This document shows positions 1 to 64,000 of a stretch of DNA of 64,000 nt, piece by piece. The notes beneath the pieces were generated by a model. It was not told the origin of the DNA. It made no database searches and saw nothing but the letters and a program-made list of their open reading frames with translations. Both the position numbers and the translations under genes were made by a program. Position 1 is the stretch's first letter; each line of letters opens with the position of its first letter. The DNA comes from an uncultured Alphaproteobacteria bacterium (GTDB taxonomy: Bacteria > Pseudomonadota > Alphaproteobacteria > Rhizobiales > Beijerinckiaceae): contig CAVRRI010000027.1 in NCBI GenBank assembly GCA_963723525.1, positions 79,807 through 143,806 of the forward strand, in the 5' to 3' direction.

Positions 1-362
1 ATCAGCCCCGCCGGCAGTCCGATGAGGAGCGCCAGCAGCGCCGCCGCCCCGATCAGCTCGAGGGTGCGCGGCAGGCGCTGCGCGATGAGCTCGCCGACCG
101 GGTTGCCGTCGATCAGCGACACGCCGAGATCTCCGCGCAGGAGACCCCACATGCTGTCCAGGTACTGCTCCAGGATCGGCCGATCGAGGCCGAGCTGCGT
201 CCTCAGCTCCTCGACGATGGCGGGATCGGGCGCGACCCCGCCCTGAGAGAGAAGCATCTCCGCGGGGTCGCCCGGCACCATCTGGATCGCCAGGAACACG
301 ATGGTCGCGACAATCCAGACCAGGATCAGGGCGACTGCGATCCGCTTCGCGATCCAGATCAC
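1..362 (-). CDS. Opp/Dpp-family ABC permease (DppB-like), 5' part; runs off the window start
   Basis: Manual translation from GTG at 362: VIWIAKRIAVALILVWIVATIVFLAIQMVPGDPAEMLL...LGLDRPILEQY...RGDLGVS...RLPRTLEL, a typical DppB N-terminus. Confidence 0.85.
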   Translation of the reverse strand, partial: MIWIAKRIAVALILVWIVATIVFLAIQMVPGDPAEMLLSQGGVAPDPAIVEELRTQLGLDRPILEQYLDSMWGLLRGDLGVSLIDGNPVGELIAQRLPRTLELIGAAALLALLIGLPAGL

Positions 363-378
363 GGCGCCGCTTCTCCCC

Positions 379-1895
379 TCAGCCGATCGATGTCTCCTCG
401 AGCGTGATCCCCGACGCGAAGGTCAGCGAGCCTGGAAGGTTGTGGAACCCCTCCACGGGCTTCTTCATCGCATAGCCCTGCGAACGCCAGGCGAGGCCCA
501 CGAAGGGCGCCTGCTCGAGCGCCTCCTTCTCCATTTGCGCATAGATCTCGCGGCGCTTCTCCGGATCGAAGGTCGAGCGTCCCTGCACGAAAAGCTCATG
601 CAGCCTCGGCGTCGACATGCCGTAGCTTCGCGAGATCGATTCCGGGAGCTCGGCATCGAGGAGGAAGGCAATCCCGTCTGGATCTGGGCTCAGCGCCGAG
701 TCGCCCACCACGGCGAAGTCGTATTGTCCGCGTCCGCCGAGCGTCAGGCGGGTGGCCCAGTCCGGCAAATTGAGCTTCGCCTGGATGCCGATCTCGGCGA
801 GGTGCTGCTGCACGATCTCGGCGGTCTGCTTGTGCATGCCGTATTGGGCGGTCGAGAGCAGCGTGCAGGGGAATCCGTTGGGCACGCCCGCCTCGGCCAG
901 AAGCTTCTTCGCCCGCTCCGGATCATAGCGCCAGTGGCGGCTGCGCGCCTCGTCGAAGTAGGGAGTGCCCGGCGTGAGGGGGATCCCCTCGAGGGGCGCC
1001 CCGCGTCCGAAGAAGGCAGCCTTGACGATCTCGTCGCGCCGGATCGCGAAGGCCGCCGCCTGCCTGACCCGGGCGTCCGTGAACGGCCCGGTGCGCCCGT
1101 TGAAGATGAGCCCCATGAACGGCCCGTTCGTGGTGACGAGCTTCAGCTTCGGGATCGTTCTCGATCGCGTCCATGGCTTGCCAGGGAACGTAGTCAATGA
1201 TGTCGACGTCGCCCGCCTGCAGCGCCGCGACGCGCAGGTTCTCGTCCGCATAGGCGACGAAGCGGATCGACTTGAGCTTGGGCAGGCCGGGCTTGAAGAA
1301 GCGGTCGAACGCCTCGAGGTTGATCGCGACGCCGCGCTCCTGGCCCTTGAGGACGTAAGGGACCGGCGCCGATCGGCGTGCTTCCGCTCTCCGTTGTGCC
1401 GCGGGCAATGATCGGCATGTTGAAGTTGGCGAACCACATCGGCACGGTGACGGTCGGCTCCTTCATCACGAGATGCACGGTCCGCTGGTCAGGGATCTTG
1501 ATCTCCTGCACGCTCTGGATCTCGGCCTTCAGATAGGCGGTCGACTTCTCGGCCGCGATCTGCTCGAGCGTCCACTTCACGTCCTCGGCAGTGACCGGCG
1601 CGCCGTTGTGGAACACGGCATCGCGCAGATGGAACACCCAACCGGTGTCGCCACTGCGCTCCCACCGCTCGGCGAGTTCACCGCGCAATTGTCCGTCCGG
1701 TCCGAACGAGGTCAGGCCGCGGAAGATCAGTTGCTTCACCGCCCCGGCCGCGGTTCCTGTGTGCCTCCAGGGATCGAGGTTTGGCGGATGGCTCGAGAGC
1801 CCGAAGACCAGCGAGCCCGACGCGGCCGCGAACGCCTCCATCCTGAGGAACGGGATGGCGGCACTCGTAAGCAGGAAAGAGCGACGAGATAGCAT
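379..1895 (-). CDS. ABC peptide/opine substrate-binding protein (SBP family 5) with Tat signal; split by indels
   Basis: ORFs 1194..1895, 923..1408 and 379..1437 join into one protein; N-terminal SRRSFLL twin-arginine motif; LRDAVFHNGAPVTAEDVKWT; YDPERAKKLLAEAG. Confidence 0.88.
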
Positions 1896-1919
1896 GGGAC
1901 ACCTCCTTGCCTGTCTTGG

Positions 1920-3577
1920 TTATGTGGCGCGGACGTAGATCTTGCGTGCCAGTTCCGGATCGATGCGGCCCTCCCGCACGTCACGCTCCACGAGTTCGCG
2001 TGCGCGCTCCTGCGGTGGACCGTAGCCGCCGGCGCCGGGCGTGATGATCTCGACGATGTCGCCGGCGCGCAGCAGCACTGCCCCGTCGCGGAACGGTTCC
2101 GTCCCCTCGCTGAAGCGGAATTCCCCCTTGCCGCCCGGCAACCCTCCGGCGAGACCCCAGGGGGGCGAGTGCAGGCGCGAGCCATCGAGGCCCACGCGGC
2201 ATTCCGCTTCCGCGCGATAGACGCGCCGCAGGCCCATGCCGCCGCGATAGGTGCCGGGTCCGCCGGAGCCGTCCACCAGCTCGTAGCGCAGCAGGGTCAG
2301 CGGATATTCGAGTTCCAGCGCCTCCACCGGCAGGTTCGACGTGTTGGTCATGTGCACTTGCACGCCGTCCAGCCCGTCCTTCGTGGCGCGCGCGCCCGAT
2401 CCGCCGCCGATCGTCTCCAGATAGACCCAGACGCTGCCGTCGCTCGGCCGCCGCCCGATGAAGCTCGCGGAGTTCACGGCGCCGTTGCAGGCCGCGATCA
2501 CCCGTTCGGGGACGGCCTGCGCCAGGGCGCCGTGCACTAGGTCGACGACGCGCTGGCAGGGCCCGATCCGCAGGTCGACCGCGGCGGGATGCTCGCAATT
2601 GAGGATCGTGCCCTTCGGCGCCGTCACCGTGATGGGCCGCGCCAGCCCGGCGTTCGGCAGGACAGTCGGGTCAACTACGGTCTTGACGGCGTAATAGACG
2701 GTGGCGAGCAGCGCCGTGTAGACCATGTTGAAGCCGGCGCGGACCTGCGGCGGGCTCTCGAAATGCAGATTGATCTCCTCGCCGCTGACCCTGATCTCGA
2801 CCGAGAAGGGCAGGTCGCGGTCGAGCGTCGGATTGTCGAACCGGTCGGTGAAGCGGTAGGTGCCGTCGGGAATGGCGGCGATCCCGGCGCGCATCTTGCG
2901 CTCGGCATAGTTCAAGAGCTCCTCGCCGGCCGCCAGCACCACGTCGCGCCCGTACTTCTCGCACAGCGCCGTCATGCGCATGACGCCCAGCCGGTTGGCG
3001 GCCATCTGCGCGCGCAAGTCAGAGAGCCGCTCGCGCGGCACTTGGCAGTTCAGCAGGATCAGCGCCTGCACGTCCTCCTGCAGCACGCCTTCCCGGTAGA
3101 GCCGGATCGGCGGGATGCGCAGCCCCTCCTGATAAATGTGGGCGTGGCCGCGGTCGGCGAAATCGGCATGGTGCGCGGTGTTGACCGCCCAGGCGACGAG
3201 ATCGCCGCTCGTAGAAGATCGGCTCGGCGAGCACGATGTCCGGCAGATGCGTGCCGCCGCCCTCATAGGCGTCGTTGCCGATGAAGACGTCGCCCGGGCG
3301 CAGCGTCTCGACCGGATGGCGCTGCAGGATATGCGGCAGGGTGCCGATGAAGCTGCCGAGATGCATCGGGATGTGCTCAGCCTGGCAGAGCGTCTGGCCG
3401 TTCACGTCGAAAAGCGCGGTCGAGCAGTCGCGCCGCTCCTTGATGTTGGTGGAGTAGCTCGCCCGCACGAGGGCCTCGCCCATCTCCTCGACGATGGAGG
3501 AGAGCGCGCTGCCGATGACCTCGACGGTGATCGGATCGACCTGGACCGCGTGCGAAACCGGAATGGATCTCGCTCAT
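1920..3577 (-). CDS. Hydantoinase B / 5-oxoprolinase subunit (HyuB/AgaF-like); split by indels
   Basis: DPITVEVI..., RASYSTNIKERRDCSTA, GGTHLPD, HHAD, QEGLRIPP, ETIGGGSGA, MTNTSNLPVEALE, TPGAGGYG motifs across ORFs 3377..3577, 3019..3483 and 1920..3266. Confidence 0.9.
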
Positions 3578-5630
3578 GAGGCCTCCAGGATCATGTTCAG
3601 ATAGGGTTCGACCCGCGCCGTCATGCCCGGCAGGATGATGGTCGTCGTGTCCATCTGCTCGACAATGGCGGGCCCGGCGATGCGGTTGCCTGCATCCAGC
3701 CGGTCGCGGTCGTAGATCGGGCAGGACACGAAGCCGCCGGCCTCCGGCAGCCAGACCTTGCGTTGGCCGACGATCGCACGCTGACGCATCCGGGCCGGCA
3801 TCGTCGCGCGGCTCGAAGCTTCGCCTTGCGCACCAGGCCTGCTGCCTCGACGCGGAACGTCACCAGCTGAACGGCCTCGCCCTCGGCGACGAAGCCGTAC
3901 ATGCGCCGATGCGCCCGGGCGAAACCGTCCGCCAGCGCGTCGAGCGTCGCCGACGTGATCGGTCCCTCCGGCACCGGGATCGCCAGCTCGTAGTTCTGCC
4001 CGGCATAGCGCATGTCCACCGTGCGGGTGAGCTGCCGGGCCTCAGGCGCGATGCCCTCTTCCTCGAACCAGTGCTCCGCCTGCTCGTGCAGGTGAATGAA
4101 GGCGGTGTTGATGTCGGGGAGGGCCGCCGTCGTCAGGATATGCAGCCGGGTGGTGGCGAAGTCGGCCCGCAGATCGGTCAGCAAGAGCCCCATCGCACAG
4201 AGGATCCCCGGCGTGCGCGGCACGAGGATGCGGCTGATGTCGAGCTCGCGGGCGAGACGCGCCGCATGCAGCGGCCCTGCCCCGCCGAAGGCAACCAGGG
4301 TGTAGTCGCGCGGGTCGTGCCCGCGCTGCACGCTGATCACCCGGATCGCCCTCGCCATATTGGCGGTTACCACCGCGAGGATGCCCTGGGCGGTCGCCAT
4401 CACATCCATTCCCAGTCTGCTCGGCGAGCCGCGCGATCGCCGCCTTGGCGAGGTCCTGTCGGACCGGCATGCGTCCACCCAGGAGATAGGTCGGATTCAG
4501 TGTCTGCAGCACCACATTGGCGTCGGTGACCGTGGGCTCGCTGTTGCCCCGGTCATAGCAGACCGGACCCGGATCGGCGCCGGCGCTGCGCGGTCCCACC
4601 TTGAGCAGGCCGCCGCTGTCCACATCGGCGATCGAGCCGCCGCCCGCCCCCACCGTGTGGATGTCGAGCATGGGCGCCTTGATCGGATAGCCGTGTACCA
4701 CCGCCTCGCTGGCGAGCCGGCACTGCCCGCCCTGCAGCAGTGCCACGTCGCTGCTGGTTCCGCCCATGTCGAAGGTGATAAGGTTGTCGAAGCCGGCCAT
4801 GCGGCCGACCTCCTGCGCCGCGACCACGCCCGTGCTCGGGCCTGACAGCACGGTGCGGACCGGCAGCCGCGCCGCCGCCTCGAACCCGATCACGCCGCCG
4901 TTCGACTGCGTCAGATGCGGCGTCGCGGACAGACCGAGCCCGGACAGGCGTTCCGCCAGCCGGTCGAATATAGCCCTGCATGACCGGCCCGAGATAGGCG
5001 TTTACCACGGTGGTGGACATGCGCTCGTATTCGCGGAATTCGGGCGCCACTTCGTGGCCGGCGCAAACATAGGCCTCAGGGAACTCCTCGGCGACGATGC
5101 GGCGCGCCGTCTCCTCGTGCTCGGTGCGGACGAAGCCATAAAGGAAGCAGACCGCCACGGCCTTAACCCCGGCCTCGCGCAGGCGGCGCGCCGCCTGCCG
5201 CAGCGCCTCTTCGTCGAGCTTGGTCTCCACCGTGCCGTCGTGGCGCAGCCGCTCGGGGACCTCGAGGCGCAGGTCGCGCGAGACCAGGACGGGCGGCTTG
5301 TCGGCCTGCAGGTCGTAGAGGTCGGGACGCTTCTGCCGCCCGATCTCCAGGAGGTCGCGAAAACCCGCCGTCGTGATCAGGCCGGTCGGCACGCCGCGGT
5401 GCTGGATCAGAGCGTTGGTGGCAACGGTCGTGCCGTGGCCGAAATAGCCGACCTCTTGTGGCATCGGCCTCGACCCGCCCCACCCCTTCCTTGACGCCCT
5501 GGGCGATGCCCCGCGAGGGATCGTCGGGCGTGGACGAGACTTTCCACACTTCCAGCCGGCCCGTCGTCTCCTCGAACAGGCAGACATCGGTGAAGGTCCC
5601 CCCTGAATCCACACCCACACGCCAGACCAT
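3574..5630 (-). CDS. Hydantoinase A / oxoprolinase ATP-binding subunit (HyuA/AgaG-like); split by indels
   Basis: MVWRVGVDSGGTFTD, HGTTVATNALI, REYERMSTT, SGPSTG, DMGGTSSDV, GAGGGSI, PTVTDANVVL, AFGGAGPLHA, DMRYAGQNYEL. Confidence 0.92.
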
Positions 5631-6255
5631 CCGAAGACCTCCCATGATGATCGACAAGGAACGGGTCCGGACCTGCGCCCGAGCAAAGTCACGTACTCCA
5701 TGTAGCGTCCGGGCCGCCAAGTGAAAAGAACAGCCTCGCGGCTGGATGACCGGAGAAGCCCGGTTCGGCCTTGCCGACCGAGCAAGGCTCCGGTCGAGAG
5801 CCTGCTGTGCAACGGCCTACGACGATCGAGTTTTCAGGCCGAAACGGCGACTCGGCGCCCCGGTCTTCGGCAAAGCTTCGCAAGACTTGCTCCAGTTCTT
5901 GGATGATCTCCACGCCATCAACGCAAGCCGCCATTTGCGAGGTCCGGCATCTCGAGAGACGACCTCGACAAAGTACCAGGTTGCGCCAAACCTCGCTATA
6001 CTTCTTCGTGTGAAGAGCGCCAGTGTCCAAGACGCGCTATCGGCTGGCGGCTGTCCAGCTCGGCCGGTGAGTGACGACTGCAGCCCTGCGCAGCCGGCTG
6101 TTTAATCGGCAGTGGCAATCGACTGAGGACATGCTCCGAGGACCAGCGCTCGCTGTCCTAGAACGCGCCGAGGCAGGCATGCGAATGCGCCGCGCTCGCC
6201 TTCGACCTCTGCCGCCCACCTGTGACCTTTCAAGCTCCTGACTTGAGGTAACCCC

Positions 6256-7575
6256 ATGAGGCCAGGCGTCGATCCCGTTCGGTCCGACATCGAAGTTCCC
6301 GCCCGTTCCGACGTGGTGGTGGTGGGCGGTGGGATTGCCGGTGTCAGCACCGCCCTCTTCCTGGCGCAGCGCGGCGTTTCGGTGACGCTCTGCGAGAAGG
6401 GCCGGATCGGCGGCGAGCAGTCGAGCCGGAACTGGGGCTGGGTCCGCACCATGGGGCGGGACCCGCGCGAGATTCCGCTCAGCATCGAGAGCCTCCGGCT
6501 GTGGCGCAACATGAACGCGACGGTGGGGGCCGAGACCGGCTACCGCGAGGCCGGCATCGTCTACCTTTGCGACACGCACCAGGACGTCGAGAAGCACAAG
6601 GCGTGGCTGGAACATGCCCGCCCCTACCAGGTCGACTCGCGGCTCCTCGGCCCCGAGGAGGTCGACCGGCTCTTGCCCGGCAGCGCGCGGCCCTGGGCGG
6701 GAGCGCTCTATACGCCGAGCGACGGGCGCGCTGAACCTGCCAAGGCGGCGCCCGCCATAGCAGAGGGCGCTCGGCGCTTCGGCGCCACGATCCTGACGGG
6801 CTGCGCTGTCCGGGGGCTGGAAACCCAGGCCGGGCGCGTCTCGGCGGCGGTGACCGAGAAGGGGCGTATCGCCTGCGGCTCGGTCGTGCTCGCCGGAGGC
6901 GCCTGGTCGCGTCTCTTTTGCGGCAATCTCGGGGTGAAGTTTCCGGCCCTCAAGGTTCTGGGCTCGGTGATGCGCACACAACCACTTGAGGGTGGGCCCG
7001 AATGCGCTGTGGGCGCCTCCGATTTCGGCTTTCGCAAACGGCTCGACGGCGGCTACACGGTGGCCCGGCGCGGCGCGACCGAGGCCGATATCGTGCCCGA
7101 CAGTTTTCGCCTGTTCTTCGACTTCCTCCCGGCTTTGCGCGTGCAGTGGAAGGAGTTGCGCCTGCGCGTGGGCCGCCGCTTCCTCACCGAATGGCAGGTG
7201 CCGCGCAAATGGTCGCTCGACGCTCCCTCGCCCTTCGAGAAGGTGCGCGTCCTCGATCCGGAACCGGCCGGATCCCTGCTCGAGGAGGCACGCGAGAACT
7301 TGTCGCGTGCCTTCCCCTTCTTCAGCAACATGGTCGAGGCCGAGCGCTGGGCTGGCCTCATCGACGTCACCCCGGACGCCGTCCCGGTGATCTCCGCGGT
7401 GGACGCCCTGCCCGGCTTCTTCATCGTATCCGGCCTGTCCGGGCACGGCTTCGGTTTCGGCCCGGGAGCCGGACGCCTCATGGCCGACCTCGTCACCGGC
7501 GCGCCGCCGATCGTCGACCCAACCCCGTTCCGCTACACCCGGTTTTTCGACGGCTCACGGCCCAGGCCGTACTAG
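6256..7575 (+). CDS. FAD-dependent oxidoreductase, D-amino-acid oxidase family (AgaE-like)
   Basis: Intact 439-aa ORF; GGGIAG FAD motif, GEQSSRNWGWVR, C-terminal SGHGFGFGPGAGRLMADL. Confidence 0.9.
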   Translation: MRPGVDPVRSDIEVPARSDVVVVGGGIAGVSTALFLAQRGVSVTLCEKGRIGGEQSSRNWGWVRTMGRDPREIPLSIESLRLWRNMNATVGAETGYREAGIVYLCDTHQDVEKHKAWLEHARPYQVDSRLLGPEEVDRLLPGSARPWAGALYTPSDGRAEPAKAAPAIAEGARRFGATILTGCAVRGLETQAGRVSAAVTEKGRIACGSVVLAGGAWSRLFCGNLGVKFPALKVLGSVMRTQPLEGGPECAVGASDFGFRKRLDGGYTVARRGATEADIVPDSFRLFFDFLPALRVQWKELRLRVGRRFLTEWQVPRKWSLDAPSPFEKVRVLDPEPAGSLLEEARENLSRAFPFFSNMVEAERWAGLIDVTPDAVPVISAVDALPGFFIVSGLSGHGFGFGPGAGRLMADLVTGAPPIVDPTPFRYTRFFDGSRPRPY

Positions 7576-7776
7576 CTAAGCTAATAGCCTAATGAGAAAC
7601 TACGGTGGTTGGAGCCGTGGCCGTTTCATCCCCTGCGGGTCGGCCCGGCCGGTGGCCCACTTGGAAGAAAATACCCGCGGCAGCGTTGCAGACACCCTCG
7701 GCGTCGATATTGCGATGCCACGATGGGCGCTACACGCTGAGTCTAGTCGGATCGACCGCAAGGGCTCCGACTGACT

Positions 7777-7908
7777 TCACAATAGGGGCGGCCGCTGGAA
7801 TCCGGTTGTTGTAGGCGTCTTGACGAAGATGCTGCGGCCCGTCCGCTCGTCGAACACGCAGAGGTCGGTGAAGGTGCCGCTCACATCGCAGCCGGTGCGC
7901 AAAGCCAT
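7777..7908 (-). pseudogene. Truncated hydantoinase A N-terminal relic (43 aa)
   Basis: MALRTGCDVSGTFTDLCVFDERTGRSIFVKTPTT aligns with MVWRVGVDSGGTFTDVCLFEETTGRLEVWKVSST of the 5630 gene, then stops; starts 4 bp after the stop of the PLP enzyme. Confidence 0.8.
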
Positions 7909-7911
7909 GGT

Positions 7912-8917
7912 TCAGGCTACCCTGTCACGGGTGAGGATATCCGCGAATGGAAACAACGCCGGAGATCCGCCGCAATGGACGAACAGGACGCGGCTTCCCT
8001 GCGCGATGCTGCCGCAGTCGCACGCGGTCGAGCAGACCCGCGAACGCCTTGCCGGTGTAGACGGGATCCAGAAACACGCCCTCCGCTTTCGCGACCTTGC
8101 GGATGGCCGCGTTGCCCTCCTCGCTCGGAATGGCATAGCCGGGGCCGACATAGTCGTTGTCGATGCGGATCTCGGCGGCGCTCCATCGCCGGGCATAGCT
8201 GAGCATTTCCGCGCCGGCATTGGCCATTGCCGCGATACGCTCGGAGAAGGGCACGGCTGTGGCGCTGACGGCAATGCCGGCCACCTGGGTGTCCGGCCAG
8301 AACATTGAGCAGCCGATCAGCAGTCCGGCCAGAGTGCCGCCCGATCCGACCGGCGCCACGATCACTTCCGGCACAGCGATGCGCGCCGCCGCATACTGCT
8401 CGGCAAGCTCCTTCACCGCGCCGACATAGCCCATTGCGCCGAGCGCGCTCGCTCCGCCCAGCGGGATGATGTAGGGGCGTTCGCCCCGCGCCAGCGCCTG
8501 GTCGGCGTGCAGCTGCATGCGTGGGTTGATCTCGGTGAAATAGGCGTCAGGGTCGAGGAAATCGATTTCGGCGCCGAGAAGATGGTCGAGCAGCAGGTTG
8601 CCCTGGTAAGAAGCTGGTCGGTTACCGCGCAAGACGAGCACTGGCCTCATGCCGAATTTGCGCGCCGCCGCTGCGGTCATTCGTGCATGGTTGGACTGAT
8701 GCCCCCCCGTCGTGATCAGAACGTTTACGCCTTGCGCCAGGGCATCGGCCATCAGGTATTCGAGCTTGCGCACCTTGTTGCCGCCGCCGCCAAAGCCGGT
8801 GAAGTCGTCGCGCTTCACCGAGAGATCGATGCCGAGTTCCGACCCGATGCGGTCCAGCTTTTCAATCGGCGTGGGCAGAAAGCCGAGCGAAAGCCTGGGA
8901 ATATCGCCTAGCTTCAT
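7912..8917 (-). CDS. D-cysteine desulfhydrase / ACC deaminase-family PLP enzyme; one indel near the C-terminus
   Basis: KRDD..GGGGNKVRKLEY (PLP lysine), QSNHAR, IPLGG, GSGGT, LDPVYTGK; C-terminus VLFVHCGG continues in the 7912..8274 frame. Confidence 0.9.
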
Positions 8918-8989
8918 CGCGGACCTCTTTGACTTGAATAGGCAGCGCGTCGACTCCAGTCAGCCGGGCAAAGACTGTAGAGCATGTCT

Positions 8990-9005
8990 ATGATATATGA
9001 TATAT
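8990..9005. promoter_or_regulatory. Putative GntR operator ATGATATATGATATAT (copy 1)
   Basis: Tandem TGATATA heptamers in the divergent promoter between 8917(-) and 9121(+); identical 16-mer at 17595-17610. Confidence 0.7.
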
Positions 9006-9120
9006 TCCAGATCTCGGCTGCAAGCGATTTTTCGGCGTTCAGCTTGACCCGGTGCAGCAGCTCGTTTCCGGGCGTGCGTTGAAGATGTGGCTACGATGGC
9101 GCGTTTTCGAGCGAGGCGAG

Positions 9121-10960
9121 ATGACGAGACCGGTATTCAGCGTCGAAGCACTGCAAGTCTCTTTCCGTCTGAACAACACATGGCGTCCTGTCGTCCGTGA
9201 CGTCTCCTTCGACATCATGCCGCGCGAGACGTTGGCGTTGGTGGGTGAATCCGGATCAGGTAAGAGCGTCACCGCCCTGTCAGCGATGCGTCTCCTGACG
9301 CCGGATGCTTCGCGCATCGAAGGCAACATCCGCCTTGACGATCGCGAATTGCTCGCGCTGTCGGAACGGGAAATGCGAGCCGTCCGCGGCAACGAGATTG
9401 CCATGATATTCCAGGAGCCGATGACGAGCCTCACTCCATCCATGACCGTCGGCGACCAGATTTCGGAGGTGCTCGTCTGCCACCGCGACATCTCGTTCCG
9501 CGAGGCGAGGGCCGAGACGCTGCGCATGCTGGAGAAGGTGCGCATTCCCGCCGCTGCGCGACGCATCCGACGAGTATCCGCACCAACTTTCGGGCGGCAT
9601 GCGCCAGCGCGTCATGATCGCCATCGCGCTCGCCTGCCGCCCGAAACTGCTGATCGCGGACGAACCGACCACGGCTCTCGACGTGACCATCCAGGCCCAG
9701 ATCCTCGAGCTGATCAAGCTCCTGCAAGAAGAAGAGGGCATGGCGGTCCTCTTCATCACGCACGACATGAGCGTGGTTGCGGAAATCGCCGACCGCACAG
9801 TCGTCATGTTCAAGGGAGAAGCGGTCGAGACAGGCCTCACTGAGGAGATATTCAGAAACGCGCGACAACCCTACACGCGCGCGCTTCTCTCGGCAGTGCC
9901 GCAGCTCGGTTCGATGGCGGGCACGAACGCCCCGGCGCGTTTTCCGCTGATTGACCCTGGTACCGGGCGTCCCGTCCCATTGACCCAGATAGAGCAAAGG
10001 GTCCCGCGCGGGCGGCTGCCTCTGCTCCAGGTTAAAGACGTGGTGACCCGTTTCAACACTGGTTCGGGGTTCTTCGGTAAGGTGACCGGCCGGGTGCACG
10101 CTGTGGAGAACATTTCGTTCGACCTGCACGCGGGTGAGACGCTATCGCTGGTTGGCGAATCCGGCTGCGGTAAGTCGACGACGGGCCGCACGATCATGCG
10201 CCTCACCGATGCTATCTCGGGCTCGGTTAAGCTTGAGGGGAGGGAGATCCTGGGGCTGCGGGAACCGCATCTGCGCGCTATGCGCCGCAGCATGCAGATG
10301 ATCTTTCAAGATCCTGTTGCCAGTCTGGATCCTCGCATGCGCGTCGGCGCTGCGATCGCGGAACCGATGCTCGTGCACGGGATCGTGGACCGCTCTGCAT
10401 CGAAAGACACGGTCGCCGACCTCCTGTGTCGGGTCGGCCTAGAGCCTGAAATGGCGAAGCGCTATCCCCACGAATTCTCCGGGGGACAGCGCCAGCGCAT
10501 CTGCATCGCGCGCGCGCTCTCCATGGCGCCGAAGCTGATCGTCGCCGACGAGGCTGTTTCGGCGCTAGACGTCTCGATTAAGGCACAGGTGATAAATCTG
10601 ATGCTCGATCTGCAGGAAAGTCTCGGCCTTTCCTATCTCTTCATCTCTCACGACATGGCGGTGGTTGAGCGCATCAGCCATAGGGTCGCGGTGATGTATC
10701 TCGGCGAGATAGTGGAGATCGGCCCGCGCGCGTCGGTCTTCGGCAACCCGCAGCATCCCTACACAAAGCGGCTGCTGGCGGCCATCCCGATTCCCGACCC
10801 AGCGCGCCGGGGCATCCGCCGCGCTCTCAGCAATGACGAGGTCAAAAGCCCGATCCGCCCCGTCAATTATGCGCCGCCGGCGCGGGAATACCGCGAAGTA
10901 GCGCCCGGGCATCGCGTCCAGATTTGGGGCGAGGAATGGACTGCAGCGCGCGTCGCCTAG
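9121..10960 (+). CDS. Fused double-domain peptide ABC ATPase (GsiA/DppD-F-like); one indel near 9565
   Basis: Two Walker A motifs ([16 protein letters not shown]), SGGMRQR and SGGQRQR signatures, ADEPTTALD; [16 protein letters not shown] resembles GsiA. Confidence 0.92.
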
Positions 10961-10983
10961 GGCTCTAGCGAGTGGGTGGCGGA

Positions 10984-11682
10984 ATGACTAAGTTGCCGAG
11001 AGTCGCAATGATCAGCGGAGCCTCGCGCGGAATCGGAGCCGCAGTTGCAAGGCGCCTTTTCGATAGCGGGTGGGCGGTCAGCCTTGGCATGCGGGATCCT
11101 GTCTCGTCGCCACTGCAGGAAAACAAGAATGTCCTCGTCTGCCGGTTCGATGCGCTTGATCCGGACAGCGAACGCGCCTGGGTCGAAGCTACGGTGGACC
11201 GATTCGGCCGGCTCGACGGGCTCGTGCACAATGCTGGGATCGCCTTCAAGAAAAGCGTGCTCGAGGCGGACGACCCCGAGTTCGACCAGATATTCGCCGT
11301 GAACGTGAAATCGCCCATGCGCGTGACGCAGCACGCATGGCGGCATCTCATTATTTCGCAAGGCAAAATCATCGTTATGGCATCGCTCTCAGGCAAGCGC
11401 GTCAAGTCGGCGGGCATGGGCCTTTACGCAATGTCCAAATTCGCTGCGGTGGGGCTGGCGCACGCGTTGCGCCAGTGCGGTAAAGACGTCGGCGTGCGCG
11501 CAACGGCTATTTGCCCCAGCTTTGTCGCCACGGAGATGGCGGCGTCGCTCGGGACGACGGAACCGAGCGAGCTGACTCAACCCGATGATCTGGCGAAGAT
11601 TGTGCACCTGGTGCTGGAACTGCCAAAGACGGCGAGCATAGCGGAAATCCCCGTGCATTGGGCGGTCGAGGATTGCTTCTGA
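10984..11682 (+). CDS. Short-chain dehydrogenase/reductase (Mas1/MoaE-like)
   Basis: SGASRGIG, HNAG and YAMSK catalytic motif; CPSFVATEM. Confidence 0.88.
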   Translation: MTKLPRVAMISGASRGIGAAVARRLFDSGWAVSLGMRDPVSSPLQENKNVLVCRFDALDPDSERAWVEATVDRFGRLDGLVHNAGIAFKKSVLEADDPEFDQIFAVNVKSPMRVTQHAWRHLIISQGKIIVMASLSGKRVKSAGMGLYAMSKFAAVGLAHALRQCGKDVGVRATAICPSFVATEMAASLGTTEPSELTQPDDLAKIVHLVLELPKTASIAEIPVHWAVEDCF

Positions 11683-11709
11683 TATGCCCGCCGATATCCC
11701 GTCCTCGAA

Positions 11710-11865
11710 TCCCGATTTCGCCTCTCGAAAGCCTGCCCGGCCTGACAGTTCGGACTGGCTTCTCGGGCCACGGCGTTGGGATCGGAGAAAATGCTAGCGG
11801 ATCTGGCGACGGGGACGCACCCTCGTCCGACCCGCACCCGTTCCGCTTCTCGTGCTTTATCCAAC
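11710..11865 (+). pseudogene. C-terminal relic of a DAO-family oxidoreductase
   Basis: ISPLESLPGLTVRTGFSGHGVGIG / KMLADLATG / DPHPFRFSCF parallels ISAVDALPGFFIVSGLSGHGFGFG..LMADLVTG..DPTPFRYTRF of the 6256..7575 gene; no N-terminus present. Confidence 0.75.
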
Positions 11866-11904
11866 GCGATTGGCTCGATCTCCAGCGCTACCTCTGAAAG
11901 CAGC

Positions 11905-12891
11905 TCAGACGAAGGGAAGGATGGTCCCGATCCCTTCGCCCTCCGCATTCTTCAGGACGCGCAAAGCGATCGCGATGTCGAAGAGGTTGAGGCCGAAGCT
12001 GGAGAAAAATACCGAGGCGCCGGGTGGGGGGCGCCAGCCCTCGACCACCAAGCCGGTAAGATCGGCCGCTACCCGGGCGGGCACGAACCGGCCGGCGCGG
12101 TACATCTGGAACAGGCTCTTTGCGCTGCTATCGGCGAAATCGCCCCAGAAATCGACCGCGACGCAATCCGACGCGTCGATCGCCTCGAATGCGACCTCGT
12201 GATAGCCCACCTGAACGATGAGGCGGCCGGGGTGTACGGCTGAAGCGTCGAGCAGCGGCTCCGGCGAAGAGGTACAGCAGAGCACGACCTCCGCTCCGTC
12301 GACCGCGGCGTCCGGCAGGTCGTGAGCGGAAACCGAAACATCGTCGCGTGCCCTGACATTCGCCAGCATAATATCGCGGCGCTCTCGGCTGCGGTTCCAC
12401 ACCCGGATTACCTTCGGCGATGCAAATAGCGTCTGCAGCATGTCCAAATGTGCACTCGCCTGTGCGCCAGCGCCAAGAATGGCCGCCGTGACCGGTGGTG
12501 CGGGAAGCAGCGTCTCGATGGCGGTCGCTGAGACCGCCGCCGTGCGCATGCGCGTCAGCAGCGCGCTCTCGACGATGCCCAATGGGCGGCCATCGCTCAG
12601 CCGATTGATGAGGGTGGTGCTGGTGATGCTTGGCAAATCGCCCTGCGGCATGGCCCGGTGCACCGCCCATTTCAGCCCGGCGGCATCATAATCGCCCGCG
12701 ATATAGGCAGGCAGCCCATAGGCGTTGTCTCGCGGGTCAGATCCCATCGGCAGAACGCTTTCGGCGATCATTCCGGCGTGGCCTTCGTGAAGCAGTGCGG
12801 TCGCGGCGCGCACATCGGCCAGCGCGCATTTCCAGTCGCCCGCTCCCGCCGCTAATGCCTCCACCCGCGAGAGATAGCGCAGCGTAATCAT
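11905..12891 (-). CDS. Ornithine cyclodeaminase/mu-crystallin family enzyme (SbnB-like)
   Basis: Intact 328 aa; LPAYIAG..AAGLKW, LTRMRTAAVS, GAGAQA, SFGLNLFD. Confidence 0.88.
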   Translation of the reverse strand: MITLRYLSRVEALAAGAGDWKCALADVRAATALLHEGHAGMIAESVLPMGSDPRDNAYGLPAYIAGDYDAAGLKWAVHRAMPQGDLPSITSTTLINRLSDGRPLGIVESALLTRMRTAAVSATAIETLLPAPPVTAAILGAGAQASAHLDMLQTLFASPKVIRVWNRSRERRDIMLANVRARDDVSVSAHDLPDAAVDGAEVVLCCTSSPEPLLDASAVHPGRLIVQVGYHEVAFEAIDASDCVAVDFWGDFADSSAKSLFQMYRAGRFVPARVAADLTGLVVEGWRPPPGASVFFSSFGLNLFDIAIALRVLKNAEGEGIGTILPFV

Positions 12892-14264
12892 TGTCGAGCA
12901 ATTCTACGGGAAACGGCTATGTCATTGCCCATCGCTTCGAGCCAAGCTGAAATCGAGCGAAGAAAACGTTCGAAGCCTTCTAGCGTCATGAATTCATTGA
13001 CGCCGTGCGCGTTGCCGCCGCGCCCTGCGCCTCCGAGCAGGAACGATTCCGCGTGGCGCGCAAAGGCATAGCCCGGTGCCGCCCCAATTGCCCACGGCCA
13101 GATCTGCGGCAGCCTCGACGTCGCGGCATACGCGGCAAGCAACGCGTCCACGCCGGCGGAATTTCGAGGGAAACGCTGGCCCGGGTAAGAATCTGCGACA
13201 GAAACAGCCACGCCACGGAGGCCGAGTTCGGCCAGCCGCCGCCGGTAGGCCTCGACATGATCAGCTGGATCGAGAGATGGCGGGCAGCGCAGCTCAAAGC
13301 CGGCTTGCGCCGCTGAGGGGATGATCGCGTCGCCCACAGCCGGCTCGGTCGAAAGGCTCGAGATATTCACCGATGCAGTGGTGAGCACGTGGTTTAGCAA
13401 CGCCTGGGCGTCACCTTGCACCGCGTACTTGTAGGCATGCCGGAAGCGCAGTTCTGCCTGGGGATCGAAGTTGGCGGCGAGCGCCTCGACGACTTCCCGG
13501 GCCTCTGAATCAAGCGCGATGGTTTGCAGCGCACCGACCGGCGGGCGGCCGAAGTGTGCCAACGCCTCGACCAGCCGACTGGCGGGATTGGCAATCCAGG
13601 GCGCATTGCTCGAATGGATCGGCGCGCGGGGCCCGCCCCAGGAGCCGCCCTCTACTCGCACCGTGCCCTTGGCGATACCCGAGAAGCCGAGATAGAGGCG
13701 TGGCGGCCCTCCTCCGTACTCGCAGAAGGATGGGAACAGCCCACTCCTACTTCGTCGCACCGGGCAGGCTCTGTCGAGTAGATAGTCGCGTAGCGCGCCG
13801 CTACCGCTTTCCTCCTCACCTTCGACTAGAATTTCGACATTGACGTTTAACCTACCGGCATCGGCGAGCTCTTTCAGCACGCACAGCATGCCAGCGAGCG
13901 GCCCCTTGTTGTTCTCCGCGCCGCGGGCGACGAAGCTCGGGCCGATGCCGTCGAGATCGATGATGTCCCCTCCGAACGGGTCGGCCACCCAGCCAGCCGG
14001 ATCAGCAGGCATGACGTCGTACATATTGTAAAGGATGACCGTGTCCTCTGACCCGACATCTAGCCGAGCGTGGATCACCGGTGGCCGGCCGCGATCCGAC
14101 CGGGAGGACACGAGCTCGGCTCGGAGCTCCCGCACTAGCCAGTCGGCGACGCTGCGCGCCTGTTCACCAATCGCAGCATTATCTCCGGGCACCGACGGGT
14201 TGCGGCACCATCGCCACGTTAGGGCAAGGGCCTCGGATGCGAGTTCGGAGAGGCCGTCGCTCAA
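12888..14264 (-). CDS. M20/M25/M40 metallo-hydrolase, dipeptidase-like, with altered metal ligands
   Basis: YNMYDVMP, ARGAENNKGP, EGEEESGS, HSS, NAHGVNE. Confidence 0.85.
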   Translation of the reverse strand: MSDGLSELASEALALTWRWCRNPSVPGDNAAIGEQARSVADWLVRELRAELVSSRSDRGRPPVIHARLDVGSEDTVILYNMYDVMPADPAGWVADPFGGDIIDLDGIGPSFVARGAENNKGPLAGMLCVLKELADAGRLNVNVEILVEGEEESGSGALRDYLLDRACPVRRSRSGLFPSFCEYGGGPPRLYLGFSGIAKGTVRVEGGSWGGPRAPIHSSNAPWIANPASRLVEALAHFGRPPVGALQTIALDSEAREVVEALAANFDPQAELRFRHAYKYAVQGDAQALLNHVLTTASVNISSLSTEPAVGDAIIPSAAQAGFELRCPPSLDPADHVEAYRRRLAELGLRGVAVSVADSYPGQRFPRNSAGVDALLAAYAATSRLPQIWPWAIGAAPGYAFARHAESFLLGGAGRGGNAHGVNEFMTLEGFERFLRSISAWLEAMGNDIAVSRRIARQ

Positions 14265-15181
14265 AGCCTAATCCTCGGATTGAGCCAGACATAGGCGATG
14301 TCGACCAGGAAGTTGACCACCACAAAGACGAAAGCGGCGAAGAGTACGACCGCTTGGACGACGGGGAAGTCGCGATTCTGAATTGACTCAACCGCCAAGC
14401 GCCCGATGCCGGGCCAAGCGAAGACAATCTCGGTCACCAGCGCGCCGCCGAGCAAGGAGGCGAAGTACATGCCCTGCACTGTAATCACTGGAATGAGCGC
14501 GTTGCGTAGCGCGTGATGCACCACTACGCGCCAATTGGATACGCCCTTTGCGCGCGCTGTACGGATGTAGTTCTCCCCGAGCACTTCGATCAGGCTCGCC
14601 CGTACTAAACGGGTGATAGCGCTGAGATAATAGGCGCCGAGCGCGATGGATGGCAGGATGAGCTGCTTTGCCGTACCTATGCCACTGCTCGGCAGCCATC
14701 TCAGCTTTAGCGAAAACACGATAATTAGGATGAGCGCCAGCCAGAACACTGGGATTGCCTGGCCGAGCAGCGAGATCACCCGTATTGCGAAGTCGATCGG
14801 GCTGTTCTTGCGCACAGCCGCGATGGTGCCGAGCAGGAATCCGAGCAACGAACTCCACAACAACGCCACACAGGCAAGCAGCGCCGTCGCCGGCAGGCGT
14901 TCAAATAAGAGGTCGTGCGCCGGGCGTTGGAACCGCAGCGAAATGCCGAGTTCGCCGCTGAGCGCACCACCAAGGAACCGGCCATATTGCACCCAGACCG
15001 GATCGTTGAAGCCCATCTTTTCACGAAATGCGTCGATCTCCACGCGCGTAGCGTCGGGCGGCATCATCAGCGCAGCCGGATCGCCCGTCAAGAATAGCGC
15101 AAAAAAGACGATGAGCGATACTCCGAACATTACAGCGATGCCCTGTAGGGCGCGGCCAGCGACGAAGGACAGCGCTTTCAC
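14261..15181 (-). CDS. Opp/Dpp ABC permease B
   Basis: GDPA..., YIRTARAKG, HALRNALIPVIT, EIVFAWPGIG, RDFPVVQ. Confidence 0.92.
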   Translation of the reverse strand: MKALSFVAGRALQGIAVMFGVSLIVFFALFLTGDPAALMMPPDATRVEIDAFREKMGFNDPVWVQYGRFLGGALSGELGISLRFQRPAHDLLFERLPATALLACVALLWSSLLGFLLGTIAAVRKNSPIDFAIRVISLLGQAIPVFWLALILIIVFSLKLRWLPSSGIGTAKQLILPSIALGAYYLSAITRLVRASLIEVLGENYIRTARAKGVSNWRVVVHHALRNALIPVITVQGMYFASLLGGALVTEIVFAWPGIGRLAVESIQNRDFPVVQAVVLFAAFVFVVVNFLVDIAYVWLNPRIRL

Positions 15182-15184
15182 GAA

Positions 15185-16030
15185 TTAGGCATTCCTGCTG
15201 TCGGCGCGGCGGACAAGCCAGTCGCCAAGGAGATTACAGCCTATGACCAATGCGCCGATGACAAGCCCTGGATAGAGCACCAACCAGTTGGCCAGCAGGA
15301 TAAAGGCCCTGCCCTCACCGATCAGGTTGCCTAGCGTCGGCGTCGGCGGCTGCACACCGAGGCCGAGAAAGCCGACCGACGCTTCTAGAATGATCAGACG
15401 CGGAAGGTCGAGCGTCAACAGCACTGTCTGCGGTCCGATTATGTTCGGCAGCACGTGGCGGAAAATAATGGCGAAGTTGGAGAGCCCGATAGCACGGGAC
15501 GCGTCGATATATTCCAGCTCCCGGATCTCCAGGGTCTTGGCGCGGGCGACGCGGGCGAAGATCGCCCAGCCGGTGACGCCAAGCACCACGATCAGATTGC
15601 CCATACTCGGACCGACCACCGCCACAATGAGCAGGATGAGCAGGATAAACGGGATGGCGAGCTGAACGTCGACCGCGCGCATGATGACGATCTCGAACCA
15701 GCCGCCGAAATAACCGGCGATCATTCCAAGCGCCGTGCCGAGAAAAACCGAGATCGCCGCCGCGACGATGACGATGCCGAGTGAGATCCGCGTTCCAAGC
15801 GCCAGCCTGGCGAGAAGGTCCCGCCCTAGCTGGTCGGTGCCGAGGGGGTGCAGTTGCTCCCCCACGGTGGTGAGCGGCGGCCGGAATGTCGCCGTTAGCA
15901 GACCGCGGATCGGATTGACCGGCCACAGTAGCGGCACGAGCACGCAGATCGCGCCGACAGTCGCGAGGAACGTGACCGCCAGGATGGCATCCGCATTCTG
16001 CCTGACAATCCAGATCCGCGTCATCTTCAC
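15185..16030 (-). CDS. Opp/Dpp ABC permease C
   Basis: HPLGTDQLGRDLL, YIDASRAIG, RHVLPN, FLGLGVQPP. Confidence 0.92.
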   Translation of the reverse strand: MKMTRIWIVRQNADAILAVTFLATVGAICVLVPLLWPVNPIRGLLTATFRPPLTTVGEQLHPLGTDQLGRDLLARLALGTRISLGIVIVAAAISVFLGTALGMIAGYFGGWFEIVIMRAVDVQLAIPFILLILLIVAVVGPSMGNLIVVLGVTGWAIFARVARAKTLEIRELEYIDASRAIGLSNFAIIFRHVLPNIIGPQTVLLTLDLPRLIILEASVGFLGLGVQPPTPTLGNLIGEGRAFILLANWLVLYPGLVIGALVIGCNLLGDWLVRRADSRNA

Positions 16031-17514
16031 CGCATAGTCATGTCAAAGACCGGAATGCGCGCGTCGGGACGGCCCTCGAATCCGACCTTCTTGCTTTTCC
16101 CGTACAGCGAGTCCTCCTGGTAAAGGGTGATCAGCGGTACCTCCTCGGCGGCGAGCTTTTGGATGTTGTCCAACACCACCTTGCGGGCCTCTGGATCAAC
16201 AATCTGCCGGCTTGCGTCGAGCAGCTTATCCAGCTGGGGAATCGACGCGGTTGAATAGGGCTCGCCGGTCTTCATGATGGCATAGATTGCTGCGTCCGAA
16301 TCAAGCGTCTGAGTCGAGCCCCATCCGAGCATGAAGATCGGCCCCTGACGTGGCACCTGCTGCACATAGACGGACCAGTCGAGCACTTCCTGCTTGACCT
16401 TTACGCCGATATCGCCGAACTGCTGCGCTATCGCTTGAGCTACCTCGACGTCCTTCATGTAGCGACGGGTTGACTGCATTTTGATCGAGAAGCCGTCCGG
16501 CAGGCCGGCTTCGGCGAGCAGCTTCTTGGCCCTGGCCGGATCATAATTCGGCGCGGGGATGTCGACATAGCCAAAATCGGCCGGCCCCACCTGAGTACCC
16601 CTTACGGTTGCCATGCCCTGCAGGATGTTGTCGACGATCGACTTGCGATCAATCGCTATATTCAGCGCCTGCCGCACCTTAACGTTATCAAGCGGCTTCT
16701 CGTTCATCACTAGCCCGAGATAGATAGTGAGGCCGCCATTCTTGACCTGGACCAGATCAGCGTCCGGAGCTTGAGGTGATCATCGGCGCCAGGTCGACGG
16801 GTACGTTCTCGATTAGGTCGACCTCGCCCGTGACGAGTGCGGTGAGCCGCGCCGTACCGTCCGGGATCGCGCGCCAAGTCACTTTCCTGATCGAGGGCGC
16901 GCCGCGCCAATAGTCGGGATTGGCTTCGAGGATCACGTGCTGGTCGGGGATGAATTCGATGAACTTGTAGGGACCTGTGCCGACCGGTTTCGTTGCAAAG
17001 GTGTTATTGCCGACTGCCGCCACATATTTCGGCGGCACGATGTAGGCCGGGTAGCGGCTCATACGGGTCGGCAGGAGTGGGTCCGGTCCGGCAGTTTTGA
17101 TGCGGACCGTGAAGGGGTCGACTACCTCGACGCTCTCGACGGTGCGGATGTAGGAGAGTGTCGGGGATTTGGCGTTCGGATCGAGAATTCGATCGACGGT
17201 GAACTTCACCGCGTCAGCCTTGAATTCTTCACCGTTATGGAATTTGACACCTTGAGCGAAGCTTGAACTCCCAGGTGGTGTCGTTGATCGCTGCCCAAGA
17301 CTCTGCAAGACCGGGGACGAGCTGCATGTTCTTGTCACGCATGACGAGCGTGTCGAAGATATTGTCGACGATGGTCGCAGCCTCCCGAAGGAAGCCCGGG
17401 TCCATCGCTGTGGTCGACACCTGCCGGGCAATGGTGAGCGCCTTTTCCTGGGCGGCGGCCGGAATTCGGCAGCAGCATGGCTGCCATGAGTGAGAGTGCG
17501 AGGAATCTTCGCAT
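16027..17514 (-). CDS. ABC peptide substrate-binding protein (SBP family 5) with Sec signal; split by indels
   Basis: MRRFLALSLMAAMLL..AAAQEK signal; GVKFHNGEEFKADAVKFT, PVGTGPYKF, YDPARAKKLLAEAG. Confidence 0.88.
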
Positions 17515-17594
17515 GGCTGTGACGCTTTCTCCGTTTGTTGCTGGTCCTTCACGTTGCCGGTGAGTGCGAGCATTTAAGGCCTTTCAGTCGGAGA

Positions 17595-17610
17595 ATGATA
17601 TATGATATAT
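17595..17610. promoter_or_regulatory. Putative GntR operator ATGATATATGATATAT (copy 2)
   Basis: Lies in the divergent promoter between the SBP(-) and GntR(+) genes; identical to 8990-9005. Confidence 0.7.
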
Positions 17611-17677
17611 CGGAAACCTACAAGCGTAGGCGCAGGACAAGCGTAGGCGCATAGGCGCTTTGGCAGTCGAAGTGAAG

Positions 17678-18417
17678 ATGCATCCGAGGAGATCCGTGAA
17701 GCTATTTAACGCGGTGCCGCGCAAGAGTCTGGTCGCCCATGTCGAAGACGAACTTCGTGCTGCACTGATCGAAGGGCGGCTGGAGCCAGGAACGCGGCTG
17801 GTAACCAGGGAGCTCGCCGATTCACTTGAAATGAGCATCACGCCAGTGCGAGAAGCTCTTGTCCGGTTCGCCGCATCCGGCGTGCTCGCCGCCGAGCCGG
17901 CGCAATCCTTTCGGGTCCCGATGCTCACCGCTATGCAATACGCCGAGATCTCCGAGGTGCGTAAGGCGGTGGAGGGGCTTGCTGCCGCCAAGGCAGCAAC
18001 TCGCATAGCCTCCGCCGAGATCGCGCGGATGGAAACGCTGCTCAGCGAATATCTCGCCGCGAAGAGCGCTGGTGATCCGCACCTCGCGCTCAAGAAGAAC
18101 AAGGAGTTCCGCTTCGTGCTCTACGAGGCGGCGAAGATGCCGACGCTTCTCGCCGTCATCGAGATGCTGTGGCTGAAGGCAGGGCCAGGGATTCAACTAT
18201 CTCTACCCGGAGGAGCGCAAGGGCTTGTCGGAGCACCACAACTATGGACGACCTTCTGGCGGCGCTGCGCAGCCGCTCGGCGGAGGCCGCGCGCGCGGCG
18301 ATCGAGCATGCGATTGATGACGGAGCAAAGCGCGTGATTGCGGCACTCTCCCTGCGCTCGGAAGCGAAGGCGGCGGAAGAGACGCAGGTCTCAACCCGCA
18401 GTGAAGCGCCGCGTTAA
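17678..18417 (+). CDS. GntR-family (FCD, McbR-like) transcriptional regulator; start uncertain; indels near the C-terminus
   Basis: GRLEPGTRLVTRELADSLEMSITPVREAL winged HTH; NKEFRF..MPTLLAVIEMLW; C-terminus [18 protein letters not shown] in the 18169..18417 frame. Confidence 0.9.
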
Positions 18418-20714
18418 TGCAGGACTCGGGCTCTTATCGCGCTTCGTACCGGCGGCTCAAAGATCCGCAGTCCGGGCGCCTCTCCCTCGAAACGCTTGAT
18501 CTCGACGAGGCAGGACTGCGCCGTGCAGCCCTGCCCAAGCTCGGATGTGCCGATATCGCGGGTGAGCACATTCGGATTGGAATTGCGGTCGGCCGCGCCG
18601 TCCGGGTCGTAAGTTGCTCCGGTCGGCAGCAGTGCGACGCCGCGCACCAGACCGGCATCGAGGCCGGCGACGGCCAGACAGGCGCCCCGCGAATTGAAGA
18701 GTGCGTACGAGGTCCCCGTCCGAAATGCCGCGCGCCTTTGCGTCGTCCGGATGCATGGTCACGATCTCGCGACCACCGCGCTTCTGCGAGCGACTAATGC
18801 TGCTCCAGTCCATCTGTCCGTGCAGACGGCGCGCGGGCTGCGGCGTCAGAAGATGGACTGGGAACTCTTCGACAAGCGGGCTGCCTAGCCACTCCTCCGG
18901 GTCGAGCCAGGCTGGGTGCCCAGGCTGCGCGGGATCGCCGAAACCGGCCACCGCGTTGCTGTAGATCTCAATTTTTCCGGAGGGAGTGTTGAGCGGGTTC
19001 GCCACCGGGTCGTCGCGGAACTCCGACAATCATCACATGATCCTTGCTAGGCGCCTCAACGCGGAGATACCCCTGCTCCCAGAATTCATCAAAGGAAGGG
19101 ACGGCCATGCCGCGCCGGGCGAGCGCGCCCGAGATTTCCGCCCAGGCATGCGCAGCCAGTCGTCCTCGCTGCGGCCTTCCGTGAAAGCATCTCCCGCGCC
19201 CAGACGCTCGGCAAGCGCGGCGAAGATCGCAATAGTCGTTGCGCGCCTCGCCGACAGGCTCGAGCAGTTTGTGCATTGCCAGAAGATACGGATCCCTCGA
19301 GGCACCCGCCGATGTCGTTGCGTTCCAGCGCCGTCGTCGCGGGGAGGACGATGTCAGCGTGACGGGCCGTCGCGGTCCAGTAGCATTCGTTGACGATTAC
19401 CGTTGCCGGCCGCCGAAAAGCCTGGCGCAGCCGGTTGAGGTCTTGATGATGATGGAACGGATTGCCGCCCGCCCAATAGACCAGCCGAATATCGGGATAG
19501 GTGATCGGGCGACCGTCGAAGCGGACCGTCTCGCCCGGGTTGAGCAGGAGGTCGGCGACTCGCGCCACCGGGATCGCGATGTCAACCGGATTAATGCCGA
19601 TCGGCAGGCCATAGAGCGGCGTGTCGGGGCGCGGATTTCCCATGCCGTTTGACGAACCATAGCCGAAGGCGAAGCCTCCGCCTGGCAAGCCGATCTGGCC
19701 GAGAATTGCCGCCAGCGCGATAATCGCCCAATAAGGCTGCTCGCCGTGTCGGGCGCGCTGTAGGCTCCAATTGGCCGCCACCAGTACGCGCTTGCCCGGC
19801 AAGCGAGGCAGCAACCTCACGGATCTTTTCGGCGCGAATGCCAGTGATTCGGGAAGCCCATTCCGGCGTCTTCGCGATCCCGTCCGACTTCCCGAATAGA
19901 TAGTCGACGGTACCGCCCGAATCCTTCGCAGTGACTGTCGAGAAAAGGCTGGGCATGCTTCCGAGCCAAGATGATCTCGTAGGCGAGTGCAAGTAGCAGC
20001 GCCGTATCGGTATTCGGGCGGATGGGAAGCCATTCTGCGGCGTACCCTGCCGCGATATCGCCCTTGAATGGCGAGATATTGAGCACGCGCACACTGCTTG
20101 TAACGTCCTGCATGAAATCCCTGAAGCGGTGCTGGCCGAAGCCGCCCGACAGGACCTCCCAATTCTTCTTGGGAATGCCGCCGAAGGCGAGCATGATGTC
20201 GGTGTGATCGCGGATCGTCTCGAACGAGGTCGTCGCCGAGCCCACCGCATCCGGCACTCCGAGGATGCGCGGCAGGAAGGCCATTGCCGCGCCATAACTG
20301 TAGTTAGTCACCTGGTCCGTAAAGCCGCCGATAGAATTGAAGAAGCGCCGCACGAGGGTGCGCGCGTGGTGCAGGCGGCCGGCGCTCGACCAGCCATAGG
20401 AGCCGGCGAACAGCGACGCATTGCCGAACTCGCCGCGTAATCGGCCGATCTCGCCCGCCGCCATGTCGAGCGCCTCGTCCCAGCCAACTTCGACGAATGT
20501 GTCCTCGCCTCGCTCGACGCCGTCATCGCGCCTCAGCCAGCCGCGGCGGACCGAAGGTTTGGCAACGCGCAGTGGCGAGGTCACCATCTCGGGCCAGACG
20601 GAGATCAGGTCACTGGGCTCCGGATCGTGCTCGAACGGCGCGACCCTCACGAGTCGGCCGTTCGCTACTTCCGCCCTGAACGCGCCCCAATGGGACAAGG
20701 ATCGCAGGATGCAT
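18414..20714 (-). CDS. DMSO-reductase-family molybdoenzyme, cytoplasmic BisC-type S-/N-oxide reductase; several indels
   Basis: SHWGAF N-terminus with no Tat signal; GSYGWSSAGRLH, NYSYGAA (Ser Mo ligand), WAGGNPFHHHQD, TPSGKIEI, RLHGQ, NPNVLTRDIGTSELGQG. Confidence 0.88.
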
Positions 20715-20770
20715 CAGTTGGCCTTTCCGAAGAGCTTGCCGCAGATGATCGTGAAAAGCGAAACGGCGCA

Positions 20771-21612
20771 TCAGGCCGATTCCTTCGGCAGATCGTCGCG
20801 GCGGCCCCATTCGTTCCAGGAGCCGTCGTAGATCTTCCAGCGTTCCTTGCCCATCCGGACGAGCTGGAAGGCTAGAACGGCGGCTGTTACGCCCGAGCCG
20901 CAGGTTGAGATGATCGGCCGTTCTGGGTCGATGCCGGCCTCTCGGAAAATCCTTTCCGCGGCATCAGGCGTTTCGAAACCGAAATCGCCGCTCTGGCGGA
21001 TCATTCTGCTCCATGGCAGGTTTATCGCGCCGGGCATATGGCCGGGTGGCAGGCCCGGATAGCCCGATGGCAACTCGCCCGTGAACCGCTCCGTAGTGCG
21101 CGCATCGACCACCTGTGCCTCGCCGGATTGTACGGCGCCGAGCACCTGCGCCAGTCGGCGACCTGCCCGGCCGGCCCGATCGCCGTGAATTGTCGCCGCG
21201 GCCACCGGCATCGTATCGCCGGTCTCGACCGGGCGCCGCTCCGCCTTCCAGCGCCGCCAGCCGCCATTCAGAATTCGGACCCTGTCATGGCCGAAAAGGC
21301 GGAACATCCACCAGACCCGCGCGGACACATAGCTCGCATCGTAGACGATGACCTCGTATCGTTGTCGATTCCGAGACTGCCCACCACTTCCGCGAATTGC
21401 TCCGTCGACGGCAGCATGTTCGGATAAGGCGAGGTCTTGTCCGACGCAGCGTCGAGATCGAAATAGCGCGCGGCGGGAATATGGCCCTCACGGAAGCTTT
21501 CCAGCCCGCATTTGCCTGCCTCGGGCGAATACCAACTGCAGTCGATTACGACGAGGTCAGGTCGCCCGAGTTTTTGTTGTAGTAGGCCGGGTTCGATGAG
21601 GAAGAGGTCCAT
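20771..21612 (-). CDS. sseA: 3-mercaptopyruvate sulfurtransferase (two-domain rhodanese); indels
   Basis: GHIPAA, RVWWMFRLFGH, GHMPGA, active-site loop CGSGVTA, YDGSWNEW. Confidence 0.9.
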
Positions 21613-21773
21613 GGCGCCTGATGCAATATTGACGTGAATGTTATGTGCGCGGCTGCAGATTTCGGCGACAGGTCAGGCGCTTTGCGCTGAAGGGCAGCTT
21701 TTGTACAGCGGGACACCGTTAACTCGCGTTCTGGAGCGTCGTCTTCGTCGGCATAGGCAGACTCCGCCCATGA

Positions 21774-22708
21774 TCAAACCTCTCTGGCTCTCAAGAGCGT
21801 TGCTGAGCGACGCAGATTGTAGGCGATCGCTGTGAGGCGCACTTGCAGCCCGGCTTTGGCGAGCCCGAGCCAGCGCATCCGACGCAAGCCATACGAGCGC
21901 TTCCAGGTCCCGAACACCTTCTCGATCCGGCAGCGTACAGCCCGAACCTGTGCGTTCCAGGCCTCGAGCCGGGCGAGGCCTGCAGGGCCGCCCCAGGTGG
22001 ACGTGTAGACTACGCGGGCCACGCCGCCGCGAGCCCGGATCACGTTCGTGAACCGGTCGGCCGCATAGGCGCTGTCCGCGTAGACGTCCCCAGGATCGGA
22101 CGGCAGCACCGCCTCCAGCATGATCCCGTCGTGAACATTGGCCGTCGTGATCTCTACGTTCACCAGGCCGCCGCCCTCATCCGTCGCAACATGCGCCTTG
22201 TAGCCGTGGACCGGCTTCTTGCGGCGATGGCCGGCCCAGCGTGCCTCGTCATCACTCTTGATGCTGGCTGATGCGATCAGGGCGGCATCGACCAGTGTGC
22301 CGGTTTTGACGGTAACGCCCTGCGCATCGAGCTGATCCGTCACGGCCGCAAACAGCACCCGGTCGAGGTCCCGCGCCAGCAACGCGCGACGGAACCGAAC
22401 GAACGCCGTGCGCTCTGGCGTTGGCTCCTCCGCCGCAAACCCGCAGAAGCGACGGAACGAGGTCCGATCGTCGAGAGCCTCGGCGAGCTTCACGTCGGAG
22501 AGGTCGTACCAGACCGCGAGCAGCAAAGCCTTGAACAGGGATAGCGGTGGCCAGGCCTGCTCGCCCTTCGCGGAGGCGTAGATCGGAGCCAGGTGGCGGT
22601 CGATTGCGGCCCAGTCGATCAGGCGATGAAGATCGTCGAGAGAGCCGGTCCGACTGCTCCCGCGATCACCGAGCCGGAGGTGCTCTTGCCCGATCCGACG
22701 CCGCGCAT
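21774..22708 (-). mobile_element. IS5-family transposase (terminal inverted repeats not confidently identified)
   Basis: RRIGQE..IDWAAID..WPPLSLFKALLLAVWYDLSD..SFRRFCG, DDE motifs VDA / YADSAY / RCRIEKVFG; ATG at 22708 is one base out of frame. Confidence 0.9.
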
Positions 22709-22879
22709 GAGCATCTCCGTCCCACGAACAGCTGACGGAATTATGCTAATGCAACGCGATCATATACCATAGCACTTAGTGCTTTCACGGCCTTGGTTTC
22801 AACTCATGTTCGCTCCGCTGCCGCTTGCACATTCCTCACACCTTCCGATCTACGTAGTGGCAGGCGGATCCACATCCTG

Positions 22880-23250
22880 GACAATATTGACTGCTGCGCG
22901 GGGGGCCGCAGCAGCCATGCGTTCGGATCGCTAGAAATTGCCGAGCAAGGTCGGAAACACTGCCGGGCCCTTCCGAGCCCGAGGCGCAGCACCAGCGGCG
23001 CGGCCTCGCGGATATCGTCGGTAGCCCTGGTGAGCAGTGTCTCGAGCTGGTCCAGTCGGCGATCCCCGCTGTCGTCCGCGGCGAAGCCGGCCGGTGGCGA
23101 TGCCGACCCGAGCCGCCACGGGCTCGCCTGCGGCCTTGGGCAGTCGGCGACCGCTGCTATCACGGCGAGCCCTGCCCGAACCGCGCGCTCGGCCTCGTTC
23201 TCGTGCGTCCGGGGCCAGCCGAAATAGGCGAGCACGCCATCGCCCTGACG
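22880..23250 (-). pseudogene. Internally deleted class III adenylate/guanylate cyclase-AAA (STAND-type) relic
   Basis: GDGVLAYFGWPRTHENEAERAVRAGLAVI and AARVGIATG (cyclase) join directly to AGFAADDSGDRRLDQLETLL..EAAPL (downstream AAA region). Confidence 0.7.
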
Positions 23251-23362
23251 GCGCTCACGTATACCCTAAATAGTTTGGTTGCTATGGGGTAGCTATGGCG
23301 GGAGGCCGTAGCGAGAGACAGTGTGCCTTCCGCTGTAAACTGTTGATGCTCTTGGTGATTTC

Positions 23363-23438
<76 letters not shown>

Positions 23439-23506
23439 ACGCAGGCCGCGGTGTCGGGATGGACCGCGGCTGATACTCCCCGCCGGAGCGGAGGGCGTCT
23501 CTATAG

Positions 23507-26084
<2,578 letters not shown>

Positions 26085-26087
<3 letters not shown>

Positions 26088-26130
26088 AGCATCGGACCCA
26101 AAAGTGGAATCCACTTTTGGGATCCATCCG
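26085..26130 (+). repeat. RIME/REP-like palindromic repeat family 1, truncated half
   Basis: TAGAGCATCGGACCCAAAAGTGGAATCCACTTTTGGGATCCATCCG; begins at the cmk TAG stop. Confidence 0.85.
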
Positions 26131-26306
26131 GGCACGCGCGGCGCGACCCGAGAACCTCGGGCCGCGAAAGGCGCCTGAACCTCGACCCGATCCTCGGGTC
26201 TCGCCGCGCTCCGTCCGAGGATGGCGCGTTTCAAGTGGACGGTTGCGCCGGAGCGAGAAGCTGCCACACTTTCCCGATCCGTTCGGCTCGGAGCAGGGAA
26301 CAGGCG

Positions 26307-27128
26307 ATGGTCCGACGCATCATCAACCGTCTCGCTGCAGGATGGGCGCCGGCCTTGGCGCTGTCGGCGGCGATGATCCTTGCACTGGCGGGCTCCCCCG
26401 CCCTGGCGCAGACGGAGGTGGATCTCGCCCTCGTGCTGGGGGTCGACATCTCCTATTCCATGGACCCGGACGAGCAGGCGCTGCAGCGCGAAGGGTTCGC
26501 CGAAGCCTTCCGCTCTCCCCTGGTCCACGACGCCGTCCGCCGCGGCATGCTGGGGCGGATCGCGGTGACCTATTTCGAATGGGCCGGCGCAGCCGACCAG
26601 AAGGTCATGGTGCCCTGGACCATCCTCGACGACCCCGAGAGCATCATGGCGTTCGCCGGCAAGATCGCCACCGTGCCGCTCCGGCGGGCGCAGCGGACCT
26701 CGGTCTCGGCGGCGATCGATTTCGGCGCGAGGCTCTTCGACGAGAGCCGGGTCGAGGCGACACGCCGGGTGATCGACATCTCGGGCGACGGACCCAACAA
26801 CCAGGGCCGCTTCGTGGTCCCGGCGCGGGACGAAGCGGTCGCGAAAGGGATCACCATCAACGGCCTGCCGATCATGCTGCGCAAGCCGGGCTACCTCGAC
26901 ATCGACGACCTCGAGGGCTACTTCCGGGACTGCGTCATCGGCGGAACGGGCGCCTTCATGGTGCCGGTGCGGGAGCGCGAGCAGTTTCCGCAGGCGATCA
27001 AGACCAAGATCCTCCTCGAGATCGCAGGGTCGGCGCCGCCGCGACCCCTGATCGAGCCCGTTCAGGCGAAGCCGCGAGCCAATTGCCTCATCGGGGAGAC
27101 CCAGTGGCGCGACCGGATGGGGAATTGA
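26307..27128 (+). CDS. DUF1194 (vWA-like) exported protein
   Basis: Signal peptide; [30 protein letters not shown]. Confidence 0.88.
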
Positions 27129-27544
27129 TGCAAGGCCTGACTCTCGCCCTCGTCGCCCACGACGACAAGAAGGCCGAAATGGCCGATTTCGTCGCCGCCC
27201 ATCACGGTTCGATCGGCCGGTTCGACCTCGTCGCCACCGGCACCACGGGCGCGCGGATCATGGAGCGTTGCCCGCACCTCAAGATCACGCGCCTGAAGAG
27301 CGGCCCCCTCGGCGGGGATCAGCAGATCGGCGCCATGATCGCCGAGGGCAGGATCGGCGCGCTCGTCTTCTTCGTCGACCCGCTTTCGCCCCACCCCCAC
27401 GACGTGGACGTGAAGGCGCTGATGCGGCTGGCGCTGGTCTACAACATCCCGATGGCGCTCAACCGCGCCACCGCCGAGCGTCTCATCGAGACGTTCGGCG
27501 TCAAGTCCCCCGAGGCTTCGCCCGCCGGGTCGGCGGCGCGGTGA
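27128..27544 (+). CDS. mgsA: Methylglyoxal synthase
   Basis: [35 protein letters not shown]. Confidence 0.95.
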
Positions 27545-29969
27545 GGGGATCCTCCGGCCAGGGATGCTTGGGGTATTGCCCGCGCATGTCGGCGCGCACG
27601 GCCGCCCACGAGCCGCGCCAGAATCCCGGCAGGTCGCGGGTGATCTGGATCGGACGCCCCGCCGGCGAGAGGAGGTGCAGGACGAGCGGCACGCGGCCGG
27701 CCGCGAGGGTCGGGTGCCTGTCGAGGCCGAAGAGCTCCTGCACCCGCACGGGGAGGACCGGTCCCCCCTCCGCTCCGTAATCGATGGGGATCCGGGACCC
27801 CGTCGGCACCTCCAGGTGGGTCGGCGCCTCCTCGTCGAGCCGCCGCCGCAGGGGCCAGGGCAGGAGCGCGTGGAGCGCATCGCTCAACGTGTCGGCGCCG
27901 ATGTCGCCGAGCCCCGTGCGGCCGGCGAGGTGCGGCGCGAACCAGGTTTCGATGCCGGCCGTCAGGGCGGCGTCCGAGAGATCGGGCCATTCGCCACCCT
28001 CCGCGCGCCGCAGGAACAGGACCCGCTCGCGCCATTGCGACAGCGCCTTCGACCAGGGCCAGGCCTGCGGGCCGAGCGACGCCAGCCCACGGGAGAGAGC
28101 CCGGGCCGCCTCGTCCGTCGCCGGTACCGGGAGGGGGCGCTCGTTGAGGACGAGGGCCCCGTATCGGCGGACCTTGCGCGCCCGCAGGGCCTTCGCGCCG
28201 CGGTCGAACGCGACCTCCTCCGTCTCCTCGACGTGGGCGCCGACGGCCTCCTCCAGGTCCTCCGCCGTGAGCGCCGCCGCGGCGAGGATGCGGGACGAAG
28301 CGGCCGCCCCCGCGACCTCCGCGACGGCCAGGAACGGCTCCCGGGCCAGACGGTCGTGGGCTTCGAGGCTCGCGGCGCGCCCGCTCGCCATGAGGTACTC
28401 GCCCGGCCTGCCGCGCGCCTTGGCGATGCGGTCGGGATAGGCGAGCGCGAGGAGTGGGCCGAGGGCGGCGGCCTCGCGCGGCCGGGATGCGGACCCGGCC
28501 GCGCGCGCCCAGCCCTCCGCCATGCGACGCATGTCGTCGGCGCGCTTCGACCGGTCGCGCCGGAAGCGCTCGACGCGGTCCGTCAGGTCGACGGCATCGC
28601 CGCCGAGGCCGCGCTCGACGAGAACGGCCGCGAGATCCGCGGCATCGTGGGCGCGGCCAGTCTCGCCGGCCGCGACGATCATGCGGGCGAGGCGAGGCGC
28701 GAGCGGCAAGGCGCGCAATCTCCGGCCCATCGGGGTGATGCGGCCCTCCGGGTCGAGCCCGTCGAGCTCGCGCAGCAGCGCCTTCGCCTCCTTGAGCGCC
28801 GGCCCGGGCGGCGGGTCCAGGAAGGCGAGCGTCGAGGGATCCGTTACCCCCCAGGCGGCGCAGTCGAGAAGGAACGGGCTCAGGTCGGCCGACAGGATCT
28901 CGGGCTTCGCAAAGGGTTCGAGCGCCCCGGTCGCGGCCTCCTCCCAGAGGCGATAGCACACGCCCGGCTCCGTGCGCCCCGCGCGCCCGCGGCGCTGGTC
29001 GGCGGCGGCCCGCGAGACGCGCACCGTCTCGAGACGCGTGAGCCCGAGATCGGGCTCGTAGACGGGAACGCGCGCGAGTCCGGAATCGACGACGACCCGG
29101 ACGCCCTCGATGGTGAGCGAGGTCTCCGCGATCGAGGTGGCGAGCACCACCTTGCGGCGGCCGGGTTTCGCGGGACCGACCGCCAGGTCCTGCTCGGCCC
29201 GGTCGAGCGCGCCGTAGAGCGGCGCGATGTCGACGTGAGGATCCACCACCCGCTCGCGCAGCCGGGTCTCGACGCGGCGGATCTCCCCCTGTCCGGGCAG
29301 GAAGACGAGAAGCGAGCCGGGTTCGGCGCGCAGGGCGCGCGTCACGACATCCGTCACCTCGTCCTCGATGCGCCGGTCCGGATCGCGCCCGACATGGCGG
29401 GTCTCGACCGGGTAGGCCCGCCCCTCGGAGCGGATCACGGGAGCATCGCCCATCAGGCGCGCGACCCTGGCCCCGTCGAGGGTCGCCGACATGACGACGA
29501 GACGCAGGTCCTCCCGCAATCCCCCCTGCGCATCGAGCGCCAGCGCGAGGCCGAGATCGGCGTCGAGGGAGCGCTCGTGGAACTCGTCGAACAGCACCGC
29601 CGCCACGCCGTCGAGCGCGGGATCATCGAGGATCATGCGGGTGAAGATGCCCTCGGTGACCACCTCGATCCGCGTCCGCGCCGAGATCCTGGAACCGAGC
29701 CGGACCCGCAATCCCACCGTGCCGCCCGCCGTTTCGCCGAGGCTCCAGGCCATGCGCTCGGCGGCGGCCCGGGCGGCGAGGCGCCGGGGCTCCAGGACGA
29801 TCAGCTTGCGGTTCCCGACCCAGGGCTCGTCGAGAAGGGCCAGCGGCACCCGCGTCGTCTTGCCGGCGCCGGGCGGCGCGACGAGGACCGCGTTGGGACG
29901 CGCGCGCAGGCTCGCCGCGAGATCGGCAAGCACGGCGTCGATCGGGAGGGCGGTATCGAAAGCGCGCAT
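27501..29969 (-). CDS. hrpB: ATP-dependent helicase HrpB
   Basis: [48 protein letters not shown]. Confidence 0.95.
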
Positions 29970-30011
29970 CCCCGCGTGATGGCCGACCGGCCCCCTCCCC
30001 GCAAGCGGCAT

Positions 30012-30629
30012 TCAGGAAGCGGCGATGCCGAAACGGTCGAGCTCGGCTGCAAGGTCCATCGGCTCCCGGTAGTGGACGGCATGCATCCCGACCGAACGGG
30101 CGCCCTCCACGTTGGCGGCGCTGTCGTCGATGAAGACGCAATCCGGCGCTTCGAGCCCATACCGGGAGAGCAGCAGCTTGTAGATCGCCGGGTCGGGTTT
30201 CAGGAGGCGTTCGTCTCCGGACACGATGATGCCGTCGAAGCCGGCGAGGAACGGAAAGCGCATCTGCGCCTCCCGGAATTTCGCGCCGGAGAAGTTGGTG
30301 ATGCAGTAGGTGGGAACGCCCGCTTCGCGCAGGCGCCCCAGCAGCGCGACGTTGTCCTCGAACGTGCCGTCGACGAGCTCGTGCCAGCGCTCGTGGAAGG
30401 CCCGGATCGGAGCTTCGTGGTCCGGGTGCCGTTCGACGAGCAGCGCCACCGCCTCGTCCCAGCCGCGGCCGCGATCCTGCTCGATGTTCCATTCGGGCGT
30501 GCAGACATTCGTGAGGAACCACTCCATCCGCGCTTCGTCGTCGAAGATCTTGCGGTAGAGGTTGCGGGGGTCCCACCGGATGAGGACGTTGCCGACGTCG
30601 AAGACGACCTTGGAAGGCATGCGGTTCAT
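30012..30629 (-). CDS. HAD-family phosphatase
   Basis: FDVGNV, TN, KPDP, FIDD motifs. Confidence 0.88.
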   Translation of the reverse strand: MNRMPSKVVFDVGNVLIRWDPRNLYRKIFDDEARMEWFLTNVCTPEWNIEQDRGRGWDEAVALLVERHPDHEAPIRAFHERWHELVDGTFEDNVALLGRLREAGVPTYCITNFSGAKFREAQMRFPFLAGFDGIIVSGDERLLKPDPAIYKLLLSRYGLEAPDCVFIDDSAANVEGARSVGMHAVHYREPMDLAAELDRFGIAAS

Positions 30630-30650
30630 TCTTCTCCTCGAGAGCTTGCC

Positions 30651-31223
30651 CTATACCGCTGCCGCCGGCGCGGTCGTCCGGCGCTCGCCCCGATAGGACG
30701 GGGCGATCACCCTTACGGCATCGCCCGCCGCGACCGAACCCTCGCTCTCGACGAGGCCCACGAGGCCGCGCAGACCCGTCGCCTCCTTCGGAAAGGCGAA
30801 TTCGAGAGCCCTGTCGCCGTGAGCCTCGGCGATCCTGCGCCCCGGCTGGCGGCACGGCGCGTTCGGCTCGGTGACGAAGATCGTCGCGCCCGTTGGAAAT
30901 TGCAGCCGGGTGGCCGGCGCCAGCTGCGTCAGGCTCTCGAGACCGGCGATGACCAGGTTGGCGCCGAGCAGCGCGGGATCGAGATGGGCGAGGCCGAGCG
31001 CCCGCGCGACGAGCGCGCATTCCTCCACCGACACGATGGAGACGTGGCGCGTATTGGCGATGGGCGTGCCGCGCCTGTGCCAGGGCGTACGCGCATCCGC
31101 CGGCCGCGTCGCGCCCGCATGGCGGTGGCCGGGGATGCCCGAGAAGGTGAGAGCAAGGCTCGGCACGGTGCGGCAGACGAAATCGTCCCCGTCCGCCATG
31201 AGCAGCGACGCAACGAACGCCAT
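30651..31223 (-). CDS. MOSC-domain protein
   Basis: RHAG, RHVSIVS, LGANLV, PNAPC, RGLVGLVE. Confidence 0.82.
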   Translation of the reverse strand: MAFVASLLMADGDDFVCRTVPSLALTFSGIPGHRHAGATRPADARTPWHRRGTPIANTRHVSIVSVEECALVARALGLAHLDPALLGANLVIAGLESLTQLAPATRLQFPTGATIFVTEPNAPCRQPGRRIAEAHGDRALEFAFPKEATGLRGLVGLVESEGSVAAGDAVRVIAPSYRGERRTTAPAAAV

Positions 31224-31234
31224 CAAAAGAACCC

Positions 31235-33524
31235 TCAGCCGCCGATATTGAAGCCGGCGAGCGCCGCCATGTTGACGATGTCGGCGTCCGTCGCGCCGAG
31301 CGAGACGATCTGGACCGGCTTGTCGAGGCCGACGACCAGCGGGCCGAGCACCATCGCGCCGCCGAGTTCCTGCAGCATCTTGGTGGAGATGGAGGCGGAA
31401 TGGAAAGCCGGCATCACGAGGACGTTCGCCGGGCCTTTCAGGCGGCTGAACGGGTACTGCGCCATGTGTTCCCGGTTGAGCGCGATATCGGCCGCCATCT
31501 CGCCGTCATACTCGAAATCGACCCGCATGCCGTCGAGGATCCGCACCGCCTCCTGGATCTTCTCGGCGCGCTCGGCCTTGGGGTGGCCGAAGGTGGAGAA
31601 GGACAGGAGCGCCACGCGGGGCTCGTAGCCGAGACGGCGGGCGACGCCGGCGGCCTCCAGGGCGATCTCGGCGAGCTCCTGCGCGTTCGGCATCTCGTGG
31701 ATCGCCGTGTCGGCCACGAGCACCGTGCGGCCGCGGGCGAGGCAGAGCGAAATGCCGATGACCCGATGGCCGGGCTTCGCGTCGATGACCCGCTGCACGT
31801 CGGTGAGCGCCGTCGAGTAGTTGCGGGTCACGCCCGTCACCATGGCGTCCGCGTCGCCAAGCGCCACCATGGAGGCCGCGAAGTGGTTGCGGTCCTGGTT
31901 GATCAGGCGCTGGCAGTCGCGGAACAGGAATCCCTGGCGCTGAAGGCGCTCGTACAGGAACTGGGCGTAGACGGCATTGCGGCGGGAGAGCCGGGCATTG
32001 TGGATCTCGATGCCCTCCCGGCCTCCGAGATCGATGCCCGCGAAGGTCGCCGTCTCGTGGACCCGCTCCTCGCGGCCGACGAGGATCGCCGTGCCGAGGC
32101 CCTGGTTGACGAAGGAGAGCGCGGCGCGGATCACCTGCTCCTCCTCGCCCTCCGCGAACACCACGCGCTTCGGGAATTTCCGCACGCGCTCGAAGATGCG
32201 GTTGAGGGTGCCGGCGACGGGATCGAGCCGCGCGGAGAGCGACGCTCTTGTAGCTGCGCATATCGACGATCGGACGGCGCGCGACGCCGGTGTCCATCGC
32301 GGCCTTCGCGACCGCGAGCGGCACCGTCGCGATGAGGCGCGGATCGAACGGGACCGGGATGATGTAGTCGCGCCCGAAGCGCGGGCGCGAGCCCTGATAG
32401 GCGGCGGCCACCTCGTCCGGCACGTCCTCGCGGGCGAGGTCGGCGAGGGCCTGCGCGGCCGCGATCTTCATCTCCATGTTGATCGTGGTCGCCTGCACGT
32501 CCAGCGCCCCGCGGAAGATGTACGGGAAGCCGAGCACGTTGTTGACCTGGTTCGGATAGTCCGATCGTCCGGTCGCGATGATCACGTCGTCGCGGACGCG
32601 GGCCACGTCCTCGGGCGTGATCTCCGGATCGGGATTCGCCATCGCGAAGATGATGGGCTTGTCCGCCATCGAACGGATCATGTCGTCCGTGAAGGCGCCC
32701 TTCACGGAGAGGCCGAAGACGGCGTCCGCCCCCTCCAGCGCTTCCGACAGCGTCCGCGCGGCGGTCTCGGCAGCGTGGGCCGATTTCCACTGGTTCATGC
32801 CCTCGGTGCGGCCGCGGAAGACGACGCCCTTGGTGTCGCAGAGGATCACGTTGTTGGGCGCGAAGCCCATGGCCTTCAGGAGCTCCGTGCAGGCGATGCC
32901 GGCGGCCCCGGCGCCGTTCACCACGAGGCGGGTCTTGGCCATGTCGCGGCCGGTGAGGTGGAGGGCGTTGATGAGGCCGGCCGCCGCGATGATGGCGGTG
33001 CCGTGCTGGTCGTCATGGAACACCGGGATGTCCATGAGCTCGCGCAGGCGCTCCTCGATGATGAAGCATTCCGGCGCCTTGATGTCCTCGAGGTTGATGC
33101 CCCCGAAGGAAGGCCCGAGATAGCGCACGGAATTGATGAACGCGTCCGGGTCTTCGGTGTCGACTTCGAGGTCGATGGAATCGACGTCGGCGAAGCGCTT
33201 GAAGAGGACGGCCTTTCCTTCCATCACGGGCTTCGAGGCGAGCGCTCCGAGATTGCCGAGACCCAGGATCGCGGTGCCGTTCGAGATCACCGCCACCATG
33301 TTGGCGCGGGCGGTCAAATCGAAGGCGCAGGAGGGATTTTCGGCGATCGCCTTCACCGGCACCGCAACGCCCGGCGAATAGGCGAGCGAGAGGTCCCGCT
33401 GCGTCGCCATCGGCTTCGTGGGCACCACCTCGAGCTTGCCGGGGCGCCCTTGCGAGTGGAACTGGAGGGCCTCCTGGTCGGTGAAGGTGGGACGGACGCG
33501 GCGGCCGGGGCGCTGATCGTTCAT
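31235..33524 (-). CDS. maeB: NADP-dependent malic enzyme with PTA domain; indel near 32250
   Basis: [36 protein letters not shown]; C-terminal [15 protein letters not shown] domain. Confidence 0.95.
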
Positions 33525-33673
33525 CGATGATGGGCTTTATGGTTGTCGTTGGGCATTTCCGGGTCGAATTTCGACCTTACGGCACGACGCGCCCTCCGCT
33601 CAAGGCTTGTCCACACAATCCCCCGCATCCGGCGAAGACCCCGTGACGCGGGTGAAACCCCCGGCCGGCTTTG

Positions 33674-33766
33674 CTAGACCTGCCTCCACGGGCGTGGAAT
33701 CAGCTCTCGATGCTCTTGTGCCGCATTTTCGACGGTGAAGGGGACCCGCTTCACCGGAAAATGCTC
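33674..33766. repeat. Palindromic repeat family 2
   Basis: CTAGACCTGCCTCCACGGGCGTGGAATCAG...GCATTTTCGACGGTGAAGGGGACCCGCTTCACCGGAAAATGCTC; homolog at 43921-44013. Confidence 0.75.
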
Positions 33767-33992
33767 AGAGCATCGGACCCAGAGTGGAATCCACTTTTGG
33801 GATCCATCCGATGCTCTTTGTCTTAAAGCAGCGCATCGTTTTGCGCGGAAAACCGGGTCCACTTTTCCGCACGATGCACGCATCGGACCCAAAAGTGGAC
33901 CCCACTTTTGGGATCCATCCGATGCTCTTTCTCTTAAGCAGCGCATCGTTCGGTGCGGAAAACCGGGTCCACTTTTCCGCACGATGCGCTAG
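33767..33992 (+). repeat. RIME/REP-like family 1, tandem dimer (A-B-A-B hairpins)
   Basis: Two ~112-bp units: AGCATCGGA-CCCAAAAGTGG..CCACTTTTGGG..TCCGATGCT plus GCGCATCGT..GCGGAAAA..TTTTCCGC-ACGATGCGC, ending in CTAG. Confidence 0.9.
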
Positions 33993-34001
33993 GGTCCGGC
34001 C

Positions 34002-36734
34002 ATGTCGTCACGTGCCGCCTTCCGCTCCCCGGAGCCCGATCCGTCCGCTCCGGACGAGGCCCCTCGCCCGGCGCCCGGCTCCGATTCGGGCCGGGTCACG
34101 CCCATGATGGCGCAATACGTGGAGATCAAGGCGGCCCATCCCGATTGCCTCCTGTTCTACCGGATGGGCGATTTCTACGAGCTGTTCTTCGCGGACGCCG
34201 AGATCGCGAGCCGGGCGCTCGGCATCGTCCTGACGAAGCGCGGGAAGCACCTCGGCGAGGACATCCCCATGTGCGGCGTGCCGGTGGAGCGCTCCGACGA
34301 TTACCTGCAGCGGCTCATCGCCCTCGGCCACCGGGTCGCCGTCTGCGAGCAGACGGAGGACCCGGCGGAAGCCAGGAAGCGCGGCTCGAAATCGGTCGTC
34401 CGCCGGGACGTGGTGCGCCTCGTCACGCCCGGCACGATCACCGAGGAACGGCTCCTCGATCCGGGGCGCGCCAACCTCTTCCTCGCCGTGGCGCGTCGGC
34501 GGCTCTCGGAGACGGATTGGGCCTACGGGCTCGCCGCTCTCGACATCTCGACCGGGCGCTTCGCCTTGAGCGAGACGGACGGGCCGGGGCTCGCCGCCGA
34601 GATCGCGCGTCTCGAACCGCGCGAAATCCTCCTGCCGGATGCGGTCCTCGAGGATCCTGCTCTGGCGGGCCTGTGGCGCGAGACCCGCGCCGCCGTGACG
34701 CCCCTCGCCCGCGAGGGTCTCGACCCGGCCTCCGCGGAGCGGCGGCTCAAGGATCATTTCGGCGTCGCGACGCTCGACGCGTTCGGCGCCTTCAGCCGCG
34801 CCGAGATCGCGGCGGCGGGCTCGGCGCTCTATTACGTGGAGAAGACGCAGCTCGACAGCCGGCCGGTCCTCAACCCGCCGGGCCGCGACGGCGCGGGCGC
34901 GGCCTTGTCCATCGACGCCGCCACGCGCGCCAATCTCGAACTGACCCGCACGCTTGCCGGCGAGCGGGCGGGAAGCGTCGTCGCCACCATCGACCGGACC
35001 GTGACCCCGGGCGGGGCGAGGCTTTTGGCGGAGCGCCTGGCCGGGCCGCTCACGGAGGTCGACGCCATCCGGGCGCGGCACGATGCGCTCGCGTTCCTCG
35101 CCGACGACGGCGACCTGCGCGACCGGCTGCGCCGGGTGCTGAAGCGCTCGCCCGACCTCGCGCGGGCGCTGTCGCGCCTCGGGCTCAAGCGCGGCGGTCC
35201 GCGCGACCTCGCCTGCCTGCGCGACGGCCTCTTCGCGGTGCGCGAGCTCGCCGTGGTCCTGGCAACGAGGCCGGACCTGCCCGACGAGCTGGCCGCGGCT
35301 TGCCGCACTCTGGCGCAGCTCGACACGAAAGCCGCGGACGACCTCGCGGCGGCATTGGCCGACGAGCTGCCGCTCCTCAGGCGCGACGGCGGCTTCATCC
35401 GCTCAGGTTATCACCCCGAACTCGACGAGGCGCGGGAGCTGCAGCAGGATTCCCGCCGCTTCATCGCTGCGCTTCAGGCGCGCTATGCGGCCGAGACCGG
35501 CTGCCGGACGCTGCGCGTCAAGCACAACCACATGATCGGCTACTTCGTCGAAGTGCCTCAGGGGACGGGCGAAGACCTGTTGAAGCCCCCCTTCAAGGAG
35601 ACCTTCGTTCATCGGCAGACCATGGCGGGCGCCATGCGCTTCTCCACGGTGGAACTCGGCGAGCTCGAGGCCAAGATCGCCTCCGCGGCGGACCGGGCGC
35701 TGAGGATCGAACTCGGGCTGTTCGAGGCGCTGTCGCAGCGCCTCGTCGATCTCGGCCCCGCCATCGCGCGCGCCGCCGATGCCGTCGCGGTGGTCGACGT
35801 CACGGCGTCCCTCGCCGAACTGGCGGTGGACCTCGACTGGACCCGCCCCTTCGTCGACCGGAGCCTCGCCTTCCGGGTCGAGGGCGGCCGCCATCCGGTC
35901 GTCGAGGCGGCGCTGAAGCGTCAGGGCGAGGCCTTCATCGCCAACGACGCGGACCTCTCCGGCAGCGAGGCGGGGCGCATCCTCCTCGTCACCGGCCCCA
36001 ACATGGGCGGCAAGTCCACGTATCTTCGCCAGAACGCGCTCGTCGTGGTGCTCGCCCAGATGGGCTCCTTCGTGCCCGCCAAGGAGGCCCGCATCGGCGT
36101 CGTCGACCGCCTGTTCTCGCGGGTCGGCGCCGCGGACGACCTCGCCCGCGGCCGCTCCACCTTCATGGTGGAGATGGTCGAGACGGCGGCGATCCTGAAC
36201 CAGGCGACCTCGCGCTCGCTCGTCATCCTCGACGAGATCGGCCGCGGCACCGCCACCTTCGACGGGCTCTCGATCGCCTGGGCGGCGATCGAGCACCTGC
36301 ACGAGACGAACCGCTGCCGGGCCCTGTTCGCGACCCATTTCCACGAGCTGACGGCGCTCGCCGAACGCCTGCCCCGGCTCGCCAACGCGACCCTCAAGGT
36401 GACGGAATGGCACGGCGAGGTCGTGTTCCTGCACGAGGTCGTGCCGGGGGCCGCCGACCGCTCCTACGGCCTGCAGGTGGCCCGCCTCGCCGGCCTGCCC
36501 CAAGCCGTCGTCGACCGGGCGAAGACGATCCTGAGCGAACTCGAGACATCGGACCGCGAGCGGCCGAAGCGCGCCCTCGTCGACGACCTGCCGCTCTTCG
36601 CGGTCGCCGCCCGCACGGAGCCGCCGAAGCCGCAAGCGGACCCGTTGCGCGAGGAACTCGACGCGCTCGACCCGGACGCGCTATCGCCGCGGGAGGCCCT
36701 GGAGGCGCTCTATCGCTTGAAGGCGAAGCGGTAG
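34002..36734 (+). CDS. mutS: DNA mismatch repair protein MutS
   Basis: [45 protein letters not shown]. Confidence 0.97.
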
Positions 36735-36849
36735 GGATCTGACGCGCGGAGTCGGCCCCTCCTGCCCGCCTATGCCGGGCCATTGCAACTCTATCGCGTT
36801 ACCCGGAGCCACGCTAAGGTCGCGCCCGGGGTTTGGGGGCAACAGCCGA

Positions 36850-38388
36850 ATGGTCACACGGGTTTCGACCGTCGCGTTCGAGGGAATCGAGGCGCGGGCG
36901 GTGGATGTGCAGGTTCAGATCACGCCCGGCGCCGTCGCCTTCACGGTCGTGGGCCTGCCCGACAAGGCGGTGGGCGAATCCCGCGAGCGGGTGCGGTCGG
37001 CCCTCATCGCCTCCGGCCTCGCGATCCCGGCCAAGCGCATCACCGTGAACCTCGCGCCGGCCGACCTGCCGAAGGAAGGGAGCCATTACGACCTGCCGAT
37101 CGCGCTCGGCGTCATGGGCGCCATCGGGGCGATCCCGAGCGATGCGTTGAACGGCTTCACGGTGCTCGGCGAACTGGCGCTCGACGGCTCGATCACCGCG
37201 GTGGCCGGCGTGCTGCCCGCGGCGATCGCCGCCAATGCGCGCGGCCACGGGCTCATCTGCCCGGCCGCCTGCGGGCCGGAGGCCGCCTGGGCGAGCGGCG
37301 ATATCGAGGTGCTGGCGCCCCGTTCGCTCGTTCAGCTCGCCAACCACTTCAAGGGCACGCAGGTGATGAGCCGGCCCGAGCCGGCCATCGCGCCGGCGGC
37401 CGTCGGTCTGCCGGACCTGCGCGACATCAAGGGCCAGGAGAGCGCGAAGCGCACCCTCGAGATCGCCGCGGCAGGGTCCCACAACCTCTTGATGAGCGGT
37501 CCGCCGGGCGCAGGCAAATCGATGCTCGCGCAAAGGCTGCCCTCGATCCTGCCGCCATTGTCGCCGCGTGAGCTGCTCGAAGTGTCGATGATCCAATCGG
37601 TGGCCGGGAACCTCGCCGAGGGCGCGCTGTCCAACCGCCGGCCGTTCCGGGCGCCGCACCACTCCGCCTCGATGGCGGCGCTCGTCGGCGGCGGTCAGAA
37701 CGCGAGGCCCGGGGAGGTGTCCCTCGCCCATCACGGCGTGCTGTTCCTCGACGAGATGCCGGAGTTCCAGCCGCAGGTTCTCGACTCGCTGCGGCAACCG
37801 ATGGAGACGGGGGACATCGTCATCGCCCGCGCCAACCATCGCGTCACCTATCCGGCGCGGTTCCAGCTCGTCGCGGCGATGAACCCCTGCCGCTGCGGAC
37901 AGGCGACGGAGCCCGGCTTCGTCTGCCGACGCCAGCCGAACGAGCGCTGCATGGCGCAATACCAGGCGCGCCTCTCCGGTCCCCTCATCGACCGCATCGA
38001 CCTCGTGATCGAGGTGCCGGCGGTGACCGCCGCGGACCTCATCCTGCCGGCGCCCGCGGAGGGCTCGGCGGAAGTCGCCGCGCGGGTCGCCGCCGCGCGG
38101 GCGCTCCAGGCGGCGCGATACGCGGCGCTCGGGGTCGAGGGAGTGAGCACCAACGCAGCCTGCCCGGCGCCGCTGCTCGAAGAAGTGGCGCAGCCCGACC
38201 GCGACGGCCTCGCGCTGATCCGCGAGGCCGCCGACAAGATGCGGCTCTCCGCCCGTGGCTTCCACCGGGTCCTTAAGGTCGCGCGCACGCTTGCGGATCT
38301 CGACGGCGAGGAGCGCGTCCGGCGCATTCATCTGGCCGAGGCCTTGTCGTACCGCGCGCAAGCGGACCGCCGCTCGGCCGCGGCGTGA
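36850..38388 (+). CDS. comM: YifB/ComM Mg-chelatase-like AAA+ ATPase
   Basis: VGLPDKAVGESRERV, NLAPADLPKEG, GPPGAGKS, PFRAPHH, AAMNPCRCG. Confidence 0.92.
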   Translation: MVTRVSTVAFEGIEARAVDVQVQITPGAVAFTVVGLPDKAVGESRERVRSALIASGLAIPAKRITVNLAPADLPKEGSHYDLPIALGVMGAIGAIPSDALNGFTVLGELALDGSITAVAGVLPAAIAANARGHGLICPAACGPEAAWASGDIEVLAPRSLVQLANHFKGTQVMSRPEPAIAPAAVGLPDLRDIKGQESAKRTLEIAAAGSHNLLMSGPPGAGKSMLAQRLPSILPPLSPRELLEVSMIQSVAGNLAEGALSNRRPFRAPHHSASMAALVGGGQNARPGEVSLAHHGVLFLDEMPEFQPQVLDSLRQPMETGDIVIARANHRVTYPARFQLVAAMNPCRCGQATEPGFVCRRQPNERCMAQYQARLSGPLIDRIDLVIEVPAVTAADLILPAPAEGSAEVAARVAAARALQAARYAALGVEGVSTNAACPAPLLEEVAQPDRDGLALIREAADKMRLSARGFHRVLKVARTLADLDGEERVRRIHLAEALSYRAQADRRSAAA

Positions 38389-38503
38389 GGGTGCGAGCGG
38401 CCGGGTCGAAGATCGGGCGCCCTTTTCGGCCTGGGATCCTCGCATCGCCTTGCGCGCGTCTGAGGGTGACGAGTTGATCGGCCTGTCGCACCCCGCCGCC
38501 CAA

Positions 38504-38518
38504 TGAACGAAACCTTAA
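38504..38518. promoter_or_regulatory. CtrA-like box (TGAA-N7-TTAA)
   Basis: One mismatch from TTAA-N7-TTAA; ~110 bp upstream of the 38627 gene. Confidence 0.4.
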
Positions 38519-38626
38519 GATCGCGCGCGCCTTTTTCGTCGAAGGTGCTCATTCCTTGAGAACCCCGTTTCTCAAGCGCTTTTTCAGCGATTTCGACCAT
38601 CGTCGTCCGGGAATTGGACACGGACG

Positions 38627-39478
38627 ATGAATCTTCTCGGGATCCCGCTCTCGAGTGGCGCGTGGCTCGCGCCCATGACGGCGCTTGCGGCGATGGCCGT
38701 CGCGGTCGCCGTGGTCCTGCTGCGCGATCATCTGCGGCTCGAGCGTCATGCCGCCGCCCTCGAGGCCGAGGTGGCGCGCCTCCAGGGCGACATTCAGCAC
38801 TTCGCGCAGGTGCGCGTGCGCGACCAGGCGAAGCTCTCTGCGCAGCGGGAGCTCGCCGAATCCGAGACTCTCGAGCGCTCGTTCCGCGCGCCGCTCGGCG
38901 GCATCGCCGGACTGGCGACGCTCCTCCTCGACACGTCCCTCGATGGCGCGCAGGCGATCCATGCACGGCGGATCAAGGCCCTCGCCGACGACCTGATCGG
39001 CCGGATCGAGCCCGCGCGCCCCGCCGCCGGCGCGGAGCCGGCACGCCCTGCTCCTCAGGCCCGCAAGGTCGTCCGCGTTCTCCTTGCCGAGGACGACGAG
39101 ATCAACGGCCTCTTCGCCGCACGATCCCTCGAAACGGCGGATGTGGCCATCGACTGGGTCCGGGACGGCGAAGAGGCGCTAAGGAGGATCGAGGCCTCCT
39201 TCTCGGGCGCCTCGCCGGCCTACGACGTCGTCCTGATGGACCTCCGCATGCCCGGTCTGGACGGGCTCGGGGCCGCGCGGCGGATCAGGGCCCTCGAGGC
39301 GAGTCTCGGCCGCAGCGAGCCCCTGCGGATCGTCGCCGTGACGGCCACGACCATGCGGCAGGACCGGCTCGCGGCCGAGAAGGCCGGCATCAGCGACTTC
39401 CTGGCGAAACCTTACGGCACCCATGACCTGATCCGGCGTCTCGCCCCTCCGGAAGAGATCCTCGACCGCGCGTCGTAG
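38627..39478 (+). CDS. Membrane-anchored protein: TM helix, degenerate HisKA(DHp)-like segment and receiver domain; no HATPase domain
   Basis: Hydrophobic N-terminus; RSFRAPLGGIAGLATLLLDTSL; VLLAEDD..VLMDLRMP..VTA..KP. Confidence 0.8.
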   Translation: MNLLGIPLSSGAWLAPMTALAAMAVAVAVVLLRDHLRLERHAAALEAEVARLQGDIQHFAQVRVRDQAKLSAQRELAESETLERSFRAPLGGIAGLATLLLDTSLDGAQAIHARRIKALADDLIGRIEPARPAAGAEPARPAPQARKVVRVLLAEDDEINGLFAARSLETADVAIDWVRDGEEALRRIEASFSGASPAYDVVLMDLRMPGLDGLGAARRIRALEASLGRSEPLRIVAVTATTMRQDRLAAEKAGISDFLAKPYGTHDLIRRLAPPEEILDRAS

Positions 39479-39593
39479 CGGCCGTCAACAGGTGCGATCG
39501 CGCGTGTCACACAACCGTCGAGGCTCTATGCTTCGGTCGCGGCGTCGTCCGGATGCGTGAATCGCATCCGGCACGCTTCCCGAAGAGGTTTCG

Positions 39594-40518
39594 ATGGCGC
39601 TCCAATTCCCGCGCGCAGGTCTTCCCGCTCCCGGCTCTCCCGAGAGCGGCGCGATCCGGTTCTTCCCGATACGAGAGAAGGTCGTCCGCCATTACGGCAG
39701 CCTCGGTCCGACGCTCGGCCGGCTCGGCTCGCTCGAGGTCCGGCTCGCCACCACCAAGGCGGAGATCCGGCGGGCGCAGCGTCTCCGGTTCAAGGTGTTC
39801 TACGAGGAGATGTCGGCCGTGCCCGACGGCGCCTCCCTGTTCTCCCGGCGGGACGTCGACGAATACGATTTCGTCTGCGATCACCTGCTCGTCATCGATC
39901 ACGACGTGAAGCCGAAGCCCTTCCGCAAGCCGAAACCGAAGGTCGTGGGCACCTACCGGCTGCTGCGCCAGGAGGTCGCCGACCGGAACTGGGGCTTCTA
40001 CACGGCGGGCGAATACGACATCCAGCCTGTCATCGACGCCCATCCGGGCCTCAACTTCCTCGAACTCGGCCGCTCCTGCGTGCTGAAGCCCTATCGGAAC
40101 AAGCGCACGGTCGAGCTGCTCTGGCACGGCATCTGGACCTACGTCCTCCATTTCCGGGTCGACGTGATGCTCGGCTGCGCGAGCCTCGACGGCACGGATC
40201 CGCGCCGCCTCGCCCTGCCGTTGAGCTTCCTCCACCACCATGCCCAGGCTCCCGAGCCATGGCGCGCCAGGGCCCTCAGGGAGCGCTACACGCGCCATGG
40301 ACGTCCTCGCGAAGGAGGCGGTGGACACGAAGGCCGCGCTCCACGCGCTGCCGCCGCTCGTCAAGGGCTATCTCCGGCTCGGCGCGACCTTCGGGGACGG
40401 GGCGGTGATCGACCGGCAGTTCGGCACGACGGACGTGCTCGTGGTGCTGCCGGTCTCCGCCATCAACCCGCGCTACATCGATCATTTCGGACCGGCGGCC
40501 AACCGTCACGCGGCCTGA
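39594..40518 (+). CDS. olsB: Ornithine-lipid N-acyltransferase (OlsB-like GNAT); indel near 40295
   Basis: AQRLRFKVFYEEM, DEYDFVCDHLLV, VVGTYRLL, LELGRSCV, LPPLVKGYLRLGA, DRQFGTTD. Confidence 0.8.
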
Positions 40519-41389
40519 ACGCCCTCGCCGGCGGCAAAGAGCGCCGCGAGGCCCTCCCGGTAGCTCGGATGGGCCGGCGTCCAGCCGAGCTCCTGCTTGA
40601 TGAGCCGGTTCGAGACGCGCTTGCTCTCGGCGTAGAAGCTCGCCGCCATGGGCGACATCGCGGCCGGATCGAAGGGCGTCTCGGGCGGCGGCGGAACCCC
40701 GAGCAGCGCGGCCGCATGCGCGACGACGTCCTGCGGCGGCGCGGGCTCGTCGTCGGCGACGTTGTAGATCGCGCCGGGACGAGGCCGCTCGATCGAGGCC
40801 ATCAGCGCCGTCGCGATGTCGTCCACGTGAATCCGGTTGAACACCTGCCCGGACTTCACGACGCGGCGCGCCGTGCCGCGGGCGAGATTGGCAAGGGCGT
40901 TGCTGCCGGGACCGTAGATGCCGGCGAGGCGGAAGACCTGAACGGCCTTGCCGGTCCTACGCCCCCAGGCGAGCCAGGCGTTCTCCGCGGCGAGGCGCTC
41001 CCGCGAACGTTCGCTCTTCGGCGTCGCCGGAACGCGTCTCGTCGACCCAGGCGCCCCGCTGGTCGCCGTAGACGCCGACCGTGGAGAGATAGCCGATCCA
41101 GGCGGATCGCGGAGCGCGGCCCAGGGCCTCCCCATGGCGGGCGAGGACAGGGTCGCCGCCGGTCCCGGGTGGAATCGAGATGAGGACCGCGTCCGCCTCG
41201 GCGAGGGCGTCGGCGATGCCCTCGTCGGCGCACTCGTCCGAGAAGCGGAACGCCTCGATTCCCTCGCCCCTCAGGACCTCGGCCTTGTCGAGGCTCCGGA
41301 CCGTCCCGGCGACGTGGGCGAAGCGCCCGCAATAGCGCCGCACGAAGGCCGAGGCGCGTATAGCCGAGGCCGAAGACGAAGAGGTTCAC
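40506..41389 (-). CDS. NAD-dependent epimerase/dehydratase (extended SDR); indels
   Basis: [44 protein letters not shown]. Confidence 0.85.
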
Positions 41390-42520
41390 GCGGCGTCCTC
41401 GGCGAAGCCGGACCCGAGCGCCCGCTCCCATTCGGCGCGCACGTCGGCGTCCGTCTCGGCCGGGCCGTGCGCGGCGGCAAGCGCCGCCGCGCTCTCCGCC
41501 GGCAGCAGGCGGCCCGCCGCCCAGACCGCCATGGCGCGCACGAGCGGCGAGGCGTCGCCGAGGAGGCGGACGGCCTCCTCGGCCAGGGCCGGGCTCGCCG
41601 GAATTGCCGATCGCGACGAGCACGTTGCGCACGAAGCGGTCGCGGCCCGTGCGCTTGATCGGGGTGCCGGCGAAGCGGGCCCGGAAGGCGGCATCGTCGA
41701 GGCGGGCGAGGTCCGCGAGCGGCGGCGCGGCGAGGTCCTCGCGCTGCTTGAGGCGGACCTCGCGCCCGGCCTGCGCGAACTTGTTCCACGGGCAGACGGC
41801 GAGGCAATCGTCGCAGCCGAACACGCGGTTGCCGATGCCGGGCCGCAGATCCGGCGGGATGTGGCCCCGGTGCTCGATGGTGAGGTACGAGATGCAGCGG
41901 CGCGCATCGAGCCGGTAGGGCGCCGGGAAGGCGTCGGTCGGGCAGATGTCGAGGCAGCGGCGGCATGAACCGCAATGGTCCCGCTCGGGCGCGTCGGGCG
42001 GCATCTCCGCCGTGGTGAAGATGGCGCCGAGAAAGAGCCAGTTGCCGAACTCGCGCGACACGAGGACCGTATGCTTGCCCTGCCAGCCGAGGCCGGCGGC
42101 CTGGGCCAGGGGCTTCTCCATCACCGGCGCCGTGTCGACGAAGACCTTCACGCCGGATCCCGCGCGGGCGGCGAGGAAACCGGCGGCTTCCTTCAGCTTG
42201 CCCTTGATCACGTCGTGATAGTCGCGGTTGCGGGCATAGACCGAGATGGTGGCGCGGTCCCGCGCGCCGAGGGTCGCCAGCGGGTCGGTTTCGGGCCCGT
42301 AATTGAGTCCGAGGAGCACGATGCTGCGCACCTCGGGCCACAGGATCCGCGGGTCGGCGCGCCGCGCCGCCGTGTCCGCCATCCAGGCCATGGAGCCGTG
42401 ATGGCCCTCCGCCAGCCAGGCCTCGAGGCGTTCGGGGGCGAGCGGCGCGGCGTCCGGGGCCGTCACGCGGACGATGTCGAAGCCGAGGGTCTTGGCGCGC
42501 TCGACGAAAGCCGCCTTCAG
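41386..42520 (-). CDS. queG: Epoxyqueuosine reductase; start codon not identified; indel near 41600
   Basis: [49 protein letters not shown]. Confidence 0.92.
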
Positions 42521-43213
42521 AAGTCGAGGTCCGTGTAATGCTCCGGCGGCGCCATGCCGGGCACCCGGTCCGCGAGGAGCGTGCGGAAGGCCGGCCGGGA
42601 TTTCACCCGGGCGTACCAATGCTTCGCCGTTTCGTCCTCGTCCCATGGCACGTCGCCGAGATAATCCGCCGCCGAGAGATGGGCTGCCGCGGCCAGATCC
42701 GCATAGGTCAGTTGGTCGCCGGCAAGCCATTTCCGGGTCGCGATCAGATAGCCGATATACTTCAGATGGTAACGCACATTCGTGCGGGCCGCGCGGATCG
42801 CGCTCATGTCGGGCGCGCCGCCTCCGAGGCTCGGCCGGCATGAAGCGCTTGTAGATCTTCTCCATGACGAGGTAGCCCGTCACCTCGCTCATGGAACTTC
42901 GACAGGAACCAGTCGAGAAGCCGCCGGACTTCGACCCGCGCGGCCGGCTCGGCCGGGAGGAGCCGCCGGTCGCCGAGCACGCCGCCCCGGGTCTCGTCGA
43001 GATATTCGGCGATGACTCCCGGCGCCCGGCACGGCGAAAGCCCTGGCCGTCGACCAGGACCGGCGTCGTGCCCGCCGGATTGAGCTCGAGGAACGGGATG
43101 CGCCGCTCCCACGGCCTTTCCTCGCGAGTCTCGGCCTCGATCCCGATCTCGCCGAGCACGAGCCGGACGAACCGCGAATGCGGGCAGAAGGCGTAATGAT
43201 GGAGGATGGTCAT
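42517..43213 (-). CDS. fzlA: GST-fold FtsZ-binding protein FzlA; indels
   Basis: [25 protein letters not shown]; KSRPAFR; C-terminal HYTDLDF; position between queG and uppP. Confidence 0.75.
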
Positions 43214-43260
43214 CAGCGTGTCAGACGCACAACAAGGGGCGACAATAAGGCCGTGCTTCC

Positions 43261-43275
43261 TTAACGTTTGGTCAA
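43261..43275. promoter_or_regulatory. CtrA-like box (TTAA-N7-TCAA) upstream of fzlA
   Basis: TTAACGTTTGGTCAA, about 50 bp upstream of the ATG. Confidence 0.45.
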
Positions 43276-43554
43276 GATCGGATGCGCGGGCCGGCATCGC
43301 GACAAGCAGTCCCGCCGGTCCCTATCCAGACGAGCGGGTCCGTGAACAGCCGAAAAGTCCGACGTCGCAATAAAAGGGGCGAGTCGCCAAGGCGGGAACG
43401 GTGGCGCGGACTTCCTTCGATCTCTGCGCGAGCGCCGCAATGGGGCGCCGTCGCATCATCGACCGAGCGTCCGGTCCAAGCGTCCAGACCGTACTTCCGC
43501 TCGGACGGTGCCTTTCTGACCCGGTAGGAACTGGCCGGCCGCGCGCCGCCCACC

Positions 43555-43756
43555 GCGTCTTGACGACGATGCAGCGGTAGTCGCGCTGCGAGGCGTCGCG
43601 GACGGTCGACTCCACGCAGATGTTCGTCGTGACGCAGCGGACGACCAGGCGCTCGATCCGCAGCGACGTCAGCAACGGCTCCAGGTGCGTTCCGAAGAAG
43701 CCGCTCAAGCGCTTCTTGTGGATCACAGAGTCGCGCGGCTCGGGCGTCAGCTGCAA
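43555..43756 (-). pseudogene. Isochorismatase/cysteine hydrolase fragment
   Basis: LTPEPRDSVIHKKRLSGFFGTHLEPLL..TTNICVESTVRDASQRDYRCIVV; N-terminal half absent. Confidence 0.7.
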
Positions 43757-43920
43757 CCGATACGCTCTGCGCTTGTCACCGGTGTCAACTCACGCGGCGA
43801 TTATTCGACACTCATGTCATATCCCGGACCCGTCGAGCGCAGGAACGCGAGTCGCGGGGGCTACCGGCAGGTCCCGGACGACCGCGTTATCGCGCCCGGC
43901 CGGCGACTTTCTGACCCAGA

Positions 43921-44013
43921 CTGGACCTGTTTCCACCGGTGTGGGATCAGGTCTTTATGATTCCCGCCGTATGTCCGCGGTGAAGTGGACCCGCTCCACC
44001 TGAAAGTGCTCTA
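43921..44013. repeat. Palindromic repeat family 2, diverged copy
   Basis: CTGGACCTGTTTCCACCGGTGTGGGATCAG...CGGTGAAGTGGACCCGCTCCACCTGAAAGTGCTCTA is colinear with 33674-33766. Confidence 0.7.
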
Positions 44014-44052
44014 AGCGGCGGGCCGATTCGGCTTTCGGGATTCCATCGTTCC

Positions 44053-44850
44053 ATGGTTGCATTCATCGAAGCTCTGTTCCTCGGATTGATCGAGGGCCTG
44101 ACCGAGTTCCTGCCCGTCTCGTCGACCGGACATCTTCTGCTCGTCGGCCATTTCCTCGGCTTCGAATCGAACGGCAAGACCTTCGAGGTGCTCATTCAGC
44201 TCGGCGCCATCCTGGCGATCCTCTCGGTCTATTCCGGCAAGCTCTGGCAGATCGCCCGCGCGCTGCCGGACAATGCGGATGCGCGCCGCTTCGTCGTCGG
44301 GGTCCTGATCGCCTTCCTGCCGGCGGCGCTCATCGGCGCGGCGCTGCATTCGTTCATCAAGGAGGTCCTGTTCAACCCGTGGATCGTGTGCGTCACGCTG
44401 ATCGCGGGCGGGCTCGTGCTACTGGTGCTCGACGGTGTGCGGATCGTGGCGCGCTACGACGACGCGACACGGTTTCCGCTGCCCATGTACTTCAAGATCG
44501 GCCTAATCCAGTGTGCCGCCATGGTGCCGGGCGTGTCGCGCTCCGGCGCAACCATCGCCGGTGCCATGCTGCTCGGCGCGGAGAAGCGCGCGGCCGCCGA
44601 ATTCTCGTTCTTCCTCGCCATGCCGACCATGGCGGGCGCCTTCGCGTACGATCTCTTGAAGAACTACAGGATTCTCTCCCTCGACGACGTGGCCCTCATC
44701 GCGGCCGGATTCGTCGCCGCCTTCGTCACGGCGCTCCTCGTGGTGCGGGGACTTCTGGCCTACGTGTCCCGGCACGGCTTCGCGCCCTTCGGGTGGTGGC
44801 GGATCGTGGTCGGAGCGGCGGGGCTCGCGGGCCTCATCGTGTTCGGATGA
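44053..44850 (+). CDS. uppP: Undecaprenyl-diphosphatase
   Basis: [35 protein letters not shown]. Confidence 0.96.
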
Positions 44851-44932
44851 GGGAGCGTCCATGCCGGACGGCAGCGGAACGCTTGCGGTGATCGCCTGCA
44901 TCCCCGGCGCCGGCCGCTGCCTGAAACCCTGA

Positions 44933-45685
44933 TCAGGCGCCCGGCGCGGGCGTCTTCTCCGGGTAGCGGCAGAGATCCGCGACGAGGCAACGCCAGCACT
45001 CGGGCTTGCGCGCCTTGCAGACATAGCGCCCGTGCAGGATCAGCCAGTGATGGGCATGGAGGAGGAACTCCTTCGGCACCACGGCCTCGAGCGCTGCCTG
45101 GGTCTCCAGCGGCGCCTGCGTGGCGACGAGCGGAATGCGGTTCGCGACCCGGAAGATATGGGTGTCCACCGCGATCCGGGGAACACCGAACGCCACGTTG
45201 ACCACGACGCTCGCGGTCTTGCGGCCGACGCCCGGAAGGGTCTCCAGGACCTCTACCGAGCGCGGCACTTCGCCGCCGAATTCCTCGACGAGGCGGCGGG
45301 ACAGGGCGATCACGTTCTTCGCCTTGGTGTTGAAGAAGTTGATCGTCCGGATCCGCTGGCGCACCCCCTCCTCGCCCAGGGCGAGCATCTTGGCCGGCGT
45401 GTCGGCGACCTGAAACAGCCCGCGCGTCGCCTTGTTGACGCCCGCATCCGTCGACTGCGCCGAGAGCACCACGGCGACGAGGAGCGTGAACGCGTTGGTG
45501 TGCTCGAGCTCGCCCTTCGGCTGAGGGTTCGCCGCACGAAAGCGCGTGAAGACCTCGACGAGGGTTTCGCGGTCGACGGGCTTCGGTGCCTTCACGGACT
45601 TCGCCTTGGCGGGCGCGGCGATCGGCTCGACGAGGGCGCCGGTCGGCTTCCGGCTGCGGCGGGGCGAGGATTTCAGATCGGACAT
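44933..45685 (-). CDS. nth: Endonuclease III
   Basis: LSAQSTD, HhH motif LPGVGRKTA, VDTH, CKARKPECWRCLVADLC. Confidence 0.96.
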   Translation of the reverse strand: MSDLKSSPRRSRKPTGALVEPIAAPAKAKSVKAPKPVDRETLVEVFTRFRAANPQPKGELEHTNAFTLLVAVVLSAQSTDAGVNKATRGLFQVADTPAKMLALGEEGVRQRIRTINFFNTKAKNVIALSRRLVEEFGGEVPRSVEVLETLPGVGRKTASVVVNVAFGVPRIAVDTHIFRVANRIPLVATQAPLETQAALEAVVPKEFLLHAHHWLILHGRYVCKARKPECWRCLVADLCRYPEKTPAPGA

Positions 45686-45705
45686 CCGTGCGTTATATCC
45701 GGAGC

Positions 45706-46212
45706 ATGGAGAGCGGCAAGGCATCTCAGCCCTTGCGGGAGCGCGAGCCACCCGTTTTCGCGGCGGTGATCCGGCCGCACCGCTCGCTCGGCCGGGACGG
45801 CTTCAGGACCGTCATGGCTCTGTGCTGCCTCGGCACGGCCGCGGCGAGCATTCCCTTCGTGGTCCTCGGGGCATGGCCGGTCGCGGGGTTCTTCGGCCTC
45901 GACCTTCTGGCGCTCTATGTCGCCTTCCTGATCAGTTTCCGCAGCGGCCGGTCGTTCGAGGAGCTCGAGCTGACGCCGCTCGAACTCCTGTTCCGGAAGG
46001 TCACTTGGCGGGGCGAGGCGCGGGAATGGCGCTTCAATCCGCTCTGGACCCGCCTCGACCGGGAGGAGGACGACGAATTCGGGCTCCAGCATCTGGCGCT
46101 GATCTCCCGGGGCGAGCGGGTGGTGATCGCGCGGGACTTGTCGCCGCCGGAGCGCGAGAGCCTGGCGGACGCGCTCGGGCGCGCGCTGTCGGACGTCAAG
46201 CGCGGGTATTGA
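45706..46212 (+). CDS. DUF2244 membrane protein
   Basis: PHRSLG..GF, GAWPVAGFFGLD, FNPLW, LSPPERE. Confidence 0.85.
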   Translation: MESGKASQPLREREPPVFAAVIRPHRSLGRDGFRTVMALCCLGTAAASIPFVVLGAWPVAGFFGLDLLALYVAFLISFRSGRSFEELELTPLELLFRKVTWRGEAREWRFNPLWTRLDREEDDEFGLQHLALISRGERVVIARDLSPPERESLADALGRALSDVKRGY

Positions 46213-46399
46213 TCGCTCCGACCGCCTCGCGACAACGGCCCCGGCAGCGCCCATGGCCGAGGCTTGCCCACGAGATGACGGCGCGGCGTCTGCGGAAGCC
46301 TTGGCGCAAGCGTCGGGCGGAGGCCGCCGGCCGCACAGGAATCGGGTGTCGCCGGACCGCGGGTCCCGATAGAGTCGCCCGTTCCGAGGTCCAGGTCCC

Positions 46400-47299
46400 A
46401 TGCTGAACACATTGCGCGACACTCTCGTCGAATCCGCCGGGCCGGTGTCCGGCGGCGACGGCCCGGCCGCCGATTACGAGCGCGTGCGCCGCATCATCGC
46501 CTTTATTTCCGAGCGCTGGCGCGATCAGCCGTCGCTGGACGACATGGCGAGGCAGGTGGGGCTTTCGACGGCCCACGTGCACCACCTCTTCCGCCGCTGG
46601 TGCGGGCTGACGCCGAAAGCCTTTCTCCAGGCGATCACCCTCGACAACGCGAAGGCGCTTCTCGCCTCCTCGGCGAGCGTCCTCGACACGACCTACGAGC
46701 TCGGGCTTTCGGGGCCGGGGCGGCTGCACGACCTCTTCGTGGCCCACGAGGCGATGACGCCGGGAGACTTCAAGGCCGGCGGCGCCGGGCTCGTCATGCG
46801 CTTCGGTTTCCACCCCTCCCCGTTCGGCGAGGCGATCCTCATCGCGACCGACCGCGGCCTCGCCGGCCTCGGCTTCGTCGACGACGGCGACCGCGCCACC
46901 GCCCTCGACGACATGCGCCGGCGCTGGCCGAAGGCGCAATACGCGGAGGATCAGGCCGCCACCGCGCCCCTCGCCCGGCGGATCTTCGACCCGGGCCGCT
47001 GGCGGGCGGAACAGCCCCTGCGGGTCGTCATGATCGGGACCGATTTCGAGGTCCGGGTCTGGGAGACCCTCCTGAGGATCCCCCTCGGGCAAGCGACCAC
47101 CTATTCGGATATCGCGACCCGAATCGGCCGGCCGACGGCGAGCCGCGCCGTGGGGGCGGCGGTCGGGAAAAACCCGATCTCCTTCGTGGTGCCCTGCCAT
47201 CGCGTGCTCGGCCGTTCGGGCGCGCTCACCGGCTATCATTGGGGCCTCACCCGCAAGCAGGCCATTCTGGGCTGGGAAGCCGGCGCCCGGTCCCGCTGA
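46400..47299 (+). CDS. AraC-HTH / methylated-DNA-protein-cysteine methyltransferase (Ada/Ogt-like)
   Basis: HHLFRRWCGLTPKAF, GRLHDLF, RAVGAAVGKNP..VPCHRV. Confidence 0.92.
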   Translation: MLNTLRDTLVESAGPVSGGDGPAADYERVRRIIAFISERWRDQPSLDDMARQVGLSTAHVHHLFRRWCGLTPKAFLQAITLDNAKALLASSASVLDTTYELGLSGPGRLHDLFVAHEAMTPGDFKAGGAGLVMRFGFHPSPFGEAILIATDRGLAGLGFVDDGDRATALDDMRRRWPKAQYAEDQAATAPLARRIFDPGRWRAEQPLRVVMIGTDFEVRVWETLLRIPLGQATTYSDIATRIGRPTASRAVGAAVGKNPISFVVPCHRVLGRSGALTGYHWGLTRKQAILGWEAGARSR

Positions 47300-47450
47300 C
47301 GGCCTGTCCGGAACCCACGCCCCGACCTGGCGGCCCCGGGGGTCGGGGCGCCCCCGGCCGTGCGGCTGCCCGGCCCATGGCCGGAATGCAACAGCCTGCC
47401 GGTCCGTCAAGCTTGGCCGCAGAACAGCCTTGTTCTTCGCCGCCTCATCG

Positions 47451-47479
47451 CTTGCGGCCAGGAAAACCCCTTCTTATAT
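47451..47479 (+). promoter_or_regulatory. Putative RpoH (sigma32) promoter of dnaK
   Basis: CTTGCG-N16-CTTATAT matches the alphaproteobacterial CTTGAA-N16-CCTATAT pattern. Confidence 0.65.
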
Positions 47480-47589
47480 GAGCCGCAGCGCAGGGTCCGA
47501 CCGAGATGCGGGCGAGCTCTGCTCGTCATTTCAGTCAACATCAGCCATGGGCCGAGCTGCTTTCAGGGCTCGGCGGTCTGCTTGGATAA

Positions 47590-49521
<1,932 letters not shown>

Positions 49522-49549
49522 ACGCGTCCTCGCATCGCTTCTTCGACCA

Positions 49550-49582
49550 GGACGCGGGGCCAGCACCCCGCGTCCGTGTTTG
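49550..49582 (+). terminator. Hairpin after dnaK, possible terminator or stability element
   Basis: GGACGCGGGG-CCAGCA-CCCCGCGTCC followed by GTGTTTG (weak U-tract). Confidence 0.5.
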
Positions 49583-49597
49583 CGGAGATCACTCCCC

Positions 49598-50379
49598 ATG
49601 ACAGCTGCCATCCGGTCCGGTGCGCTGGCCCTCCTCGCCTCCGCCTGCCTCGCGGCGGGAGCGTCCGCCCAGCAGCAACAGCAGCAGCCTTCCCGCAACC
49701 AGCCGAGCCCGCCCCGCGCCGCGCAGCCGGCGCCGGCGAAGCCCGCTGCTCCCGGCGCGCCGCTCGGCCGCCGCCGCGCTCCCTTCCCGGCGCGCCCTGG
49801 GCAGCCCCCGTCCTGCCGCCGAGCGCCACTCCGCCGAAGCCGGCCGTCCCGGCGGCAGCGCGGGAACTCGAGCTGAAGCCCGATCCGAAGAACCTGATCG
49901 ACTGCAAGGACGCGCCGAAGGCCGCTGTCGCGCAGGTGCCCGAGCCGCTGTCCCGCTGGGCAACGATCTACTGCACCAACCAGGGACACATCCTGACCTC
50001 GAACGAGAACTTCTATTCGGCGATCCCGCGCACGCGGGGCAAGCTGCGCGGGGTCTTGAGCGCGGCGCAGATCGGCGGCGGACGAAAGGGCGAGATCGGC
50101 CACGGGGCCTATTTCACCAAGATCGATTATGCGCCGGTGTCGCCCGCCGATGCGCAGAAGCTCATGGGCGGGATCGACCCGGCGGTTCTCCAGCTCGTGC
50201 GCGACAAGCCGCTCTTCCGGCTCGGCGCTGACGGTCGACACCGGCCAGACCTATCAGGGCGTCGTGGTCGACCCGCGAAGGACCCGTTCTGGGTCATCCC
50301 GATCGTCGACGGCAAGCTCGCCCGCACGGGCTTCTACGTCGCGACTGTCGACTTTGTGAGAACAAGGCGGATGCAGTGA
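49598..50379 (+). CDS. Hypothetical exported protein with a Gln/Pro/Ala-rich linker; indels
   Basis: [30 protein letters not shown] signal; globular C-terminal part with two Cys; host-like codon usage. Confidence 0.7.
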
Positions 50380-50407
50380 TGTCGGCCGTCTCTCCTCCTG
50401 CGCGCAG

Positions 50408-50525
50408 CTGGCGCATCGTACGGAAAAGTGGATCCGGTTTTCCGTATCAAACGATGCGCCGCTTAAGAAAAGGAGCATCGGATGGATCCCAAAAGTGGAT
50501 TCCACTTTTGCGTCCGATGCTCTAG
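50408..50525 (-). repeat. RIME/REP-like family 1, single unit, inverted
   Basis: GCGCATCGTACGGAAAAGTGGATCCGGTTTTCCG..ACGATGCGC..GAGCATCGGATGGATCCCAAAAGTGGATTCCACTTTTGCGTCCGATGCTCTAG. Confidence 0.9.
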
Positions 50526-50550
50526 AGCGCTTCATGCCGAACGTCTGACC

Positions 50551-51694
50551 ATGTCGAAGCGCGATTACTACGAGGTTCTTGGCGTCGCGCAGGACCGCGA
50601 CCGAAGCGGAGATGAAGTCCGCGTTCCGCAAGCTCGCCATGAAGTACCACCCGGACAAGAATCCGGGCGACCACGAGGCCGAGGTCAAGTTCAAGGAAAT
50701 CAACGAAGCCTATCAGACCCTTCAGGATCCGCAGAAGCGCGCGGCCTACGACCGTTTCGGCCATGCGGCCTTCGCCAACGGCGGGGGCGGCGGCGGGCCC
50801 GGCTTCGGCAACGACTTCTCCGACTTCATGTCGGACATCTTCGAGAATTTCTTCGGCGACGGGCGCGCGGGCGCGGCCGAGGCGCGGGCGGGCGCGAGCG
50901 CGGCGCCGACATGCGCTACAACCTGGAGATCTCGCTCGAAGAGGCCTTCACGGGCAAGAACGCCGACGATCAAGATCCCGACCTCCGTCACCTGCGAGGT
51001 CTGCTCCGGCAGCGGCGCCAAGGCCGGCTCGAAGCCCAAGGCCTGCCCGACCTGCGGCGGCTATGGGCGCGTGCGGGCGACGCAGGGCTTCTTCTCCATC
51101 GAGCGGACCTGCCCGAACTGCCACGGGCGCGGCGAGATCATCGACGATCCCTGCGCCGGCTGCGGCGGCGCGGGCCGCGTGACCCGCGAGCGCACGCTCT
51201 CGGTCAACGTGCCCGCCGGGCGTCGAGGACGGCACCCGCATCCGCCTCTCGGGCGAGGGCGAGGCGGGTCTGCGCGGCGGGCCGGCGGGCGACCTCTACA
51301 TCTTCCTGTCGCTCAAACCGCATACCTTCTTCCAGCGCGACGGGGCGGACCTGTTCTGCCGCGTGCCCATCTCCATGGTCACGGCTGCGCTCGGCGGCGA
51401 GACGTGACGGTGCCGACGATCGACGGCTCGGACGCCAAGGTGAAGATCCCGGAGGGAACGCAATCGGGCAAGCAGTTCCGCCTCAAGGGCAAGGGCATGC
51501 CGGTGCTGCGCTCGCGGGACGTGGGCGACCTCTACATCCAGGTCGTTGTGGAAACGCCGCAAAATCTCACCAAACGTCAGCGGGAGCTCTTGCTGGAGTT
51601 CGAGCGGGAGTGCTCAAAGGAAACTCATCCGGAGAGTTCCGGCTTTTTCTCGCGCGTGCGGGAGTTCTTCGATGGCCTCGGTGGATCCCATTAG
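50551..51694 (+). CDS. dnaJ: Chaperone DnaJ; several indels
   Basis: [16 protein letters not shown] region, four CxxCxGxG repeats. Confidence 0.96.
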
Positions 51695-51748
51695 CTTGAC
51701 CGCCGTTATCGATGAGGCCCATACGGCGAGCGCATCCGCGCGAGGGGT

Positions 51749-52369
51749 TTGATCGTGCTTCAATCGTCTCACCGGTCCGGCGCCCGAAAGGTCCCTCTCG
51801 AGGAACGCTTCGAGGACGAGGCCAGATTTCTCCGTTCGTGGCTCGAGCGTCCTCTGGTCACCGGGGCGGTGACGCCTTCGAGCCGGATGCTGGCCCGGAC
51901 CATGGCGTCCTACGTGGACCCGCGCATGCCCGGACCGGTCATCGAGCTCGGCCCCGGCACCGGACCGGTGACGGACGCCCTCGTCCGGCGCGGCATCGCG
52001 CAGGACCGGCTCGTCCTCGTCGAATACAACCCGGACTTCTGCCAGCTCCTCAAACGACGCTTCCCCAAGGCCACGATCATCCAGGGCGACGCCTACGACA
52101 TCGGCGAGGCCCTGGGAGAGGTCCTGACGGAGCCCGCGGCGGCCACGGTGTCGAGCCTGCCGCTTTTCACGAAACCGATGGAGCAGCGCCTCGACCTGCT
52201 GACGGCGGCCCAGGACGTGATGCACGCCAACGCACCCTTCATCCAGTTCACCTACGCGGTCGTCCCGCCGCTCCCTGCCCGCTCGAAGCACTACACGGCG
52301 CGGGGTTCGAACCGCGTCTGGCTCAACCTGCCCCCGGCGCGGGTCTGGGTCTACCGGAAGCACGCGTGA
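51749..52369 (+). CDS. pmtA: Phospholipid N-methyltransferase
   Basis: [37 protein letters not shown]; follows dnaJ. Confidence 0.88.
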
Positions 52370-52401
52370 CGGCGGCCTCGCCCGCCGGTCGGCCGGCAGA
52401 C

Positions 52402-53105
52402 ATGGCCACGGCCCGCGATCGCCTCATCGTCGCCCTCGACGTCCCGACCGTCGCGGAGGCCCGCGCGCTCGTCGAGCGGATCGGAGAAGCCGGCTCGTTC
52501 TACAAGATCGGCTACCAGCTCGGATACGCGGGAGGACTGGCCTTCGCGGAAGAACTCGTCGCGCAGGGCAAGCGGGTCTTCCTCGACCTGAAGCTCCACG
52601 ACATCGGCAATACGGTGGAAGAGGGCGTGCGCTCCGCCGCGCGGACCGGCGCCTCTCTTCTGACCGTCCACGCCTACCCGCAGACGATGCGTGCCGCCGT
52701 CCGGGGCAAGGCCGGCTCGCCCCTGAAGATCCTCGCCGTGACCGTGCTCACCTCCTACGACGATGCGGACCTCGCCGATGCGGGATACGCGATCGGCGCC
52801 GCCGACCTCGTGGCGCGCCGCGCCGCTCAGGCGCGGGACCTCGATATCGACGGCATCGTCTGCGCTCCGACGGAAGCCGCCGCCGTCCGCGCGCTCATCG
52901 GCCCGGACCGGCTCGTCGTGACCCCCGGCATACGCCCGGCGGGCGCGGCGGCGGGCGACCAGAAGCGGGTGACGGCGCCCGGCGACGCCATCCGCGCCGG
53001 CGCGAGCCATCTCGTGGTCGGCCGCCCGATCACGGAAGCTGACGACCCGCGCGGCCGCGGCGCGAGGCGATCGTCGCGGAGATCGACTCGGCGTCCTCCG
53101 GCTAG
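52402..53105 (+). CDS. pyrF: Orotidine-5'-phosphate decarboxylase; indel near the 3' end
   Basis: [40 protein letters not shown]; corrected end ..[15 protein letters not shown]. Confidence 0.95.
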
Positions 53106-53160
53106 CGCATCGTGCGGACAAGTGGCCCCGGTTGTCCGCGCAAAACGATGCGCTGCTCAA
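53102..53160 (-). repeat. RIME/REP-like family 1, B half only
   Basis: CTAGCGCATCGTGCGGACAAGTGGCCCCGGTTGTCCGCGCAAAACGATGCGCTG. Confidence 0.85.
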
Positions 53161-53223
53161 GAGAGGACGCTTGACGATCGCGCAGCGCTGACGTTCGTTG
53201 CGGGCTCGATCAGGGAGCTCTTC

Positions 53224-53514
53224 ATGCCCAAGGGATACATCATCGCCCGCGTCACCGTTACCGATCCTCAAGCCTATGCGGAATACGCCAAGGGGGCGAC
53301 CGAGGCGATCAGGCTCTACGGCGGGAAACCTCTCGCCCGGGGCGGGAGCTACGAGGCTCTCGAAGGCGAGGCCCGGGCGCGCAACGTCGTGATCGAGTTC
53401 GAGAGCTTCGAGCAGGCGAAGCGCTACTATCATTCTCCCGAATACCAGGCCGCCAAGGCGAAGCGCGCCGGCGCCGCCGTCGGAGAATTCGTCGTGGTCG
53501 AAGGAGCGGAGTGA
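53224..53514 (+). CDS. DUF1330 protein
   Basis: [33 protein letters not shown]. Confidence 0.9.
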
Positions 53515-53819
53515 TGCCGAAGGGCTATTGGGTGGCCCGCGTCGATGTGCACGACGCGGAATCCTACAAGGATTACGTGGCGTCGAACGGCGTTGCCTTC
53601 GCCAAATTCGGCGGCCGCTTCCTCGTGCGAGGGGGGCCGTTCGAGATCCCCCTCGGCTCGGCCCGCAGCCGCAACGTGGTGATCGAATTCCCCACCTATC
53701 AGGCGGCTCTCGACTGCTGGCACTCGCCCGAATACCAGGCCGCGAGGGCGAAGCAGAAAGGGGGAGCGGAGGTCGACCTCGTCATCATCGAGGGCTACGA
53801 CGGTCCGCAGCCGGGATAG
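53514..53819 (+). CDS. DUF1330 protein (tandem paralog)
   Basis: [33 protein letters not shown]. Confidence 0.9.
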   Translation: MPKGYWVARVDVHDAESYKDYVASNGVAFAKFGGRFLVRGGPFEIPLGSARSRNVVIEFPTYQAALDCWHSPEYQAARAKQKGGAEVDLVIIEGYDGPQPG

Positions 53820-53903
53820 GGCGGCACGGTCCCGGCAAGACGCACCGTCGCTTTGCAGTCCCGCCGCGAGCCGCTATACCGCCGGCAACCGAAGGAGACG
53901 GGC

Positions 53904-54713
53904 ATGACCGAGATGCGGCTCGCGGTGGTCGGCGCAGCCGGGCGCATGGGGCGCTCGCTCGTGAGACTCATCCACGAGACCGACGGCTGCCGGCTCGTCG
54001 GCGCCATCGGGAACGAAGGCTCGATCGCGCTCGGCCAGGACGCCGGGCTCCTCGCCGGCTGCGGCAAGGCCGGCGTCCCCATCACGGACGATCCCCTCGC
54101 GGCCTTCGCCCAGTGCGACGGCGTGCTCGACTTCACGACTCCCGCGGCCACCGTCGGGTTCGCGGCCTTCGCCGCCCAGGCGCGCATCGTGCACGTCGTC
54201 GGAACGACCGGGCTCACCGACGACGATTTCGCGAAGCTCGAAGCCGCCGCCCGCCATGCCCGCATCGTGCAGTCAGGCAACATGTCCCTCGGCGTGAACC
54301 TCCTCGCGACGCTCGTCCGCAAGGCGGCGGCGACGCTCGGCGACGATTGGGACATCGAAGTGCTGGAGATGCATCACCGCATGAAGGTGGACGCTCCCTC
54401 CGGAACGGCGCTTCTCCTCGGCGAGGCTGCGGCGCGGGGCCGCGCGATTTCGCTGAAGGAGCGTTCCATCCGCGCTCGCGACGGGCATACGGGGGCACGC
54501 GCACCGGGCACCATCGGCTTCGCCGCGCTGCGCGGCGGGACCGTGGTCGGCGAGCACCACGTGATCCTCGCCGGAAACGGCGAGCGCGTCGAACTCACGC
54601 ATCGCGCCGAAGACCGGGATCTCTTCGCCCGCGGCGCCATCAAGGCGGCGCTCTGGGCCTTCGACAAGAAGCCGGGATACTACAGCATGGCGGATGTGCT
54701 GGGCCTCGATTAG
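53904..54713 (+). CDS. dapB: 4-hydroxy-tetrahydrodipicolinate reductase
   Basis: [34 protein letters not shown]. Confidence 0.96.
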
Positions 54714-54734
54714 AGCATGCGCGGCGCGCGCGAA

Positions 54735-54819
54735 AGTGGTTCACCGCCGACCCGCCGGGGATGACACGGCGGCGGCTTGGCCCGCCGCCGGTCGTCTCTC
54801 AGGAGGAGAACGCCTCGTG
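54735..54819 (+). repeat. Dispersed structured element family 3, copy A
   Basis: Homologous to the reverse complement of 60111-60201; 9-bp stem CGGCGGCGG-CTTGGC-CCGCCGCCG. Confidence 0.8.
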
Positions 54820-54923
54820 CCGGGGTTCGTCGGACCTTCTGCCTCAGGCCCGTGGCGCCTTCTCATCTTGCGCCGGACGAGCGAGACCGCATAAGCGGAA
54901 CCTTTCGATTTGGGAGATTGCCC

Positions 54924-55871
54924 GTGCGCGCCATCGGCCTCGGCCTCGTCGCTCTTCTCGCCACCGTTGCGCCGACCCTGGCACAGCCGACCTATCCGGC
55001 CGGATCGCGGATCGGCCTCACCCCGCCGAAGGACATGACGGCATCGAAGCGTTTCAGCGGCTTCGAGAACGCCGCCAAGGCGGCTTCGATCAGCATGATG
55101 GAAATGCCCGCGGAGGCCTACTCCCAGCTGGCCGGCGGGCTCACCAAGGAGGCCCTGGCCCGACAGGGCGTCACCGCCAGCGGGCGGCAGGAACTGACCC
55201 TCGGGGGCAAGCCGGCGATCCTCGTTTCCGGAGACCAGACCGTCGGCGGCGCGAGGCTGCGCAAATGGGTGCTGGCTCTCTCGGATCCGGGCACGACCGT
55301 CTTCATCGTGGCGCAGTGCCGGTTCGAAGGCGGGTACAGCGACGAGGAGATGCAGGCGACTCTCAAGAGCGTCGCCCTGCGCGCACCGCTGTCGCTCGAC
55401 GAGCAGCTCGCGGCGCTGCCCTTCAAGCTCGGCACGACGGCCGGCCTGCGGCCGGTGCGGTCGGTCGCGGGCAACGCTCTCTTCCTTACCGAGGGTCCTC
55501 TCGACGTGGTGAAGGAGGCGGAGCAGCCGGTTCTGGTGGTGGCTTCGTCGTTCACGCCCTCTCCGCCGCCCGGAGAAGCGCGGGAACGCTTCGCGCGGGC
55601 GGCGCTCGCGTCGGGTCAGTCCGTGCGGGACATCGCCATCGAGCGCTCCGGCCCCTATCGCCTGAAAGGGCAGGATTGGCACGAGATCGTCGCCACGGGA
55701 ACGGAGGCGGCGTCCGGTCAGCCCGTGGTCGTCCTGCAGACGATCCGCTTCGGGCAGAACAGGTATCTCCGCATGGTCGGCCTCACGCGAAAGGACGCGC
55801 GCGACAGGGACCTGCCGCGCTTCCGGGCCGTGATCGACGCCGTCGAGGCGGACGACGGGGCGCTCAAGTGA
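54924..55871 (+). CDS. Hypothetical exported protein
   Basis: Signal peptide VRAIGLGLVALLATVAPTLA; open 315-aa frame with host codon usage. Confidence 0.75.
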   Translation: MRAIGLGLVALLATVAPTLAQPTYPAGSRIGLTPPKDMTASKRFSGFENAAKAASISMMEMPAEAYSQLAGGLTKEALARQGVTASGRQELTLGGKPAILVSGDQTVGGARLRKWVLALSDPGTTVFIVAQCRFEGGYSDEEMQATLKSVALRAPLSLDEQLAALPFKLGTTAGLRPVRSVAGNALFLTEGPLDVVKEAEQPVLVVASSFTPSPPPGEARERFARAALASGQSVRDIAIERSGPYRLKGQDWHEIVATGTEAASGQPVVVLQTIRFGQNRYLRMVGLTRKDARDRDLPRFRAVIDAVEADDGALK

Positions 55872-55891
55872 CGCGGGTTCCCTGAGGCGCT

Positions 55892-56569
55892 CTATGCATC
55901 CTGTTGGGGCTGTTCGGAGTCGGATCCGTCGGCCCTGCCGACCTCCGGGGAACCGTTCTCCTTCGCGCCGTTCCCCTTGCTTCCGTTTTCCCTCGGCCCG
56001 CCCTTGGCGACGCCGACAAGGGCCGGGCGAAGGACGCGCTCGCCGATGACGTAGCCGGATTGGACCACCTGCAGGACCGTGCCGTTCGGCACGTCCGGGT
56101 TCGGCACTTCGAACATGGCCTGGTGCAGGTTCGGGTCGAATTTCTGGCCCTGCGGGTCGAGCTTCCTGACGCCGTGACGCTCGAGCGTCTTCAGAAGGTC
56201 GCGCTGGGTGAGGTCGATGCCCTCGATCAGCCCCCTGAAGGCGCCGTCGGCGCTCTCGCGGGCCTCCCCCGGCACGCTCCCGAGGGCCCGCTCGACATTG
56301 TCGGCCACGTTCAGCATGTCGCGGGCGAAATTCGCGACGGCGTAGGAGCGGGCGTCCGCCACTTCGCGCTCGGTGCGGCGGCGCAGGTTCTCCATGTCGG
56401 CGAGCGTGCGCAGAAGCTTGTCCTTGAGGTCGAGCTTTTCGGCCTCGAGCACCGCAACCGGGTCGAGTTCGCGGGCAGGCACGGCGTCGTTTGCGACTTC
56501 CGGCGCGTCGTTCGGGGCGGAATCCTGGCCGTTCGGCGCAGGGGTTTGGTCCGTCTGGTTCGGCTTCAT
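55892..56569 (-). CDS. grpE: Nucleotide exchange factor GrpE
   Basis: [35 protein letters not shown]. Confidence 0.96.
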
Positions 56570-56605
56570 CGTCGGTCGCTTGAGATGGGAAAGGGGTCGG
56601 GCCTC

Positions 56606-56634
56606 ATATCAGGGCGCAAGCGCCCGAAATCAAG
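56606..56634 (-). promoter_or_regulatory. Putative RpoH promoter of grpE, overlapping the glnD stop
   Basis: CTTGAT-N16-CTGATAT on the minus strand. Confidence 0.6.
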
Positions 56635-59380
56635 CGCTGCGGCGGTGTATCCCATCCCCGTCCTCGCCTTCGAAGACGTCCAGGAGGGCCCGGCGGATGG
56701 CTGCCTGACGGCTCGGATGAGTGACTTTGGTACCGGTCAGGTCGGTCACGTAGAAGACGTCGACCGCCTTTTCGCCGAAGGTGGCGATGTGGGCGGAGGC
56801 GATGTTGAGGTTGAGCTTTCCGAGCACGGTCGTGAGATCGTAGAGCAGGCCGGGGCGGTCGAGGCCGGACACCTCGACGACGGTCTGGCGGTTCGAGAGC
56901 GCATTGTCGATCGATACTTCGGGCGCCACATGGAAGGTTCGCGACCGTTCCTTCCCCGGGCGCTTGCCGTCGACGAGGTCGGCGATCTTCACCTCTCCCT
57001 TCAGGGCCCGCTCGATGGCCGATGCCACCCGTTCGGCGCGGCGCAGTTCGTCCTCGTCCCGGTCGAAGGCCCGGGAGATGACGATGGAATCGAGCGCGAG
57101 GCCGTCCGACGTCGTGAAGATCTGCGCGTCGACGATGTTGCCGCCCGACGCCGCGCAGGCCCCCGTGATGATCGCGAGCAACCGCGGATGGTCGGGCGAC
57201 AGCACCGTCAGTTCCGTCACGCCCCGGAACCGGTCCGTCTCGACTTCCGTTGCGACCGTGCGCCCGCCCTCCTCCGCGGCCCTGACGAAGCGGGCGTGCT
57301 TGACGCGCCGCGCTTCCTCCACCTTGAGCCAGTAGGCCGGATAGTGGCGGGCCACATAGGATTCGAAGACGTCGCGCGGCCAATCCTGAAGTTCCCGGCG
57401 CAGGCGCTCCTGGGCGAAGCGCACCCGGTCGGAGCGCGCCACGTCCGCCGCGCCGCCGCCGAGTTCCACCTCGGTCTCGTAGTAGAGCGTGCGCAGGAGT
57501 TCGCCCTTCCATCCCGTCCAGACGCCGGGACCGACCGCCTTGATGTCGGCAACGGTCAGGACGAGCAGCAGCTTCAGGCGCTCGATCGTCTGAACGATCG
57601 CGGCGAAACTCTTGATCGTCGTCGGATCGGAGAGATCGCGGCTCTGCGCTATCGTCGACATGGCGAGGTGATGCTCGATGAGCCAGGCGGCCGTGTCGGT
57701 CTCCGCCGCATCGAGCCCGAGCCGCGGCCCGAGCTTGCGCGCGATGGCGGCGCCGGCCAGCGAGTGGTCCTCGGGGCGCCCCTTCGCGATGTCGTGCAGG
57801 AACAGCGCCAGATAGAGCGCGCGGCGGTTCTGGATGGTATGGATGATGCGGTTGGCGAGCGGATGCTCGCCGCCGAGACGCCCGGCTTCGATCTCCGAGA
57901 GCACGCCGATGCAGCGGATGAGGTGCTCGTCCACCGTATAGTGGTGATACATGTTGAACTGCATCATCGCGACGATGCGGCCGAAATCCGGGATGAAGCG
58001 TCCGAGCACGCCCGCCTCGTTCATCCGCCGCAGGACCACTTCGGGCGCGTTCTTCGAGGTGAGGATATCGAGGAACAGGCGGCTCGCCTCCTCGTCGCTG
58101 CGCAGCGACGGACCGATCAGCCGCAGCGACCGTGTGGCAAGCCTCGTCGCATCGGGATGGATCGGCCGGTTGTTGCGGTCGGCGAGCCAGAAGAGGCGGA
58201 TGAGGTTCACCGGATCGCGCTCGAACGCCATTTCGTCCCGCACGTTGATGCGGTCGTTGTCGATGATGAAGTCCTCGGCTTCGAGAGTGCCGCCGCGCCG
58301 GCGGCGGAAGCGGCCGAAGACCCGGTCGAGCACGGGCCGGTGCTTCGCCTGCCGCGCCTCCAGTCCCGCGCAGACGATCGCGGTGAGGTCGCCGACGTCC
58401 TTCGCGATGAGGAAGTAGGCCTTCATGAAACGTTCGACGGACGAGAGCCCTCCGCGCGGAGAGAGGCCGATGCGCTCCGCGACGGACCGCTGGAGATCGA
58501 AGGACAGGCGCTCCTCGGCGCGGCCCGTGGCGAAATGCATGTGGCAGCGCACGCGCCAGAGAAATTCCTCGCAGCGGGCGAAGAGGCGGAACTCCTCCGG
58601 CGAGAACAGGCCGGCCCTCACGAGCTCCTCGGGCTCGCGGACCCGGTAGACGTACTTGGCGATCCAGAACAGCGTATTCAGATCGCGCAGGCCCCCCTTG
58701 CCGTCCTTGACGTTCGGCTCGACGAGATAGCGGGAAGCGCCGGCCTTGGTGACGCGCGCGTCGCGCTCCCTCAGCTTCGCGTCCACGAACTCGGCCGACG
58801 ACGTGGCGATGAGCTCCCGGTCGAACCGCGCGTTGAGCGTATCGTAGAGCGCGTGGTCGCCGAACAGGAAGCGCGCTTCGAGGAGCGAGGTGCGGATCGT
58901 CATGTCCCCTTTCGCCTCGCGCAGGCACTCGGCGACCGAGCGGGTCGCGTGGCCGACCTTCAGCTTCAGGTCCCATAGGCAATAGAGGATCGCCTCGACG
59001 ACGCTCTCGCTCCATGCGGTCTGCTTGTCGGGGAGGAGGAACAGGAGGTCGACGTCGGAGCCGGGGGCGAGCGTGCCGCGTCCGTAGCCGCCGGTCGCCA
59101 CGACGGCCAGACGTTCCGAACTCGTCGGATTGTGGGCGGGATAGAGGTGCTGCACGACCGCGTCGTGAACGGCCTGCAGCGCGCCGTCCATGAGCCCCGA
59201 GAGCCGACGTGCGCAGCCGAGGCCATCCCGCTGCGACAGGAGCTCCGCCTCGGCCTCCGCCCGGCCCTCGCCGAGACGGCGGCGGATTTCCGGCACGAGC
59301 CGGGAGCGGAGCGCGGCCGCATCGCCGATGGGCTCCGAGCCGAGGTCCCGAAGGACCGCATCGAACGGGGGATTCATCAT
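56630..59380 (-). CDS. glnD: PII uridylyltransferase/uridylyl-removing enzyme
   Basis: GGYGRG..SDVDLL, NVKDGKGGLRD, HHYTVDEH, LHDIAKG, two ACT domains (DHPRLL, DRPGLL). Confidence 0.97.
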   Translation of the reverse strand: MMNPPFDAVLRDLGSEPIGDAAALRSRLVPEIRRRLGEGRAEAEAELLSQRDGLGCARRLSGLMDGALQAVHDAVVQHLYPAHNPTSSERLAVVATGGYGRGTLAPGSDVDLLFLLPDKQTAWSESVVEAILYCLWDLKLKVGHATRSVAECLREAKGDMTIRTSLLEARFLFGDHALYDTLNARFDRELIATSSAEFVDAKLRERDARVTKAGASRYLVEPNVKDGKGGLRDLNTLFWIAKYVYRVREPEELVRAGLFSPEEFRLFARCEEFLWRVRCHMHFATGRAEERLSFDLQRSVAERIGLSPRGGLSSVERFMKAYFLIAKDVGDLTAIVCAGLEARQAKHRPVLDRVFGRFRRRRGGTLEAEDFIIDNDRINVRDEMAFERDPVNLIRLFWLADRNNRPIHPDATRLATRSLRLIGPSLRSDEEASRLFLDILTSKNAPEVVLRRMNEAGVLGRFIPDFGRIVAMMQFNMYHHYTVDEHLIRCIGVLSEIEAGRLGGEHPLANRIIHTIQNRRALYLALFLHDIAKGRPEDHSLAGAAIARKLGPRLGLDAAETDTAAWLIEHHLAMSTIAQSRDLSDPTTIKSFAAIVQTIERLKLLLVLTVADIKAVGPGVWTGWKGELLRTLYYETEVELGGGAADVARSDRVRFAQERLRRELQDWPRDVFESYVARHYPAYWLKVEEARRVKHARFVRAAEEGGRTVATEVETDRFRGVTELTVLSPDHPRLLAIITGACAASGGNIVDAQIFTTSDGLALDSIVISRAFDRDEDELRRAERVASAIERALKGEVKIADLVDGKRPGKERSRTFHVAPEVSIDNALSNRQTVVEVSGLDRPGLLYDLTTVLGKLNLNIASAHIATFGEKAVDVFYVTDLTGTKVTHPSRQAAIRRALLDVFEGEDGDGIHRRSA

Positions 59381-59557
59381 GCGCCCGCTTACCACCTTTT
59401 GCGGTGCAGCGCCCATGGAGCGACGGGCGGACGTTCGTCGCACGCCCGGATCCCTCGCCCTTCGATGAGCTTGTATACCAAACGATCTGTCCTACAAAGA
59501 GGACAGGCCCGAAAACGATCCGGCTTTCGGGCGCAGGCACACATCGAGGATCCGGAG

Positions 59558-60085
59558 ATGGACGCATCCGCTCTCCGCGCCCTGCAGGCGCCGCTGAAGG
59601 ACCGCTATCGCGACGAGCCGGAGGCCGCCGTCGTCACCCTCGAGGCGCAGGGCACGCTGGACGACCAGCGTATCGCCTGCAAGGTCGAGACCGGCCGCGC
59701 GCTCGCGGTTGCCGGCCTGCATCCGGCGAGCGGCGGCACGGGCGCCGAGCTCTGCTCCGGCGACATGCTCCTCGAAGCCCTCGTCGCCTGCGCGGGGGTG
59801 ACCCTGAAGGCCGTCGCAACGGCGCTCGAGGTCGAGCTGCGGAAGGGAATCGTGCGCGCGGAAGGCGACCTCGACTTCCGCGGCACCCTCGGGGTCGACA
59901 AGTCGGCGCCGGTCGGCTTCCGGGCCATCCGCCTGTCCTTCGAGATCGACGCGGACGCACCTCAGGAGAAGCTGGACCAGCTCCTCAAGCTCACCGAGCG
60001 CTACTGCGTGGTGTTCCAGACGCTGAGCCACAGACCCGATTTGTCGGTGCAGGTGAAGCGGAGCGCGACGCCGCACCCGGTGTGA
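59558..60085 (+). CDS. OsmC-family protein
   Basis: LCSGDMLLEALVACAG, GDLDFRGTLG, LTERYCVV. Confidence 0.9.
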   Translation: MDASALRALQAPLKDRYRDEPEAAVVTLEAQGTLDDQRIACKVETGRALAVAGLHPASGGTGAELCSGDMLLEALVACAGVTLKAVATALEVELRKGIVRAEGDLDFRGTLGVDKSAPVGFRAIRLSFEIDADAPQEKLDQLLKLTERYCVVFQTLSHRPDLSVQVKRSATPHPV

Positions 60086-60110
60086 TCCAAGGGCCGGTGG
60101 CTTGCGTCCT

Positions 60111-60201
60111 CACAAGGCGTCCTCCTCGTGAGAAACGACCGGCGGCGGGCCAAGCCGCCGCCGTTTCAGCCCCGGCGGGTCGGCGCTGCCGGTGAACCAC
60201 T
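60111..60201 (-). repeat. Dispersed structured element family 3, copy B
   Basis: Reverse complement GTGGTTCACC(GGCAGC)GCCGACCCGCCGGGGCTGAAACGGCGGCGGCTTGGCCCGCCGCCGGTCGTTTCTCACGAGGAGGACGCCTTGTG. Confidence 0.8.
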
Positions 60202-60360
60202 GGGGCGTGCGGAGCGAGACCTCAAGGATCGGGTCGAGGCTCAAGCGCCGGAACCGAAGGTCGAGGTTCAGGCGCCCCTATCGGCCCGAGATCCTTAAGG
60301 TCGCGCTGCGCGCGCCCGAAGATGACGCCTTCAGCATAGCCGTCGGCGCGATGGGTGACT

Positions 60361-61308
60361 TCACCCGCCTCTCGCCTTTTCCTCGATCTTGTCCCAGAGC
60401 GGCACGCTGAGGTCGGGGCCGCCGAGGCGGTGGATCGCCCGCAGGCCGGTCGGGCAGGTGACGTTGATCTCGGTGAGGTTGCCGTCGATCACATCGATGC
60501 CCACGAAGATCAGGCCGCGCCGCCGCAGCTCGGGGCCGATGGTCTCGCAGATCTCGCGCTCGCGGGACGAGAGGTCCGCGGGCTTCGCGGCGCCGCCGCG
60601 GACCATGTTGGAGCGGATGTCGTTCGCCGCCGGTACGCGGTTGACGGCGCCTGCCGCCTCCCCGTCGATGAGGATGATGCGTTTGTCGCCCGCGCTCACT
60701 TGGGGCAGGAAGCGCTGCACGACCCAAGGCTCCTTGAACATCGACGCGAAGAGGTCGTAGAGCGACCCGAAATTCGGATCCTCGCGGGTGACCCGCACCA
60801 CCGCCGCGCCGCCATGGCCGTGCAGCGGCTTCATGACGATATCGCCGAACTCCTCGCGGAACATCTCGATCTCCTGCTTGTCGCGGGTGATGAGGGTCGC
60901 CGGCATGAGCGCGGGGAAATGGGTGACGAAAATCTTCTCGGGAGCGTTGCGCACTTCCGCCGGGTCGTTCACCACCAGCGTCCGCGGGTGGATCCGCTCG
61001 AGGAGATGGGTCGCGGTCACGTAGCCCATGTCGAAGGGCGGCTCCTGACGCATGAGCACGACATTCGTGGTGGCGAGGTCGATGCGCTCGGTCTCGCCTA
61101 AGCTGAAGTGGTTGCCCTCGACGTCCCGGACCTCGATCGGCTGCACGCGGGCGACGACCTGTCCGTCGCGCATGGAGAGCTGGTCCGGCGTGAAATAGAG
61201 CTGGCGATGCCCGCGCCGTTGCGCCTCCAGCATCATCGCGAACGTCGAATCGCCCGCGATCTTGATGCGATGGATGGGGTCCATCTGGACCGCGACTGTC
61301 AGCGCCAT
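60361..61308 (-). CDS. gshB: Glutathione synthetase
   Basis: [47 protein letters not shown]. Confidence 0.95.
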
Positions 61309-61435
61309 GGGAAGCCTCTTGAAGCGATGGGCCCTTATCGGGCGGAGGCCGTGCAAACGCAACCCGAGCCGAACCCTGCGCCCGCTCGGGCGTTGGCCCT
61401 AGTCTCACACCCTCCCCGAGGACCATCTCACCCGC

Positions 61436-62302
61436 ATGCCTCGCGCCCTTCTCATCGTCAATGCCAAGAGCCGCAGCGGGGCGGCGCAGCTGGAACAGGC
61501 GGTCGCGGCTCTCCAGGCGCATGGCGTCGAGGCGGTCCATCGGGAATGCGGTGCACGCGAGGAGCTGTCGCCGCTCATCCTGGAGGAGGGACGGGACGCG
61601 GACCTCGTCGCGGTCGGCGGCGGCGACGGCACCATCAACGCCGCGGCCCTCGGGGTGGTCGAACTCGGCGTTCCCCTCGGCATCCTGCCCATGGGCACGG
61701 CGAACGATCTTGCCCGAACGCTCGGCATCCCGCCCGACCTGAATGCGGCCGCGCGGATCATCGGCGAGGGCCGGACCCGCCGCATCGATCTCGGACTCGT
61801 CAACGGCGAACCGTTCTTCAACGTGGCCTCCATCGGTCTCTCGGCGGAACTCGCGCAGAAGCTGACGCGGGAGATCAAGCGCCGTTGGGGCCGGCTCGGC
61901 TATGGGCTCGTGGCGCTGCGGGTCCTGATGCAGGCCCGCCCGTTCAGCGCCGTCATCACGAGCGCGGAGGGGACCGTGCGGGCGAGGACGCTCCAGATCG
62001 CCGTCGGGAACGGGCGCTATTACGGGGGCGGCAACGCGGTGGAGAAGACCGCCGCCATCGACGACCAGCATCTCGACCTCTACAGCCTCGAACTCAAGCA
62101 GGCCTGGAAACTGGCCCTGATGGCGCGATCCTTCCGCTACGGCGAGCATGGCGCCTGGGAGGAGGTCCGGGCGATCCGCGCCAAGGAGTTCGAGATCCGC
62201 ACGCGGCGGCCGCGCCCGATCAACTGCGACGGCGAGATCGTCACCTATACGCCGGCCCGATTCACCATCCGCCCGAGCGCCGTCACTGTGTTCGCGCCTT
62301 GA
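61436..62302 (+). CDS. Diacylglycerol-kinase-family lipid kinase (YegS/BmrU)
   Basis: VNAKS, GGGDGT, PMGTANDLAR, FFNVASIG, GNGRYYGGG, DGE. Confidence 0.9.
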   Translation: MPRALLIVNAKSRSGAAQLEQAVAALQAHGVEAVHRECGAREELSPLILEEGRDADLVAVGGGDGTINAAALGVVELGVPLGILPMGTANDLARTLGIPPDLNAAARIIGEGRTRRIDLGLVNGEPFFNVASIGLSAELAQKLTREIKRRWGRLGYGLVALRVLMQARPFSAVITSAEGTVRARTLQIAVGNGRYYGGGNAVEKTAAIDDQHLDLYSLELKQAWKLALMARSFRYGEHGAWEEVRAIRAKEFEIRTRRPRPINCDGEIVTYTPARFTIRPSAVTVFAP

Positions 62303-62450
62303 GACCGAGGCCATCACCCTCCAGCGCTCTGCGTACCGACGCCGCTCGCAGGAAAGGGCCGCGCCGGGCCCCTCTGCCAGAACGATGTGGCATTGCGAAT
62401 GCAAACGCCTACTCTGTCTTGAATAACTATTCGTTGTGAATGTGCCGCCC

Positions 62451-62699
62451 ATGCGCAATGTGGATACGGGCCTGCTGCGGGCGTTCGTTGCGGTCGCCGA
62501 GACCGGCGGGATGACTGCGGCCGGGATGGCGATGCTGCCGTCGACGGCACCGCACGCGCTCGAGGTGCTCGGCTCGCATTCGGGCCTGCCGGCCTTCTCG
62601 GTCACTCTTCATCTGCCGAAGACCGGCGGCACGCAAATCGCCCGCGAGCTGGCCCGCTTCATCCGCGGCTCGATCGTCGGGAAGCGGCTCGCCGCATAA
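62451..62699 (+). pseudogene. Internally deleted LysR-family regulator
   Basis: MRNVDTGLLRAFVAVAETGGMTAAG (start of the LysR HTH) fused in frame to a LysR-like C-terminal tail. Confidence 0.7.
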
Positions 62700-62745
62700 A
62701 GCGGTTCGCCGCGAACCGGAAGCCGGTCCCGGCACTCGGCGGAGT

Positions 62746-63123
62746 TCATGAGATCTCAAGGTCGAACGCGTTCTTCAGGTGCCGCGGCCAACGCCACGGC
62801 GCCAGGAACACCGCATCGGCGCGCCAGGTCTTCGCGACGGCCGCCGGGTGGCGCGCGAGCCAGGCGCCGGCCGCGCGGGCGAAGCGCCGGCGCTTGGCGG
62901 CCGTGATTGCGACAAGGGCGTCGTCCATGAGTCCCCGCGCTTTCACCTCGACGAACGCGATGGTGTCGCCCCGCGCGACGATGAGATCGACCTCGCCGCC
63001 CGCCGCCGCATAGCGGCGCGCCAGCGGCCGGTATCCTTTCAGGAGAAGAGCGGCGAGCGCTGCCGCTTCCGCCAAATGGCCGCGGACGACAGTGGCGCGG
63101 CGGCGCTCGGCGGCGGACTTCAC
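62746..63123 (-). CDS. yraN: YraN / UPF0102 family protein
   Basis: [25 protein letters not shown]; lies downstream of rsmI. Confidence 0.9.
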
Positions 63124-63200
63124 CGAACCCCTGCCAACCTTGGATGACGAATCCCGACGTCGAATTTCATGGAGGGTTCCGGAGCCAGTGAGCGCAGGTC

Positions 63201-63428
63201 CTAGAGCATCGGACCCCGAAGTGAAATCCACTTTGGGGATTTGATCCGATGCTCACCTGTTGAGAACGGCGCATCGATTGACGCGGAAAACCGGGTCCGC
63301 TTGTCCGCACGATGCGAGCATCGGACCCGAAAGGGGACCCACTTTTGGGATGCATCCGATGCTCTCGTTCTCGAGCAGCGCATCGTTTGACGCGGAAAAC
63401 CGGGTCCACTTTTCCGCACGATGCGCTA
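63201..63428 (+). repeat. RIME/REP-like family 1, tandem dimer
   Basis: CTAGAGCATCGGACCCCGAAGTG...ACGATGCG-AGCATCGGACCCGAAAGGGG...CCGCACGATGCGCTA. Confidence 0.9.
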
Positions 63429-64000
63429 ATCCTTCGCCTTCGCGAGCGCCAGCGCGCGGGCGTAGACGTCCCGTTTCGGCATCCCGAGTTCGTCCGCGAC
63501 CAGAGCCGCGGCGTCCTTGATCGAGTGGGCCGCGAGTGCGGCGCGGATCCGGTCGTCCAGCACCGCATCGGCTTCCGCTGCCTGCATGGCCTGCGTCGCC
63601 TCGCCGATGAGCACCACGATCTCGCCCTTGGGCGGACCTTCCGCGGCAAAAGTTGCGGCGAGTTCCGGCAGGGTGCCCCGACGGACCGTCTCGAACATCT
63701 TGGTCAGCTCCCGCGCCACCACCGCCTGCCGCTCACCGAGGACCGCGGCCGCGTCGGCCAGCATCTCCGGCAGGCGATGAGGCGCCTCGAAGAGCATGAG
63801 GGTGCCGGGGATCGTCGCGAGCTGGGCGAGGCGCGTGCGCCGCGCGGCGCTCTTCGGCGGCAGGAAGCCTTCGAAGAAGAAGCGGTCGGTGGGCAGGCCG
63901 GAGACGACGAGAGCCGCCGTGACCGCCGAGGGTCCGGGAATGGGCGTCACCGGCAATCCCTCGGCAATCGCGGCCTGCACGAGTTTGTAGCCGGGATCGG
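63426..64000 (-). CDS. rsmI: 16S rRNA C1402 2'-O-methyltransferase, 3' part
   Basis: DPGY, PIPGPSA, FFFEGFLP, FEAPHR, RELTKMFE, KGEIV. Confidence 0.95.
   Translation of the reverse strand, partial: DPGYKLVQAAIAEGLPVTPIPGPSAVTAALVVSGLPTDRFFFEGFLPPKSAARRTRLAQLATIPGTLMLFEAPHRLPEMLADAAAVLGERQAVVARELTKMFETVRRGTLPELAATFAAEGPPKGEIVVLIGEATQAMQAAEADAVLDDRIRAALAAHSIKDAAALVADELGMPKRDVYARALALAKAKD

Follow-up and report, generated by a model that had tools for sequence, protein, structure and literature searches.

A chimeric gene island joining an aga-like module to a conserved GntR/FCD regulon that probably imports and desulfurates a sulfur-bearing amino-acid conjugate

Introduction

Do the transport, redox and sulfur-handling genes crowded into bases 1-21612 of the window (the whole 64-kb stretch of DNA analysed here) form a single catabolic pathway, as the original prediction held? 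Pfam and NCBIfam profiles place all twelve families then listed inside this segment: two SBP_bac_5 importers, Hydantoinase A and B, a DAO, a DcyD-family PALP enzyme, an SDR, an OCD/mu-crystallin protein, an M20 protein, a GntR/FCD regulator, a BisC-family molybdopterin enzyme and an MST-type rhodanese. That observation stands with two corrections, namely that nine of the genes are frameshifted and that they belong to two modules instead of one. The segment is a chimera, in which a lactam-opine type, aga-like module A (bases 1-7575, together with DNA upstream of the window) is joined to a module B (bases 7795-21612), a distinct conserved cluster whose own HyuA and DAO are left only as relics. 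The window copy is a horizontally acquired, error-ridden version of a cluster common to more than 80 alpha- and gammaproteobacterial species; the cluster probably imports a sulfur-bearing amino-acid conjugate and strips its sulfur, the substrate and order of steps being what we infer. Our literature search returned no paper describing this cluster.

Results

Module A and its aga homology

The module A importer extends upstream of the window, where a second permease and an ATPase are found, and is represented within it by the N-terminal part of a permease whose gene runs off the edge (1..422, minus strand; PF19300, 60% identity to the G011 permease). The AgaA-like binding protein SBP5#1 (385..1895, minus) has two frameshifts near 1170 and 1360, with PF00496 spread across two ORFs and the alignment to its G011 orthologue across three reading frames; the top PDB match of that orthologue is AgaA (6HLX) at 240 bits, the runner-up scoring 124. 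An AgaG-like HyuB (1920..3564, minus; frameshift near 3204) matches PF02538 from profile position 109 on and aligns with its G011 counterpart in frames -3 and -2 at 72-74% identity, while an AgaF-like HyuA (3580..5670, minus; frameshifts near 3777, 3820, 4410 and 4960) has Hydantoinase_A and Hydant_A_N/C domains over three ORFs and aligns in five HSPs of alternating frame. Against the Ti-plasmid proteins at the AgaG and AgaF positions, the G011 HyuB and HyuA show 61% and 64% identity, respectively. The intact AgaE-like FAD oxidase, or DAO (6256..7575, plus; PF01266, 250 bits), aligns over 97% of its length with the FAD oxidoreductase at the AgaE position, beside HyuAB, on octopine-type Ti plasmids, at 60-61% identity; identity to the module-B DAO of locus L020 is only 50%. 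HyuAB, DAO and SBP5#1 of the window constitute a separate paralogous module, apart from the conserved cluster, and their aga homology fits the opine-like logic earlier proposed for the locus.

Genes of module B

Module B begins with the first 38 codons of its own hyuA (7795..7908, minus; 82% identity to L020 HyuA residues 1-38), lying directly 3' of the PALP gene, an arrangement also seen in L020. The latter encodes a DcyD/CuyA-family PLP beta-lyase (7921..8917, minus; +1 insertion at ~8016) that matches PF00291 and TIGR01275 (294.7 bits vs cut-off 289.4), is 88% identical to the L020 protein, and retains Schiff-base Lys, Ser-Asn and alpha-proton Tyr residues. On the plus strand are a fused DppD/F-type ABC ATPase (9121..10960; +1 insertion at ~9565) with two ABC_tran and oligo_HPY domains, 82-84% identical to L020 over two frames; an intact SDR, an optional member (10972..11682; PF00106, 78% identity to L020); and, after the SDR as in L020, the last 64 codons of the module-B DAO (11715..11894; 55% identity to L020 DAO residues 386-449).

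An intact SbnB/OCD/mu-crystallin-family NAD enzyme follows (11905..12891, minus; PF02423), having the SbnB family as its top HMM in a full-length alignment (TIGR03944, 135 bits vs cut-off 327) and, as closest PDB entries with scores of 50-73 bits, mu-crystallin (a ketimine reductase), SbnB and CmnK. The intact M20-fold protein (12888..14264, minus; PF01546) has Sso-CP2 as closest PDB entry and a weak resemblance to Dug1 and CNDP2. Its metal site is altered, since the motif NMYDV replaces a metal-ligand His by Met in 81/83 orthologues and RGAENNKG replaces the bridging Asp by Asn in all 83, and it may therefore not be a hydrolase.

Two intact permeases (14261..16030, minus; PF00528) are 94-95% identical to L020. 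The binding protein SBP5#2 (16027..17514, minus; PF00496 in two ORFs) bears three +1 insertions at ~16768, 17255 and 17466 and aligns with L020 in four frames at 84-100% identity; an intact orthologue has GsiB as its top NCBIfam model and GsiB/YliB, AccA and HbpA among its closest ligand-characterised PDB entries. The ligands of close relatives in SBP_bac_5 range from glutathione and agrocinopine to nickel chelates and amino-acid amides, and membership of the family cannot give the ligand. The GntR/FCD regulator (17696..18378, plus; PF00392 and PF07729) has two +1 insertions at ~18181 and 18246 and spans three frames relative to L020.

Beyond it lies a leaderless BisC-family S/N-oxide reductase (18441..20713, minus) in which seven single-base indels leave Molybdopterin_N, Molybdopterin and Molydop_binding in fragments; TIGR00509 gives an intact orthologue 898 bits, and its best PDB entries are TMAO and DMSO reductases, the alignment starting at its own residue 6 and leaving the opening 37-50 residues of those full-length chains unmatched. 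The MST-type rhodanese (20774..21612, minus; PF00581) retains a CGSGVTA loop despite a frameshift at ~21354, its orthologue scoring 246 on PRK11493 (cut-off 250). Likeness to L020 begins at the rhodanese ATG, the native upstream region of the rhodanese/Mo-enzyme operon being gone, and an IS5-family transposase occupies the right edge (21774..22745, minus; PF01609, PF05598; NF033581, 202 bits vs cut-off 140). Equivalog cut-offs were reached by no enzyme (CuyA 312/450, DcyD 253/429, SbnB 135/327, caprolactamase 528/1000). Acquisition by transfer fits this IS5 element, the lack of any orthologue across 60 further congeneric genomes, and an island GC below that of the adjacent core; the island-borne origin first suggested for these genes is in keeping with that absence.

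A shared operator and a conserved core

A palindromic operator, GATATAT(G/C)ATATAT, marks the divergent promoters of 67 of the 83 loci compared and ties the cluster genes together. One copy (GATATATGATATAT; 8992..9006, unstranded) lies between PALP and the ATPase, where orthologous loci also carry a site, and the operator search placed another between SBP5#2 and GntR (17597..17611, unstranded); no further site occurs in the 64 kb, where chance alone would give 0. The operator also precedes a type-1 rhodanese in L020, L021, L024 and L042. From these sequence features, the GntR/FCD regulon is predicted to drive a Dpp-type ABC importer together with M20, OCD, lyase and rhodanese.

The expectation that the genes should co-occur elsewhere was borne out by 83 other loci, from Rhizobiales, Rhodobacterales, Acetobacteraceae and Enterobacterales, and with such recurrence the genes have not simply come together by chance. 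M20 and OCD are found in all 83, the permeases in 82 and SBP5 in 80, followed by GntR (75), ATPase (71), PALP (70) and rhodanese (65); within 10 kb, the rhodanese is absent from 18 loci and the lyase from 13. Four enzymes, namely M20, OCD, PLP lyase and rhodanese, thus travel with a Dpp-type importer, and in Enterobacterales SBP5, two permeases, M20, PALP, OCD and rhodanese form an uninterrupted run on a single strand. Loci L020, L021 and L022 have a gene set matching that of the window, and many host species are plant-associated. Optional members are SDR (31), DAO (25), HyuA (24) and the Mo enzyme (16), and no other family exceeds 11 of the 83 loci. A single twelve-enzyme pathway is thereby contradicted, the more so as HyuAB and DAO of the window come from the second, aga-like system; lactam opening and a DAO route to 3-mercaptopyruvate, once proposed as steps, depend on genes found in a minority of loci and cannot be core chemistry.

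The link to sulfur

The proposed connection with sulfur is robust: the rhodanese of the 65 loci is of two non-orthologous types, and BisC-family reductases, only 45-49% identical to the L020 copy, were recruited in three lineages. The rhodanese loop reads CGSGVTA in 8 loci and CHRGARA in 57, the former being the 3-mercaptopyruvate-specific loop. PALP and rhodanese were lost jointly in Jiella and in Dryocola/Buttiauxella. The lyase had been called DcyD-like, which holds for the family; its scores lie closer to CuyA, a D-cysteate sulfo-lyase (top model of an intact orthologue, 312 vs cut-off 450), than to DcyD, the nearest models being CuyA and XcbE. A Tyr confers D-specificity in StDcyD and CuyA (PMC11193023). 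It is kept in 68/70 PALP orthologues, and 66/70 have Cys where StDcyD has Thr315.

Frameshifts

Some 22-25 single-base frameshifts affect 9 genes of bases 1-21612, leaving uninterrupted only DAO, SDR, OCD, M20 and the two module-B permeases. Relative to intact orthologues these number 2 in SBP5#1, 1-2 in HyuB, 4 in HyuA, 1 each in PALP and ATPase, 3 in SBP5#2, 2 in GntR, 7 in the Mo enzyme and 1-3 in the rhodanese. Nearly all are +1 insertions, most outside homopolymers and with no deletion bias, and the genes contain no true nonsense codons. Core genes outside the island, 93-96% identical to their orthologues, are frameshifted too (0.26 per kb), in a genome of 88.6% completeness (~99-100% in most relatives) and 39 contigs. 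Because core genes share the same +1 insertions and nonsense codons are absent, most of the breaks are probably assembly errors; yet the island density is ~1.1 per kb, about four times that of the core, and 10960-16030 is free of any, so part of the damage could be real.

Discussion

On balance, we slightly favor the view that 7795-21612 is one copy of a conserved mobile GntR/FCD regulon importing and desulfurating a sulfur-bearing N-substituted amino acid, with the adjoining aga-like module supplying lost HyuAB/DAO functions. An opine- or peptide-like substrate of this kind would be taken up, its acyl or peptidyl part taken off by the M20 protein, and its secondary-amine C-N bond oxidised by the OCD-type enzyme, giving a D-configured beta-thio (or beta-sulfo) alanine or 3-mercaptopyruvate from which lyase and rhodanese could remove the sulfur. 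Among the optional additions, HyuAB (an ATP-dependent lactamase) would reopen a lactam form and the cytoplasmic BisC-type S/N-oxide reductase would reduce a sulfoxide form; a DAO-type oxidase and an SDR are the others. The source genome has lost the HyuAB and DAO of module B, their roles now presumably met by abutting module A.

Many of the frameshifts might instead be real mutations that followed acquisition and rearrangement, leaving the locus in this genome a decaying, non-functional remnant. The excess of breaks over the core would be so explained, as would their presence in the regulator, both binding proteins and both ATPases, and the structural losses are real (the HyuA-B and DAO-B relics, and the missing rhodanese upstream region beside IS5). 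We nonetheless regard decay as rather doubtful: the indels resemble those of the core genes in type, nonsense codons and deletion bias are both absent, identity to L020 proteins holds at 78-95% through the breaks, and completeness is low for only 39 contigs. It is less probable still that the cluster performs ordinary scavenging of Cys-Gly, glutathione, gamma-Glu-Cys or cystine peptides, with a Dug1-like M20 dipeptidase, and lyase and rhodanese clearing cysteine sulfur, no opine-like amine being involved. The GsiB assignment of SBP5#2, the glutathione binders GsiB/YliB and HbpA among its structural neighbors, and the Dug1 and CNDP2 similarity would suit such a role, and HyuAB could serve as a 5-oxoprolinase. 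However, the invariant OCD/SbnB-type enzyme has no part in peptide hydrolysis, all M20 orthologues depart from the canonical dinuclear metal site of dipeptidases, a gamma-glutamyl-cleaving enzyme is absent, and a lyase with the D-specific Tyr, closest to D-cysteate lyase, is accompanied by no conserved racemase in the cluster.

Quite improbable, in our estimation, is a sulfur-free substrate, such as a beta-substituted alanine or diaminopropionate-type conjugate (ACEGA-like, or cyanoalanine peptides), from which the lyase would free amine or cyanide and the rhodanese detoxify the by-product. Rhodaneses do detoxify cyanide, many hosts live with plants, and the full-length SbnB match and CmnK likeness of the OCD protein are compatible with this chemistry, but it leaves unexplained the three recruitments of S/N-oxide reductases, the CGSGVTA loop of one rhodanese type, and sulfo-lyases as the closest-scoring models of the lyase.

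The preferred reading, regulated import and desulfuration, can be set against several known systems. Module A is identical in content to the Ti-plasmid aga locus for agropinic/mannopinic acid (agaDBCA, agaE, agaF, agaG), having a four-gene SBP5 importer, a DAO-type oxidase, HyuA and HyuB; the aga products reportedly perform ATP-driven lactam opening followed by oxidative C-N cleavage. While module A proteins are 60-64% identical to those at the AgaE, AgaF and AgaG positions, its binding protein is just 33% identical to AgaA, so that its ligand is probably another; moreover, it resides on a chromosome, and in a host other than Agrobacterium. The HyuAB and DAO of module B are further removed as paralogues (35-46%), and adjoin M20, OCD, lyase and rhodanese genes that aga lacks.

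[quoted passage not shown] Escherichia coli DcyD likewise adjoins a sulfur amino-acid importer gene. The mammalian route from D-cysteine through DAO to 3-mercaptopyruvate and MST has parallels in the CGSGVTA rhodanese and, in some loci, a DAO-family oxidase, but the latter occurs in only 25/83 loci and most carry the other rhodanese type. Relative to the cytoplasmic or periplasmic S/N-oxide reductases BisC, MtsZ and TorZ, the cluster enzymes score 898-922 bits on TIGR00509, under the subfamily cut-off of 1017.55, and read as lacking a Tat leader because alignment begins at residue 2-15; we know of no described BisC embedded in an importer and catabolic regulon. The closest solved relative of the cluster OCD, judged by sequence, is mu-crystallin, a ketimine (thiomorpholine-carboxylate) reductase. 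Finally, SbnA/SbnB and CmnB/CmnK, which make L-2,3-diaminopropionate, differ in being biosynthetic and without an importer link, in a PLP partner of cysteine-synthase rather than DcyD type, and in the SbnB score (135 vs cut-off 327), yet they share with the cluster the pairing of a fold-type-II PLP enzyme with an OCD-family NAD enzyme, which in the SbnA/SbnB system oxidatively cleaves an N-(carboxyalkyl) secondary amine.

Gene content and layout of the island

Families were assigned to the coding-like ORFs of the window by Pfam and NCBIfam scans, the raw ORF lists being noisy across 1-24 kb, where GC is 59-69%, and gene calling by GC3 alone having missed island genes because GC is lower there. 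All of the families named in the original prediction, which had read positions 1-21612 as one catabolic system for a sulfur- or opine-like compound, were recovered within that interval by these scans. The minus strand encodes a permease and an SBP_bac_5 binding protein (1-1895), hydantoinase B and A (1920-5670), a PLP lyase of the DcyD family (7921-8917), an OCD-type enzyme, an M20-fold protein, two permeases and a second SBP_bac_5 protein (11905-17514), and a BisC-family molybdoenzyme with an MST-type rhodanese (18441-21612). On the plus strand lie a DAO-type FAD oxidase (6256-7575), a fused DppD/F ATPase and an SDR (9121-11682), and a GntR/FCD regulator (17696-18378). The DDE transposase at 21774-22745 belongs to the IS5 family, scoring 202.5 on NF033581 against a cut-off of 140. 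What looks like a small dispersed repeat occupies intergenic DNA at 7588-7669, after the DAO gene and ahead of a hyuA relic; copies 83-85% identical to this short element occur in no fewer than four further places of this genome (C34, C27:156462, C21 twice, and C11).

Frameshifts as assembly errors or decay

Most of these genes are broken across two to six reading frames. Uninterrupted are the DAO gene of module A (1-7575 and DNA upstream of the window) and the SDR, OCD, M20 and two permease genes of module B (7795-21612). Compared with intact orthologues, taken from the same-genus genome G011 for module A and from the metagenome contig L020 for the rest (78-95% protein identity), module A shows about 7-8 frameshifts and module B 15-17, or roughly 1.1 per kb; the module-A ATPase, upstream of the window, is likewise broken into two frames. 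Nearly all of the indels are single-base insertions in the window, the majority outside homopolymers. No true nonsense codon was found when each frame was followed across its breaks, and the sole two stops occur where a +1 and a -1 indel enclose a brief out-of-frame segment.

Insertions of this +1 kind also interrupt conserved core genes adjoining the island, 6 events being counted over 22.7 kb; among the genes broken are those for a 777-residue protein, whose orthologue is 93% identical, and for a 640-residue protein, whose orthologue is 93-96% identical. These core events point to consensus errors that probably extend genome-wide; the genome is estimated at 88.6% completeness in only 39 contigs, most relatives reaching about 99-100%. 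Most of the island breaks likewise read as consensus errors of the assembly. Real pseudogenization, in which some breaks represent true decay, seems to us rather unlikely, but the four-fold excess of frameshifts in the island over the core speaks for it, as does the freedom from breaks of the stretch 10960-16030. If assembly error is the prevailing cause, as we prefer, the apparent pseudogenes of this genome are largely artefactual and its gene calls need correction.

Several core genes illustrate the local effect. At 24204-26087, aroA and cmk form a single 628-codon frame, a +1 insertion near 25359 having put the 3' end of aroA in the cmk frame, and the first ~85 positions of the EPSP synthase profile fall outside it. 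Core genes at 31256-33551, 39564-40515, 42520-43013 and 47590-49403, which are 76-96% identical to orthologues in the closest relative, G041, carry one or two +1 frameshifts each (near 32242, 40296, 42828, 42887 and 47931).

An aga-like module joined to a conserved cluster

The HyuA, HyuB and DAO proteins of the window are only 41-50% identical to their L020 counterparts. At the protein level, HyuA and HyuB are 51-75% and DAO 57% identical to products of a locus in G011, which was exposed by DNA searches in relatives that otherwise returned mainly paralogous ABC ATPases. In this locus HyuB and HyuA share a strand; the opposite strand bears SBP5, two permeases, an ATPase, DAO, SDR and RidA, and the locus is devoid of M20, OCD, lyase and rhodanese genes. 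The best solved relative of its binding protein is AgaA, a binder of agropinic acid (240 bits, the next match scoring 124). On octopine-type Ti plasmids two hydantoinase genes are preceded by one for an FAD oxidoreductase, with which the DAO of the window shares 60-61% identity; the products of the two hydantoinase genes share 64% and 61% identity with HyuA and HyuB, respectively, of G011. The rest of the module-A importer continues upstream of the window on the same strand. This AgaA-like relative, the Ti-plasmid-like DAO, HyuA and HyuB, and the continuing importer together argue that positions 1-7575 are an aga-like lactam-opine module. All of the Hydant_A_N, Hydantoinase_A and Hydantoinase_B domains are present in HyuAB, whose copies in the window are frameshifted; caprolactamase models, with a cut-off of 1000, give 528 and 215.

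Farther upstream (-7900 to -4800, on the same contig), a polar amino-acid ABC importer comprising SBP_bac_3, permease and ATPase adjoins the module-A importer. In G011 the aga-like module comes with a RidA-family gene (L013:17031-17483), and one also lies near the Ti-plasmid aga genes (NC_002377.1 90352-90774); the window has none.

Two relics bear on how the modules were joined. Behind the lyase gene, 7795-7908 retains the first 38 codons of an L020-type hyuA (82% identical), and behind the SDR gene, 11715-11894 retains the last 64 codons of an L020-type DAO. Sequencing error does not account for these losses, which are genuine deletions. The relics, with the distinct HyuAB and DAO now present, argue that the window contains a chimera, in which module A replaces the lactamase and oxidase of module B itself.

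A sample of 60 further genomes from the genus, of which 46 reach 90% completeness or more, yielded no OCD orthologue. Synteny with G041 begins just past the island, and the G041 flanking genes map to other contigs. Most of the island has a GC content of 59-66%, versus 68-75% in the adjacent core and a genome mean of 66.6%; the lower GC extends over the contig's first ~102 kb, which leaves the island without a sharp left edge. Copies of the cluster elsewhere occur on plasmids or beside IS elements.

Distribution of the cluster and a shared operator-like sequence

Orthologues of the OCD protein, 44-78% identical, occur in many genomes. The L020 locus comprises rhodanese, Mo enzyme, GntR, SBP5, two permeases, M20, OCD, DAO, SDR, ATPase, PALP (the lyase), HyuA and HyuB; a Mesorhizobium locus has this set with a glyoxalase instead of the Mo enzyme, and that of Rhizobium sp. 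CF142 is without HyuAB, DAO and SDR. Another 80 loci, taken with 10-kb flanks, came from scanning species genomes, and the resulting 83 were scored with the L020 proteins. Recurrence of the set in other genomes, the check proposed with the original prediction, is thus borne out across 83 loci. M20 and OCD are present in 83/83, permeases in 82, SBP5 in 80, GntR in 75, ATPase in 71, PALP in 70 and rhodanese in 65, followed by SDR (31), DAO (25), HyuA (24) and Mo enzyme (16), these counts from related genomes describing distribution and not independent events. De novo clustering of all ORFs revealed no further conserved partner, such as a racemase, RidA or exporter, no other family occurring in more than 11 of the 83 loci.

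Enterobacterales (Rahnella, Pantoea, Pectobacterium, Enterobacter and others) show the order GntR; SBP5, two permeases, M20, PALP, OCD, rhodanese; ATPase. Dryocola/Buttiauxella loci (L071:2152-3183, L068:3824-4330) are without the DcyD-type lyase and the rhodanese, and have a cysteine-synthase/CBS-like PALP gene and an Rrf2-family regulator beside the cluster. An aldehyde dehydrogenase adjacent to them matches an aminobutyraldehyde dehydrogenase equivalog and is probably a mere neighbour.

Both divergent promoters of module B contain an identical 16-base AT-rich sequence; in the form GATATATSATATAT it has only two sites in 64 kb (8992-9006 and 17597-17611), with 0 expected by chance. Allowing up to 3 mismatches, the 16-base sequence recurs in 67 of the 83 loci, at the GntR-SBP5 and ATPase-PALP intergenic regions, and in four cluster loci (L020, L021, L024 and L042) it is also found 40-70 bases before the type-1 rhodanese. 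No third copy was found before the window rhodanese, where the region has been replaced: similarity to L020 begins exactly at the rhodanese ATG, with the IS5 element adjoining, so that the control region native to the rhodanese operon is gone. Just downstream of the second operator copy, in the SBP5-GntR intergenic region, a 15-base sequence, ACAAGCGTAGGCGCA, is directly repeated in two copies with a 2-base spacer (17620-17651).

Variant enzymes of the cluster

The lyase passes the DcyD-family model TIGR01275 (294.7 in the window, 310.5 in L020, cut-off 289.4). Scores fall short of the DcyD equivalogs (230-253 vs 429-610), and the best score is that of the D-cysteate sulfo-lyase CuyA (NF052482, 312 and 309 vs 450), followed by XcbE, both below cut-off; ACC deaminase models gave 209-249 vs 392-550. 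Among its orthologues, GGNKVRK and QSNH are present in 70/70 and DPVYTGK in 67/70, and the Schiff-base Lys, the Ser-Asn pair and the catalytic Tyr are kept. In StDcyD and CuyA this Tyr takes the alpha proton off D substrates (PMC11193023). By numbering, the position of StDcyD Thr315, 28 residues past the catalytic Tyr, is occupied by Cys (HCGG) in 66 of 70 PALP orthologues (L020-L102; L020:15175-16179) and by Thr in two. Lying beside the leaving group, this Cys might form a persulfide.

Two types of rhodanese occupy one slot, an MST-like form with a CGSGVTA loop (8 loci and the window) and a tandem form with a CHRGARA loop (57 loci). The intact orthologue of the MST type scores 246 against the SseA NF008557 cut-off of 250, the window copy being frameshifted. 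The tandem protein (L066:10863-11816 and equivalents) has 317 residues, follows the OCD gene in 57 loci, and matched no NCBIfam model. Apparently leaderless BisC-family reductases occur in three kinds of locus (L020, Rhizobium/Neorhizobium and Endosaccharibacter), at only 45-49% identity to the L020 copy; they score 897.6-922.5 on TIGR00509, below the subfamily cut-off of 1017.55, with alignments beginning at residues 2-15, and the window copy contains 7 indels.

The M20 protein has the fold of that family (PF01546, 53.6 bits), its nearest relative being the Sulfolobus carboxypeptidase Sso-CP2 (125 bits). Of the five metal ligands of M20 metallopeptidases (His, bridging Asp, Glu, Glu/Asp, His), which act with a general-base Glu, the first His is replaced by Met in 81/83 orthologues (NMYDV) and the bridging Asp by Asn in 83/83 (RGAENNKG); the window copy retains the EEE and NAH..E motifs, as do most of the orthologues that the motif search matched. 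These changes mark an M20 subfamily, probably with a new metal use or chemistry. The OCD protein matches PF02423 (96 vs 24), falls below SbnB TIGR03944 (134.8 vs 326.9) despite full-length alignment, and is roughly equidistant from mu-crystallin (thiomorpholine-carboxylate dehydrogenase), SbnB and CmnK.

A candidate pathway and its rivals

Beyond the gene content, conservation, shared operator and motif states, which are directly observed, family chemistry suggests a route. A sulfur-bearing N-substituted amino acid would be imported and its decoration removed by the M20-fold protein, after which the OCD-type enzyme would oxidize the C-N bond at an alpha carbon. The lyase would then receive a free D-beta-thio or D-beta-sulfo alanine, or else the MST-type rhodanese would receive 3-mercaptopyruvate; lactam and sulfoxide forms would be handled by the optional enzymes. 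Since no racemase is conserved in the cluster, the D centre would have to come with the substrate, as in opines, of which sulfur-bearing examples, methiopine and sulfonopine, are known (PMC4575208, PMC5740067).

In its fullest form, which we advance only tentatively, this would be an undescribed yet widespread pathway whose substrate is a natural sulfur metabolite new as a bacterial nutrient, and it would be run by a Met/Asn-rewired M20-fold enzyme and a DcyD-family lyase passing sulfur through an active-site Cys persulfide to a dedicated rhodanese. Candidate metabolites include an N-substituted D-cysteine or D-cysteate opine, and a thiazolidine or thiomorpholine carboxylate, its sulfoxide or its lactam. 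The rival readings are ordinary cysteine-peptide scavenging and a substrate that is a non-sulfur beta-substituted alanine. In keeping with a link to sulfur, lyase and rhodanese are both present in 62 loci and both absent in 10, the double absences falling in Jiella and Dryocola/Buttiauxella. Among NCBIfam models the module-B binding protein fits GsiB, a glutathione binder, best, and the PDB entries nearest to it whose ligand is characterized include GsiB/YliB and HbpA. A binder of amino-acid amides is close to it as well, so that its ligand cannot be read from family membership.

Comparison with known systems

Clusters for ectoine (EutBC), hydroxyproline (LhpI), creatinine/N-methylhydantoin, ergothioneine and hydantoin (HyuC), and those of the E. 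coli ygeXY type, were set aside for their differing family subtypes or partner genes, as judged by family knowledge and profile scores. The known catabolic genes for methiopine and sulfonopine also differ from the cluster. A search covering part of the literature found no description of the gene combination, and this combination, the M20 variant and the lyase variant appear to be new with respect to the searchable literature. That Acetobacteraceae, marine Rhodobacterales, rhizobia and Enterobacterales living with plants share a nine-gene regulon implies that a sulfur compound common in the environment is turned over by uncharted routes. The binding protein, an FCD-type regulator with a clear putative operator, and a lyase close to CuyA offer three handles on that compound.

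The roles of AgaE, AgaF and AgaG were reportedly described by Lyi et al. in 1999. Module A resembles this Agrobacterium aga system, which binds and degrades agropinic acid, in uniting an SBP5 importer, an AgaE-like oxidase and AgaF/G-like HyuAB in one locus, with enzymes 60-64% identical, but differs in its binding protein, which shares only 33% identity with the SBP that occupies the AgaA position on the Ti plasmid. Every part of the island belongs to a known family, and regulons that couple an importer to the breakdown of an amino-acid conjugate are known as a general type.
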